Notes under the pieces: model-generated
What the model was told of the DNA's origin: nothing
The model's database searches: none
What the model saw: only the letters and a program-made list of their open reading frames with translations
Shown here: positions 1 to 54,729 of the stretch, piece after piece
Numbering within the stretch: position 1 is the first letter of the stretch
Layout of the letters: the number at the start of each line of letters is the position of its first letter
Assembly: GCA_045863235.1 (NCBI GenBank)
Contig: BTUM01000054.1
Coordinates: 1-54,729, forward strand
Direction: 5' to 3'
DNA length: 54,729 nt
Origin: Candidatus Xenobia bacterium
GTDB lineage: Bacteria > Vulcanimicrobiota > Xenobia > Xenobiales > QWHO01
Made by a program: the position numbers and the translations under genes

Positions 1-110
1 TGCAAGCGAAGCGCGCAGCGAGCTTGCGAGCGTAGTCCAGGTGCAAGCGAAGCGCGCAGCGAGCTTGCGAGCGTAGTTCAGGTGCAAGCGAAGCGCGCAG
101 CGAGCTTGCA
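1..110. repeat. 41-bp tandem REP-like repeat, ~2.7 copies, truncated at window start
   Basis: Unit tgcaagcgaagcgcgcagcgagcttgcgagcgtagt(c/t)cagg at 1-41 and 42-82, partial at 83-110; internal inverted arms gcaagc...gcttgc. Confidence 0.9.
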
Positions 111-143
111 GGGGGAAGCATGCGGCAATGAGAGGGAGCAGCG

Positions 144-1355
144 ATGACACTGGTAGCGCCCCGGCACCGGGTTCGGCCCGAGGTTCAAGCCGTCATGGAC
201 GATGTGATCCGTCTGCGGCGCGATCTGCACCGCTTCCCTGAGCTTGGCTTTCAAGAGCACCGCACGGCCCGCGTGGTGGCCGACTATCTTGAGCAATTAG
301 GGCTGCCCATGCGCAAGGGCGTGGCCAAAACCGGGGTGGTTGCCCTGGTGGAGGGTGCTCAGCCCGGTCCGACCCTGCTTCTGCGAGCCGACATGGACGC
401 TCTGCCGGTGCACGAGGCCACCGGCCTGGAGTATGCCTCCACCACCCCCGGCAAGATGCACGCCTGCGGTCACGACGGCCACACCGCCATCCTGCTGGGG
501 GCGGCCCGGGTACTGGCGGGCATGAAAGACCGCCTGAGCGGCACCGTGAAGCTCGTCTTCCAGCCTGCTGAGGAAGGCCCGGGAGGGGCCCAGCCGATGA
601 TCGAGGAGGGCGTGCTGAACGACCCGCCTGTGGACGCCGCCGTGGGCCTGCACCTTTGGAGCGACCTCCCGGTCGGGCAGGTTGGCGTGCAGTCGGGCCC
701 GTTCATGGCTGCCTCCGACACCTTCGACATCATCATCAAGGGCCGCGGTGGGCACGCTGCCAAACCCGATCAGACGGTTGACCCGGTGGTGGTGGCCGCC
801 CACATGGTGGTGGCCCTGCAGACAGTCGTCAGCCGCACCGTCGACCCGCTCGAGTCGGCCGTGGTCACGGTGACGCGTATGCACGGGGGAGAAGCTTACA
901 ACGTCATCCCCGATCAGGTCGAGCTGGGCGGCACCATCCGCACCTTCCGCCCCGAGATCCGCCAGCTGGTGCGCGACCGGATCAAGGCTCTGGTCGAGGG
1001 CGTGGCCACCGGCTTCGGAGCCCAGGCCGAGTTCCGGTTCGAAGAGGGCTACCCGCCCGTCATCAATGACCCGGCCATGACCGAGCTGGTGGCCGGTTGC
1101 TGTCGCTCGTTGCTGGGTCTGGAGGGCGAGCTGCCCGACAGCCGCACGCTGGGAGGCGAGGACATGGCTTACTTCCTGAACGCCGTGCCCGGCTGCTACT
1201 TCTTCCTGGGCGCTCGCAACGACGAGACGGCCTGCAACTATCCCCATCACCACCCGCGCTTCAACATCTGCGAGGAGGCCTTCCCTTTAGGCGTGGAGCT
1301 GTTCGTGCGCGTGGTGGAGAGCTTCTTTGAATCCCCACCAGCTCGAGCGGTATGA
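144..1355 (+). CDS. M20 family amidohydrolase (hippurate hydrolase/N-acyl-amino acid amidohydrolase type)
   Basis: RRDLHRFPELGFQE, LRADMDALP, MHACGHDGH, FQPAEEG, GGEDMA, HHHPRF motifs; RBS gagggag upstream. Confidence 0.93.
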   Translation: MTLVAPRHRVRPEVQAVMDDVIRLRRDLHRFPELGFQEHRTARVVADYLEQLGLPMRKGVAKTGVVALVEGAQPGPTLLLRADMDALPVHEATGLEYASTTPGKMHACGHDGHTAILLGAARVLAGMKDRLSGTVKLVFQPAEEGPGGAQPMIEEGVLNDPPVDAAVGLHLWSDLPVGQVGVQSGPFMAASDTFDIIIKGRGGHAAKPDQTVDPVVVAAHMVVALQTVVSRTVDPLESAVVTVTRMHGGEAYNVIPDQVELGGTIRTFRPEIRQLVRDRIKALVEGVATGFGAQAEFRFEEGYPPVINDPAMTELVAGCCRSLLGLEGELPDSRTLGGEDMAYFLNAVPGCYFFLGARNDETACNYPHHHPRFNICEEAFPLGVELFVRVVESFFESPPARAV

Positions 1356-2439
1356 GCGCCACCTGGCCCTGCCCGAGATCGGGGTAGCCGGCCAGGAGAA
1401 ACTGCTCGCTTCCAGCGTGTTGATCGTCGGGGCCGGCGGGTTGGGCTCGCCTGCCTCGATGTATCTGGCAGCCGCCGGCGTCGGCCGGATCGGTCTGGTG
1501 GATGGCGACCGGGTGGACCGCTCCAACTTGCAGCGCCAGATCCTCCACGAGGACGCTTCCGTCGGTCGGCTCAAGACCACTTCGGGCGCCGAGACGCTGC
1601 GGCGTGTGAACCCAGAGGTCGTGGTGGAGGAGCATCCCGTGCGCCTCGTGGGTGCCAACGCCCGCTCCATCATGGAAAGCTACGACCTGGTGGTGAACGG
1701 GGTGGACAACTTCCCCACCCGCTACCTCCTCAACGACCTCTGCGTCTGGCTGGGCAAGCCGCTGGTGGATGCCAGCATCCTGCGCTTCGAGGCTCAGGCC
1801 ACGGTTTACTTGCCCGGTCAGGGCTGCTACCGCTGCCTCTTCCCCCAGCCGCCCCCGCCCGGCCTGGTGCCCTCCTGTGCCGAGGGGGGGATCCTCGGTG
1901 CCCTGGCCGGAACGCTGGGGGCTCTGCAGGCCGTGGAGGCAGTCAAGACCCTTCTCGGAGTCGGACGCCCTCTCAGCGACCGACTCCTCCTCTACGACGC
2001 GTTGGGGGGAGAGTGGCGCAGCCTGCGCCGGGGCCGCGACCCCGACTGCCCGGTGTGCGGCACCGCCCCCACCATTTTGGAGCCCATCGACTACGAGCAT
2101 TTCTGCGGTTTGAAGGAGGAGAGCATGGTCAAGGAAGTCCTGCCCGAGGAGGCCCACCAGCTGTTGCAGGGGAACCCCGCCATCCAGTTCCTGGATGTGC
2201 GTGAGCCCTGGGAATACGAGAAGGTTCACGCCACCGGCGTCAAGCTGATCCCTCTGGGCGAAGTGCCCGATCGGGTGGGCGAGCTGGACAAGAGCAGGCC
2301 CGTGCTGTGCATCTGCGCCAAGGGCGGCCGCTCCATGAAGGCATGCAATTACTTGCTCAGCCAGGGCTTCAGCGACCTCACCAATGTGGCCGAGGGAACC
2401 AAAGGCTGGGTGGAGCGGGGATTGCCGACCGGGGACTGA
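1327..2439 (+). CDS. moeB: MoeB/ThiF adenylyltransferase fused to C-terminal rhodanese (MoeZ/MoeBR-like)
   Basis: RYERHLALPEIG, VGAGGLGSP, DRVDRSNLQRQILH, CYRC, PSCAEGG, CPVC; rhodanese DVREPWEY...CAKGGRS; TTG start overlapping the upstream gene. Confidence 0.92.
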   Translation: MNPHQLERYERHLALPEIGVAGQEKLLASSVLIVGAGGLGSPASMYLAAAGVGRIGLVDGDRVDRSNLQRQILHEDASVGRLKTTSGAETLRRVNPEVVVEEHPVRLVGANARSIMESYDLVVNGVDNFPTRYLLNDLCVWLGKPLVDASILRFEAQATVYLPGQGCYRCLFPQPPPPGLVPSCAEGGILGALAGTLGALQAVEAVKTLLGVGRPLSDRLLLYDALGGEWRSLRRGRDPDCPVCGTAPTILEPIDYEHFCGLKEESMVKEVLPEEAHQLLQGNPAIQFLDVREPWEYEKVHATGVKLIPLGEVPDRVGELDKSRPVLCICAKGGRSMKACNYLLSQGFSDLTNVAEGTKGWVERGLPTGD

Positions 2440-2527
2440 TCCTCGTTCATCTTTTGTTTCGATCGCGGCAATCGCTGGTTCACGTCCTGGCAGCACGGCG
2501 TTCACATCCGGGTGGCACGATCGGGGT

Positions 2528-3367
2528 ATGAGCAAGCCAACAACCTTCGGCGCCCTGCTGCGCCAACTCCGAAGACAATCCGGACTGACTCAGGCCCAAC
2601 TGGCTGAGCGCAGCCGCTCGACCCAGCAGCGTATCTCCAGGCTCGAGAGTAACTTCGCTCTGGCGGGCAGGGAGGAGTGCGTGCGCCTGGCTGACGTGCT
2701 GCAGACTGAGGCGAGGGAACTGATGGCGAAGGTACGTCGGGTTGGTCCGCGATCCCCACTCAACAGCCTTTTGACCGACGACCGTGCCTGCTACACTCCG
2801 CCTTGCGAGAAATCCGGAGTGGAGCGTTACCGTGCCGGGATGGCCCGTTGCCCGGGGTTGCTCGGGCCCTTGTGGCAAAGCTTCGACCTTCCGCAGCAGA
2901 CCTGGCTCGAGAGCGCCCCGACCGACTCGCTGGAGGAATGGATGGTGCTCGTTCACCGAGTCGCCGCCGGTCTGCGCCCGACTTTCTGCGCGCCGCTGAA
3001 GCTGGGAATTCGCATGCACCCGGTGGTGGACTGGCTTACCGGCGAGGCCGTCGGCGACCTGGCCTATCCCGCGCTGGTCGGCCAGGCAGCGGGGATGCGC
3101 CAGGCACTGATTCCCCAACTTTGCCTGCGCCCCGTCAAGACCGCCTACCGGCTCGACTTTGCTCTCGTCGTCCTGGTTGACAGGCGTCGCTTCGTGATCG
3201 ACGGCGAGGTGGACGGAACCGGACACCGCTCAGGCCTGGACCGCTTCCGAGCCAGGGAGCTGCGCCTGCCTGAGCTGCGTTTTGCTGAGAACCTGGTCTT
3301 CCAGTCAGACTTCAACGAGCTCTTCGACGTCAGGCTGCGCCGGCTTCTGCCGCTGCGCCAGCCCTGA
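2528..3367 (+). CDS. XRE helix-turn-helix protein with C-terminal DUF559/Vsr-like endonuclease domain
   Basis: FGALLRQLRRQSGLTQAQLAERS...ISRLES HTH; C-terminal YRLDFAL...IDGEVDGTGHR...D..R resembles the DUF559 fold; ATG at 2528. Confidence 0.7.
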   Translation: MSKPTTFGALLRQLRRQSGLTQAQLAERSRSTQQRISRLESNFALAGREECVRLADVLQTEARELMAKVRRVGPRSPLNSLLTDDRACYTPPCEKSGVERYRAGMARCPGLLGPLWQSFDLPQQTWLESAPTDSLEEWMVLVHRVAAGLRPTFCAPLKLGIRMHPVVDWLTGEAVGDLAYPALVGQAAGMRQALIPQLCLRPVKTAYRLDFALVVLVDRRRFVIDGEVDGTGHRSGLDRFRARELRLPELRFAENLVFQSDFNELFDVRLRRLLPLRQP

Positions 3368-3411
3368 CCCTCTCCTGTTTTCCGAGAGAGCCTCGCGCAA
3401 CTTGAGTCCGC

Positions 3412-3649
3412 GGTGGTACCGGGAAACTCCCCGGTACCGGGCTGATTCCGGGGTATACGCTGGAATGGAGGCGGTACCGGGCAGGATCCCGTGTAAGCGA
3501 GAGCTCGGACCTGAGTCCACCTGGGCGGAGGGTGGTACCGGGAAACTCCCCGGTACCGGGCTGATTCCGGGGTATACGCCGGAATGGAGGCGGTACCGGG
3601 CAGGATCCCGTGTAAGCGGGAGCTCGGACCTGAGTCCACCCCGGGCGGG
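3412..3649. repeat. Two tandem 119-bp copies of a palindrome-rich dispersed repeat (REP/MITE-like)
   Basis: Units start ggtggtaccgggaaactccccggtacc at 3412 and 3531, near-identical; further copies at 8371-8447 and 54675-54729. Confidence 0.92.
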
Positions 3650-3693
3650 GGACTGGCCAGGACCCGGTCCGAGAGGACCGAACTCGCGCTAGC

Positions 3694-4566
3694 ATGCGCT
3701 CTCCTGGACCGGTCGAGTACGGTTTGCTCCTTCTCTTGTGCCTGGCCTGGGCCAGCATCTATCCGCTGGTCAAGATCATCGAGCACGACTTCGAGCCCAT
3801 CGAGCTGATGGCGGTGCGAGCTCTGTTTGCATGTCTGAGCGTGTTAGTGGTAGCGCTGGTGACGCGCCGCTCATTGCGCGCCACCCGCTCTCAGCACGGG
3901 CTGCTCTTGATTCTCAGCTTCCTCAACGTCACGCTGATCTGGATCGCCATCTCGCTGGCCGAAGAGCGCCTCTCCACGGGGCTCACTGCGCTTTTGACGG
4001 CGCTGGTTCCCATCGGCACTTTCCTCCTGAACGCGTTCGTGCTGCGCAGTGAGAGGCCGGAGGCCCGGCGCATGCTCGGTCTGGTCCTGGCGCTGGTGGG
4101 GCTGGTGGTGGTGATCGGTCCGTCCAGCATCGTCGGGCGTGGGGCCGATCTGGGGGATCTGGCGTTGATGGCGGCGGGCTGTCTCGGCTACGCCTCGGGC
4201 GGCCTGCTGGCGGCGGCCCGCGGCCAGGGCCTGCACCCGCTGGTCACGACGGTCTGGAGCCTGGCCTACGCCACCGCCACCCTGACGGCGCTCAGCTTCG
4301 CCCTGGAGAGCCCTCTGGCCCGACATCCCCAGCGCGCGGCCTGGCTGGCGGTGCTGGCCGCTGGCGTTCTGGCCACGGCCCTGCCCAACCTGATCTACTA
4401 CCACCTGATCCAGAAGTCCGGGGCTCAGTTCGCCTCCCTCTTCGGTTACCTGGTGCCGGTTTTCGGGGTCTTGATGGGCCTGTTCTGGATGCACGAGCCG
4501 ATGACGGTGGGGCTGCTGCCGGGGATCGCGCTCACGCTGGCGGGGGTAGCCCTGGTGCGCAGGTAA
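3694..4566 (+). CDS. DMT/EamA family transporter
   Basis: ~10 hydrophobic segments, two EamA repeats, YLVPVFGVLMG..HEP C-terminal motif. Confidence 0.9.
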   Translation: MRSPGPVEYGLLLLLCLAWASIYPLVKIIEHDFEPIELMAVRALFACLSVLVVALVTRRSLRATRSQHGLLLILSFLNVTLIWIAISLAEERLSTGLTALLTALVPIGTFLLNAFVLRSERPEARRMLGLVLALVGLVVVIGPSSIVGRGADLGDLALMAAGCLGYASGGLLAAARGQGLHPLVTTVWSLAYATATLTALSFALESPLARHPQRAAWLAVLAAGVLATALPNLIYYHLIQKSGAQFASLFGYLVPVFGVLMGLFWMHEPMTVGLLPGIALTLAGVALVRR

Positions 4567-4734
4567 AGGTCCGAGGACGCTTCGAGTTCCTGGCCGTCCG
4601 CTTCGACGGCGCGGTCGACTACCAGGTCGAGCAGGGCTGCGGCCTGGTGCTCGTCGATCCCAAGGAAACGCTCGATCTGGGAACGCTGCGCCTGCGTTGA
4701 AGGCCTTCCGCGCCCAACCGAGAAACCCGATGGT

Positions 4735-5319
4735 ATGGATGAGCTAGAAAAACTCTTTGCGGAAGCTTCAGCTTCCGTCAAGAAAGCCACCGCGCGCCCA
4801 ACCGAGGCGCCCGCAGCCGAGCCTCCGGCCGTTGAGCCGGCACCGCCGCCCGAGATCCCCGTGATGGCCGAGCCTCAGGCCCCGCCGCCGCCCCCCGTGG
4901 TGCAGCAGCAGCAAGCCCCCAGGCCGCCCGCTTCGGCCCCGAGCGGACCGCCCGGAGGTCCGATCCACCTGCCGGGCGGCCAGCAGAGCCCCAACGGCTT
5001 CGTGGTGCAGAGCCCCAACGGTCCGGTCGAGATCGCCTGGAACCGCATCGAGTCGCTCCACCTCGGACGGGCCGAGAACCGCCAGTTCCTGGCCTTCCGC
5101 TTCAATCGCAACCTGTTCTTCTTCCGCGATGACAACGTGGCCTACAAGGGCCTGTTGAGCCAGATGCAGCCTTCGGCCACGGCCAACTGGCGCGCCCTGG
5201 TGGTGGAGTTCGCTCAGAAGTCCGGTCAGGGAGACGAGGGCGTGCAGGCCGTCATCAGCGGCGGTGGCATCGTGCCCAAGTTCAACACTGTTGCGGAGTT
5301 CTTTGCCCGACTCGGCTGA
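4735..5319 (+). CDS. hypothetical protein, Pro-rich N-terminus and globular C-terminus
   Basis: 194-aa ORF with strong GC3 codon bias; no family recognised. Confidence 0.7.
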   Translation: MDELEKLFAEASASVKKATARPTEAPAAEPPAVEPAPPPEIPVMAEPQAPPPPPVVQQQQAPRPPASAPSGPPGGPIHLPGGQQSPNGFVVQSPNGPVEIAWNRIESLHLGRAENRQFLAFRFNRNLFFFRDDNVAYKGLLSQMQPSATANWRALVVEFAQKSGQGDEGVQAVISGGGIVPKFNTVAEFFARLG

Positions 5320-5827
5320 GCTTCCCGTCTCTAAAGGGAGGCTCTGGCTCGGAGGGGGGATCATTCTGGCAGGCCAGTTCGGCCTGGCCTTGATCCCGGT
5401 CGTCACCAGCTCCAACCTGCCCACGGTCTGGAAGACCGCTCTGACGGGACTCTTCCTGATTTTCCCCGAGCTCGGGCTGCTGGCCGGGGTTTCGGTGCTC
5501 GGGCGTCCCGGGTTCGACTGGCTCAAGGGACGGCTCTTCGGCCTCTGGAAAGGGCCCGTGGGACCGCAGCGGCACAGCCTGGGCATTACGCTGTTCCTGC
5601 TCTCCGGGCTGCTCGCCTGGCTGGCTCCCTATGCCGCCTTCCTGTTCGAGCTCCCGCTCAAGACGCTGCTGATCTGCGCCCTGACCGCGGACGTCTTGTT
5701 CATCCTTTCCCTGCTGTTGCTGGGAGGGGAGTTCTGGGACAAGCTGCGCGGCCTGCTCACTCGTTCATCCCCGCCCGAAAAGAAGGAACCCGGCCCGTCA
5801 GAGCCAGGTGGTACTGGGGAGGTATGA
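5264..5827 (+). CDS. small membrane protein, transporter-suffix-domain-like (start uncertain)
   Basis: Four TM segments; PELGLLAGVSVLGRPGFDWLK and SLLLLGGEFWDKLRGL motifs. Confidence 0.65.
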   Translation: MASCPSSTLLRSSLPDSAELPVSKGRLWLGGGIILAGQFGLALIPVVTSSNLPTVWKTALTGLFLIFPELGLLAGVSVLGRPGFDWLKGRLFGLWKGPVGPQRHSLGITLFLLSGLLAWLAPYAAFLFELPLKTLLICALTADVLFILSLLLLGGEFWDKLRGLLTRSSPPEKKEPGPSEPGGTGEV

Positions 5828-6001
5828 TGATTCTGGAGGGTTTCCGAGTCGAGAGGGGCTTCGAGCAGGGGACACCACCATCAGCCGGTCTCTCGAGGGG
5901 AAGCACGCGGTGGATTCGAGGGGTTCTCTCTTCCGGGGCGACTTCCTGACCCAAGAATACCCCCCCCTGCCCGATCCATCCAAGATCCGGCCGGGATCTG
6001 C

Positions 6002-8326
6002 ATGCGTGAAGTCGAAAGGCCCTCGATGCTGCCTCGTCGCGCTCTGAACTTCATCGGTCGTGAGGCCGAGAAGCGCCGCATCCTGCAAGACCTTGACTCC
6101 CAGAATCTGGTTCTGATCGAGGGACCGCGCGGAATTGGCAAGACCGCCCTGGCCCTGGAGCTGGCCCACCAGCTCCAGAGCGAGCGCCAGGTGGTCTGGC
6201 TGAGCGAGCTGACGGGGCTCGAGAGCCTGCTGCACGCTCTCACCCCGGTGCTGGGAGAGTCGCTGCGCCACGACTGGCTGCAGGCCGTCGGCCCCAGCGA
6301 CGACAAGCTGCTGCTCTTGATCCAAGCCCTGGACGCGCGCCAGGTGCTGCTCTTCCTGGACGACTGCCACGAGCTGCTCGACTTTCTCCGCCTGGCGCAA
6401 CGCTACCTCAGTGGGAGTGCGGTGCTGCTCACCAGCCAGGAGCGGGTCAAGCTGACCGCGGCCGAGCGCGCTGACGGCCTGGTCGTGCGCCTCAAAGGCC
6501 TGACCGACCGCGAGAGCGAGGAGCTGCTCGCTCGCCTGCTCGACCAGGCAGGCCCTTTCGACAACCTGGTGCAGATCTGCCGGGGCCACCCGCTGGCCCT
6601 GAAGCTGTGCGCCTCGCTGGTGCGCGAGCACCGCCTCACACCGCAGTCAGGGTCACCCGGGGCACTGATCGACGAGTGGGCCCGCGAGCTCGAGCTGGGC
6701 CTGAGCGAGCCCGAGCGCGAGGTGATGCAGCTTCTGGCCGTGAGCCTGGCGCCGCTGCCGATGCACGCCTTCCCCTCGGAGGTGCTGCGCGGGTTGGAGG
6801 AGCGCTTCCTGGTGGAGGTCTCCGACGCCCACGTGCGCCTTTTCGATCTGCTGGCCCACAGCCTGCGGCGCGAACTCGACGAAGACACGGCCCGGGCCCT
6901 GCACCGGCGCTGCGGCGAGCTCCTGGCGGGGGATGCCGGACTGGACGCGATGGTGCACGCAGTGGAGCACTTCCTGGCCGGCCAGGACCCCGAGCGCGCG
7001 GTGGAGCTGCTCTTGCTGGCCAAACTGCCCCTCTACCAGGCGGGCCGTTTCGAAACCCTGCTGGGGCTGATCCAGCGGGTGGGTCCCGGTTGGCCCATCC
7101 TGGAGATCTCGAAGGCTGACACCCTGGCCAGTCTGGGGCGCTTGGAAGAGGGGCTGGACGTGCTCGAGCGAGTCGAGCGCCAGGCTGACCCGCAAACTCG
7201 CCTCAAGTCGCTCAACTCGCGCTGCCACATGTTGCTCGACCTGGGGCGCTTCGAGGAAGCCGAGAGCATCGCCAGGCAAGCCATCGAGCTGGCCGACAGC
7301 CTGCCCGGACGCCAGCCGGGCCGGGTCAAGGCCCTCAACGGGTTGGGGCGGTTGCAGGTTCTGCGGGCCCAGGGAGCGGCCGGACAGGCCACCGCCGAGC
7401 AGGCCATGGCCATCGCGCGCGAGCTCGACGACCCCAAGGGCCTGGCATATGCGGGCTTTGTGCGGGCGCGGGCGCTGGGCCAGCAGGAGGCCTGGGCCGA
7501 CTGCCTGCAGCAGTGCCATCGCAGCCTGGAGCAGGCGCACGCCGTGCACGAGGAGCGGCTGGCCTTCCTGGTGCGCTTCCTGGCTGGCGAGGCGCTGCTG
7601 AAACTGGGCCGTGGCGAGGAGGCAGCCCGCCACATCGAGGAGACCTGGCGCGCCAGTCGGGGATTTCCCGACGTGCAGCTGCGGGGGATGGCCGAGCTGA
7701 TGCAGGCCAAACAACTGCACGCTCAGGGTCGCAACGAGCAGGCCGAGGTGCACCTGGCGGAGGTCGATCGGCTCTGCCAGCGCCTGGGAAACCCCGCCCT
7801 GGCTCTTCAGGTGTTGCTCATGCGCGATCAGGCCGCCGAGGCGGGAGCCCTGGCAAAAGGGGTGGGAGCGGCCCAGATGCAGGCCGAGGTTGCTCGCAAA
7901 GCCCCTTACCGGGCTCTGACCTTCGAGGGAGAGCGGGCCCTGAGCCCGGCCGACTACCAGGAGTTGCAGAAGCGGGAAGGAGAGTTCGACCTCTTCCTGG
8001 ACCTGCCCGCCGGGCGTGCTATGGAGAAGAGCCGGGGCGCGCTGAACCTGCTGAACCGAAAGATCCTCACCCGCATCCTGCTGGCCCTGATCCGCGCCCG
8101 GGGGGCGCCGCTGACCCAGGAAGAGCTGTTTGCTCAGGTGTGGGAGTATCCCTACGAAGGCGAGTCCAGCGCCGCCCAGGTGCGCAAGAACGTGTCCGTG
8201 CTGCGCGACCTGCTCGAGCCTGACCGCACCAATCCGGTCTATCTCAGGCAGGCAGAGCACGCCTTCGGGCGCAAGGGGGGATACTTCTTCAACCTGGAGA
8301 CCCGCTTTTGCGTGATCGAGGGCTAA
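6002..8326 (+). CDS. STAND/NB-ARC ATPase with TPR repeats and C-terminal OmpR-type winged helix (transcriptional regulator)
   Basis: FIGRE, Walker A GPRGIGKT, Walker B LLFLDD, GHPLAL, helical repeats, LTQEELFAQVWEY...VRKNVSVLRDLLEPD...GGY. Confidence 0.85.
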   Translation: MREVERPSMLPRRALNFIGREAEKRRILQDLDSQNLVLIEGPRGIGKTALALELAHQLQSERQVVWLSELTGLESLLHALTPVLGESLRHDWLQAVGPSDDKLLLLIQALDARQVLLFLDDCHELLDFLRLAQRYLSGSAVLLTSQERVKLTAAERADGLVVRLKGLTDRESEELLARLLDQAGPFDNLVQICRGHPLALKLCASLVREHRLTPQSGSPGALIDEWARELELGLSEPEREVMQLLAVSLAPLPMHAFPSEVLRGLEERFLVEVSDAHVRLFDLLAHSLRRELDEDTARALHRRCGELLAGDAGLDAMVHAVEHFLAGQDPERAVELLLLAKLPLYQAGRFETLLGLIQRVGPGWPILEISKADTLASLGRLEEGLDVLERVERQADPQTRLKSLNSRCHMLLDLGRFEEAESIARQAIELADSLPGRQPGRVKALNGLGRLQVLRAQGAAGQATAEQAMAIARELDDPKGLAYAGFVRARALGQQEAWADCLQQCHRSLEQAHAVHEERLAFLVRFLAGEALLKLGRGEEAARHIEETWRASRGFPDVQLRGMAELMQAKQLHAQGRNEQAEVHLAEVDRLCQRLGNPALALQVLLMRDQAAEAGALAKGVGAAQMQAEVARKAPYRALTFEGERALSPADYQELQKREGEFDLFLDLPAGRAMEKSRGALNLLNRKILTRILLALIRARGAPLTQEELFAQVWEYPYEGESSAAQVRKNVSVLRDLLEPDRTNPVYLRQAEHAFGRKGGYFFNLETRFCVIEG

Positions 8327-8370
8327 CGGTAGCGCTCGAGAGCAGCTGAGCCGGTCTGTCGGAATTACCC

Positions 8371-8447
8371 GGATCGTGCCCGGTACCGCCTCCATTCCGG
8401 CGTATACCCCGGAACCAGCCCGGTACCGGGGAATCTCCCGGTACCAC
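8371..8447 (-). repeat. Inverted copy of the GGTACC-rich dispersed repeat between convergent genes
   Basis: Reverse complement gtggtaccgggagattccccggtaccgggctggttccggggtatacgccggaatggaggcggtaccgggca matches 3413-3483. Confidence 0.9.
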
Positions 8448-8475
8448 GCTGAGCCCGACCCGGCCGGACGGATCC

Positions 8476-11079
8476 CTAAAGCGCAGCCAGCTCCACCCGA
8501 CCCGCCTGCTCGGCCGGCAAGAAGAGCGACTCCACCGGCGCTCCGCCCTCGAGGTAGCTCTCCAGGCGGGTCACCCGCACCACCACCTGATCGGCCTCGG
8601 CGATGCCCATCAGCTGCTCCACCAGCTCGCGCGGCTTGGCCGCCAGACCGTCCGCGTTGCTCAGGCCGACCCGGTAGCCCACCCACTCCTCGCCCGCTTC
8701 CGCGAGCTCGAAGAACCGGATCAGCGGGCGGATGTCCACCGGCTTGACATCCCCCTTCTTGGTGCGGCGCTGCACCACGATCTCGCCGCGGGCCATCAGC
8801 TCGCTCGGGTCGAACACCGAGGCCATGGACGAGCGGGGCACCTCGATGAGGTAGTCGGCTCCGGTGATGGCCGACATCAGCGAGGGCGCAGACAAAGGCA
8901 CCTCGCCGCAGTCGAGCACCTTGAACCCGGGCGGCAGCACCTGGTTGACCCGCAGCTTGAACTCGAGCGGCGGCACCGCAAAGAGCAGCAGCACGTCCAC
9001 ATAGTCGGCCACCGTGGCCATGCCCACCGGGAAGCCGGTGGAGAACGCCAGCCGCGGTTGGGGATGAAACCCTTCCGAGTAGCACATGCGCAGGCCCGCC
9101 CGCCGCAGGGCGCGGGTCCAGACGTTGGCGGTCTCGAGCTGGCTCAAGAGGCGCATCTTGCCAGTGCGCTCAAAGCGCGCCACCATGCGCTGGGCCGGGG
9201 TCTGCGGAGGCAGCTTGGGCAGCTCGGGGCGCTCCCAGGTCTTCTCTTCCTTGATCCCCTTCTTCTGGCGCGAGAGCATCTCGACGCAGGAGTCTTTCTC
9301 CTCGGTGATCACCCCGCAGGTCGAGCAGCCGGAATAGCGGCAGTCGCGGTTGAGCATCTCGGCGCGCGACTTGAGGTATTCCTTGACGTGGTACTGCTTG
9401 GTGACCAGGGTGTCGATGTGATCCCAGGGCAGCGGCTCGTCCAGGGGACGCTCGCGCAGGTAGTCCAGGGCGTCGATGCCGGTCTGGTCGGCCGCCTTCT
9501 CCCAGCGGCGCAGGTCGAGGTGCTCGTTCCAGCCGTCGAACTTGCAGCCGTTGCGATAGGCCTGCAAGAGCAGCTTGCCCAGGCGCCGGTCGCCACGCGA
9601 CAGGATGCCCTCGAGCAAGCTCTGCTCGGCTTCGTGGCGTCCGAACTTGAGCCCGAAGGCCCGGGTGCGGTCGCGCAGCAGGTTCTGCTTGTGGAGCGTC
9701 TCGGGGATGTCGATCTGGCGGTCCCACTGAAACGGCGTGTGGGGCTTGGGCACGAAGGTGGAGACCCCGATGCGCAGGGCCGCTCGGCGGTTGACCGCCT
9801 TGCCGCGGCGCAGCACCTCCTGGGCCAGGTAGGCGATGCGCAGCACGTCCTCGTCGCGCTCGGTGGGCAGTCCGATCATGAAGTAGAGCTTGATGTGGTC
9901 CCAGCCCTTGCGGTAGACCGTCTCGGTGGTCTCAAAGAGCATGTCGTCGGGGATGTCCTTGTCGATCACCGCCCGCATGCGCGGCGTGGCCGCTTCAGGG
10001 GCGAAGGTGACGCCGGTCTTGCGCACGCTCTGGACCATGTCCACCAGGTCCACCGAGAAGGTATCCATGCGAAGCGACGGCAGCGACACGGCCACGTTGT
10101 CGGGGCCGCCCTGCAGCACCGACTGGGCCACCAGCGCCTTGGGCTTGGAGTAGTCGCAGGTGGACAGGCTCGAGAGCGAGATCTCCTCGTAGCCGGTCTT
10201 CTCGATGGTCTCGCGCATCAGGTCGCCCAGCGTGTCCAGGTTGCGCTCGCGCACCGGGCGGTAGATCATGCCCGCCTGGCAGAAGCGGCAGCCCTGGGTG
10301 CAGCCGCGCAGCACCTCGAGCGAGACGCGGTCGTGCACCTGCTGGGTAAAGGGCACGATGTAGTCGGTGGGATAAGGCGTGTTCTCCAGGCTCAAGAGCA
10401 GCGACTTGCGCACCGGAGCCGCTCCGGGAGCGCCCACCACGGTGCCGTTCTCGAGGGTGGCGGTGGGATAGAAGGCGGGCAGGTAGGCCCCCTTGACCTT
10501 GCGCAGGGCTTTGAGGCGCTCGTCTCGGGCCATGCCGCGGGTGGCCCGCAGGGCCTGGGCCAGCTGCAGCACCGAGTCCTCTCCGTCGCCGATGATGAAG
10601 CAGTCGATGAAGTCGGCCAGCGGCTCGGGATTGAAGGCGCAGGGCCCGCCGGCCAGGATGATGGGGTGCTCGTCGCCCCGCTCGCAAGACAGCAACGGGA
10701 TGCGGGCCAGGTCGAGCATGTTCAAGATGTTGGTGTAGCTCAGCTCATACTGCAAGGTGAAGCCCACCGCGTCGAACTGAGAGAGCGGCGTGCGGCTCTC
10801 CACCGAGAACAAGGGCAAGGAGCGCGAGCGCAGCTCGTGCTCGAGGTCGATCCCCACCGCGTAGGCCCGCTCGCACCACACGCCGGGTTGGCGGTTGAGC
10901 AGACTGTAGAGGATGAGCAAGCCCAGGTTGGACAGTCCCAGGTCGTACATGTCGGGGAAGGCCAGGCAAATGCGAACATCCACTTCCGAGAGCGGTTTGT
11001 GGACGGAATTGAGCTCCTGGCCGATGTATCTGCTAGGTTTCTCGACGCGCGGAAGGATCAGGTCTTCAATGAAGTGCAT
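8476..11079 (-). CDS. TIGR03960-type B12-binding radical SAM protein fused to a TIGR03936/DUF2344-type domain
   Basis: VEKPSRYIGQELN, AFPDMYDLGLSNLG, RGCTQGCRFC (CxxxCxxC), FVPKPHTPFQW; C-terminal RALRRAGL..YSEGFHPQPR; ATG at 11079. Confidence 0.92.
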   Translation of the reverse strand: MHFIEDLILPRVEKPSRYIGQELNSVHKPLSEVDVRICLAFPDMYDLGLSNLGLLILYSLLNRQPGVWCERAYAVGIDLEHELRSRSLPLFSVESRTPLSQFDAVGFTLQYELSYTNILNMLDLARIPLLSCERGDEHPIILAGGPCAFNPEPLADFIDCFIIGDGEDSVLQLAQALRATRGMARDERLKALRKVKGAYLPAFYPTATLENGTVVGAPGAAPVRKSLLLSLENTPYPTDYIVPFTQQVHDRVSLEVLRGCTQGCRFCQAGMIYRPVRERNLDTLGDLMRETIEKTGYEEISLSSLSTCDYSKPKALVAQSVLQGGPDNVAVSLPSLRMDTFSVDLVDMVQSVRKTGVTFAPEAATPRMRAVIDKDIPDDMLFETTETVYRKGWDHIKLYFMIGLPTERDEDVLRIAYLAQEVLRRGKAVNRRAALRIGVSTFVPKPHTPFQWDRQIDIPETLHKQNLLRDRTRAFGLKFGRHEAEQSLLEGILSRGDRRLGKLLLQAYRNGCKFDGWNEHLDLRRWEKAADQTGIDALDYLRERPLDEPLPWDHIDTLVTKQYHVKEYLKSRAEMLNRDCRYSGCSTCGVITEEKDSCVEMLSRQKKGIKEEKTWERPELPKLPPQTPAQRMVARFERTGKMRLLSQLETANVWTRALRRAGLRMCYSEGFHPQPRLAFSTGFPVGMATVADYVDVLLLFAVPPLEFKLRVNQVLPPGFKVLDCGEVPLSAPSLMSAITGADYLIEVPRSSMASVFDPSELMARGEIVVQRRTKKGDVKPVDIRPLIRFFELAEAGEEWVGYRVGLSNADGLAAKPRELVEQLMGIAEADQVVVRVTRLESYLEGGAPVESLFLPAEQAGRVELAAL

Positions 11080-11182
11080 TGGTCCAGTATAGCTTCCAAT
11101 CTTCCGGGGAGCAACGGGGAGCCGAATAAACCAGGCCCCGTGTGACAGGGGGGGGCCGAGCGGCCTGCGAATCATCCCTGTC

Positions 11183-12253
11183 ATGGCCCCCCCGATCAAC
11201 CCCAAAGCTCGGGCTCCGATGAGGGATGTGGCCTTCTTTACCCGCCAGCTGGTCACCATGCTCGACTCGGGCGTCCCGCTTCATAAAGCGCTGGACATCT
11301 ACGCCAAAAGCGACGAAACAAAGCTCGGTCGGGTGATGGACGAGGTGGCGGACAAGGTGCTGGCCGGCAACTCGCTCTCGGCTTCTCTCAGTCGTTTCCC
11401 CCGCATTTTCTCGCCCGTGTACGTTGGTCTGGTGAGGGCCGGCGAAGGATCCGGCCAGCTCAACACCATGCTCGAGCAGCTGGCCTCCTTGCTCGAGCGA
11501 GGCGACGGCCTGCAACGGCGCCTGGCAGCCAACCTGACCTATCCGGCTTTCTTGCTCATGGCCGGGATGGCTTGCGGCGGAGTGCTCATGTTCTACATTC
11601 TGCCCACCATGACGCCCATGTTCACCACCATGGGCGTTACGCTCCCCTGGCCCACTCGCTTTCTGGTGGCCATCGGCGACATGGCCCGCAATCCTTTTCT
11701 GGTCACGTTGGTGCTGGTCGCGGCGGCGCTGCTGGTGTTCCTGGGAGCCCCGGCCTGGCGGCGTCTGATGGCTCGCAATCCCACCTTGCGGCGCAAGATT
11801 GACGCCCAGATTCTCGAGCTGCCCCTGCTGGGCAACGTGCTGCGGAAGATGAGCTACGCTCGGGTCCTGTTCACCCTGTCCACCCTGCTCGAGGCCGGCT
11901 TGCCGGCCGCCACCGCTTTGCACATGATTCGCGAGGTCACCGGCAACGAATCCCTCAAGGCTCTCCTGAGCGCCTCGGGCCAGCGGCTGGAGCTGGGCTG
12001 CAGCATGTCCGAAGCGCTGGACAACATCCTGCCCCGGGGGGCGGTGCAGATGATCGCTGTCGGCGAGGAGTCTTCCTCAGCTTCGAACTCGGCCCGCCAC
12101 GTCGCCAAAGTCTACGAGGATGAGGCCGAGATGGCCGTGAGCTATTTCGCCGCTCTGTCCGAGCCCCTGATCATGGCCGGGATGGGCGCGGTTGCCGCCT
12201 TCATCGTGCTGGCCTTCATGCTACCGCTGGTATCGATGCTGCAGAAGCTCTGA
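11183..12253 (+). CDS. pilC: type II secretion/type IV pilus platform protein, GspF/PilC family
   Basis: FFTRQLVTMLDSGVPL, GEGSGQL, LTYP, LSTLLEAG, MIAVGEES, EPLIM. Confidence 0.88.
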   Translation: MAPPINPKARAPMRDVAFFTRQLVTMLDSGVPLHKALDIYAKSDETKLGRVMDEVADKVLAGNSLSASLSRFPRIFSPVYVGLVRAGEGSGQLNTMLEQLASLLERGDGLQRRLAANLTYPAFLLMAGMACGGVLMFYILPTMTPMFTTMGVTLPWPTRFLVAIGDMARNPFLVTLVLVAAALLVFLGAPAWRRLMARNPTLRRKIDAQILELPLLGNVLRKMSYARVLFTLSTLLEAGLPAATALHMIREVTGNESLKALLSASGQRLELGCSMSEALDNILPRGAVQMIAVGEESSSASNSARHVAKVYEDEAEMAVSYFAALSEPLIMAGMGAVAAFIVLAFMLPLVSMLQKL

Positions 12254-13800
12254 TGGCCCCCAGGCGCTTCCTTTGGTACTGCTCGCTGGCTCTCTTTGTC
12301 GCATCCCTGGCTTTCTTCGTGTATGCCTGGCAGGTCACTCGTCCATCCGGCCCGGAAGCAGACGCTCGCTTCGACGGACCGGCCTGGCTTTCGCCTGAGA
12401 GCCTGGAGCAACTGTCACACGCGGTCTGCGAAGGTCTGGCCGGCCGAGCGAGTCCGGTTGCCCTGAGCGAGTCCGAGCTCAATCTCCAGACCGGTGCTGT
12501 GTACGTGGCCATCCGGTCGGCCGGGCTGGTGCGCGCTTACCAGTGGGGCTCAGGGGGAACCTGGTCTGAAAATCTCAACCAGGCCCTCGGGCAGCTTCCC
12601 CGAGAGTCGGATCTGGACTTCGTGGAGCTGATGCTGACCCACTCCTATCGCCCGGCCGACCTCTTTCGCGTGACCGAGTTGGAGGCCATGCGTGGGGTTT
12701 GGGGACTGGAGCTGCGCCATCGGGACCGATTTGTGCGCTACAATCCCTTGCAGATGATCTCGCGCGACTTTGGTTTCGTGACCAGCGTGGCCCATTTCGA
12801 GGACGAGCTCGGTCTGACCAGCGAGGAGCTCTACACTCGCGCCCAGGCCCTTCGATTCGACGGCTACCAGGTTCTCATTCGACTGGATGGAAAACCCCGG
12901 GCGATTCAACTCTATCGTGGCCAGCCACGCCCGCCGGAGCAGTTGTCCCCCGAACAGCTCGAAGCCATGCACGCAGCCCTGCTCGACTGGATGCGGGGGC
13001 CGGGCTCTCGCCTGACCTCTGGCTACCAGCCCAGCTCCGATAAGCCTATGGAACTCACGGGCCCCTGGTCGGGCCAGGCGGCCGCCGCCTGGTCTCTGGC
13101 CCAAACTCCGGACGCTCGACCGGGCGAGGTCCTGAGCCGCCTGCAAGGGGTGGACGCCCGGAGCGGGGCGGCCACGCTGGCCCTGGCCCTGCTGGCGGTG
13201 GAGCCACTGCCGGATGCGTGGAAGAAGGAGCAGCTGCGCCAGGTTCTCGCGCGGGTGACCCCGGAGCAGGTGCCGCCCGGTGAGTTGGGGCCCTTGCTGC
13301 TCTGGTGGGGCCAGCATCAGCCCGCCCGGCTGGCCCAGGCCCAGGTCAAAGCCCAACAGGCCGGAGTCCGATTGGCGCCCTGGCGGATTCTCTCCCTGGC
13401 AGCCCGGGGCTCTCATGAGCTCTTGTATCGCGAGTGTGACGAGTTGCTGAAGCATCAAGGCGGTGAGCTCGACCGCCTGGGGCAGTTTTACCCCGATGTT
13501 CCGCCCGACTCGGAGGTTCCCCCAGCCTCCCTGAATGCTCTGTGCGTGATCGCCCTGGAGCAAGCCGCCCGGGTTGCTCGGGAGAAGGGGCAGGACCGGC
13601 GCGCCCGGGACTATCGGAACGCTGCCCAGCAGGGGCGACTTTTTCTCTACCGCCTCCAGTTTCGCTCCGAGGAGGACTTCTATTATGTCGTGCGTCCCGA
13701 GGAGGTTGAAGGAGCCTTACGCTCGAATTTGTATGATAACCGGGTTCGAGTGGATTGCGCCGCCTTCGCCCTGGTAGCCTTGCGACAGAGGGAACCTTAG
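12253..13800 (+). CDS. hypothetical exported/membrane-anchored protein with helical C-terminal domain
   Basis: 515-aa ORF coupled to pilC (TGATG overlap), N-terminal TM; no family confidently recognised. Confidence 0.65.
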   Translation: MAPRRFLWYCSLALFVASLAFFVYAWQVTRPSGPEADARFDGPAWLSPESLEQLSHAVCEGLAGRASPVALSESELNLQTGAVYVAIRSAGLVRAYQWGSGGTWSENLNQALGQLPRESDLDFVELMLTHSYRPADLFRVTELEAMRGVWGLELRHRDRFVRYNPLQMISRDFGFVTSVAHFEDELGLTSEELYTRAQALRFDGYQVLIRLDGKPRAIQLYRGQPRPPEQLSPEQLEAMHAALLDWMRGPGSRLTSGYQPSSDKPMELTGPWSGQAAAAWSLAQTPDARPGEVLSRLQGVDARSGAATLALALLAVEPLPDAWKKEQLRQVLARVTPEQVPPGELGPLLLWWGQHQPARLAQAQVKAQQAGVRLAPWRILSLAARGSHELLYRECDELLKHQGGELDRLGQFYPDVPPDSEVPPASLNALCVIALEQAARVAREKGQDRRARDYRNAAQQGRLFLYRLQFRSEEDFYYVVRPEEVEGALRSNLYDNRVRVDCAAFALVALRQREP

Positions 13801-13805
13801 TCGTC

Positions 13806-14924
13806 ATGCGGTTTGACTACACGGCATCGGATCGAAGTGGGGCGCAGCGCAAAGGCAAGCTCATCGCTTCCAATCTCGCAGAGGCGCGCGAATCGCTCGA
13901 GCAACTCGGCATGCAGGTCGTCGAGCTTCGTCCCGCGGATGAGAACGGTTCGTTCCCTCGACTCGGCCCGCCCGAAAGGAGCGCCGGCCCGCCCAGCGGC
14001 TCGTCCTCCCGCCCCGACCTGCCCAAGAGCGCCGGCCCGCCCAGCGGCTCGTTCCCCCGCCCCGACCTGCCCAAGAGCGCCGGCCCGCCCAGCGGCTCGT
14101 TCTCCCGCCCCGACCTGCCCAAGAGCGCCGGCCCGCCCAGCGGCTCGTTCTCCCGCCCCGACCTGCCCAAGAGCGCCGGCCCGCCCAGCGGCTCGTTCTC
14201 TCGTCCCGACCTGCCCAGGAACGCCGGTCCGCCCGGTGACGCGCCCCCCAGGAGCGCCGGCCCGCCCGGTGACGCTGCCGACCTGCCCAAGAGCGCCGGC
14301 TCGCTTTCGCGGCCCAAGAGCGGCGGCCCGAGCGCCCTTCGCCCCGTGAAGGCCAGTTCTGCCCCCGCCGTGAAGCCCCCCCCTGCGAAAGCCAGCTCCG
14401 GCCCCGAGGAGAGTCTCCTGGCCAGGCTGGACTGGAAGCGCCTGGGTCCGCTTGTGGGCGGGTTGGTTGTGTTGATCGGGTTGGTCAGCTTGTTCTTCCT
14501 CAATCAGCCTCGCAAGGTCGAAGTGACCTTGAAGGGCCAGGTCAGCGTGGCCGCCTCCAAGACGCAGCAGAACGTCGTCAATCCGTTCGGTAATCTCACC
14601 TTGTACGTCTATTTCCCCGACGAGCGCCGTCTGATCAGCGCCAAAGGCGTAGCCGAGCCGACCGGCAAGCGCTGGAAGGGCATCAAGGATCCCAACCACC
14701 ATTTCAAACTCGATATCCAGCCCGATGGAAAGTACGAGCTCAAGCTTTCCTTCACGGCGAGCAGGGTTCCGCAGAGGTGCACCCTCACCATCAATAAGCC
14801 CGGATATTCCACGAGCAAGAAGCGCGGACTTGCGCTCCAGAAGGATGGGAACTCCCTCGTGGCCACTGTCACCAGATCCTCCTTACGTCTGCTCTCACGC
14901 GACCGAAAGAGAACCAAGCGATGA
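13806..14924 (+). CDS. membrane protein: PilC-like N-terminal domain, Pro/Ser repeats, TM helix, extracytoplasmic domain
   Basis: MRFDYTASDRSGAQRKGKLIASNLAEARESLEQLGMQVVEL; SAGPPSGSFSRPDLPK repeats; TM LVGGLVVLIGLVSLFFL. Confidence 0.7.
   Translation: MRFDYTASDRSGAQRKGKLIASNLAEARESLEQLGMQVVELRPADENGSFPRLGPPERSAGPPSGSSSRPDLPKSAGPPSGSFPRPDLPKSAGPPSGSFSRPDLPKSAGPPSGSFSRPDLPKSAGPPSGSFSRPDLPRNAGPPGDAPPRSAGPPGDAADLPKSAGSLSRPKSGGPSALRPVKASSAPAVKPPPAKASSGPEESLLARLDWKRLGPLVGGLVVLIGLVSLFFLNQPRKVEVTLKGQVSVAASKTQQNVVNPFGNLTLYVYFPDERRLISAKGVAEPTGKRWKGIKDPNHHFKLDIQPDGKYELKLSFTASRVPQRCTLTINKPGYSTSKKRGLALQKDGNSLVATVTRSSLRLLSRDRKRTKR
13980..14219 (+). repeat. intragenic 48-bp tandem repeat, five copies plus degenerate tail
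   Basis: agcgccggcccgcccagcggctcgttctcccgccccgacctgcccaag at 13980, 14028, 14076, 14124, 14172. Confidence 0.9.
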
Positions 14925-15517
14925 AGAATAACCGCGCCACCAGCCTGGTCGAGATGCTCGTCTGCTGCGCTCTGGTAGGGATCGTTCTGTCTCTGGTCTA
15001 CTCGATGGTGGTGGCCGGCAAGAACTATCTGGCCGTGATGAGCGCCAAGCACACGCTCCAGCAGGAAGCTTTGCAGTCCATCACCTGGATCTCACGAGAG
15101 ATCAGCGAGTCGGATGCCGAGTGCTTCCAGGTTGCGACGATGCTGGTCAACGGCGTGGACGGGGTGGTCTTCGCGAGCCCCCGCTCGCCCGTCAGCGGTA
15201 AAGTCGAGTATGATCCGGTGGGCCGGATGCTGTGGCAACAGCACATCTGCTACTACCTGCGCACCATCAACGGGGTGTCCACCCTGTGCCGGAAGGCCCG
15301 AACGCTGAGCCCCGCCTTCAGCTACCCTCCCCCTGCACCACCGGTGAATACTGTTTCCAGCGACGCCAGCTTGCCCGAGCGGGTGATCGCCCGCCATGTC
15401 GAGATTTTTTCGGTTTCCAACGAAGAGGTTCCCGAGGTCAGGATTCGTTGTCGGCTGACTGGATTTAGCCGCGATTATGCGATAGAAGTAAAAACGAGAC
15501 TGTTTCTCAGGAACTGA
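14921..15517 (+). CDS. prepilin-type (PilW/PulJ-like) minor pilin
   Basis: MKNNRA/TSLVEMLV class III signal with E+5 and hydrophobic helix. Confidence 0.75.
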   Translation: MKNNRATSLVEMLVCCALVGIVLSLVYSMVVAGKNYLAVMSAKHTLQQEALQSITWISREISESDAECFQVATMLVNGVDGVVFASPRSPVSGKVEYDPVGRMLWQQHICYYLRTINGVSTLCRKARTLSPAFSYPPPAPPVNTVSSDASLPERVIARHVEIFSVSNEEVPEVRIRCRLTGFSRDYAIEVKTRLFLRN

Positions 15518-15529
15518 GGAGGCTGCCGG

Positions 15530-16891
15530 ATGCCCAGGAATGATCGTGGTGTTTCAGCACTGGCGCTAGTTCTGGTCATCGTGTCGTCCTTCGGGCTGAT
15601 GACCGCCGGGGTGGGGCTTCTGGTCACCCAGAAGCAGCGCCAGATGAGCGATGCGGGCCTGGACTTGCGCTGCCGCTATGCCGCCTACTCGGCGGTCCAG
15701 CTGGCTCTGCACGAGCTGAACGGCAATCCCCGCTATGATCCCCTCGAGACCATCACCGACGTTCCCATGCCTGGCGACGATCAGATCACCTACTCGCTCC
15801 GGGTGGCTAACAACTACGAGGGAACCTATCCCAATCCCACCGCCGACGGGGTCACCGTGCCCAACGGCATGTGCTACATCACTGCCCAGGGCGACGTGAA
15901 GGGCATTCCCACCCTGTACAGCGCCGGCCTGGCCAGCATGGGCTGGCGCGGCGACTCGATGTTCCGCCACGCGGCTATCGGCACCCGGCTCATCACCCTC
16001 ACAAACAATGCCACCACTGACTCCTATCGCACGTCCACGGGAGTCATGACGGCGCTCGACAGGGACCGGCGGGGAACCGTGCTGACCAACTCCATCCAGC
16101 CCGACAGTCTGGTGATCGACAACTCCATCGTCAAGGGGTACGCCGTGATTGGCCCGCTGGGCGATCCGGCCGTGGTCATCAAGACGGTGGGCACCGGCAA
16201 GGTGCTCGAGACCGTCCTGCCGGCTCCCCACATTCGGGTCAACACGGGCCTGCGGCGCGTGCCGCGCTATATCCCTCCCTACAACCCCAACTCGGCCACC
16301 TCGGTGCTGACCTTCACCAACACCGACCAGGTCGTCGAGCCGGGCGCCTACCAGTCCATCACCCAGGTGGGCGGCGTGCTGCGGCTGAAGGCCGGCGTCT
16401 ACTACATCAAGGACTTTCTCGAGCTGCGCGGCGGGGCCCGGCTCGAGCTCGACCCTACCCAGAACTACGACGCCTACACCAGCATTTACGTGGGCGAGCG
16501 AGCCAGTTTCCTGGAAGGCTCCACGGTCAACGAGACCATCGGAAAAGCCCAGGTGGCTGGAGGCGGGCTGCCAGGCGGTCCCATGACTTTGCGACTGTTC
16601 TTCGTGGGCACGGGCGTTCCCGGCTTCTCCGAGCTCAATCTCCGGCTCGACAACAGCTCGCGCAGCTGGCTGGTGGCTGCGGGTAAGAACTTGAAACTGA
16701 ACATGGACAACAGCTCCGAGCTCTGGGGCGCGGTCAAAGGCTCCGAGGTGGCCCTGAGCAACTCTTCCAAGATCAACTACGACAAGGATCTCTACAACCA
16801 GCTCAAGCCCGGCATGATGGGCTGGTCCTTGCAGGGCCTGATGACCGACAGCGGCGACCTCCCCATCGAAGACACGGGCTGGGGCGAGTAG
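15530..16891 (+). CDS. PilX-like minor pilin with beta-helix-like C-terminus
   Basis: MPRNDRG/VSALALVLVIV, YAAYSAVQLALHEL, DSY, PGAY, INYD motifs; RBS gaggagg. Confidence 0.7.
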   Translation: MPRNDRGVSALALVLVIVSSFGLMTAGVGLLVTQKQRQMSDAGLDLRCRYAAYSAVQLALHELNGNPRYDPLETITDVPMPGDDQITYSLRVANNYEGTYPNPTADGVTVPNGMCYITAQGDVKGIPTLYSAGLASMGWRGDSMFRHAAIGTRLITLTNNATTDSYRTSTGVMTALDRDRRGTVLTNSIQPDSLVIDNSIVKGYAVIGPLGDPAVVIKTVGTGKVLETVLPAPHIRVNTGLRRVPRYIPPYNPNSATSVLTFTNTDQVVEPGAYQSITQVGGVLRLKAGVYYIKDFLELRGGARLELDPTQNYDAYTSIYVGERASFLEGSTVNETIGKAQVAGGGLPGGPMTLRLFFVGTGVPGFSELNLRLDNSSRSWLVAAGKNLKLNMDNSSELWGAVKGSEVALSNSSKINYDKDLYNQLKPGMMGWSLQGLMTDSGDLPIEDTGWGE

Positions 16892-16908
16892 AGCTTAAGG
16901 ACATGCGA

Positions 16909-17718
16909 TCACGGCAGTCTGACCACGCCCTCGGCCACGGAGGGGTAGCGGTGGAGCAGTTCGGGGTCATGGCCCGGGATCAGGTTCGGACCCATCTCGA
17001 GCAACCGGTTCAGCGCATCCTCGCCTCCCAGGCGAGCGGCTTTCCCGATGGGGCGCCGCTCGCTCAGGTTGCGAAACAGGTAGGCGTTATCCGAGGCCAG
17101 CACCGTCTTGCCCAGCCGGACCGCCAGGCAGCCGGCCGTGTGCCCTCCCATTACCACGACCTCCACGCCCGGGCGGATGGTCGCCGTTCCCTGGAGCAGC
17201 CGCAGCCTGCCCGCCGCCTCCACCTTCTCAAGTTGCTCCAGATCGGCTCGACGATAGCCGTCTACCCAGCTCTCATCGGAAAGACGAAGGCGCATGTCCT
17301 CGAGCTCGGCCTGGCTCATCCAGACGCGGGCCCGCGGGAAGGCGGCCAGGTCGCCGGCGTGGTCCCAATGGCCGTGAGTCAGGATCAGGTCGGTGATCTC
17401 CTCGGGACGCGCCCCGAGCCGCCCGAGCAGGCGGGCCGGCGGGGTGAATTCGGTCAGCTTGAAGCGCTCGGCCATTGCCGGGTCGCTGAATCCCGTGTCC
17501 ACCAGGCCCCATCCTTCAGCCGTCCGAAACGGAAAGACCAGCCAGGCAAAGTCGATCGGCGCGGGAGTCAAGCCCTGCATCAGGTAGTCTCCGCGAAACT
17601 TGGAGCGCCCGTATTGCAGGGCGTAAGCCTCGACGGTCGGGCTCGTGCCGCGGGGCCAGAGCCACCAGGCGGCTGCGGCTGCGCCCAGAAGCATGACCAG
17701 GCCGGCCAGGCGTCTCAA
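16909..17718 (-). CDS. metallo-beta-lactamase fold hydrolase, N-acyl homoserine lactonase-like, with signal/TM
   Basis: LVDTG, THGHWDHAG (HxHxDH), GGHTAG, LASDN, IPGHDP. Confidence 0.85.
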   Translation of the reverse strand: MRRLAGLVMLLGAAAAAWWLWPRGTSPTVEAYALQYGRSKFRGDYLMQGLTPAPIDFAWLVFPFRTAEGWGLVDTGFSDPAMAERFKLTEFTPPARLLGRLGARPEEITDLILTHGHWDHAGDLAAFPRARVWMSQAELEDMRLRLSDESWVDGYRRADLEQLEKVEAAGRLRLLQGTATIRPGVEVVVMGGHTAGCLAVRLGKTVLASDNAYLFRNLSERRPIGKAARLGGEDALNRLLEMGPNLIPGHDPELLHRYPSVAEGVVRLP

Positions 17719-17729
17719 GGCAGGCTCCC

Positions 17730-18128
17730 GTGTTGAAAGCCAGACGCGGCTTCAATCTGCTCGAGCTCCTGATCGCTCTGACGCTCTTCATTTCGGTGGC
17801 CGTGGCCATGGTGGCGGTCTGGCAGGCCCATGCCCGAGCCACGGCTGCGGCCCAGGACCGCCTGGTGGGCAACGCCTTCGCCGAGATGACCATGGAGAGC
17901 CAGCTGGCCCGGGGCTGGGCGGCCGAGGATGTGCCCGAAGAGACCGTGACGGTGACTCACCTGGTGGATGGCGTGGCGGTCGACGCCGAGTACCATCGCA
18001 GCTCGCAGGTGACCGACCTGGGCGGTGGCCAGCTCGGGCTCAAGCAGGTCGTGGTGCTGGTATGGTGGGAGCTGAACGGGCACCGCCGGGAAGTGCGCAT
18101 CACCGCGATGGTTGGCTGGCAAAGCTAG
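17730..18128 (+). CDS. type IV prepilin (PilV/PulI-like)
   Basis: MLKARRG/FNLLELLIAL N-methylation motif. Confidence 0.8.
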   Translation: MLKARRGFNLLELLIALTLFISVAVAMVAVWQAHARATAAAQDRLVGNAFAEMTMESQLARGWAAEDVPEETVTVTHLVDGVAVDAEYHRSSQVTDLGGGQLGLKQVVVLVWWELNGHRREVRITAMVGWQS

Positions 18129-20331
18129 CCCTTTGCTGGTTCGGCTGGCTCTGGTCCTGCTGGTTTCCTTCTCGGTCTTCTGCATCGAGCTCAATCTCTA
18201 CCACACGCTGGTCTTTCAATTCAGTCACGTGCAGGGCCTGCTGGGCATCTCCGTGACCCTGGTGGGCCTGGCCCTGGGAGCATGCCTGGCCGTCAGCCGG
18301 CCTTCCAGCCGGCCCGACCGCGCCACCGTGGTTGCCCTCTGGCTGCAGGGCGCAGGTCTCATCGCGGTGCCCTGGCTGCTGACCATGGCCGTCCCCGTGC
18401 CGCTCCTCCTGGCTCTGCTCAGCCTGCCGCTGGCTCCGGCCGGGTTTCTGCTCTCGCGTCTCTTCCAGGGGCCCCAGGTCAGCCAGCTCTATGCCGCCGA
18501 CCTGGTGGGGGCCGCCCTGGCGGCGGTCAGTTTCGGTTTTTGGCTGCCCCGGCTGGGTCAGGAGGGCTCCTTCCTGGCCATCGGCTGCCTGGTCCTGGGT
18601 CTGGCTCCTCTGTTGCCCTGGTGGCGCGGCCTCAGCCTGGTCCTGCTGGGCGCTGCCGTGGGCCTCTGCCTGACCCTGGGACCCGGGCTGAACTTCGCTC
18701 GCAGTCTGGCCTCAAGGCCTCAGGAGTTCCCCGGCAAGGTCTTCAACAAGATCCCCGGCAGCCTGGCTCGTCGCGAGGTGCTTCACTCTCGGGCCGATGT
18801 GGTCCAGCGGCTTGACATCACTCCTGACGAGGGCTTCCTCAACACCTGGTATGACGGCTATGCGGTGGACATCATCCGCGACAACGACGGCTACCCGATG
18901 GACCGTCGCCTGGGAGGCGGCCTGGGCAAGAAGTCCCCTCGCATGCTGATCATCGGTACTGCGGGTCAGGGAGTGCTCAAGCCGGCCAAGCTGCTGACCG
19001 GCGATCCGAAGCTCATCACGGGCCTGGAGATCAATCGGGCGGTGGTGGACCTGATGACGGGACCGCTCCGCGAGTACAGCCGCGATCCTTACCGTGACGT
19101 GCCCTTGCTGATGGTGGACGGACGGACCTATCTCGCCTCCACGCAAGAGCGCTTCGACATCATCACTCTGCTCAATACCTTCACGGTTCGCAACATCAGC
19201 CAGGCGGTCGTTCCCAACTATCTCCACAGCGAGGAGGGACTGGCCGCGGGGCTGGCCCGGCTCACCGACAACGGCTACCTGAGCCTGGAGGAGCGCAACC
19301 CTGATGGTCGCAGCCAGGCGGCTATCGACCGCTTCCTGGCCACGGTCATCTCGGCCCTGCGACGCTGTGGAGTCAGCGACCCCGCCCGCCATCTGGCCAT
19401 CTACGAGTGGTATGGCAGCGAGGACTCGGCCGCCAGTCGCAATCGCGATGACTTCTTCGTTCAGATCCTGGCCAAGCGCACTCCCTTCACTCCCGAGGAG
19501 ATCCAGTTTCTGCGCTGGTATGAAAAGCAGCCGCGCGAGATCCCTCTCAACTCGGACCATCCCTTCAAGGGACTGCCCCACATCCAGCTGGTCTACCTTC
19601 CCGATCAGAGCCTTCAGGGCCGCTACGCCCGGCTGGTGAACAGTCGCCTGATTGCTCAGCGAACGGCCACCGACGATCGCCCCTACCTGCTCGGAGCTCG
19701 CGAGCGAGCCGAGGTTCAGCGCCAGCTGATCCGCCACAGCAGCCTGCTCTGCGCTTTCTTGCTGGTTCCCCTGGTGTTACTGGTCCGGGCGGGCCAGGCC
19801 GGCCGGGAGGCGCTGGCGGTCTCTCTGGCCGGCTTTGCCAGCGGCCTTCTGCAGGCGGTGCTGGTGGGGCGGATGCAGCTCTGGCTGGGCACCCCCGGGC
19901 TGGCTCTGCCCGTGGTCGTTGGCGGGCTGCTGGTGCTCAGTGGGGCGGGCAGCTTCTTCTTGAGCCCGCGCGCGCGCGCCAAGCTGGGGCTGGCGCTGGG
20001 CATCCTGGCAGGTTACTTCGCCCTGTGGTGGATCTGGGTCCACGGCCTGCAGATGGTGGCGGGCTGGAGCTTGACCGGTCGGGTGCTGGCCACCCTCGCA
20101 GCCCTGGCACCCCTGGCGCTGGTCTCGGGCTACATCCTGCCCCGCGCCACCCGCGAGCTCGACCTGACCGAAAGCCCGGGCCTGGCCTCGCTCCTGTTTG
20201 CCCTGGGCTCGGCAGCGGCCGCGGTGGCCGTTCCCGTGGCGCTGGTCCTGTCGATCCAGCAGGGGATGGGCCTGGTCTACTGGCTCTCCTCGGCCGTTTC
20301 GCTGGCTTCGGTGCTGGCCTTGCGCCGCTGA
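18112..20331 (+). CDS. membrane protein with central spermidine-synthase-like SAM-binding domain
   Basis: TM bundles at both ends, LYAADLVGAA; LIIGTAGQG, GLEINRAVV, VDGRTYL...RFDII. Confidence 0.75.
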   Translation: MAGKASPLLVRLALVLLVSFSVFCIELNLYHTLVFQFSHVQGLLGISVTLVGLALGACLAVSRPSSRPDRATVVALWLQGAGLIAVPWLLTMAVPVPLLLALLSLPLAPAGFLLSRLFQGPQVSQLYAADLVGAALAAVSFGFWLPRLGQEGSFLAIGCLVLGLAPLLPWWRGLSLVLLGAAVGLCLTLGPGLNFARSLASRPQEFPGKVFNKIPGSLARREVLHSRADVVQRLDITPDEGFLNTWYDGYAVDIIRDNDGYPMDRRLGGGLGKKSPRMLIIGTAGQGVLKPAKLLTGDPKLITGLEINRAVVDLMTGPLREYSRDPYRDVPLLMVDGRTYLASTQERFDIITLLNTFTVRNISQAVVPNYLHSEEGLAAGLARLTDNGYLSLEERNPDGRSQAAIDRFLATVISALRRCGVSDPARHLAIYEWYGSEDSAASRNRDDFFVQILAKRTPFTPEEIQFLRWYEKQPREIPLNSDHPFKGLPHIQLVYLPDQSLQGRYARLVNSRLIAQRTATDDRPYLLGARERAEVQRQLIRHSSLLCAFLLVPLVLLVRAGQAGREALAVSLAGFASGLLQAVLVGRMQLWLGTPGLALPVVVGGLLVLSGAGSFFLSPRARAKLGLALGILAGYFALWWIWVHGLQMVAGWSLTGRVLATLAALAPLALVSGYILPRATRELDLTESPGLASLLFALGSAAAAVAVPVALVLSIQQGMGLVYWLSSAVSLASVLALRR

Positions 20332-21398
20332 CTGATCTCGTCCCAGGCCACCCCGATGGTCATGCAGGTCAGGACCAGGGCCACTCCGCACCAGCGGGCG
20401 GTCACAGCCGGAAGGCTCTGCAGGGAGTGCAGGCCGAGCCCCACGACCGCGAACAGGATCGTGAAGTGCAAGTTGAACTGCAGCAGTGATCCCCGACCCA
20501 TCGTCTCGAGCACCGCCCAGCGGGGCGAGGGCTCGCGCTCGACTCCGAGCACGGCAAAGAAAGCCGTCAGGTAGAGGAGCGCATACGATGTCGTCCAGGC
20601 CAGGTAGGCCAGCTTCGGTGGATGCTTCCAGGAGAAGAGCACCGCTTTCAGGTTCTCGGCCATCGCAGTCCCGGTTATGGCCAGGAAGATACCAAACAAG
20701 ATGCCGGAAGCTCCCATACAGACCAGCATGACGCGCAAGCGGCCGCCGCGGGCAAGTCGCGGGTAGTGCTCGCCGAGCAGCATCCCGAGCAGAACAGGCA
20801 AGAGCCAGGGCAGCACGGGGAAGACGTAGTAGCCCTGGCGGCCCACCAGGATGGCCTGCAGGATGGAGCTCTGCCAGGGCGTGCTCTGCCAGCTGGCCGT
20901 CAGCCAGGCCACGCTGACCACGAACAGGGCCTTGCCCCACCAGGGGATCCGTCGCCAGAGCCACAGCCCGGGCGGGGCCAGCAGGAGAACGATGGCGTAG
21001 AAGTTGAGGATCTCCACCCACTGGCCCAGCCAGCGATATTGCAGGGCCATCTTCATGGCAGTGACGTTCTTGCCCAGGGCGGCCAGCTCGAGCACCACCA
21101 GCAGCTTGTAGGAGAGGAAGACCAGGAGACAGCGCCACCAGAGGCGGCGAGCCACGCGTTCGAAGCTCAGGGTGCGGTCGGGGTTGATGTAGAGCACCCC
21201 CAGCATGAAGCCGAAGCAGAGGAAGAAGAGGGAGGGAGCTGCCTTGGCGATCAGCCAGGTCCACCAGTCGAACTGGCCCGGCTCGAGCTCCATGGCGGAT
21301 TTGGAAACGGTCAGGCGGAAGCCATGGTTGAAGAGCATGTAGACCAGCGCCAGCCCCCGACAGGCATCCACGGCCCGGTAGCGGGGTTTGGAAACCAT
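20277..21398 (-). CDS. heparan-alpha-glucosaminide N-acetyltransferase/DUF1624/OpgC-like membrane acyltransferase
   Basis: RYRAVDACRGLALVYMLFNH, FPVLPW, KHPP, MGRGSL..FNLH. Confidence 0.75.
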   Translation of the reverse strand: MVSKPRYRAVDACRGLALVYMLFNHGFRLTVSKSAMELEPGQFDWWTWLIAKAAPSLFFLCFGFMLGVLYINPDRTLSFERVARRLWWRCLLVFLSYKLLVVLELAALGKNVTAMKMALQYRWLGQWVEILNFYAIVLLLAPPGLWLWRRIPWWGKALFVVSVAWLTASWQSTPWQSSILQAILVGRQGYYVFPVLPWLLPVLLGMLLGEHYPRLARGGRLRVMLVCMGASGILFGIFLAITGTAMAENLKAVLFSWKHPPKLAYLAWTTSYALLYLTAFFAVLGVEREPSPRWAVLETMGRGSLLQFNLHFTILFAVVGLGLHSLQSLPAVTARWCGVALVLTCMTIGVAWDEISQRRKASTEASETAEESQ

Positions 21399-21480
21399 GG
21401 CCGGAAACTTCGGCCCGGTTCGTCGGCAGCCTTCTCCGGCTGTGAGAGGTCTTCAGGGGAAGCGCTTGAACCCCTGTGGG

Positions 21481-22422
21481 ATGGATCTCGGCCTGCAGCT
21501 CGTCAATTTCGCCTTTGGCGGCGAGGCTGCCGCCGCTTTACGCTCGATCGGGACGCGGGCCGAGAGGGCCGGATTCAGCAGCCTCTGGGTCACCGACCAC
21601 CTGCTGCAGATCCCCTTCGTCGGCCCTCCCGAGGCCGATACCCTGGAGGCCTTCGGCCTGCTCTCCTACCTGGCTGGCGTTACCGAGCGCGTACAGCTCG
21701 GGGTTCTGGTGGCCGGAGTCACGTTCCGCAACCCGGGCGTCCTGGTCAAGTCGGTGACGACCCTGGACCACCTTTCGGGAGGGAGGGCCTGGCTGGGCCT
21801 GGGGGCGGCCTGGTTCGAGCGCGAGCACCGCGCTCTGGGGATCGAGTTCCCGCCCGTCAAGGAGCGCATGGAGCTGTTGGAGGAGACCCTGCAGATCGCC
21901 CACCAGATGTGGTCTGGGCAGGTCGGTCCTTATCGCGGCAAGCACTACGAGCTGGCCGAGACCCTCTGTCGTCCTTTGCCCCTGCAACGGCCCCATCCCC
22001 CGATTCTGGTCGGAGGGGGAGGCGAGCAGCGAACCCTGGCGCTGGTGGCCCGCTATGCCCGGGCGTGCAATCTGATGCGCTACGCCGGCCGCAAGGCGCT
22101 GGCCCGCAAGCTTGCCGTACTGGACGCCCACTGCCAGAGTCTGGGTCGCGACCCGAAGAGTGTCGAGAAGACGGTGACGGTGAGCCTCAAAGAGGCTCCG
22201 CGCTTCAGTGGGGAGGGAGCCAAGAGCCTGAGCGAGCTGTTGGAGGACATGCACATGCTGTCCGAGATGGGCTTTGATACCCTGATCTACAACTGCCTCT
22301 ATGCCCACGAGCCGTGGGCCCTGGAGGTCGTGGCCGAGCACCTGGCCCCGGCCGCCCGACGCCTGCCGGGTTTCCTGGACGGGAAGAAAGCTGCCAGCTC
22401 TGCGTCGAATCACTCATTATGA
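21481..22422 (+). CDS. LLM class F420-dependent oxidoreductase
   Basis: GFSSLWVTDHLLQI, FRNPGVLVK..TTLDHLSGGRAWLGLGAAWFEREH, PPILVGGGGE. Confidence 0.9.
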   Translation: MDLGLQLVNFAFGGEAAAALRSIGTRAERAGFSSLWVTDHLLQIPFVGPPEADTLEAFGLLSYLAGVTERVQLGVLVAGVTFRNPGVLVKSVTTLDHLSGGRAWLGLGAAWFEREHRALGIEFPPVKERMELLEETLQIAHQMWSGQVGPYRGKHYELAETLCRPLPLQRPHPPILVGGGGEQRTLALVARYARACNLMRYAGRKALARKLAVLDAHCQSLGRDPKSVEKTVTVSLKEAPRFSGEGAKSLSELLEDMHMLSEMGFDTLIYNCLYAHEPWALEVVAEHLAPAARRLPGFLDGKKAASSASNHSL

Positions 22423-22829
22423 ACGCTCGCTCGCGCCTGCCCGACCTGCTCTTTCTGGTGACGGCCACCGCCCTGGCGCTCTGGTTCGTGCTGCCGCGGA
22501 CCGTGCCGCCGGTACCTCCCGAAAAGCTCCTGCTCGGCACCTGGGAGATGTGGGACAAGGACGAGCGCATCCGGGTGACGTTTCGCGAGGGTCAGATCCT
22601 GGAAGTGCAAGAAGATGACGATGGCAGGGTGGAGAGAGCCCGGTATCAGGTCGACTTCTCGGTCACGCCAGCCCATTTCGATCTCTGGCCCGAGGGTGAC
22701 CGAGACAGCATTCAGACCATCCTCGAGCTCACGCCCGAGGGCAAGCTGCGCATCTCGGACAACAACCCGGGCTCTCCTCGCCCGACCGCTTTCAAGCAGA
22801 AGGCGTACCTCTTCACCCGGGTCGAGTAG
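22419..22829 (+). CDS. TIGR03067-like domain exported protein
   Basis: N-terminal TM; LLGTW, YQVDFSVTPAHFDL, LRI...PGSPRPTAF. Confidence 0.55.
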   Translation: MNARSRLPDLLFLVTATALALWFVLPRTVPPVPPEKLLLGTWEMWDKDERIRVTFREGQILEVQEDDDGRVERARYQVDFSVTPAHFDLWPEGDRDSIQTILELTPEGKLRISDNNPGSPRPTAFKQKAYLFTRVE

Positions 22830-22846
22830 GCCTACACTCCCGCGCC

Positions 22847-25411
22847 TTAAGGCAAAACCGTCCGGCGACGGATGTCGTGGGCGGCGCGCTTGAAGTCGTC
22901 CGGCTGGAAGTTCATGCCGATCCAGCTGTAGGTCACCCGAGCCAGCACCACGCTGCCGTCGGGGTCGTGCAGGGCGCCGTACCAGGCCATTCCCTGGGCC
23001 CCGCGCCGGTCGAGGTGCACCAGATCCACCCCTTCGTGAGTCAACCTGGTCCAGTTGCGCTTCAAGCTGGTCTCGGCAGCCCGGCGCAGCCGGGGCGCGC
23101 TCGAGCCAGCGGTCACCTGAATTTCCAGCCGGCTCTCGCCAAAGGGCTCGTTGCGGCGGAAAGAGATGGAGCCGGACTTGGAGGTCCAGCGCGGACGGCT
23201 GCCCCGGTAGTCGGGGGGCACGAACACTTCCATTCCCAGCTCAGGCATGACCACGTGGGTGCTGCCGTCCTCCAGCTTCTGCACCTCGGGGGCGGGGCCC
23301 AGGCCTGATTCTGGCTCGTCCTGGGGTTTCGGCCGCGCCTGGGGGTAGCTCGGCTTGAGCGGGATGTTCTGGGTGGGCTCCACCCGCGGCTTGGGAGTGG
23401 GCTTGGGGCTCGGTTTGATGACCGCCTTGGAGGGGCTGGGCCGGGGGTTCAGGGCCACCGGGGGAGGGGCCTCGCGAAGCGTCGCGGTCGGGCTGGGCGT
23501 GGTCAGGGCCAGGCTGGGGCTGGGGCTGGGGCTCACCGGGGCGGCGGGCTTGCTGGACATGCGGCCGGCCGTGAAGGCCAGCAGCATGAAGAGCACCACG
23601 CCACCTACCTGGAGCGCCCGGGGAGGGATCGAGAGGCGGCGGTCGACTTGAGGCGGCTCGACTGGAGCGAGGCTTTCGGGCGGCGCGTCCATCACCAGGG
23701 TCTGGTCCATCGAGGCCATGGCCTCGAGAGTCTGCGCTTCGATGACGGGCGGGCTGGGGAGTTCCTGCGCGGGTGGGAGGGGAGAAGGTGCAGGCGGGGC
23801 CGGACTGGCTGCGGGTGGAGTGAGACCGGCTTGCGGGGCTGGCAGGGGGGGAGCTGCGGGTGCAGGGCTGAGACCGGCGTGCGGGGCTGGCAGGGGGGGA
23901 GCTGCGGGTGGAGGGGTGAGACCGGCTGGCAGGGGGGGAGCTGCGGGTGCAGGGCTGAGACCAGCTTGCGGGGCTGGCAGGGGGGAAGCTGCGGGTGGAG
24001 CGGTGAGACCAGCGTGCGGGGCTGGCAGCGGTGAAGGCGTTGGAGCCGGGCTGGCCTGAGCCAGACCAGCTTGCGGGGCAGGCAGCGGGGAAGTTGCGGG
24101 TGGAGCCGGGCTGGCCTGCGCCAGACCAGCTTGCGGTGCTGGTAGCGGGGAAGTTGCGGGTGGAGCCGGGCTGGCCTGCGCCAGGCCAGCTTGCGGGGCT
24201 GGCAGCCGGGAAGGCGCGGGTGGAGGACCCGCTTGCGGGGCTGGCAGCCGGGAAGGCGCGGGTGGAGGACCCGCTTGCGGGGCTGGCAGCGGGGAAGTTG
24301 CGGGTGGAGCCGGGCTGGCCTGAGCCAGACCAGCTTGGGGGGCTGGCAGCCGGGAAGGCGCGGGTGGAGGGCTGGCCTGAGCCAGACCGGGCTGCCCGGC
24401 CGGACCGGCCTGCGCGGCTCCAAACGGGAAAGGTGCGGGCGGTCGGGATTGCGGTGGCGGCGCCTGGGATGGGGAAGGTTGGCCCTGCTCGATGGACAAC
24501 GAGGGCGCAACGGGCCCGGCCGGCTCGGACGGGGCGGTGGGAGCGGGCCGGGGCGGAGCGGCGGGAGCAGGCTGCTCGGTGGGAGCGGGCGGCGAGAGCT
24601 CGGGAGCAGAGGGAGCAGAGTCGAGGGACAACGCGTCCGGGGCCGGCTGCGCCTCGGTGGGAGCGACCAGAGATGCTCGTGGGGCCTGGGATGCGGGCCG
24701 CTTCTCCAGCCACTCGCCCAGGGCCAGTCGCATCTCCACGGCGCTGCCAAAGCGCTCGGCCGGGTCGACGGCACAGGCCCTGGCGACCAGCCTGGCCAGC
24801 CTCTCATCCACTCCGGTCAGAGGTGAGACGCCCAGCCCATCCGGCTCGAGCCCCGAGAGCAGCTGGTGCATAATGACCCCGACGGCATACAGGTCGTGGC
24901 CTGGCTCGTGCCGCCCGGCTACCTGCTCGGGCGGGGCGTAGACCGAGCGCACCGCCTCCGGGTCGAAGCTGCGAGCCAACCCGAGCCCCACCAGCACGAG
25001 GTTCTGAGTGCCCTTCTGGCGGATCAGGTTGGCCGGCTTGACATCGCCGTGCACGGTGGGCGGGTTCAGCCCGTGCAGGAACTCGAGGGGCTCGAGGGCT
25101 TCCACGGCCAGGCGCACCACCTCGTCCGGGCCGGGCCTGCGGGTCATCAGCTCAACCAGGCTCTCCCCGTTCACATAGTCCGAGACCAGGTAGCACACCC
25201 CGTCCTCCACCGTCAGGTCGCGCACCAGCGGTACGCACGGGTGGTTGAGGCGAGCCAGGAGGTAGTTCTCGGCCATGAACTCCTCGAGCTTGAAGTGCCG
25301 GATCGCCTTGATGGCGCAGGGGGTCTGGCTGGCGCTGTCCTCCCCCAGGTAGACCGAGCCACCCAGGTGGCGCACCACCTGGTACTTTGCGCTGATCGAC
25401 TGGCCTGGCAT
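22847..25411 (-). CDS. Ser/Thr kinase-like membrane protein with long Pro-rich linker (possible pseudokinase)
   Basis: CAIK, HGDVKPANL, YAPPEQ, DLYAVG; DFG replaced by GLG; TM VGGVVLFMLLAF. Confidence 0.85.
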   Translation of the reverse strand: MPGQSISAKYQVVRHLGGSVYLGEDSASQTPCAIKAIRHFKLEEFMAENYLLARLNHPCVPLVRDLTVEDGVCYLVSDYVNGESLVELMTRRPGPDEVVRLAVEALEPLEFLHGLNPPTVHGDVKPANLIRQKGTQNLVLVGLGLARSFDPEAVRSVYAPPEQVAGRHEPGHDLYAVGVIMHQLLSGLEPDGLGVSPLTGVDERLARLVARACAVDPAERFGSAVEMRLALGEWLEKRPASQAPRASLVAPTEAQPAPDALSLDSAPSAPELSPPAPTEQPAPAAPPRPAPTAPSEPAGPVAPSLSIEQGQPSPSQAPPPQSRPPAPFPFGAAQAGPAGQPGLAQASPPPAPSRLPAPQAGLAQASPAPPATSPLPAPQAGPPPAPSRLPAPQAGPPPAPSRLPAPQAGLAQASPAPPATSPLPAPQAGLAQASPAPPATSPLPAPQAGLAQASPAPTPSPLPAPHAGLTAPPAASPLPAPQAGLSPAPAAPPLPAGLTPPPAAPPLPAPHAGLSPAPAAPPLPAPQAGLTPPAASPAPPAPSPLPPAQELPSPPVIEAQTLEAMASMDQTLVMDAPPESLAPVEPPQVDRRLSIPPRALQVGGVVLFMLLAFTAGRMSSKPAAPVSPSPSPSLALTTPSPTATLREAPPPVALNPRPSPSKAVIKPSPKPTPKPRVEPTQNIPLKPSYPQARPKPQDEPESGLGPAPEVQKLEDGSTHVVMPELGMEVFVPPDYRGSRPRWTSKSGSISFRRNEPFGESRLEIQVTAGSSAPRLRRAAETSLKRNWTRLTHEGVDLVHLDRRGAQGMAWYGALHDPDGSVVLARVTYSWIGMNFQPDDFKRAAHDIRRRTVLP
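23800..24390 (-). repeat. intragenic Pro/Ala tandem repeats (units up to 60 bp, e.g. SPLPAPQAGLAQASPAPPAT)
   Basis: Recurring gcttgcggggctggcag and gcgggtggag blocks; boundaries approximate. Confidence 0.85.
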
Positions 25412-25517
25412 CAACGGCACCTTGATGCGTTCGGCAGGCAGAAACCCAACCCTGGTTTACAGCAGCAGGCCGCAGGCAGGGGAGGCGCCACGCCAGAAAT
25501 CACCTCCGCCTTCGGGC

Positions 25518-26042
25518 CTACCTGCTCGGAGGCAGACCAGGGCCTGCCCGGTCCAGCAGCTGGCTCGTGTCGTCCCAGTGCTCTGGAATCTGGGGGCACT
25601 CATCGGGAGCGGGACCGTAATGGTCGATGTCAGGCTCCAGGGGCTCGGGCGGCCTGGGAGGGGGCCTCGGCGGGTAGCCGAACCGACCCAGCGCTTTCAG
25701 AAGCTTGACCAGCTCGCTCAAGGACTCCGACCCTGTCAGCTGTACATGAATCGCGGATCCAGTCGCACGTTCTGCCGCGACTCCAAGGCCGGCAAATCGG
25801 CACTTGGCGAACCGATGCTGGAGGTCCCGCACAGTGTCGACCGGGACGCCGAGCGCAAACGCCGTCTGCTCGTTGTTCTCCCCTTGAGCCCCCCGGAGCA
25901 CGGACTTCGCCGCCGTTACGTGCGAAGGGTCCGACTTCGGGTCGCCGGCGATGTGTCGCAGCCTGCGCAACTCGTAAGAAGTAAGCCTGAGCCGGGGCTC
26001 GGATTGCGCCGTCGTCGCAAGTTTTCCTGTCAGGATGACCAT
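25518..26042 (-). pseudogene. chimeric ORF: IS630-like HTH fragment joined to the IS91-like transposase C-terminal tail
   Basis: LRLTSYELRRL...AQGENNEQTAFALGVPVDTVRDLQHRF...AGL, then ELVKLLKALGRFGYPPRPPP shared with the 26666 copy. Confidence 0.5.
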
Positions 26043-26142
26043 CTACGCGCGGCGCCGACCAAACTGTTGGTTTGTAGAGGCTCTATGAGCTGCACTCGAG
26101 CTGCGAGGCTCGGTCGGGGCAGTGGTACGCCCTGTCCGCCTA

Positions 26143-26151
26143 TGGTATAAT
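26143..26151 (+). promoter_or_regulatory. extended -10 promoter of hicAB
   Basis: TGgTATAAT, a perfect TGn-TATAAT, ending 29 nt before the hicA ATG. Confidence 0.65.
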
Positions 26152-26179
26152 GGCTCCGTGGAGTTCGCGGCAGTGAATC

Positions 26180-26374
26180 ATGCCCCGTAAAGTACGAGAG
26201 CTGATTCGGGACCTTGAGCAAGCGGGCTTTGTCGACCGGGGCGGCAAGGGAAGTCATCGGAACTTCGAGCATCCTGGCGGAATCCGGGTGACCATTTCGG
26301 GTCAACCTGGCGACGACGCAAAGCCTTACCAGGAGCGGGAAGTAAAGCGAGTTATTGAGGAGTCGCGAGAGTGA
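26180..26374 (+). CDS. hicA: HicA family toxin (mRNA interferase)
   Basis: ELIRDLEQAGF...GKGSHRNFEHP...VTI; 64 aa. Confidence 0.92.
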   Translation: MPRKVRELIRDLEQAGFVDRGGKGSHRNFEHPGGIRVTISGQPGDDAKPYQEREVKRVIEESRE

Positions 26375-26601
26375 AAGACAGCGCTCAATACATTAAGCTC
26401 GTCGAATGGTCAGACGAGGATCAGTGCTTTGTGGGCCAATGCCCTGGCATCATCGGGCCCTGCTGTCATGGGCTGGACGAGACCGAAGTGTACCGGGAGC
26501 TGTGTAAGATCGTCGACGAGTGGGTCGAGACAATGAAGCAATCAGGCAATGTTTTGCCGCCACCCACTGCCGGCCGGGACATTGCCAGACAAATTTGCTA
26601 A
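26371..26601 (+). CDS. hicB: HicB family antitoxin (short form)
   Basis: VEWSDEDQCFVGQCP...CHG...W...G..LPPP; GTGA overlap with hicA. Confidence 0.85.
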   Translation: MKDSAQYIKLVEWSDEDQCFVGQCPGIIGPCCHGLDETEVYRELCKIVDEWVETMKQSGNVLPPPTAGRDIARQIC

Positions 26602-26665
26602 ACTGGCGTCAGGGTGCGCAGGTCGCTCTGGCATGTGATCGGCAGATGGAATGCTCGGTGAAGCA

Positions 26666-27178
26666 GGCTCGGGCGGCCTGGGAGGGGGCCTCGCCGGGTA
26701 GCCGACCCGACCCAGCGCTTTCAAAAGCTTGACCAGTTCGAGCCGCTCGAGGACGGCGCGGCTTCTGCTCATGCGCTTCCCGCAGCGGGGACACAGCTCC
26801 GGGCCCACTTGAAGCACTCTCGCCGCCCAGCGGCCCCGGCCTTCTCGACATTCTCTTGTCTGCGGCTGAGGTGACCCGTGGGGTTGGCGAACCAGCCGTG
26901 ATAGGAGACGTTTCGTTGTCTGGCTTTGGGAATGTGCTGAGCCAGGTCGGCCAGAAAGTGGATGGCGTGGGGCCAGGTCTTGACATCACCGTCGGAGTCC
27001 CGGTAGCGGACCTGACCGCTGGCCTCGTCGTCGTCCAGGCGCTTGAGGCACAAGGGAGCTCGCATCACGTAGCGGACCAGACTACGCAGCCGCTCTCGGT
27101 CCTCGCCCTGGACGACCGGGCCGACATAGACGTTGAAGCCGGAGCGCGCCAAAGGCCAGCTCTGCATCTTCACAAGAG
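26666..27178 (-). pseudogene. IS91-family (Y2) transposase 3' fragment, frameshifted
   Basis: SGFNV, LVRYVMRAPL, FLADLAQHIP...VSYHGWFAN, then after a frameshift near 26850 WAARVLQVGPELCPRCGKRM. Confidence 0.8.
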
Positions 27179-27295
27179 GCAGGCCGCAAGCAGGGGAGCG
27201 CCCCACGACTCCAGAAACTGCCCCGCCTTCGGGCCGGGAACTTCTTGCCAAGTCGCATCGGTCCAACTGACACAACTGGAAATCCGAGGTGACCC

Positions 27296-28264
27296 ATGGC
27301 CCATCCCGCCCTCGAGGCCGTCCCCCTTTCCGAGCAACTGGGGGTGACACTGTCTGGTTCGGGCCCGCTCAGCCAGGTGCAAGAAGAGGAGGTCTGGAGC
27401 GGGCTCAAACAGCACGGCGCCGTGCTGCTGCGCGGCTTCAAGCCTTCCACCGAGGAGTTCAAAGCCTTCACCGACCGCCTCTGTCACGACTTCTCCGACT
27501 ACAAGGCCGGGGGCATGCGGATCGGGGCCCTGAACCGGCAGGCGGTCGACAACGACAAGACCTTGCTCACGGTCACGGGCCACACTCAGGGCTTTGCCAT
27601 GGCTCTGCACGGGGAGATGTACTACCTGCCCGTGCGCCCTCGCATTCTCTGGTTTTACTGCCAGCGCCCCCCGACCGATGGCGGGGGCCAGACCACCCTG
27701 GCCGACGGGGCCCGGCTGTGGGAGGCCTTCTCACCCGAGCTGAGGAGCTTTTTCGAGCAGAACCGGCTGGCCTACCATCGCAACCTGATGGATGGCGACT
27801 GGCAGACGACCTACCTGACCGAGGACTTCGAAGAAGCCCGCAAGCTGGCTGAGAGCCAGTGCGACTCGGTCATCGCCCATCCCGAGGAGCGGCGGCTCGA
27901 GACCCGCTCGGTGTTCGACGCCACCCTGACCGGGCCGGCCGGTGAGAAGATCTTCATCAACAACATGGCCACCGTCTGGATGGCCGAATGGGCTTTCGAG
28001 AGCGGCTGGATCAAGGAGAACGTGGGCTCCATCCAGGCCGCCACCTGTCCCATGGTGGTGCGCACTGAGCAGGGCGAGCGCATCAGCGCCAGCCTCATCG
28101 AAGAGTTGAACGAGACGGCCGAGAAGCTGACCGTGGAGGTGAACTGGCAGGAAGGGGACGTGGTCATGGTCGACAACGCCCGCATCATGCACGGCCGGCG
28201 CGAGGCGCGCGACAAGAACCGCTCCATCCTGATCCGGATGGGCGAGCCGCGGAGACCGCTGTGA
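27296..28264 (+). CDS. TauD/TfdA family Fe(II)/2-oxoglutarate dioxygenase
   Basis: HGAVLLRGF, LHGEMYY (HxE), GGQTTLADG, WQEGDVVMVDN.RIMHGR. Confidence 0.9.
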   Translation: MAHPALEAVPLSEQLGVTLSGSGPLSQVQEEEVWSGLKQHGAVLLRGFKPSTEEFKAFTDRLCHDFSDYKAGGMRIGALNRQAVDNDKTLLTVTGHTQGFAMALHGEMYYLPVRPRILWFYCQRPPTDGGGQTTLADGARLWEAFSPELRSFFEQNRLAYHRNLMDGDWQTTYLTEDFEEARKLAESQCDSVIAHPEERRLETRSVFDATLTGPAGEKIFINNMATVWMAEWAFESGWIKENVGSIQAATCPMVVRTEQGERISASLIEELNETAEKLTVEVNWQEGDVVMVDNARIMHGRREARDKNRSILIRMGEPRRPL

Positions 28265-29349
28265 AGACCGAGACGCGCTACATCGGAACCTCCCTCGACG
28301 GCCCCTGCCTCGAGCCCCCCGGCCTGAGCGTTCGAGGCTACGACCTCAACGAGATGATCGGCACGCTGTCGTTTGCTCAGGCGGTGCAACACCTGCTCAC
28401 CGGCGAGGTGGCCGACGGCACGGGGCTCGACGCCTACATGGCCGCCTGCTGCCGTGAAGTGCCTCCCGATCATCCCGCCCTGGACCTGATCGTGCGGGCC
28501 CGTCAGGCGGGCGCCTCCTGGCACGCGGCCACCATGGCAGGGCTGGCCGTGCAGCCCCCCGCACCGCCCTGCGAAGCTCCCGCCATGAGCGCGGACAACC
28601 TGGAGGCCGTGACCCTCCTGGGCGTGCTCCCCCGCTACGTGACGGCGGCCGTGCGCGGCCACGACCTGGTGCCCCCCGAGTCGGACCACCTCGACCAGAT
28701 GTACTGGCTGTGCACCGGTCGCCATCTGGCCGACCAGCGCCAGCGGCAGGTGCTCGACAACCTGATGGTCAGCTTCCACGCCGGTTTCGGGGTGGTACCC
28801 CCCAGCGTGCTCGTGCCCCGCGCCGCGGCCGGAACCGGGGTGCCCATGCACCAGGCCGTCTCAGCTGGTTTTGCCACCTGTGGAGCCATGCACACCGGGG
28901 CCTGCGAGTCCCACATGGCCATGATGGAAGGGATCTTCGCCCACCAGGACCCGGTCCAGGCGGCCGAGGAGATGCTCGAGACCACGCTGGCTCAGGGCAA
29001 GCGCATCCTGGGCTACGGCCATCCCTTCTTCCTGGCCGACCCGCGCGTGCCCCGCATTCGCTCGCTCTTTCGCGAGTACGGCTTCGAGTCTCGTTACCTC
29101 GAGGTCTACGACCGGTTGCAAGAGCTGGTCCGCCAACGGCTCAAGATCGAGCCCAACCTGGACGCCATCAACTCCACCACCCTGCTCAGCCTGGGCGTCA
29201 CCAGCGCCTGCGGCTCGGCCATCTTCCTGTGCTCGCGCCCGGCCGCCATGGTGGCCCACTTCATCGAGCGCCGGAACCGCCCCGCTTTCGGAACCACCAG
29301 CCCCAACGCCCGGCAGTGGTACGACAAGATCTCACTTGACTGGTTATAG
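28261..29349 (+). CDS. citrate synthase/citryl-CoA lyase-like protein
   Basis: VRGYDL, HAGFG..PS, HTGACE, GYGHP...DPR, PNLD. Confidence 0.8.
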   Translation: MKTETRYIGTSLDGPCLEPPGLSVRGYDLNEMIGTLSFAQAVQHLLTGEVADGTGLDAYMAACCREVPPDHPALDLIVRARQAGASWHAATMAGLAVQPPAPPCEAPAMSADNLEAVTLLGVLPRYVTAAVRGHDLVPPESDHLDQMYWLCTGRHLADQRQRQVLDNLMVSFHAGFGVVPPSVLVPRAAAGTGVPMHQAVSAGFATCGAMHTGACESHMAMMEGIFAHQDPVQAAEEMLETTLAQGKRILGYGHPFFLADPRVPRIRSLFREYGFESRYLEVYDRLQELVRQRLKIEPNLDAINSTTLLSLGVTSACGSAIFLCSRPAAMVAHFIERRNRPAFGTTSPNARQWYDKISLDWL

Positions 29350-29358
29350 GAGGAAACA

Positions 29359-30027
29359 ATGCGAATCGACATCCCCGTACCCCAGACCCCCGATCTCTAC
29401 GATCACTACACGGGGGCTTTCACCAAGCCCTGGGATGACATCCTGATCGACCGCGTGGTGGCCGAGTGGCAGCAGATGGGCCTCTCCGAAGGCACCCTGG
29501 TGGACGTGGGCACCGGCACGGCCGTGCTCATGATCCAGGCCGCCCGGCGGCCCGAGCTCCAAGGGCTCAAGATGCTCGGGTTGGACTTTTTCCCGAACAT
29601 GGTGGAGAAGGCCCGCGAGATGATCGCCGCTGCCGGCCTGACCGAGCGCATCGCGGTGCAGGTGGCCGATGCCCAGGCCACCGGCCTGCCCGATGGCTGC
29701 GCCGACCTCATCATGAGCCGGGCCACCATGCACCACCTGCGTGAGCCCGAAACGGCTTATCGCGAGATGCACCGCCTGCTCAAGCCCCACGGCGTGGCCG
29801 TCATCCACGACATGCGCCGCGATCCCGACCCGGAGGCCTTCGCCCAGTTCAACGAGCTGCGCCAGGCAGCCGGCATCGGGCCGACGATCCTCGAGCAGAA
29901 GTACACTCTGGCCGAGGTCAAGCAACAGGTCCACGCCGCCGGATTGGACACAAAAGCTGATGTCTACTGGGGCGAGAGCGGTCCTGCCGCTCTTGGATAT
30001 GAAGTGCGGATCCGGGGAGGGAAGTAG
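29359..30027 (+). CDS. class I SAM-dependent methyltransferase
   Basis: LVDVGTGTA, GLD...M, VADA, MHH...E..RLLKPHG; RBS aggagg. Confidence 0.9.
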   Translation: MRIDIPVPQTPDLYDHYTGAFTKPWDDILIDRVVAEWQQMGLSEGTLVDVGTGTAVLMIQAARRPELQGLKMLGLDFFPNMVEKAREMIAAAGLTERIAVQVADAQATGLPDGCADLIMSRATMHHLREPETAYREMHRLLKPHGVAVIHDMRRDPDPEAFAQFNELRQAAGIGPTILEQKYTLAEVKQQVHAAGLDTKADVYWGESGPAALGYEVRIRGGK

Positions 30028-30102
30028 CTGCCGGGGCGACGAACAGCCTGGTTCGACCCAGGAGTTTGATCCTCCGCAAATTTGCTAAGGAGCAGGAAAC
30101 CA

Positions 30103-30405
30103 ATGAAGTTCCTCGTTATCATGCGGCCCAACGGCAGCAACCACGGAATCGGCAAGGACGGCAAGAGCCACACCGAGGCCCTCAAGAAAGCCATCAAGTC
30201 CGGTGCTGTCGAGAGTGCCTACGCGTTCATCGGTGGCGGCGCGGCCTATGTGGTCAAAGCCAAGGACACTTACGAGCTGGCTGGCAAGGTCCGCTACAAT
30301 CCTCTGTTTGACAGCTGCTCCGTGGAAGTGATCCCGGTGGCTGACGCGGTCGACTTCCTGGAAGCCGCCCATCGCCAGACCGCCCCGGCCACGAAGAAGA
30401 AGTAA
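30103..30405 (+). CDS. small ferredoxin-like fold protein (DUF3303/muconolactone-isomerase-like)
   Basis: MKFLVI...YAFIGGG...NPLF...EVIPV; RBS aaggag. Confidence 0.55.
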   Translation: MKFLVIMRPNGSNHGIGKDGKSHTEALKKAIKSGAVESAYAFIGGGAAYVVKAKDTYELAGKVRYNPLFDSCSVEVIPVADAVDFLEAAHRQTAPATKKK

Positions 30406-30427
30406 GCTCACCACAATCGCGTGCAAT

Positions 30428-30461
30428 GAGACCTCGCCGGATTTCCGGCGAGGTTCTCTTG
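30428..30461 (+). terminator. stem-loop, probable intrinsic terminator between the small gene and the PKS
   Basis: acctcgccgga-tt-tccggcgaggt followed by tctctt. Confidence 0.55.
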
Positions 30462-30516
30462 TCCCAGGGGGAACCGTTGTCGCTCATCCCCCGGTCATGG
30501 CTCCAGGAGGATTTCC

Positions 30517-33500
30517 ATGTCGTTTTTGTGTCTGGTCACCATCCCGGCTGACTCCACCTGCATCGAGGCCGCCCTGGCCGCCATCCGAGCAGGCGGGGTG
30601 GGCTTGCTCGACCTGGGGCACTGCCAGGCAGAGAGCCCCGTCGTGCAGCGCAACCTGGCCGAGCTGGCTCGGCTCGGGCAAGACCGCTGGGGGGTCAAGG
30701 CGAGCACAAAGCAACTCGAGCGGCTGGGCGAGCTGCCCCGGGCCATCGTGGTCGATCCGACCGGTCCGCCCCGGGAAGGCTGGCTGGCCCTGGTCCAGGA
30801 GCCTTCCCAGCTGGCAGAGCTGGATGGCTGGTCGGGGGTGGTGGTCAGCGGTAGCGAGAACGGCGGCAAAGTGGGCAGTTTCTCCAGCCTGCCTTTGCTG
30901 GACGCGGCCCTGGAGTGGGGCAAACGGCCGGTCTACCTGCACGGAGCCGCCGGGGTGAGAGCCGCGGCCGGTGCCCGAGCCATCGGAGCGGCCGGCGTCG
31001 TGCTCGATGACCAGATCCTGCTCATGCCCGAGTCTCCGCTGCCCAACCGCTGGCGCCGACTGCTCGAGACCCCTGCCGGCCAGGAGACCCGGCTCGTCGA
31101 TGGACAGCGGTTTCTGGCCCACCCGGCCTGGCCGCGCTCGCTTCAGACCCCCGTCGAGCTGAGCTGGGGCGATCCACGCCAGAGCGTCTGGCCCCTGGGC
31201 CAGGGGATCGCCCTGGCTCCCTCGCTGGTCCGCCAGTACCGCACCGTCGAGGCCCTGGTGCGAGCCATCATGGACCCCGACCGCGCCACCGCCACCCCGC
31301 TCGACGAGCACTCCCCTCTGGCCCTTTCCCACGGTACGCGTTATCCGCTGGTGCAGGGGCCGATGACCCGGGTCAGCGACCGCCCCGCCTTCGCCCGCCA
31401 GGTGGCTGAGGCCGGCGCCCTCCCCATGATGGCCCTGGCTCTCATGAGCGCCGAGGACACGGCCCGCCTGCTGCAGGAAACCAGCCAGGCCCTGGGCGAG
31501 CTCCCCTGGGGGGTGGGCATCCTGGGCTTCGTGCCGCTGCCGGTGCGCCAGGCCCAGCTGGGTGAGATCCTCAAAGTCAGGCCCCGCTTCGCCCTCATCG
31601 CCGGCGGCCGGCCCGATCAGGCCCACGCCCTGGAGGCCGAGGGCATCGCCACCTATCTTCACTGCCCCGTGCCCTCCTTGCTCAGGGCCTTCGTGGCTCA
31701 GGGCTGTCGCCGCTTCGTGTTCGAGGGGCGTGAGTGTGGGGGGCATACCGGTCCGCTGGGCAGCCTGACACTCTGGGAGCAGATGATCCAGGTCCTCCTG
31801 GAGGCTCCTGCCCCGCAGGAAGACTACCACCTGCTCTTTGCCGGCGGGCTGCATGGCGAGCGCACCGCCGCTCTGGCGGCTACCATGGCCGCGCCCCTGA
31901 CCGAGCGCGGCATGCGCTTTGGCCTGCTGGCCGGCACGGCCTATCTCTTCACCCGCGAGGCGGTGGCGACGGGGGCCATCGTGGAGGAGTATCAGCGCCA
32001 GGCCCTCTCCTGCCGGCGCACCGTGAGCCTGGAGTCGGCGCCGGGCCAGTCCAACCGGGTGGCCGACACCCCCTTCGCGCGCGCCTTCGAGGCCGAGCGC
32101 CAGCGCCTGAGAGCCGAGGGGGCCTCGCTCGAGGACACCCAGCGCGAGCTGGAGGGCCTCGGCCTGGGACGCCTGCGGGTGGCCGCCCGGGGCCTGGAGC
32201 GCCAGGGCGACCGGCTCGAGCCGGTGCCCCCCGAGCGCCAGGTGGAGCTGGGCATGTACCTGCTGGGCGAAGTGGGGGCCCTGCAGGACGAGACCCGGAC
32301 CCTGCAAGAGCTGCACCGCTCCCTGACCGAGGGCAGCCGGGCCTACCTCTCTCCCGCTCCCCGGCCCCAGGCGCCACCGGCCCGACCCTGTCAGGTGGCC
32401 GTCGTGGGGATCTCGTGCTGGCTGCCCGGAGCCACCGATCCCGAGGAGCTGTGGGAGCTGTGCACCAGCGCCCGCAACGTAACCGGCGAGGTGCCTGCCG
32501 ACCGCTGGGATTGGCGGCTCTTCTTCGACACCGACCGCAGCGCCGTGGGGAAGACCTACAGCCGCTGGGGGGGCTTCTTCCCCGAGCTGACCTTCGATCC
32601 GGTCGAGTTCGGCATCCCTCCCACCTCCATGCCCAACATCAACCCGGCCCAACTGCTGGCCCTGGAGATGGCCCGCCGGGCCCTGGCCGACGCTGGCCTG
32701 GACAGTCGTCCCTTCGACCGAGAGGCCACCTGCGCGGTGGTGGCCAGCTCCGACACCGGCGGCCTGCTGGGCAACCTGCTGGCCGTTGGCACGGTGCTGC
32801 CCCTGCTCACCGCCCAGCCGGACCCCGCCATGCTGGCCCGCATGCCCATGGTCAACGAAGAGACCTTCACCGGCACCATCAACAACATCGTCTCGGGCCG
32901 GGTGGCCAACCGGCTCGACCTGGGCGGCCCCAACTACACCGTGGACGCGGCCTGCGCCTCCTCCCTGACGGCCCTCGAGGCGGGCGTGCGCGAGCTGGTC
33001 AACCATCGCTCCAACGTGGCCCTGGTGGGGGCGGTGGACATCGGCATGACCCCCCAGGCCTACCAGTCCTTCGGCAAGCTCACCGCTCTGTCGCCCACGG
33101 GCCGGTCGCGGCCCTTCGACACCCAGGCAGACGGGATCGTGCTCAGCGAGGGCTCGGTATTCGTGGTTCTCAAGCGACTCGAGGATGCTCAGCGCGACGG
33201 GGACCGGATCTACGCCGTCATCCAGAGCGTGGGCGCCTCCAGCGACGGCAAGGCGCTGGGCATGACCGCGCCGCTGCCGGCCGGACAGCTGCGCGCCCTG
33301 AACCGGGCTTACCACCAGGCCGGGGTCAGCCCGGCCCAGCTGGGCTTGTATGAAGCCCACGGCACCGGCACCCCGGTAGGCGATCGGGCCGAGGCCGAGA
33401 CGGTCACCCGCCTGCTCAGCCAGGACGGCGCTGCCCCTCGCTCGGTGCGCCTGGGTTCGGTCAAGGCCTTGATGGGCCACACCAAAGTCGCCGCCGGGCT

Positions 33501-36500
33501 GGTCTCGCTGGCCAAGGTGGCGCTGGCTCTGCACCACCAGACCCTGCCCCCTCATCCGGTGGAGCAGCCCCTGGAGGCGCTGCAAGATCCCACCTCGCCT
33601 CTTGCTCTGGACGGGCGTCCCGCCCCCTGGCTGGGCTCCGAGCCCCTGCGCGCGGGCGTGAGCTCGTTCGGTTTCGGAGGCACCAACGCCCACGCCGTGC
33701 TCGAGCAGTACCGCGGCCCTCGTCCCGCCCCCGGAGGGGAGGCCTGGCCCTGGGAGCTGCTGGTCTTCACCGGATCGGATCTGCTCGACCAGGTGCGCAA
33801 ACTGGCCACGGGACTGGGGCGAGGAGCCCGTCCGCGGCTGCGCGACATCGCCTACACCCTGGCCCTGAAGGCCGATCCCGAGGCCGAGCGCACTCTGGTG
33901 GTGGTCATCGACCGGCTCAGCACCCTCGAGCCGGTGCTGCGCCTGATCGAGCGCCACCTGGTCGCAGGCGAGGACTTGCCTCCCGAGGCCATGCTGTTCG
34001 AGGGCAAGCCCGGGGGCCGGATCGCCTTCCTCTTCTCGGGCCAGGGCTCGCAGGCCGTGGGTGCCTGCCGCGAGCCGGCCCTCTACCTGAGCGAGCTGCG
34101 CCAGGCCCTGGAGCTGGCCCAGCGCGAGGTGGGAGAGCACTACCCGCGGCCTCTGGCCAGCTACCTTTACCCGGGCCAGCCGCTCGACCGCGAGGAGGAG
34201 AGCGCCCAGCGCCGGGCCCTGACCGACACCCACGTGGCCCAGCCCGTGTTGGGCGCTCTCTCACTGGGCCTCTACGCCTTCCTCGAGCGCCTGGGGGTGC
34301 GCCCCGACGCGCTGGCCGGCCACAGCTTCGGTGAGTTGACCGCTCTGGCCGTGGCCGGGGTCGTGACCGAGGAGGATTTCCTGCGCCTGGCCGAGGTGCG
34401 GGGACGATCCATGGCCGGCTGCGCCGAAGGCACCATGGCGGCCGTGCTCGCGCCCCGCGAGGAAGTCGAGCGCCACCTGGTCGAGGGGGTGGTGGTGGCC
34501 AACCATAATGCTCCCGAGCAAACCGTCATCTCGGGCTCGGTGGCGGCCGTCGAGACGGCCGTGACCCGGCTGCGGGAGGCCGGACACACGGCCACCAGGC
34601 TGGAGGTTGCCGGCGCCTTCCACTCGCCCCTGATGCAGTCGGCCCAGCAGCCGCTGGCGGACTTCATCGCCACCCTCGAGCTGGGCGCTCCCAGCCTGCC
34701 CGTGCTGGCCAACAAGGACGGCCAGGCCTACCCGCAAGACCCCGAGGCGCTGCGCTCACACCTGCAGTCGCACCTGCTCGAGCGAGTCGAGTTCGTGGCC
34801 CAGATCCGCGCCCTGGTGGCGCGTGGCGTGGATACTTTCGTGGAGGTCGGACCGGGCTCGGTGCTCTCGCGCCTGGTCGAGAAGATCGCCCCGGAGGCCA
34901 CCGCCATCGCTCTGGGAGAGAGCGACCTGCGCTCGTTCTTGACCCGTCTGGCCCGGCTTTCGGGCCGGGTATCCCTGGACTGGCCCGCTCTCTTCCAGGG
35001 TCGCAGCGTGCAGGCGCTCGACCTGGCCGGTCTGGAGGGCCCGCCCCCGCTGTCGCCCACTGCCTGGCTGGTGAACGGCAACCAGGTGCGCCGACCGGGC
35101 GATCCCCTCCAGAAGTATGCCCAGCAGCCCCTGCTCGACAGCGCCAGCGCCGCTCAGGAGGCTCGTCGCCCGGCCAGCGTGGCGCCAGCCCCGGCGCCAA
35201 CCGCCCCCGCTCCCACCGCCGCCCCGGCTGAGATGGGCGACCGGCTGGCCGCCTTCCAGGCCTATCAGGAGACCATGCGGGTCTTCCTCAAGAGCCAGGA
35301 GGAGGTGATGCGCGCGCTCATGGGCTCGGCTCCCCCGGCTCGACCCGCCCCTTCGCCCCTGATCCCGCTGAGCCGAGCGGGCGTGGCTCCCGCTGCGCCG
35401 GCTCCACCGCCTCCGATGCCGAAGAACGACCGTCCGGCCCCGAAAGTCGAGGCCCCCGAGCCCACGGCGCTGACCGAGGAGAGCTTGCTGTCCAGGCTGG
35501 TGGCCCTGGTCAGCGAGCGCACCGGCTATCCCCCCGCCATGCTGGGCGCCGACCTGGACATCGAGGCTCAGCTGGGCGTGGACTCCATCAAGCGACTGGA
35601 GATTCTGGACCGGTTCGTGACCACCCTCAGTGACCCGCGTGCCCTGCACGGCCAGCTCGACCGCCTGAGCCGCACCAAGACCCTGCGCGGCCTGGCTCAG
35701 GCCGTGCTGCAGCTGGTTCAGCCCGCAGCCACACCCTGCGCGCGCTACGTGATGCAGCCGGTAGAGACCCCTCGCCCGGCCTTTCACGAGCTGCCCCGAG
35801 GTCTGTGCTGGATCACCGAGGATGCCCGAGGTGCCGCCGAGGCCCTGGTCAGCCGGCTGGCCGAGAAGGCGGTGAGCTGCCTGGTGCTGCCCTCTGATTT
35901 GCTGGCCGACCCGGCTCGTCTCGAGGCCAGGGTGGAGGACCTGGTGCAAGAGCACGGACCTTGCGCCATGCTGGTGCACCTTGCTCCGGTGGGGCGCGCC
36001 CACGACCCGCAGGTGGAGATGCGCAGCCTGTTCCAGATCGTTCGCAAGGTTGAGGGCGTGAAGCGCATCCTGGTGGCGACCTGCCAGGACGGCCACTTCG
36101 GCCGCAAGTCCCCGGGCTCGCCCTACGGACCGGCCTGCCAGGCACTGCTCAAGTGCCTGCAGGCGGAGTGGCCCGGGCTCTGGGCCCGCGCCCTCGACTT
36201 CGAGGCCGAGCTCTCCTCCGACAGCCTGGCCGAGCAGGTGGCCGAAGAGCTGGCCAGCGACGCCGGCGAGCTGGAGGTGGGCCTGCCGCGCTCGGGCCGG
36301 CTGGCCTTCAAGCCGGTCCAGGCACCTGCCCCGGCCGGTCAGAGCGAGTTGCCCGATGGAGCCGTGGTCCTGGCCACCGGCGGGGCCCGGGGCATCAGCT
36401 TCCACTGCCTGTCAGGCCTGGTGCGGGCCGGCATGCGGCTGGTGCTGCTGGGAACCACCCCGCTCACCGGCGAGGAGATTCCCGCCCTGCCCCCGGAGAA

Positions 36501-37209
36501 GCTGCGGGCCTGGCTGCTCGAGCGCTCGCAGGGCGAGACCCCGGCCGCGGTGGAGGCCCGCCTGCAGAGCCTGCTGCGCCAGCGCGAGATTCGCGAGCAC
36601 CTGGAGGCTCTGACCCGCCGCGGTCTGACCGTGGACTACCGGGTCTGCGACGTGCGCGATCGCCAGGCTTTCTCCGAGCTGATCGCCAGCGTGTATCAAA
36701 AGTACGGGCGCCTGGATTCGGTGCTGCACGGCGCCGGCATCATCCGCGACAAGCTGGTGGGCGACAAGACCATGGAGAGCTTCGACGAGGTGGTGGCCAC
36801 CAAGGTGGCCGCCGCCGAGGTGCTGCTCGAGTCGCTCAAGGGCGAGAGCCTGCGCTCGGTGGTGCTCTTCTCGAGCACCGCCGGCCGCTTCGGCAACCGG
36901 GGTCAGGGCGACTACGCGCTGGCCAACGAGGTGCTCAACCGCCTGGCTTATCTCATGCAGGCCCGCTGGCCTCGGGCCCGGGTGGTCTCCGTGGCCTGGG
37001 GTCCCTGGGCCGGCGCCGGCATGGCCGGCGAGGAGGTCAACCGCGCTTTCCGCTCGCGGGGGATCGAGCCCATCACCACCGAGGCCGGGGTGGCTTTCTT
37101 GCAGGCCGAGCTCCGCTCGGCTCGGGGCGAGGTGGAGGTGGTGGCGGGGGAGGGCCCGTGGGATCGGCCCCTGTCGGCTGAGCGAGCGGTCGCGGGAGCT
37201 GCTTCGTAG
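30517..37209 (+). CDS. type I PKS (PfaA/HglE-related): FabK/NMO-like enoyl reductase region-KS-AT-ACP-KR
   Basis: QGPMTRVSD, EGRECGGH; KS DAACASS, EAHGTGT, GHTKVAAG; AT GQGSQ, GHSFGE, AFHS; ACP LGVDSIK; KR TGGARGI, HGAG..RD, YALAN. Confidence 0.93.
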   Translation: MSFLCLVTIPADSTCIEAALAAIRAGGVGLLDLGHCQAESPVVQRNLAELARLGQDRWGVKASTKQLERLGELPRAIVVDPTGPPREGWLALVQEPSQLAELDGWSGVVVSGSENGGKVGSFSSLPLLDAALEWGKRPVYLHGAAGVRAAAGARAIGAAGVVLDDQILLMPESPLPNRWRRLLETPAGQETRLVDGQRFLAHPAWPRSLQTPVELSWGDPRQSVWPLGQGIALAPSLVRQYRTVEALVRAIMDPDRATATPLDEHSPLALSHGTRYPLVQGPMTRVSDRPAFARQVAEAGALPMMALALMSAEDTARLLQETSQALGELPWGVGILGFVPLPVRQAQLGEILKVRPRFALIAGGRPDQAHALEAEGIATYLHCPVPSLLRAFVAQGCRRFVFEGRECGGHTGPLGSLTLWEQMIQVLLEAPAPQEDYHLLFAGGLHGERTAALAATMAAPLTERGMRFGLLAGTAYLFTREAVATGAIVEEYQRQALSCRRTVSLESAPGQSNRVADTPFARAFEAERQRLRAEGASLEDTQRELEGLGLGRLRVAARGLERQGDRLEPVPPERQVELGMYLLGEVGALQDETRTLQELHRSLTEGSRAYLSPAPRPQAPPARPCQVAVVGISCWLPGATDPEELWELCTSARNVTGEVPADRWDWRLFFDTDRSAVGKTYSRWGGFFPELTFDPVEFGIPPTSMPNINPAQLLALEMARRALADAGLDSRPFDREATCAVVASSDTGGLLGNLLAVGTVLPLLTAQPDPAMLARMPMVNEETFTGTINNIVSGRVANRLDLGGPNYTVDAACASSLTALEAGVRELVNHRSNVALVGAVDIGMTPQAYQSFGKLTALSPTGRSRPFDTQADGIVLSEGSVFVVLKRLEDAQRDGDRIYAVIQSVGASSDGKALGMTAPLPAGQLRALNRAYHQAGVSPAQLGLYEAHGTGTPVGDRAEAETVTRLLSQDGAAPRSVRLGSVKALMGHTKVAAGLVSLAKVALALHHQTLPPHPVEQPLEALQDPTSPLALDGRPAPWLGSEPLRAGVSSFGFGGTNAHAVLEQYRGPRPAPGGEAWPWELLVFTGSDLLDQVRKLATGLGRGARPRLRDIAYTLALKADPEAERTLVVVIDRLSTLEPVLRLIERHLVAGEDLPPEAMLFEGKPGGRIAFLFSGQGSQAVGACREPALYLSELRQALELAQREVGEHYPRPLASYLYPGQPLDREEESAQRRALTDTHVAQPVLGALSLGLYAFLERLGVRPDALAGHSFGELTALAVAGVVTEEDFLRLAEVRGRSMAGCAEGTMAAVLAPREEVERHLVEGVVVANHNAPEQTVISGSVAAVETAVTRLREAGHTATRLEVAGAFHSPLMQSAQQPLADFIATLELGAPSLPVLANKDGQAYPQDPEALRSHLQSHLLERVEFVAQIRALVARGVDTFVEVGPGSVLSRLVEKIAPEATAIALGESDLRSFLTRLARLSGRVSLDWPALFQGRSVQALDLAGLEGPPPLSPTAWLVNGNQVRRPGDPLQKYAQQPLLDSASAAQEARRPASVAPAPAPTAPAPTAAPAEMGDRLAAFQAYQETMRVFLKSQEEVMRALMGSAPPARPAPSPLIPLSRAGVAPAAPAPPPPMPKNDRPAPKVEAPEPTALTEESLLSRLVALVSERTGYPPAMLGADLDIEAQLGVDSIKRLEILDRFVTTLSDPRALHGQLDRLSRTKTLRGLAQAVLQLVQPAATPCARYVMQPVETPRPAFHELPRGLCWITEDARGAAEALVSRLAEKAVSCLVLPSDLLADPARLEARVEDLVQEHGPCAMLVHLAPVGRAHDPQVEMRSLFQIVRKVEGVKRILVATCQDGHFGRKSPGSPYGPACQALLKCLQAEWPGLWARALDFEAELSSDSLAEQVAEELASDAGELEVGLPRSGRLAFKPVQAPAPAGQSELPDGAVVLATGGARGISFHCLSGLVRAGMRLVLLGTTPLTGEEIPALPPEKLRAWLLERSQGETPAAVEARLQSLLRQREIREHLEALTRRGLTVDYRVCDVRDRQAFSELIASVYQKYGRLDSVLHGAGIIRDKLVGDKTMESFDEVVATKVAAAEVLLESLKGESLRSVVLFSSTAGRFGNRGQGDYALANEVLNRLAYLMQARWPRARVVSVAWGPWAGAGMAGEEVNRAFRSRGIEPITTEAGVAFLQAELRSARGEVEVVAGEGPWDRPLSAERAVAGAAS

Positions 37210-37619
37210 GCTCTGCACCTGTTCGTCCTGATTCTCAGGACTCTCGACGTCAGGACAAAGAGCTCCAGGTTCATCCTCGATTTCGCACACCCGTTCGTCC
37301 CCGCTGGGGACAAACTGTTGTTCGGTCCACCCGCCATAGGAGGAGCTACGCCCCGTCAGGGTGTTCCGGCTGCGCTCCTGGCCGCTCCTCTCCGTGTCAC
37401 AGGCTGTCTTCGCTTTTCGGCTTTAGTAATTTCGATTCCAGGGGTCCGTGACTAAACTATTTTAGGCGTTCGGCCCTGTTCGAGAAAATGATTTCTCCGT
37501 GCAGAGAGGAGCCGGTGAAGGTAGCAGCGAAAGGGGCGACCTTGCCGGCTAGAATCTAAGAATTCCGGCCTTTGCACTTCCTGGCGACGAGCCAGACCAA
37601 TCTGACCGGGGAGCTCATC

Positions 37620-39818
37620 ATGATTCACAGCACCGATACGAGAAGCAGCGCGGTTGCGGCCGCTCATTCCTGGAACGGCGAGACCGCCGCCAACGGCAAG
37701 AAGCCCGAGCGCGTCGACCAGTTCTACGCCGCCGACGTGTTCAGCATCGGGGAGATGCGCCAGCGTCTGCCCAAGAACGTATTCAAGAAATTCATGAGCA
37801 CCTTCGAGTCGGGTCACCCGCTGTCGAGCGACGTCGCCGACGTGATCGCCTCGGCCATGAAAGACTGGGCTATCGAGAACGGGGCCACGCACTACACCCA
37901 CTGGTTCCAGCCCCTGACCGGCAGCACGGCCGAAAAGCATGACAGCTTCATCGTGCCTGACTCTCATGGCGGGATGCACTTCAGCCTGAGCGGCTCGGAG
38001 CTGACCAAGGGCGAGCCGGATGCCTCCAGCTTCCCGTCGGGCGGCCTGCGGGCGACCTTCGAGGCCCGCGGCTACACCGCCTGGGATCCGACCAGCCCGG
38101 CTTTCTTGATGCGCGGGAAGAACCACGTGACGCTGGTGATCCCCACCGCCTTCGTCTCCTGGACCGGCCACGCGCTCGACCACAAGACCCCGCTGCTGCG
38201 CTCGATGGACGCGGTGTCGCACCACGCCATCCGCATCCTGAAGATGTTCGACGCCGCCGAAGGTGTCACCCGAGTGGTCACCACGCTGGGCTGCGAGCAG
38301 GAGTACTTCCTGGTGGACCGCCACCTTTACTATGCGCGGCCCGACCTCGTCACCTGCGAGCGCACCCTGTTCGGAGCCAAGCCGCCCAAGGGCCAGCAGA
38401 TGGAGGACCACTACTTCGGCTCCATCCCGCCCCGGGTGCTGGCCTTCATGGCCGAGGTCGAGCGCGAGCTCTACCGCGTCGGGGTGCCGGTCAAGACCCG
38501 CCACAACGAGGTGGCCCCGGGCCAGTTCGAGATCGCCCCGATCTTCGAGACCACCAACGTGGCCTGTGACCACCAGATGCTCACCATGGAGACGCTGCGT
38601 CGCGTGGCCCCGCGCTATGGGATGCAGGTGTTGCTGCACGAGAAGCCCTTCGCCGGGGTCAACGGCTCGGGCAAGCACAACAACTGGTCCATGGTCACCA
38701 ACAACGGCCACAACCTGCTCGACCCGCAGGACGACACCCATTCCAACACGCTGTTCCTGCTGTTCCTGTGCGCCGTGATCCGGGCGGTGGACATGCACGG
38801 AGACCTGCTGCGCTCCTCGGTGGCCAGTTCGGGCAACGACCATCGCCTGGGCGCCAACGAGGCGCCGCCCGCCATCATGTCGATCTTCCTGGGCGACATG
38901 CTGACCGACATCGTGGAGCAGCTCGAGAAGGGCACCAGCGCTCGCACCCTCAAGGGCGGCACGCTGGACCTGGGCTCCCGAACCCTGCCCCAGATCCCCC
39001 GCGACTCGGGCGACCGCAACCGCACCTCGCCTTTCGCCTTCACCGGCAACAAGTTCGAGTTCCGGGCGGTGGGCTCGTCGCAGTCGGTGGCCTGGCCCAA
39101 CACGGTCTTGAACACCATCGTGGCCGACTCGCTCAACCACATCGCCAACGAGCTCGAGAAGCGCTGCAAGAGCGATGCCTCCCCCAAGGCCAGGCGCGAG
39201 GCGGCTCAGAAGGTCATGCAGGAGATCATCCGCAAGCACAAGCGCATCATCTTCGGTGGCGACAACTACAGCGACGAGTGGCACGCCGAGGCCAAGAAGC
39301 GCGGGCTTCCCAACCTCAAGGACTGCACCACCGCCATCCCCGCTCTGGGGAGCGACAAGAACGTCAAGCTGTTCGAGAAGTTCAAGGTCCTGACGCGTGA
39401 AGAGGTCGAGAGCCGCGTGCACATCTTCATGGAGAAGTACGCCAAGGAGCTCTTGATCGAGTCCGAGGCCATGGTGCTGATCGGCCGCCAGAACATCCTG
39501 GGCGCCGCCCTGGCCCACCAGACGGCACTGGCCCACGCGGTCACAGCGGCCGAAGTGGCCGGGGTCAAGGCTCCCCAGCAGCGCAAGGCGCTCAAGGAGT
39601 TCGTGGACCTCGTCGAGCGCTACGTGCAGGCGCTGGACAAGCTCGACCGGGCCGACGACCATCACGAGCACGACCATCTCAAGTATGCCAGGTACATGAA
39701 GGAGAAGGTCCTCCCGCTCATGCAGGAAGTGCGCGCGCTGGCCGACGAGCTCGAGACCAGGGTCTCCTCCGACCTCTGGCCGCTTCCGTCCTATCGCGAG
39801 TTGCTCTTCGTGAAGTAG
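37620..39818 (+). CDS. glnN: glutamine synthetase type III
   Basis: [82 protein letters not shown]. Confidence 0.97.
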
Positions 39819-39830
39819 GCAGTGACCTGC

Positions 39831-39865
39831 AAGAACGGCCGGCTGAGAAGCCGGCCGTTCTTTAT
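39831..39865 (+). terminator. rho-independent terminator of glnN
   Basis: aagaacggccggct-gaga-agccggccgttctt followed by tatt. Confidence 0.85.
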
Positions 39866-40069
39866 TAGCCAGGTCGTTGTGGTCGATTGGGATCGCCCCT
39901 GGCTCCGATAACGCTCATCGGGGGACCAGCTCGCCGCTACCCCCGATCCAGCCCCGTGCCACGAGAACCTGCATTAAATAAGGCTCTGCGCCATGCGTCA
40001 CCATGCCCCATAAGCATAGAGAGCAGTTCCCCCTCAGGGATTGTCCGCCTCGATCCCGAACCCGCCAGA

Positions 40070-40495
40070 ATGCAGCACCTGCTCCAACACTGGGCCCGCC
40101 TTTGGGACATTGAGCCGCTAGATTGTGAGGTCCGATTCAGTTCTCGTCTCCGAACTTCCCTGGGCCGATGCCAGCCGGGCATCATCCGCCTCCACCAGAA
40201 GCTGCAGACCGAATGGCATGACCTCCTGCCCGAAGTCCTCTGCCATGAATACGCGCATCTAGTCGCAGAAAAACTCTACGGACACAAAGTGAGACCGCAC
40301 GGCCCAGAGTGGGCAAGCCTCGTAGCAAAAGCTGGCTTCACTCCACGCCGCAGACTCCCGATATCGCAACCGCCGCAGCCCCCAACAAGTCTCCACCAAC
40401 ACCGCTGCCCCGTCTGCCAAGCCGCACGACCTGCACGCACCACGCGCCAAATCTGGAGGTGCGCAACCTGCAGAGTGCCGATGGTGGTCGAGTGA
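40070..40495 (+). CDS. SprT-like zinc metalloprotease with C-terminal zinc ribbon
   Basis: FSSRLRTSLGR, LCHEYAHL (HExxH), HGPEW, CPVC...CATC; start uncertain. Confidence 0.8.
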   Translation: MQHLLQHWARLWDIEPLDCEVRFSSRLRTSLGRCQPGIIRLHQKLQTEWHDLLPEVLCHEYAHLVAEKLYGHKVRPHGPEWASLVAKAGFTPRRRLPISQPPQPPTSLHQHRCPVCQAARPARTTRQIWRCATCRVPMVVE

Positions 40496-43400
40496 ACCCC
40501 TGCCCGTTCTGCCGGCCAGACCCTGACCACGTCTTCCACCAGAGCGACAAAGTCCTCGGCATGTGGGATGCCTTCCCGGTGGCACCCGGACATGCTCTCC
40601 TCGTGACCAAGCGCCATGTCGCCGACTGGTTCTCCGCCAGCTCGGCAGAGCAACGTGAGCTGCTCGAATCCATACCGATCGCCAGAGATGCCATCCTTGA
40701 ACGCCACTCCCCCGATGGCTTCAACGTCGGCTGGAACGCAGGTGAGGCTGCCGGGCAGACCATCCCGCACCTGCACGTCCACGTCATCCCCCGCTACCGC
40801 GGCGACACGCCCGACCCCCGCGGCGGCGTGCGCAACGTCATCCCCGCCAAGGGAAACTACCTCGCAGGACCCCGACTCACCACCGGACTCCAAGACGACC
40901 ACCTCTTGCAGCAGCTCCACCGCCATCTCGACCACGCGTATCGAGTCGACATCGCCGTCAGCTTCGTCCAGATTTCGGGAATCGCCCAAGTCGAGGATCG
41001 TCTGGTCGACCTGCTCGAGCGCCGAGGCACCCTCCGGCTCATCACCGGCGACTACCTCGGCATCACCGACCCGGATGCTCTCGTCAGGCTCATGGACCTC
41101 CAGGCCCGTTACCCGGACAACGTCAAGCTCCACGTGTTCGAGGCCCGTAAGCAAGGATTTCACCCCAAAGCCTACCTTTTCGTGCAGCAAGGCGGTGAAG
41201 CCACAGCCTTCGTCGGAAGCTCCAACCTGAGCGGGCCCGCCCTCAGCGGCGCGATCGAGTGGAACTACAGGCTGGCAGAAGCGCACGAGGTGGAAGAGGC
41301 CTTCAACGCGCTGCTCAGCCGCACCGTCCCGCTAACCCAGCAGTGGATCGATGACTACCGCGACAGACGCGTCATCCCCACGACCCCTGGCGGCGCATCG
41401 CTCGTCACAGACCGAAGCGACATTGCAACTGAAGAACTACCGCCCCCGCCGGAACCTCATGGCGTTCAAGCGGAAGCGCTCGCTGCGCTCGAAGCCACGC
41501 GCCAGGCCGGGAACCGCGCCGGGCTCGTCGTGCTCGCGACCGGACTCGGGAAGACCTATCTGGCAGCTTTCGACAGCCTGCCGTTCCCCCGGGTGCTCTT
41601 CGTCGCCCATCGACGCGAGATTTTGGTGCAGGCGATGCGCGCCTTCCGAAGCCTGCGGCCGCACGCGACCTTCGGGCTCTACGACGGCATCGAGCGAGTA
41701 CCCAACGCTGACCTGCTCTTTGCCTCCATCCAGACCCTCGGACGGCTGCCTCACCTTCGCCAGTTCCAGCGCGACGCGTTCGACTACATCGTCGTGGATG
41801 AGTTTCATCACGCCTATGCCACCACGTACAGACGCTTGCTCGAGCACTTCCAGCCCCGCTTTATGCTCGGGCTGACCGCCACTCCTGAGCGGACCGACGG
41901 AGGCGACCTGCTGGCCCTCTGTGGCCAGAACCTCGTCTTTCGTTGCGACCTCGTCGAGGGTATCCGCCGAGACCTGCTGGCACCGTTCCACTACTTTGGC
42001 GTCCCCGACCTCATCGACTACCAGAACATCCCCTGGCGCAACGGACGGTGGGACCCGGAGGCACTCGAGAACGCAGTCATCGTGGAAGCCCGTGACGCCA
42101 ACGCGCTTGAGAACTATCGCAAATGGGGCGGGCAACGCTGTCTCGCGTTCTGTTGCTCCGTGCGCCACGCTGCCCACATGGCCGAGTACTTCAATGACAA
42201 CGGCGTACGCTCCGTAGCTGTCTTCTCAGGGCCTGACAGCGCTCCTCGCTCGGAGTCACTGGAGCGCCTGGGCCAGGGAGAGCTCGATATCTTATGCTGC
42301 GTCGACATGTTCAATGAGGGCGTCGACTTGCCCAACATCGATACCGTGCTGATGCTGAGACCCACGGAGTCGCGCATCATCTGGCTCCAGCAGCTCGGTC
42401 GCGGACTCCGGCGCGCCGAGGGGAAGTCCCACCTGCGCGTGATCGACTACATCGGCAATCACAGAACCTTCTTGCTGAAGCCCCTGACCCTGTTCGGACT
42501 AGCCTCCAGCGACGCACAACTGGCTCGCTGTTTCGAGATGCTTCGCAATGGCGAGGTCCCGGACGGACTCCCGCCAGGCTGCGAGGTGACCTACGACCTG
42601 CACGCCATCGACCTGATGCAGGGCCTGCTGCGCCTCGACAAGGGTCACGCACTTCGCGCCTACTACGACCAGTTCCAGGAGCTGCACGGCCGGCGGCCAT
42701 CTGCCGTCGAGGCCTATCAGGATGGGTACAATCCGCGATCGGTCGCGCCCTGGTTGGGCTACGTTCGCGACGCGGACTCTCTCGACCCAGAGCAAAAGCA
42801 AGTCTTGCAAGACTCCGGTGCCTTCCTGACGGAGTTGGAGAAGACCAGCATGACCAAGAGCTACAAAATGTTGATCGTCCAAGCCATGCTCAACCTGGAT
42901 GCACTGCCTGGTGCCGTCTCTGTCGACGAGCTGACCGATGAGTTCGGCCGGCTCGCTGGTCGCAGCGCGCTTCTGGTAAGAGACCTCAGCGTCTCTCTCG
43001 AGGACCGGGCCAGGCTCAAAACGCTCGTCCTGAAGAATCCCATCAACGCGTGGACGAGCGGACCTTTCTTTCGCCTGGCAGATTCCCGCCTCGAGACCAC
43101 ATTTCGGATAATCGACGAGCAACGCACGATATTCCAGGAGTTTGCACGAGAGATCGTGGACTGGCGGCTCGCGGAGTATCTCGACCGCCCAGGGCAGAAT
43201 GTGGGGGAGGTGAAAGTCGAGTGTCGCGTCAGCCATTCGGACGGCAAGCCGATCATCCGACTACCATCGCGTCAACAGGTCGAGGCGCTGCCGAGCGGTT
43301 GGACACCCGTGCTGGTCGATGGGGAAACCTATTACGGAAACTTCGTCAAGATTGCGCTCAACGTCATGGCCCGGGAGCCGGAAGGAGCCAACGTGCTCCC

Positions 43401-43518
43401 GGAGCTCCTGCGCAAATGGTATGGCCCTGACGCTGGCTTGCCCGGGACCCGACACAATGTCGGCCTGAGCTTCGAGCAGGGGTCCTGGCACCTGAAGCCC
43501 CAAGGTCGCGCGTTGTGA
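40492..43518 (+). CDS. HIT hydrolase-PLD nuclease-SF2 (ResIII-like) helicase fusion, SauUSI-like candidate restriction enzyme
   Basis: CPFC, PGHALLV, AGQTIPHLHVHVIPR; FHPKAY, GSSNLS; LATGLGKT, VDEFHH, GLTATPER, DMFNEGVD.P, QQLGRGLR; GTG overlaps the sprT stop. Confidence 0.88.
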   Translation: MNPCPFCRPDPDHVFHQSDKVLGMWDAFPVAPGHALLVTKRHVADWFSASSAEQRELLESIPIARDAILERHSPDGFNVGWNAGEAAGQTIPHLHVHVIPRYRGDTPDPRGGVRNVIPAKGNYLAGPRLTTGLQDDHLLQQLHRHLDHAYRVDIAVSFVQISGIAQVEDRLVDLLERRGTLRLITGDYLGITDPDALVRLMDLQARYPDNVKLHVFEARKQGFHPKAYLFVQQGGEATAFVGSSNLSGPALSGAIEWNYRLAEAHEVEEAFNALLSRTVPLTQQWIDDYRDRRVIPTTPGGASLVTDRSDIATEELPPPPEPHGVQAEALAALEATRQAGNRAGLVVLATGLGKTYLAAFDSLPFPRVLFVAHRREILVQAMRAFRSLRPHATFGLYDGIERVPNADLLFASIQTLGRLPHLRQFQRDAFDYIVVDEFHHAYATTYRRLLEHFQPRFMLGLTATPERTDGGDLLALCGQNLVFRCDLVEGIRRDLLAPFHYFGVPDLIDYQNIPWRNGRWDPEALENAVIVEARDANALENYRKWGGQRCLAFCCSVRHAAHMAEYFNDNGVRSVAVFSGPDSAPRSESLERLGQGELDILCCVDMFNEGVDLPNIDTVLMLRPTESRIIWLQQLGRGLRRAEGKSHLRVIDYIGNHRTFLLKPLTLFGLASSDAQLARCFEMLRNGEVPDGLPPGCEVTYDLHAIDLMQGLLRLDKGHALRAYYDQFQELHGRRPSAVEAYQDGYNPRSVAPWLGYVRDADSLDPEQKQVLQDSGAFLTELEKTSMTKSYKMLIVQAMLNLDALPGAVSVDELTDEFGRLAGRSALLVRDLSVSLEDRARLKTLVLKNPINAWTSGPFFRLADSRLETTFRIIDEQRTIFQEFAREIVDWRLAEYLDRPGQNVGEVKVECRVSHSDGKPIIRLPSRQQVEALPSGWTPVLVDGETYYGNFVKIALNVMAREPEGANVLPELLRKWYGPDAGLPGTRHNVGLSFEQGSWHLKPQGRAL

Positions 43519-43610
43519 CCTGAGGGAAAGCGTGGCGCAAGGATGACACGAATCGTGGTTCGCGCGATCGGTGGGCGATTCCCTCAGAGTACCTGGGTGG
43601 AGCCGGCTTC

Positions 43611-43687
43611 CTCAAGCAGGCCATTGCCCGATCAGTTGCCGCTCAGCATGCGAAGCCGGCCGCCGTGCTCAGCCAGCGTGGACTGAT
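43611..43687 (+). repeat. duplicated copy of the gene-junction sequence at 46220-46313
   Basis: 40-bp exact match 43648-43687 = 46274-46313, plus a 30-bp near match 43611-43640 vs 46220-46249. Confidence 0.85.
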
Positions 43688-43823
43688 GCTTCTAGGAGAG
43701 CGTTGGAGCCCGACACCTGCTGTGCTAGAATGAAGGCCATGAAAGCTCCCCAAGCCTTGCCGTGAGACACCCTGGACGTCGAGGGCACCGTTGGTGGCCG
43801 CGGTAAGGCGCGGAGCTGACGCC

Positions 43824-44420
43824 ATGGGAGGGCGTGTGCTTCGAGGGCCCAAGGTCGAAGCGCGACTCTACACATGGGATCCCGACCGGAGTTCCCTGCG
43901 CTGGGATGGCCCCGTCTACACCGACGACGGCGAGCCGGTCACGGTGTATAACGGCTGGGACCTGGAACCGAGTGTTCAACTCAACCTCATGCAGGAGCGC
44001 AAGGGGCGGCTCACGGACGTGCTCTACTTCCTGGGGCTGAAATTGTTCGTGTCGGAACGCGCCGCGGAGGTCATGCTCGCCAACAGGCCCAGGGGGGTCA
44101 CGGTGCACATGCTGAACCTGCGCCACCGCGACGGCACGCTGCTGAGCGAATACTTCTGGCTGAACGTCCACACCCTGGCGGAACTGCTCGATCGTGAGCG
44201 GTCCGCATTCCGAGAGTGGGAGGTCGGTCGCGGGATCAGTCACATCAGTCACATCGACCGGCTGCACCTGCTCGAGGAGAACATCCCCGACGAGGACCTC
44301 TTCGTGTTCAGGGAGACTGCGCAGGTCGTGTTCTCCTCGCGCCTCGTCAGCGCCGTGACGAGTGCCCGGCTGACGGGCATCAAGTTCGAGCCCATCGGCG
44401 AGGGATACCGGTTTCCGTAG
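43824..44420 (+). CDS. Imm11/DUF1629-like immunity protein
   Basis: LFVSER, YFWLNV...LDRERS, DLFVF, VFSSRL...LTGIKFEPI. Confidence 0.7.
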   Translation: MGGRVLRGPKVEARLYTWDPDRSSLRWDGPVYTDDGEPVTVYNGWDLEPSVQLNLMQERKGRLTDVLYFLGLKLFVSERAAEVMLANRPRGVTVHMLNLRHRDGTLLSEYFWLNVHTLAELLDRERSAFREWEVGRGISHISHIDRLHLLEENIPDEDLFVFRETAQVVFSSRLVSAVTSARLTGIKFEPIGEGYRFP

Positions 44421-44496
44421 CGTGCGATGGGGATCGACTGCAATCTCCTCGCCCGCCTGACCGCGGGGTTGACTGAGGCCCCGATCGACGACTGAG

Positions 44497-45075
44497 TTAG
44501 CCCAGCATCTCCTCCACGTCCAGCGGAGCGGCCGTAAGGGCGCAGGGGGTCACGGTCTGGCCTGGCCGCAGAATCGTCAGGCTCTGATACTTCCAGCCGA
44601 AGAAACCCGAAGGGTCCTCGGCCGGTTCCCTGTAAACCTCGACCTGGCGGTCGGCTACGTTCAGGATCCAGTAGTCGGGGATTTGAGCTCGGGCGTACAG
44701 GCTCGCCTTCTCGGTGCGATCATAGGCCAGAGAGGTGTTGGCCACCTCGATGACCAGCGGCGCCCAGCAGGGTTGACGCTGGCCCATGCGGGCTCCTTTC
44801 CGGGGCACCACGGTGAAGTCGGGCTCAGGCTCGCTGATCCCCGAAACCTCGAGAGGGAGTTGAACCCGGACGAAGTGATCCTTGCCAAATGCGATGACCA
44901 GCACCGTGGTCGTCGAGGCCACGGCGTCGCTGTGGGTCGGATTGTGTGCGCTCAAAGGAACGATGACCCCCTCGATCAGCTCGACACGCTCCCCCTCCCG
45001 GAGCACGCCGGTTTCGGCCATGCGGTTGTATTCGTCCACGGTGAATTGGCGCTGATGAACGTGCAGAAGCGTCAT
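44497..45075 (-). CDS. Uma2 family endonuclease
   Basis: FTVDEYNRM..G...ERVELIEG, SEPEPD, LVIEVANTSLAYDR..KASLYARAQIPDYWILN. Confidence 0.92.
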   Translation of the reverse strand: MTLLHVHQRQFTVDEYNRMAETGVLREGERVELIEGVIVPLSAHNPTHSDAVASTTTVLVIAFGKDHFVRVQLPLEVSGISEPEPDFTVVPRKGARMGQRQPCWAPLVIEVANTSLAYDRTEKASLYARAQIPDYWILNVADRQVEVYREPAEDPSGFFGWKYQSLTILRPGQTVTPCALTAAPLDVEEMLG

Positions 45076-45289
45076 GGGTAAAGGATAGCGCAGGCGGTCG
45101 GACGGCGCAAGGACGAGGTCCATCCCCATTCGCGCTGCCCGCGAAGCTCGACAGACCTGATGCCAGATTAAATGATCTGCTGTCCAGGGGGGCTTTGTTG
45201 CTCCCGGGCGCCCAGCGAACGTCGCCCGGTTCGTTCCCCTCGACCCTGCTGTAGCATGGTTTCGTGTCACCGAAAGACAGGAGGAAACC

Positions 45290-46252
45290 ATGACCGAACG
45301 GTTCGAGATTTTGCCAACGCGCTGGGGTGTGCTGGGCGCCCTGACGGGAGGGCTGGCGCTGGCGGGATTGCTGGCCTTCGTTCCCGAGTGGCGAAGCTAT
45401 CCGCTGTTACAGGTGTCGCTCCTGGTGGCGAGCGTCTGGGTCTTCGCAAGCCTTTACTACCCGCTCTGGCTGGTCATCGACCGCCAGGCCCGCAGCTTCA
45501 CCCTGGCCGGCCTGTTTGGGACCCGTTTTGCGGGCGCTCTGGATGAGGTCAGGCAGGTCACCCTGATTCCGGAGGTTCGCGGTGTGGGTCGCAATCGCAA
45601 GAAGGTCTTCCCGGTGGTGCTGGTGGCTGGTGGCTACACCTTCGAGGTGAGCGCTGACACGGATTACCTGGGTGCTCGTCGCCTCTCGGAAAGGCTGGCC
45701 GGTCCTCTGGGCGCAAGGATCCTCGACAGCGGAATGGGGGAAACCATTGTGCGCTCCGCGGGCACGTTGCAGCGGCGCTGGGTTCAGTCGGTGCCCGCCT
45801 CCGGGGAAGCGCTGCCGCCTGCTCCCGTGCGACTCAAAGTTTTGCGCCAGGGTGGCAAGCTGGCCGTGCGCCTGCCTGGCCAGCACCCCCTGTACTGGTC
45901 GCTGGCCATTTTGCTCGCCCTGGGAGCGACCGCGCTCCCGGTCTTCCTGTTGGGCAGCGATCTCACCGGGGTGCTGGCCGTTGCAGGCGGCATGGGTCTG
46001 GTGGTGCTGCTGGCGGCCGCCTGGGTTCTGGCTCCGCCCGTGGTGGAGGCGGCTCCCGGCCGACTGGCGGTCCGCTATCCGCTCGGCTTGCGCGATCACG
46101 TGGACCTCGACGGTCTGGAGGAGATCCGACTCGATCTTGAGCACGGCGGCTTGCTCTTGATCGGTGACGCGCAGCTGGTGCGCCTCTGGTCGCCGCTCGA
46201 AGAATACGAAGTCGACTGGCTCAAGCAAGCCATTGCCCGAGCAGTTGCCTGA
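45290..46252 (+). CDS. hypothetical membrane protein (two TM-pair plus soluble-domain units)
   Basis: RBS aggagg, 320 aa, two hydrophobic hairpins. Confidence 0.7.
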   Translation: MTERFEILPTRWGVLGALTGGLALAGLLAFVPEWRSYPLLQVSLLVASVWVFASLYYPLWLVIDRQARSFTLAGLFGTRFAGALDEVRQVTLIPEVRGVGRNRKKVFPVVLVAGGYTFEVSADTDYLGARRLSERLAGPLGARILDSGMGETIVRSAGTLQRRWVQSVPASGEALPPAPVRLKVLRQGGKLAVRLPGQHPLYWSLAILLALGATALPVFLLGSDLTGVLAVAGGMGLVVLLAAAWVLAPPVVEAAPGRLAVRYPLGLRDHVDLDGLEEIRLDLEHGGLLLIGDAQLVRLWSPLEEYEVDWLKQAIARAVA

Positions 46253-46290
46253 AAACAGGTTTGCCGGCTTAGAATGCGAAGCCGGCCGCC

Positions 46291-47376
46291 GTGCTCAGCC
46301 AGCGTGGACTGATCCTTCTGGGACTGCTGACGGTCGGGGCGATCCTCGCCGACCGGCTCGAGGCGCCGCCATGGCTGGTGTTCATCCTGTCGGGGCTGTG
46401 CATGCTGCCTCTTGGCTCGGCCCTGGCCCGGGCCTCGGAAGATCTGGCCGAGCACATGGGCCCGGGCCCGGGGGCGTTGCTCAACGCCACTTTCGGCAAC
46501 GCCCCCGAGCTGGTGATCCTGTTTGTGGCCTTGAACAAAGGGCTGCTGGACGTGGTCAAGGCGACTTTGTCCGGCTCCATCCTGGCCAACCTGCTGCTGG
46601 TGCTGGGCCTGAGCGCCGTGGTGGGAGGGCTGCGCTACAAGTTTCTCAACCTGCACCCTCTGGGCGCCGCCGCCAACCTGGGCACCCTCACGCTGGTGGT
46701 GGCCGCCCTGCTCTTCCCGGCCGTCTTTGCGGCCCTGCCCCCACCGCTCGGGGCCGATCCCGTCAGCGAGCGCATCGAGGACCTCAGCCTGGGCACCGCG
46801 GCCACTCTGTTGCTGGTTTACGCCCTGAGCCTGATCTTCATGTTCCGCACCCACTCCGAGCAGCTCAAGGACAGCGTCAAGCTGAGCGTCAAGGTCGAGC
46901 TGGCCAAACTCCGCGCCCACGCCCCCCCGCGCAAGGCCATCGCCTGGATTGCCGGCTGCGTGGCTCTGGTGGTGATCCTGAGCGAGCAGCTCGTCGACGC
47001 CACCGACAGCCTGGTGGACGCCTATCACCTGCCCCCGCTCTTCATGGGCGTGGTCGGGCTGGCGCTGGTGGGCAACGCCGCCGATTACTCCTCGGCCATC
47101 CAGATGGCCTGGAAGAACAAGCTCGATCTGGCCTTCCGGGTGGCCACAGGGGCGGCTCTTCAGGTGGCTCTCTTCGTGGCCCCGGTGCTGGTGATCGCCA
47201 GCCGCTTCACGCCCCATCCGCTCAACTTGAACTTCTCGCCCCTGGAGGTGCTGTCGGTGGCCCTGGCGGTGGTGACCGTGACCGCCCACAGCTCCGACAA
47301 TGCCTTTACCTGGTATGAGGGAGCCCAACTGCTGGCTCTCTACGTGATCATCGGGCTGGCCTTCTTCTTCTACTGA
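46291..47376 (+). CDS. cax: calcium/proton exchanger (CaCA family)
   Basis: LLNATFGNAPEL, GSILANLLLVLG, LVGNAAD, ALQVALFVAP, WYEGAQLL. Confidence 0.92.
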   Translation: MLSQRGLILLGLLTVGAILADRLEAPPWLVFILSGLCMLPLGSALARASEDLAEHMGPGPGALLNATFGNAPELVILFVALNKGLLDVVKATLSGSILANLLLVLGLSAVVGGLRYKFLNLHPLGAAANLGTLTLVVAALLFPAVFAALPPPLGADPVSERIEDLSLGTAATLLLVYALSLIFMFRTHSEQLKDSVKLSVKVELAKLRAHAPPRKAIAWIAGCVALVVILSEQLVDATDSLVDAYHLPPLFMGVVGLALVGNAADYSSAIQMAWKNKLDLAFRVATGAALQVALFVAPVLVIASRFTPHPLNLNFSPLEVLSVALAVVTVTAHSSDNAFTWYEGAQLLALYVIIGLAFFFY

Positions 47377-47406
47377 GCGGCAGGCGGCGCGAAGCCTTTG
47401 CTTGAA

Positions 47407-47604
47407 ATGAAACCTATGGAAAAGGCCAGGATCGTCGTCGTGGATTCTTTCGAGGAAGCCGACCGACAGGATCGAGAGCTCTTCTGGTCAATGACCCCAC
47501 TGCAGCGCTGGGAGATCATGGAGGAGTTGCGCCGAAGGAATTACGGCGATGAGGCCGTTTCCTCCCGACTTCTCAGACTTCTTGAGGTTGCTGAACGACC
47601 ATGA
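47407..47604 (+). CDS. small hypothetical protein, putative partner of the downstream nucleotidyltransferase
   Basis: SFEEADRQD..FWSMTPLQRWEIMEELRR; overlaps the next gene; start uncertain. Confidence 0.65.
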   Translation: MKPMEKARIVVVDSFEEADRQDRELFWSMTPLQRWEIMEELRRRNYGDEAVSSRLLRLLEVAERP

Positions 47605-47995
47605 GGTCGATTATCTCCTGATTGGCGGCTATGCGGTGGGTTTCCATGGTTACCCGCGAGCGACAGGGGATATGGATATCTGGGTGGGCGTCTCGGAGAA
47701 AACCGCTCAGCGATTGGTCGAGGTGCTGACAGAGTTCGGCTTCTCCGAGGGAGTAACCCAAGAGCTTTTCTTGCGACCTCGCTGCATCGTTCGACTCGGA
47801 CATCCGCCCAACCGGCTTGAGGTGACCACCTTCATCGACGGAGTCGGATTCGAGGACTGCTATCAGCGTCGCATCATTGCCCACGCCGGAGAAGTTCCGG
47901 TGAACGTGATCGGCCTGGACGATCTTCGCAAGAACAAGAAGGCTTCCGGCAGGCACAAGGACCTGGCCGACCTGGAGAACCTTCCCGAATCCTGA
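47549..47995 (+). CDS. nucleotidyltransferase (DUF6036-like)
   Basis: YLLIGGYAVGFHGYPRATGDMDIWV, NKKASGRHKDLADLE. Confidence 0.85.
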   Translation: MRPFPPDFSDFLRLLNDHEVDYLLIGGYAVGFHGYPRATGDMDIWVGVSEKTAQRLVEVLTEFGFSEGVTQELFLRPRCIVRLGHPPNRLEVTTFIDGVGFEDCYQRRIIAHAGEVPVNVIGLDDLRKNKKASGRHKDLADLENLPES

Positions 47996-48001
47996 GCCGC
48001 T

Positions 48002-49021
48002 TCAGGGGGTCGGAATCGGCAGCGTGACCAGCCCGGGCGCCACCCGCTCCAGCGTGGGGCAGGCGCGCCGCAGCACCTGCTCACGCCGCGAGGGCCAGTC
48101 GAAGAGCGACTGGCGCTGCAGGGGCGGCCAGTAGTGGTTGGGCTCGCCCGGCCACCCCTCGCGCGGCCCCCCGTGGAACACCAGCCGCCAGTAAGAGCGC
48201 TCGGCCCCCTCGGGCACCGCCTGGGGCACCAGGCCGGTTTGCTCCACCACCTGGCGTTCACGCAGCGAGCAGGCGTGGCGCAACCAGGCCAGCTTCTGGT
48301 CGAAGCGCTTGAGCTGGCCCATGGCCAGGGTCAGAGCCACCGGGTGGGGGCGCAGCTTCAGGCCCACCGCGTTGCCCTGCCAGGACGTGCCGATCAGCTC
48401 GCGAGGCACCCGGTTGGGATGGCCCAGCAGCATCATGCGGTCGGCCAGCTCGGGGTCGTCGGTGCTGACCGCCCCCAGCTCTCCGCCCGAGATCAGCTTC
48501 TGGTAGCCCATCGACCAGCAGGTGACGGTGGCCTGGGCTCCCAGCGGCTGGCCGTCGTAAGTGGCGCCGTGGGCGTGGGAGGCGTCCGAGATGAGGGGCA
48601 GATCGGGGCAGGCAGCTCGAAGGGAGCGCCAGTCGGCCGGCACACCCCACGGATTGTGCACCAGCACCGCCTTCATGCGAGGAGTCCGGGCGCGCAAGAG
48701 ATCCGCCGCATCCATCGTCAGACTACCCTCGAGGCAGTCCACCGGCACCATCCGGGCCCCCAGGCTGGCTACGGCCGCCGCCATGCCATGAAAGCCATAG
48801 TCGCAGACGGCCACGTCGTCCCCGGCCTCGACTCCGCAGGCCCAGAGGGCAGCGTAGATCGAGGCGGTCCCGTTGCAGAAAGCCACCGCGTGGCGGTTTC
48901 CGGCAAACTTTGCAAAGCGCTTCTCGAAGCGGGTCAGGATGCCGCCGCTGGGCACCGAGAGGACGCCCGTGGCCAGCAGCCTGGCGACCTCCTCGATGTC
49001 CTCGGGGGTTACGTCCTGCAT
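48002..49021 (-). CDS. DegT/DnrJ/EryC1/StrS PLP aminotransferase
   Basis: FEKRFA, CNGTASI, SDASHAHGA, SMGYQKLISGGELG (catalytic Lys); ATG at 49021. Confidence 0.88.
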   Translation of the reverse strand: MQDVTPEDIEEVARLLATGVLSVPSGGILTRFEKRFAKFAGNRHAVAFCNGTASIYAALWACGVEAGDDVAVCDYGFHGMAAAVASLGARMVPVDCLEGSLTMDAADLLRARTPRMKAVLVHNPWGVPADWRSLRAACPDLPLISDASHAHGATYDGQPLGAQATVTCWSMGYQKLISGGELGAVSTDDPELADRMMLLGHPNRVPRELIGTSWQGNAVGLKLRPHPVALTLAMGQLKRFDQKLAWLRHACSLRERQVVEQTGLVPQAVPEGAERSYWRLVFHGGPREGWPGEPNHYWPPLQRQSLFDWPSRREQVLRRACPTLERVAPGLVTLPIPTP

Positions 49022-50028
49022 GCCTGATAGATCCGCTGGATCAGATCCACGGCCGCCAGAGCCTCCTCGGCGCTGGCTCCGCGCGAGCTCTCGCCCCGGG
49101 TGGTGGCCAGAAAGTCGGCCGCCTGCTGGCGGTGGGTGATGCCGTAGTAGGCCAGCGACGGCGGCGGAGGAGGAGCGTTGGCGGCCAGTTCGTCGAAGCG
49201 GGCCTGGCTGCTCTTCCACAGCTTGCGGCTCTGCAGGCGCAGGCGGTGGATCTTGTTGGGATAGGCCAGATCGTAGGCGATGGCCCCGTGGCTTCCGCAC
49301 AGCTCCACATAGCTGTCCCACAGCGAGCCGCTGGCCCCGTTCACGCTGAGCGCCCCCAGCGCTCCGCTCTCGAACGCGAGCGAGGCCACCAGGGCGTCCT
49401 CGGTCTCCATGTGCTGCGAGAAGGTGGTCATGCGGCCGGTTACCTGGCGCACCGGTCCGGCCATCCAGAGCAGCTGGTCGGCCACATGATAAGCCTGGTT
49501 GATCAGAACCGAGCCCCCCTCGGTGGCCCACTTGCCGCGCCAGCCGGCATAGTAGTCGGGGGCGCGGTAGCACTCCAGGTGGGCCCGCACCAGGTGGATC
49601 TGGCCCAGAGCCTCGGCCTGCACCAGCTCACGGATCAGCACCAGCGCCTCGTCGAAGCGGTGCTGCGAGACGGGAGCGGCCACGCGCTCTACCGCCCGGG
49701 CCCGCTCCACCACCTCGCGACCCTCCGCGACCTGGATCGAGAAGGGCTTCTCCACCAGCACGTGCTTGCCGGCCTGAAGGGCCTGGAGCGCGAGCGGGGC
49801 GTGCAGGTGGTGGGGCACGGCCAGGGCCACCAGCGAGACCTCGGGGTCGTTGAAGACCTCGGCCGGATCGGTGCTCGAGCGGGCAAAGCCAAAGCGCGCG
49901 GCCAGCTCGCGGGCCTGCTCCTCGACCAGGTCGCAGGCCCAGGCAAGCTTCACCCCCTCGAGCCGGGCGAAGGCGTCGGCGTGGCAGGGAGCCACCCGCC
50001 CGCAGCCCAGCAGGGCAAATCCCGTCAT
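49009..50028 (-). CDS. Gfo/Idh/MocA NAD-dependent oxidoreductase
   Basis: LLGCGRVA, VPHHLH, GKHVLVEKP, WRGKWATEGGSVLINQAYH; ATG at 50028. Confidence 0.9.
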   Translation of the reverse strand: MTGFALLGCGRVAPCHADAFARLEGVKLAWACDLVEEQARELAARFGFARSSTDPAEVFNDPEVSLVALAVPHHLHAPLALQALQAGKHVLVEKPFSIQVAEGREVVERARAVERVAAPVSQHRFDEALVLIRELVQAEALGQIHLVRAHLECYRAPDYYAGWRGKWATEGGSVLINQAYHVADQLLWMAGPVRQVTGRMTTFSQHMETEDALVASLAFESGALGALSVNGASGSLWDSYVELCGSHGAIAYDLAYPNKIHRLRLQSRKLWKSSQARFDELAANAPPPPPSLAYYGITHRQQAADFLATTRGESSRGASAEEALAAVDLIQRIYQACRT

Positions 50029-50795
50029 GACAAGAGCACCTCCGGATGCACCAGATCGATGCCCGCGGCCTGGAGCCGACCGGGCAGGGAAGGATCGCAC
50101 AATACGGCCAGCTCGGCCTCGCGCTGCTCGACGTAGGTCGAGCGCTCGCGCAGCGCCTGGTCGACGTAGCCCACGTGGCAGGCCAGCTCGATGGTGCCCT
50201 GGCCGCCCTTCAGCTCGCTCAGGGCAAGCTCCGCCGAGCGCACCAGGCTGGCCACGCTCAGCTCGCCTCCGAACCACTCCAGCACCGAGGCGTCGGCGCA
50301 GGTGACCCGGTGGCGCACCAGCTCGCGGGCCAGGATGTAGTGCCCGCTGCGGGCCGGCAGGCGCCAGCGCCGAGCCACCACGCAGTAAGCTTTGGTGACC
50401 ATGGGGTTGCGGTGCAGGTTGTGGTGCACGTCCAGGTGGGTGGGCCGGATGCCCATCCCCGTAAGCCGCTCGTACTGGGCCTGCCACTCGGACAGGATCT
50501 CGCGCGAGTCGAGCTGTCCCAGGTTGCGCCACGAACGCGGGAAGCGCCCGTCCGGACCCACCAGCGAGGGGATCTGCTCGGGAGGCAAGCAGGGCGTGCC
50601 GTCGGTGAGCTGCAGGTGGAGCCCGATGTGGCCCTCGATGGCACCGCCCATCCGGGCGGTCAGCTCGGCCGACTCCTGGCCGCACATCATGGCGCTGGTG
50701 GCGGTGACGCAACCTGCCTGGATGGACTGGATGATCCCCCGGCTCACCCCCTCGGTCAGCCCGAAGTCGTCTGAGACGATGTAGAGTCGCTTCAC
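50025..50795 (-). CDS. ChbG/HpnK (YdjC) family carbohydrate deacetylase
   Basis: SDDFGL, IGLHLQLTDG, PTHLDVHH, ELACHVG, REAELAVL. Confidence 0.9.
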   Translation of the reverse strand: MKRLYIVSDDFGLTEGVSRGIIQSIQAGCVTATSAMMCGQESAELTARMGGAIEGHIGLHLQLTDGTPCLPPEQIPSLVGPDGRFPRSWRNLGQLDSREILSEWQAQYERLTGMGIRPTHLDVHHNLHRNPMVTKAYCVVARRWRLPARSGHYILARELVRHRVTCADASVLEWFGGELSVASLVRSAELALSELKGGQGTIELACHVGYVDQALRERSTYVEQREAELAVLCDPSLPGRLQAAGIDLVHPEVLLS

Positions 50796-51790
50796 AGGGC
50801 GGCCTCCAGCAAAAAGCGCGCGGCCCGCTCGGCCCCGTCCACCCGGAAGGGCAGCTCGCGCCGGCCCCGCCAGGCCAGCGCCTCATCCAGCACGGCCGGG
50901 TCCAGGCGCCGCAGGCACCAGATGCCGCTCAGCCGGGCCAGGGCCTCGGCCCGCTCGAGCTGCTCGGCTCCGGATTGGGGGGTGTCAAGCGGAGCCAGGA
51001 TCACCGGCAGGCTGCTCCGGGCCAACGTGTAGGCCGTGTTGTAGCCGGCCCGGGCCACCACCAGCGAGGCTCCCCGCAGGCTCTGCTCGGCGGCGCCCTC
51101 GCTGAGCACCTCCAGGTCCGCCGACGAGACGAGCCTGGCATCGCTCAGGGGACCGAGCACCACGCGCAATCGGGCCCGCCCGCGCAAGCTGTCGCGCAGC
51201 CAGTCGAACAGCTCCGCCCCGCCGGCACCGGCTCCCGCCAGGGCCACCACCAGAGGCGGCTCGGAGGGTGGACCCGGGTCCTCGGGAGGGCGCGCGATCA
51301 CGCCGCAGTAGTCCCGCTGAGCGGGCAACAGCTCCAGGCCCGACTCGAACGGGTCGCACCAACCCGGATCGGTGTAGGCCAGGGCTGCCTGATAGCGCGC
51401 CAGGGCGGCGCGCAAACGCGGATTGCGCGGACGGGTGCCGGGCGAAGCGTAGGGCAGGCCCCAGACGAACCGGACCCGGTCGTGGGCGAGCAGGCTGTCC
51501 ACCAGCTCGCCTTCCAGGCCCAGCGGCAGGTGATCCACCAGCACGCAGTCGGGATCCCAGCTGGCGATGGTCCTTTGCACCAGCGCCCGGCGCTCGGCCA
51601 GGTTCTCGCGCTGCACGGCCGAAGGCAGTTTCACCAGCTCCACCGCTCCGCGCGGGGTCAGGCCTTCGACCAGCCCGCTGGCCAGGAGCGCGCAGCGAGC
51701 CCCGGCTCGGGCGGCCGCCTCAGCGATGGCCAGGGCGCGCGAGACGTGGCCCAGCCCCAGCAGCACGTGCGCGTAGAAGAGCAATTTCAC
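50792..51790 (-). CDS. GT-B glycosyltransferase (GT28-C-like)
   Basis: LGLGHVSRALAIA, LVDHLPLGLEGEL, AGAGAGG, ARAGYNT, EQLERA. Confidence 0.82.
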   Translation of the reverse strand: MKLLFYAHVLLGLGHVSRALAIAEAAARAGARCALLASGLVEGLTPRGAVELVKLPSAVQRENLAERRALVQRTIASWDPDCVLVDHLPLGLEGELVDSLLAHDRVRFVWGLPYASPGTRPRNPRLRAALARYQAALAYTDPGWCDPFESGLELLPAQRDYCGVIARPPEDPGPPSEPPLVVALAGAGAGGAELFDWLRDSLRGRARLRVVLGPLSDARLVSSADLEVLSEGAAEQSLRGASLVVARAGYNTAYTLARSSLPVILAPLDTPQSGAEQLERAEALARLSGIWCLRRLDPAVLDEALAWRGRRELPFRVDGAERAARFLLEAAL

Positions 51791-52092
51791 ATTGCGACCG
51801 GATTGGCGCTCACCACGTCCTCGTAGTGCGAGTCCACGAACAGGGCCAGGTCGGCCACCGACAGGTCCTTGCGGAACTGGCCCTCCTGCACCAGCAAGAG
51901 CTCGTATCGCAGCTTGCGCCCCAGCTTCATGTCCAGGGCGGCCAGCAGCTCGAGCAGGTCGACCGAGGAGAAGCCCAGGTCAGCCGACAGGGTGCTGGCG
52001 GGCGTGAGGGGCTCTTCCAGCTCCCAGTCTCCGGTCATCTCGGTCAGGATGTCCAGGATGGAGCGCTGCAACTGGTCCTTGTCGGGTTTCAC
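51787..52092 (-). CDS. acyl carrier protein
   Basis: LSADLGFSSVDLLEL, SVADLALFV; acidic, 101 aa. Confidence 0.85.
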   Translation of the reverse strand: MKPDKDQLQRSILDILTEMTGDWELEEPLTPASTLSADLGFSSVDLLELLAALDMKLGRKLRYELLLVQEGQFRKDLSVADLALFVDSHYEDVVSANPVAM

Positions 52093-52143
52093 GGGGATCC
52101 TCCTCGAAATTTGCCCGCCCCTTCGCGCCTGGCAAAGGTTCTC

Positions 52144-54561
52144 CTATCGAGACTGGACGACCCCGGGTCCGGGTTCCACCCGGACGTGGTCGGGCTGCAG
52201 GCTGACCTCCAGAGAGTCGAGCAGGGCCGGACCGTGGACGCGGGGCCGGCCCCCCTCGTCGGGCAAGAGCTCGATCTGATCCAGCTCGAGCCGGGCCCCG
52301 CGCTCGGCGGCCCAGTCCTGCACCGCCTCCTTGGCCGCGATCCAATCGGCCAGCGGCCAGCTGCCCCGCAAACGCTCGCGGGCGGTCAGGGCGCGGGCCA
52401 CCAGGGCCCGGCGCCAGATTCCCCCGGTGCTCTCCAGGTAGCCGGCCGGGAGCTGCAGGCGACGGCCCTCCTCGCACGCTTGCGACAGGCGGCGTCCCCG
52501 CTCGGGGTAGTGCAGCCAGTCATACAGGTGGGGCGGATAGACGTCCCACACGAAGGCGAAGCCCTGCATGCGCATGGCCACGGCCCCGGAGGCGTCGATC
52601 CAGTCCAGGTCGGCCGTTCCCGGGCTCTTGATCTGCAAACGGCAGGTCAGCATCGTGCGCGGGGGCGGGGGCGGACCAAACAGCTCCAGCCGCTCCACCG
52701 CCACCGGAAAGAGCCAGAAGCGGCGCTGGCTTTGCTGCAAGAGCCAGTAGGCGGCCAGGTGCCCGGCCCCGTCCAGCGTGTCGGCCGGCAAGAGCCAGGG
52801 CTCGTGGTGGCTGAACGGCACTCGCACCTCCACCTCGATCCCCTGGCTGGTGGCCGCCCGAGCCTGCCACAGCGAGAGCAGACCCTCGCCGTGAAAGAGC
52901 GACTCGTTGTAAGCGCGGGCCTCGAGCTGCACGGGCAGGGGCTGCCCGGGAAGCTCCGGCAGGGCGGCCGGCGGCTCGGGGAAGCCGGCCGCCAGCAACA
53001 CCTCGCAGCTGAACGAGAGCTGGTCTTGCTCGAGGATCTGGACGCTCACCCGGCCAGGGCCGCCGGATCGGGCCCGCACTTCGACCTGCAAACGGTCGTG
53101 GTCCAGGGCCAGCCAGCGCAGGCTGCGGGCGTTCTCCACCGCTACCGCGACCCCCCCCGCGAGCTGCACGGCGGCCTCGGCCGCCAGTTCCAGGGAGAAG
53201 CTGAAGGGAACCACCGGCAACCGACCCAGCCGGTGGTCGAGCAGAAAGCCTTGCCGCTCGGGCGAGAGCTCGATGCTGGCGCTCAGGCCGTCGGCCTCCA
53301 TCTGGCAAGACGTGAGCAGGGAGAGCGAGGGTGGCGGGGGGGGAGCCTGCTGCACGCCTCGGGCTGGCCCCTCGCAGAACAAGAAGGCGGCCACTTCCAG
53401 CAACTGGGCCACCTCCGAGCGTCCTTCGGCGGCCGTGGTCCAGGCGCTGTGGGGAAGCGAGCGCAAGGTGTCGCGGACGAAGCCGGCCAGCCTTCCCCCC
53501 GGACCCACCTCGATGAAGTGGCGGATTCCGTCTTGATGCATGCGCAGCAGGGTCTCGCGAAAGCGCACCGTGGTGGCCCACTGCTCGGCTGCCAGGGCCC
53601 GGATGGCCTCCGGGTCGTCGGGATAGGGCTCGGCCCGCGCGCAGGAGTAGACCGGGATCTGGGGAGTTGCCATGGGCAGGAGCGGATAGACCTGACTCTC
53701 CAGCTCGCGCGCCACCGGGGCGTACAGAGGCGTGTGGTAGGCGCGCCGAAAGGGCAGCCGAAAGGAGAAGGCCCCCCCCTGGGCCAGGCGGGCCTCGGCC
53801 GCCAGGATGGCCTGGCTCGTGCCGGCCAGCACCAGCTGGCGGGGGCAGTTGTCCAGGGCCACCCAGAGCTGGTCGCAGAAGCGCTCGAGGATCTCGCGAA
53901 CCAGCCCCCGGTCCTCGGTCGAGACGGCCAGGAAGTCGGCTTCGGGAGCGTTGCCCTGCGACTCGGCCTGGCGCCCGTGGTTGAACAGGTTATGGAGCAG
54001 CTCGAAGAGCTGTCGGCGGTCCTGGAAGGCCATGGCCCCCGCACAGATGAGGGCGGCGTTCTCGCCCGAGCTGGGCCCGGCCATAGCCGACACCTGCACC
54101 CCCAGCTCGCTCAGCGCCTGGGCCAGGGCCAGGCCCGTGGTGGTGCTCAGCACCCCCCCCAGATCGACCCCTGCCGGGCCGGCGTCGCTCTCCAGGAAGC
54201 GGGAGGGGCGGGGCTCGCCCCAGGCCTGGTCGAGCTCGTCGAACCAGGCAGCGACGCCGGGCAGCTCGCGCCGGGCGTCGGCCAGCATGCCGGCATACTC
54301 CGAGCCCTGGCCGGGAAAGAGGAAGGCCACCGGCTCGCCCCCGCGCTGCTCGTTCAGGTCGGCGAAGAAGATGCCCGAGCGGTGCCGCCAGCGGGGGGCC
54401 GGGCTCTCGGCCAGCCTCCTGGCGGCCAGGGCCAGCTTGCTGTCGAGCTCTTCCTGGCTGCGGGCCACCAGCGCCAGCCGGCAGGGCCCATCGGGGTCGA
54501 CGCTCAGGTGGGAGAGCAGGGAGTGGCGGTCAGCAGCTGACCAGGTGTAGAGCTGGTGCAT
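52144..54561 (-). CDS. PKS partner subunit: KS-AT linker, acyltransferase, dehydratase, partial phosphopantetheinyl-transferase-like domain
   Basis: RLALVA, FLFPGQGSEY, GPSSGE, AYHTP, FIEVGPG; DH LDHRLGRLPVVP and LDGAGH; WIAAKEAV...DEGGRP. Confidence 0.82.
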   Translation of the reverse strand: MHQLYTWSAADRHSLLSHLSVDPDGPCRLALVARSQEELDSKLALAARRLAESPAPRWRHRSGIFFADLNEQRGGEPVAFLFPGQGSEYAGMLADARRELPGVAAWFDELDQAWGEPRPSRFLESDAGPAGVDLGGVLSTTTGLALAQALSELGVQVSAMAGPSSGENAALICAGAMAFQDRRQLFELLHNLFNHGRQAESQGNAPEADFLAVSTEDRGLVREILERFCDQLWVALDNCPRQLVLAGTSQAILAAEARLAQGGAFSFRLPFRRAYHTPLYAPVARELESQVYPLLPMATPQIPVYSCARAEPYPDDPEAIRALAAEQWATTVRFRETLLRMHQDGIRHFIEVGPGGRLAGFVRDTLRSLPHSAWTTAAEGRSEVAQLLEVAAFLFCEGPARGVQQAPPPPPSLSLLTSCQMEADGLSASIELSPERQGFLLDHRLGRLPVVPFSFSLELAAEAAVQLAGGVAVAVENARSLRWLALDHDRLQVEVRARSGGPGRVSVQILEQDQLSFSCEVLLAAGFPEPPAALPELPGQPLPVQLEARAYNESLFHGEGLLSLWQARAATSQGIEVEVRVPFSHHEPWLLPADTLDGAGHLAAYWLLQQSQRRFWLFPVAVERLELFGPPPPPRTMLTCRLQIKSPGTADLDWIDASGAVAMRMQGFAFVWDVYPPHLYDWLHYPERGRRLSQACEEGRRLQLPAGYLESTGGIWRRALVARALTARERLRGSWPLADWIAAKEAVQDWAAERGARLELDQIELLPDEGGRPRVHGPALLDSLEVSLQPDHVRVEPGPGVVQSR

Positions 54562-54674
54562 TCGGACACGTTCGCACCGGCCGGGGCCGTTCCTGGCGCT
54601 GTTCAGGCGTCTGGAGCCAGCTGCTCCGGGTCCCTGCCGGGCGGACAGCCGCCCTGCTCCAGAATACGCAGGTT

Positions 54675-54729
54675 CTGCCCGGTACCGCCTCCATTCCAGC
54701 GTATACCCCGGAATCAGCCCGGTACCGGG
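54675..54729 (-). repeat. fourth copy of the GGTACC-rich dispersed repeat, truncated by the window end
   Basis: ctgcccggtaccgcctccattccagcgtataccccggaatcagcccggtaccggg is the reverse complement of 3430-3484. Confidence 0.9.

Follow-up and report, generated by a model that had tools for sequence, protein, structure and literature searches.

Two gene blocks that face each other on a contig of Candidatus Xenobia bacterium, a sludge organism, raise the question of whether they encode one pathway and what that pathway would make. The window analyzed here is the whole contig BTUM01000054.1 (C54; 54,729 nt). The original prediction read the blocks as the split halves of one polyketide synthase (PKS) cluster for a glycolipid with a free amino sugar. 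Our comparison suggests that the blocks very probably form one secondary-lipid cluster, a grade that concerns the linkage of the halves alone. For the scheme as a whole, with confidence a little below even, we predict a long-chain polyketide glycolipid bearing a citrate-synthase-derived O-methyl-malate cap and an amino sugar (Table 1). The linkage proposed originally is supported by this comparison, and the product was incomplete, since an AfcU/S/T-like module and a second glycosyltransferase had been missed. The TauD, citrate-synthase-like (CS) and methyltransferase (MT) genes lay inside the stretch originally considered and went unused in its interpretation.

Table 1. Features of the locus in window coordinates (true starts: DegT gene 49021, Gfo gene 50028).
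Feature	Coordinates	Strand	Support
Y2-type transposase fragment, left cluster edge, outside pathway	26769..27350	-	PF04986, E 5e-10
TauD-family Fe/2-oxoglutarate dioxygenase, AfcU-like	27296..28264	+	PF02668
Citrate-synthase-like enzyme, AfcS/BolR subfamily	28261..29349	+	PF00285
SAM methyltransferase, AfcT/BolS-like	29359..30027	+	35% full length, E 7e-45
Small protein, DUF3303/muconolactone-isomerase fold	30103..30405	+	Atlas features 0.92-0.93, TM 0.8-0.85
Iterative PfaDA-type synthase ER-KS-AT-ACP-KR, 2230 aa	30517..37209	+	Domain matches and motifs
Intervening non-pathway genes: glnN, SprT, HIT-PLD-helicase, Imm11, Uma2, 1-kb ORF, cax, nucleotidyltransferase	37572..47995		
DegT-family PLP sugar aminotransferase, 339 aa	48002..49021	-	PF01041
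Gfo/Idh/MocA NAD-dependent sugar dehydrogenase	49009..50028	-	Family match and PDB sequence matches
YdjC/ChbG-family carbohydrate de-N-acetylase	50025..50795	-	PF04794, E 2e-52
GT-B glycosyltransferase, MurG/GT28-like	50792..51790	-	MurG-like at E 5e-4
Free-standing ACP	51787..52092	-	Domain match
KS-less second subunit: apparently PfaB-like AT, DH, half PPTase remnant (about 52144-52490)	52144..54561	-	
Palindromic intergenic repeat, contig end	54677..54729	.	Identical to first 53 nt of contig C129

The domain content of both blocks agreed with the original prediction. The forward-strand PKS matched ER, KS, AT, ACP and KR, with no match to DH, PPTase or thioesterase; domain scans found the AT-DH, ACP, GT, YdjC, Gfo/Idh/MocA and DegT families on the reverse strand, where four of the five gene junctions overlap by 4–13 nt. 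The ends of the PKS and DegT genes lie 10,792 nt apart. Comparison with a same-genus genome (G004) and three distant loci (L122, G109 and the SC52 plasmid) supports the idea of a single pathway divided by glnN and later insertions. In G004, the halves also face each other, 2,189 nt apart with only cax and two small ORFs between them, and share 62–85% identity with the window genes. In the distant loci, genes of both halves are interleaved or in one operon: L122 holds DegT, PLOD-type glycosyltransferase (PLOD-GT), TauD, DUF3303, PKS and GT28 genes within 11.7 kb (34–57% identity); G109 has Gfo, DegT and ER consecutively and a PLOD-GT divergent from a KS-degenerate AT gene; and SC52 carries the PKS, TauD, PLOD-GT, CS, MT, a KS-degenerate AT-DH-full PPTase and an ACP as a single operon. 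Genes of both halves thus adjoin one another in all three, and the feared outcome, that the halves never co-occur, is contradicted by these loci and G004. The TauD-CS-MT trio lies upstream of the PKS on the same strand in this genome (G000), G004 and G002, and the DUF3303 gene is directly 5′ of the PKS in G004, G002, G109 and L122. No TauD or CS orthologues were found in G109, and no PKS1 within the 21 kb examined of the close relative L121, where the DNA beyond glnN matches another contig.

The first subunit has an NMO/FabK-like ER and intact motifs throughout (KS DAAC/HGTGT/GHTK, AT GHSFG/AFH, ACP GVDSI, KR TGGARG/YxxxN). Its AT retains the malonyl-binding Arg, as do all 74 first-subunit ATs matched. 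The TIGR02813 match (E 2e-255), at 850 of 1010 bits, falls under the whole-protein cut-off. In a tree of 83 KS sequences, the KS domains of all six PLOD-linked PKSs group together as a single clade (SH-like support 0.996) spanning at least three phyla. No support was obtained for pairing the AT-DH protein with any other PKS in this genome (C17, C40, C44, C2 and others); of these, only the C17 KS entered the tree, where it served as outgroup to the ER-type family.

The second subunit departs from the original prediction, which gave it a working PPTase. Its C-terminal ~115 residues align just to the first half of a complete Sfp-type PPTase (P0005) and end before the GxDxE and WxxKEA motifs, and a profile scan of the gene gave no PF01648 match. 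The catalytic half is absent from all four complete Vulcanimicrobiota-type copies (G000, G004, P0002 and P0003), and the remaining half is still under purifying selection (dN/dS 0.30–0.39). The C-terminal 178 aa had no match in a PDB sequence search, and an AlphaFold single-sequence model of DH-PPTase was unusable (pLDDT 33). The genome has one stand-alone PPTase gene, on contig C21. The DH His and Asp are intact. The AT (GPSSG/AYH) lacks the conserved Arg at Ser+25, and this malonyl-binding residue is not conserved among the 31 second-subunit ATs inspected. Judged by criteria for PfaB-type terminal acyltransferases taken from part of PMC12895367, the domain keeps GxSxG and xAxH and has lost the malonyl-binding Arg and the GHSxG His; PfaB itself lacks the Arg and acts as a terminal acyltransferase (PMC12895367, in part). 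From its motifs, the second acyltransferase thus looks like PfaB, a transfer enzyme, rather than a malonyl loader. An AT of this type occupies the loading position of a modular PKS on a Polyangium contig, and at the Polyangium locus the slot behind the ACP is filled by a different GT and deacetylase pair. In sulfo-type clusters, members of the free ACP's family occur as fusions with a sulfotransferase (ACP-sulfotransferase of L024).

The TauD, CS-like and MT genes are, by sequence homology, counterparts of the trio that caps the AFC-BC11/bolagladin lipid with O-methyl-malate. AfcS-, AfcT- and AfcU-like genes occur together in the window, which gave the best genome match to each of the afc-type CS, MT and TauD queries (for CS, the sole match at E≤1e-6). 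These queries came from a Burkholderia record not labelled afc, matched by gene content to the part of PMC12186527 available. The CS shares 32% identity over its full length with the afc-type enzyme (E 2e-49), and its H211, H254 and D301 are invariant in all 12 sequences aligned. Among 401 genomes of the phylum, the CS search returned three matches, all in the same genus; the MT search matched 4 of 72,556 plasmid records at E≤1e-20, SC52 and three from Burkholderia. The TauD protein has HGE105 and H299 and is 40% and 39% identical to its SC52 and L122 counterparts. It is just 27% identical to the afc-type TauD (E 6e-19), which speaks against the whole scheme. The PLOD and GT28 profiles had no match anywhere in the afc-type locus. 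The AfcU/F/S/T chemistry is described for AFC-BC11 (PMC13614206 and PMC12186527, each in part). No AfcF-like FAD oxidase was found in the clusters examined, including the SC52 operon, which leaves the AFC oxidase step without a counterpart; the best genome match to AfcF (27%, contig C138) resembles a general FAD hydroxy-acid oxidase.

The adjacent Gfo and DegT genes, with intact cofactor motifs, look like a pair of the WlbA-WlbC, GnnA-GnnB or PctP-PctC type. The best PDB matches of Gfo are 3q2i/3q2k (E 7e-37), which we take to be the C3-dehydrogenase WlbA. DegT has the Asp and PLP-Lys that are invariant in 13 of 13 aligned sequences, is shortened at its C-terminus, and lies at a similar distance from perosamine synthase, AHBA synthase and others (E about 1e-26). 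The YdjC protein has the DDFG, HL and HxDxHH motifs. The GT-B protein had no Pfam match, and six of 12 other homologues carry PF04101; its GT28 family gave three strong matches in 401 genomes, this one included. Given that Gfo, DegT, YdjC and GT28 are all missing from SC52 and the Polyangium locus, the amino-sugar genes are, on this distribution, an accessory module, and it is gene order only that places the amino sugar on the lipid. In the cyanobacterium G805, the same Gfo-DegT pair adjoins an unrelated NRPS cluster, which marks it as a mobile module; the DegT subfamily had one match in 389 genomes of the family of G406. A PLOD-GT gene and a gene for a Wzx-like flippase stand at the start of contig C129, and this second glycosyltransferase and the flippase probably lie on the contig next to the window. 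The C54–C129 join passes through the repeat. PLOD-GT was absent from 51 of 53 PKS-family genomes searched, the other two being the known carriers G004 and G401, from 250 further genomes of the phylum of G401, and from 341 genomes of the family of G446 (the last search had no positive control). Viral contigs yielded no further loci.

We propose the following steps, all by homology. The ER-KS-AT-ACP-KR protein would extend the chain iteratively with malonyl units, while the second subunit would provide DH activity in trans and the stand-alone PPTase would prime the ACPs. The PfaB-like AT, without its malonyl-binding Arg, would hand the completed chain over to the free ACP or release it. TauD would hydroxylate carbon 2 of the acid end, further oxidation would give the 2-oxo acid, the CS-like enzyme would add acetyl-CoA and the MT would O-methylate the product, by comparison with AfcU/AfcF/AfcS/AfcT in AFC-BC11. 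The PLOD-type and GT28-like transferases would add one or more sugars to hydroxyls of the chain, probably while it is bound to the free ACP; Gfo and DegT would convert a sugar hydroxyl, probably at C3, to an amine, YdjC would strip an N-acetyl group, and the Wzx-like protein would export the product. We tentatively suggest that this clade represents an undescribed lipid-synthase class combining a PUFA-synthase-like megasynthase, AFC/bolagladin capping and a collagen-type (PLOD/LH3) glycosyltransferase. In the Vulcanimicrobiota considered here it may make a lipid with two heads, one an anionic, metal-binding O-methyl-malate and the other a cationic (di)amino sugar, built on a dedicated tailoring ACP used for sulfation in other clades.

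Other readings must be weighed against this scheme. In fungal alkylcitrate biosynthesis, oxaloacetate is condensed onto C2 of an acyl thioester, and the CS of a single pathway could do likewise here, or make a citryl- or oxaloacetyl-derived starter loaded by the non-malonyl AT, with the TauD hydroxyl then glycosylated by the PLOD-type enzyme. This doubtful alternative fits the absence of AfcF from the clusters, the adjacent TauD and PLOD-GT genes of SC52 and L122, the loading AT of Polyangium, and the in vitro synthesis of citrate from oxaloacetate and acetyl-CoA by BolR, with citryl-CoA proposed as the bolagladin starter (PMC7756342, in part). Labelling and mutant data for AFC-BC11 instead favor late modification of the acid end (PMC13614206, in part), and window domain scans found no acyl-CoA ligase in the cluster to activate citrate.

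We consider it unlikely that the PKS makes an SC52-type capped glycolipid without an amino sugar while Gfo, DegT, YdjC, GT28 and the flippase make a separate surface glycan or nucleotide sugar. The amino-sugar module is indeed missing from SC52 and found beside an NRPS in G805, its DegT subfamily occurs in none of 50 other PKS-family genomes (E≤1e-35, a search with no positive control), and Wzx flippases usually carry undecaprenyl-linked glycans; yet the ACP, GT28, YdjC, Gfo and DegT genes overlap behind the AT-DH gene, DegT or GT28 directly abuts the PKS in the distant G109 and L122, and Polyangium has its different GT and deacetylase in the same slot. A plain amino-sugar glycolipid with a working PPTase in the second subunit and no citrate-derived group, as originally predicted, is very improbable: operon structure, family assignments and purifying selection on the half-PPTase agree with it, but its PPTase claim is already contradicted by the sequence and the TauD-CS-MT genes precede the PKS in three genomes and sit inside the SC52 operon. 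There is scarcely any likelihood that the lost KS, half PPTase and shortened DegT and GT mark erosion rather than streamlining. For decay, several proteins fall short of the length of their homologues, a piece of a transposase gene borders the cluster, and the congener G001 (90% complete) gave no match to the ER-type PKS or PLOD-GT; against decay, frameshifts and stops are absent, catalytic residues are intact, dN/dS is below 0.42 for every gene and domain tested (0.08–0.38 for all cluster genes versus L121 and G004), and the same truncations occur in G004 at about 70% identity.

Known systems offer points of comparison for the capped amino-sugar glycolipid that we favor. Pfa-like secondary lipid synthases with fused pfaDA and pfaBC-PPTase (Shulse & Allen 2011, PMC3098273), a type described as uncharacterised in part of PMC13291983, share the ER-KS-AT-ACP-KR first subunit and AT-DH-(PPTase) partner, and relatives are encoded in at least 505 stretches of genome_contigs. 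The window likewise has KS, ACP and KR with AT, DH and ER on PfaA-homologous multidomain proteins, whereas the associated complete PPTase, usual though not universal, is reduced to half a domain. A second KS match, deleted here, lies directly next in 51 of the 55 relatives' loci reaching far enough. Among the loci surveyed, 27 of 80 have a sulfatase as neighbor, and TauD, CS, MT, GT28, YdjC, Gfo and DegT matches occur in none of 79 (up to 10 kb each side). The ArsA/ArsD phenolic-lipid synthase (Type P; Beijerinckia indica copy) shares the first-subunit architecture (37% identity over about 1,960 aligned columns) and a homologous DH region, but its KS falls in another clade and ArsD has a full PPTase and no AT; KAS III-fold genes are present in Beijerinckia, and type III PKS-like genes were found in neither the window scans nor the G004 and SC52 clusters. 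In heterocyst glycolipid (hgl) synthesis, HglB carries a reductive-release domain; domain scans found none in the cluster. The hgl system is Type F, with KS-CLF subunits (PMC3098273).

AFC-BC11/bolagladin clusters share the homologous TauD, CS and MT as an adjacent trio; the chain derives there from primary fatty acids and carries a peptide, whereas here it would come from a Pfa-like megasynthase and carry sugars. The cluster has neither an AfcF nor an acyl-AMP ligase, and it encodes no peptide machinery. The early pactamycin pathway (PtmI ACP, PtmJ GT, PctP, PctC and PtmG) resembles ours, by gene function only, in its ACP, GT, oxidoreductase and aminotransferase. PtmG is the deacetylase of that pathway. 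Glycosylation there occurs on a free ACP, before the oxidoreductase and aminotransferase act (PMC9092360, in part); here a long acyl chain would serve as acceptor, and a linked radical-SAM enzyme was not found. The closest compact example, by homology, is the seven-gene operon on plasmid pSC52_2 of Rhodobacteraceae bacterium SC52 (CP049030.1; 29–52% identity, same KS clade), which differs in its full PPTase, an ABC exporter in place of the flippase, and the lack of the amino-sugar module and DUF3303. The literature searched gave no description of its product.

Products are known for only a handful of Pfa-like secondary lipid synthases (PMC13291983, in part), and the fused pfaDA type is widespread and largely uncharacterised. 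The present analysis defines a rare synthase subfamily that spans phyla and has distinctive tailoring genes, and it leads to a concrete prediction of structure, which would be testable since the cultured marine bacterium SC52 carries the core genes. It would also bear on the disputed capping of lipids by AfcS/BolR-type citrate synthases, which occur here without AfcF and with a megasynthase, and it extends the sparse knowledge of Vulcanimicrobiota chemistry.

The possibility that the contig end truncates a KS gene was considered and rejected, the end being an intergenic genome-wide repeat (16 matches of at least 40 nt on eight contigs). With no KS match upstream of AT-DH in G004 or L121, this also argues against the original concern that AT-DH belongs to a KS gene beyond the contig. 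Luciferase-like, acyltransferase-3 and radical-SAM genes left of the cluster were not counted as members; the first two, both queried, are absent from the G004 neighborhood. RNA-run contigs X3 and X8 cover parts of 44000–54729; X3 also spans intervening genes and its records reach 140 kb, so a DNA origin cannot be excluded. Between the halves, about 45120–46139, the strain-variable 1-kb ORF, was skipped in three of four runs. The foreign-looking intervening genes have GC3 values of 0.63 (SprT), 0.70 (nucleotidyltransferase), 0.74 (Uma2), 0.77 (HIT-helicase) and 0.84 (Imm11), four of the five falling below the cluster genes (0.85–0.92).

The + strand polyketide synthase (PKS) is a 2230-a.a. protein ordered ER-KS-AT-ACP-KR with all catalytic motifs present, and its end lies 10,792 nt from a − strand operon ordered AT-DH-x, ACP, glycosyltransferase (GT), YdjC, Gfo, and DegT, which overlap at four of five junctions. 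Pfam and NCBIfam searches bore out the domain calls of the original prediction. The window is an entire contig (C54) of an 8.36 Mb genome, and at least half of its sampled words occur in six public-run rows from four studies (sludge, wastewater or digesters; one may be the source). Among the matches listed in genome_contigs, the closest relative of the PKS was L023 (titled Vulcanimicrobiota, 70%). Every gene tested against L121, a close relative, and G004, a same-genus genome, gave dN/dS values of 0.08–0.38 (Nei-Gojobori on GC-rich DNA, so rough).

It was originally predicted that the two halves form one cluster, and we consider this linkage very probable. Searching 40 relatives, we found a full-length AT-DH orthologue in one (G004) and the ER region in two (G004 and G002). 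In G004, both halves share one contig in convergent orientation (62–85% identity), 2,189 nt apart and separated only by cax and two small ORFs. Four further loci lie outside the genus. The metagenome contig L122 carries DegT, a collagen-type (PLOD-type) GT, TauD, DUF3303, PKS, and GT28 within 11.7 kb. In G109 (same class; fragmented, 9% contamination), Gfo, DegT, and ER are consecutive, and a PLOD-GT is divergent from a KS-degenerate AT gene. Polyangium jinanense encodes a degenerate-KS-AT-DH protein, ACP, GT4, and NodB deacetylase, then the PKS, with a PLOD-GT ~16 kb further. On the plasmid of Rhodobacteraceae SC52, a single operon comprises PKS, TauD, PLOD-GT, citrate-synthase-like (CS) gene, methyltransferase (MT), degenerate-KS-AT-DH-PPTase, and ACP, followed by an ABC exporter (identities to the window: TauD 40%, PLOD-GT 43%, CS 29%, MT 38%, ACP 36%). 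A further locus is hinted at by JGI homologues of CS, GT28, and AT-DH-PPTase, given that the longest contig is 45,349 in all three. In L121, the DNA after glnN matches contig C3, with no PKS1 within the 21 kb examined, indicating that the convergent arrangement can vary even between close relatives.

The cluster probably continues beyond the window onto contig C129, although this join crosses a repeat and is not proven. The final 53 nt of the window are the first 53 nt of C129, the only contig starting with this repeat, and its next 33 nt, unique in the genome, lie behind position 54729 in a contig from run X4; one L121 contig also maps to both C129 and C54. C129 brings in the PLOD-type GT and a flippase, which in G004 lie on the cluster's own contig, about 25 kb upstream. 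The L122 PLOD-GT copy resembles LH3 and mimivirus R699 and scores 0.99 against Atlas clusters of PLOD GTs; all four aligned copies retain a DxxD-like motif.

Features of the window and of contig C129
Feature	Location	Family or content
PLOD-type GT	start of C129	PF25342
Polysaccharide-flippase-like protein	near start of C129, with PLOD-type GT	PF01943
Second repeat family	1-120	contig end
Palindromic intergenic repeat	3430-3623; 8377-8430; 54677-54729	
Regulator	6002-8326	STAND NTPase-TPR-winged-helix
Type II secretion/type IV pilus-like genes	11183-16891	T2SSF, N-methylation-motif pilin
SprT-like gene	39887-40495	low GC3
HIT-PLD-helicase fusion	40309-43518	ResIII-type; low GC3
Single-copy 1-kb piece	45126-46139	320-aa membrane-like ORF without Pfam family

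The CS-like protein, searched against 1.84 billion representatives, falls in a distinct subfamily (47 matches at E<=1e-30), one member of which is a Pseudomonas acyl-CoA dehydrogenase-CS fusion. Through this fusion we reached a Burkholderia cluster in which CS, MT, and TauD genes are neighbours and whose gene content matches the published description of the afc cluster (PMC12186527; the record itself is not labelled afc). Identities to the window are 32% (CS), 35% (MT), and 27% (TauD), and the best match of each in the parent genome is the window. For AFC, a mutant and labelling study proposes that AfcU hydroxylates the carbon beside the terminal acid, followed by AfcF oxidation, addition of acetyl-CoA by AfcS, and methylation by AfcT (PMC13614206); for bolagladin, a citryl starter is proposed instead (PMC7756342). 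No AfcF homologue was found in any of the clusters examined, which is the main gap in the preferred scheme. Genomes of the Pseudomonas fragi group encode a 1000-aa acyl-CoA dehydrogenase-citrate synthase fusion (P0142 cluster, 430 members) that shares about 56% identity with the afc-type pair of Burkholderia, which hints at an AFC-like cluster there.

The PPTase-like domain predicted in the AT-DH subunit proved to be a half-domain remnant. Scoring 7,992 candidates against residues 400–805 yielded five proteins, of which P0005, the most divergent, carries a complete Sfp-type PPTase (PF01648) at its end; the AT-DH subunit aligns to it only as far as the end of the first half-domain. The WIAAKEA string is the counterpart of first-half GRIAAKDA, not of the catalytic WxxKEA. 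The copies in the parent genome, G004, P0002, and P0003 lack the GxDxE motif and second half, both of which P0005, L079, and L100 retain. One stand-alone PPTase is encoded in the genome, on C21. The remnant is conserved (dN/dS 0.30–0.39) and, as a guess, is perhaps retained for a structural role or for ACP binding. Among first-subunit ATs, 74 of 74 matched cases have the malonyl-binding Arg at Ser+25, which is not conserved across 31 second-subunit ATs (inspected by eye), where the window copy reads GPSSG. PfaB is reported to retain GxSxG and xAxH, to be without this Arg, and to move long acyl chains (PMC12895367). The second-subunit AT appears PfaB-like from its motifs, which by analogy would allow thioesterase-free off-loading.

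The motifs of Gfo, DegT, and YdjC are intact, and the DegT subfamily includes about 79 proteins among the 100 listed (43–100% identity, several phyla). Given that the amino-sugar module is missing from SC52 and Polyangium, and that in the cyanobacterium G805 the same Gfo-DegT pair (46%, 54%) neighbours an NRPS cluster and GT4 genes, the module is accessory. This NRPS cluster (L130-L131, G805:C31:5000-45000), flanked by the GT4 genes and the pair, comprises A-KR, C-A-PCP-C-TauD, a terminal reductase, and a class III aminotransferase. The module sits behind the free ACP, whose family is fused to a sulfotransferase in L024 and starts four more long ORFs, which suggests that tailoring takes place on this ACP. 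Pactamycin provides a precedent for such ACP-based tailoring (PMC9092360).

A FastTree phylogeny of 83 KS sequences, from which 6 of 89 loci had been dropped for short length or incompleteness, places the six PLOD-linked KSs in a single clade (SH-like support 0.996), separate from sulfatase-linked and ArsA types. The core belongs with the known fused-pfaDA secondary lipid synthases (PMC3098273; PMC13291983). Full-text literature searches, mostly judged by title or abstract opening, listed no paper on this gene set or its product (subscription papers, supplements, and MIBiG lay outside this scope). The whole scheme, a capped amino-sugar polyketide glycolipid from one cluster, is a tentative proposal that we place slightly below an even chance.

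The same PKS family has a large, uncharacterised sulfo-type branch (L024, L056, L065, L076, L051, L057, L064, and at least 27 sulfatase-linked loci) in Nevskiales, cyanobacteria, and Verrucomicrobia, with sulfatase, ACP-sulfotransferase, APS kinase, and TPR genes, which probably makes sulfated lipids. On a Streptomyces plasmid (NZ_CP108735.1), the same two-subunit PKS, with the second KS intact, precedes ACP, alpha/beta hydrolase, GT1, and methyltransferase genes, and is another glyco-variant outside the PLOD clade. In Polyangium jinanense (G401:C39:208000-222355), the PLOD-GT is followed by an AT-ACP-KS-AT-DH PKS, a thioesterase-bearing NRPS, methyltransferases, and TauD, an arrangement suggestive of a Pfa-PKS-NRPS hybrid.

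The palindromic repeat family also occurs on C129, C113, C49, C34, and others (16 matches of at least 40 nt on 8 contigs) and breaks the assembly. The HIT-PLD-helicase and SprT-like genes, missing from the corresponding place in L121 and G004, are probably an inserted defence gene set. The single-copy 1-kb piece, skipped by three of four sequencing runs, is a strain-variable insertion or deletion. At least five more large KS-containing genes lie on contigs C17, C44, C40, C2, and C7, one PfaA-like with three ACPs, and are apparently served by the single detected PPTase.
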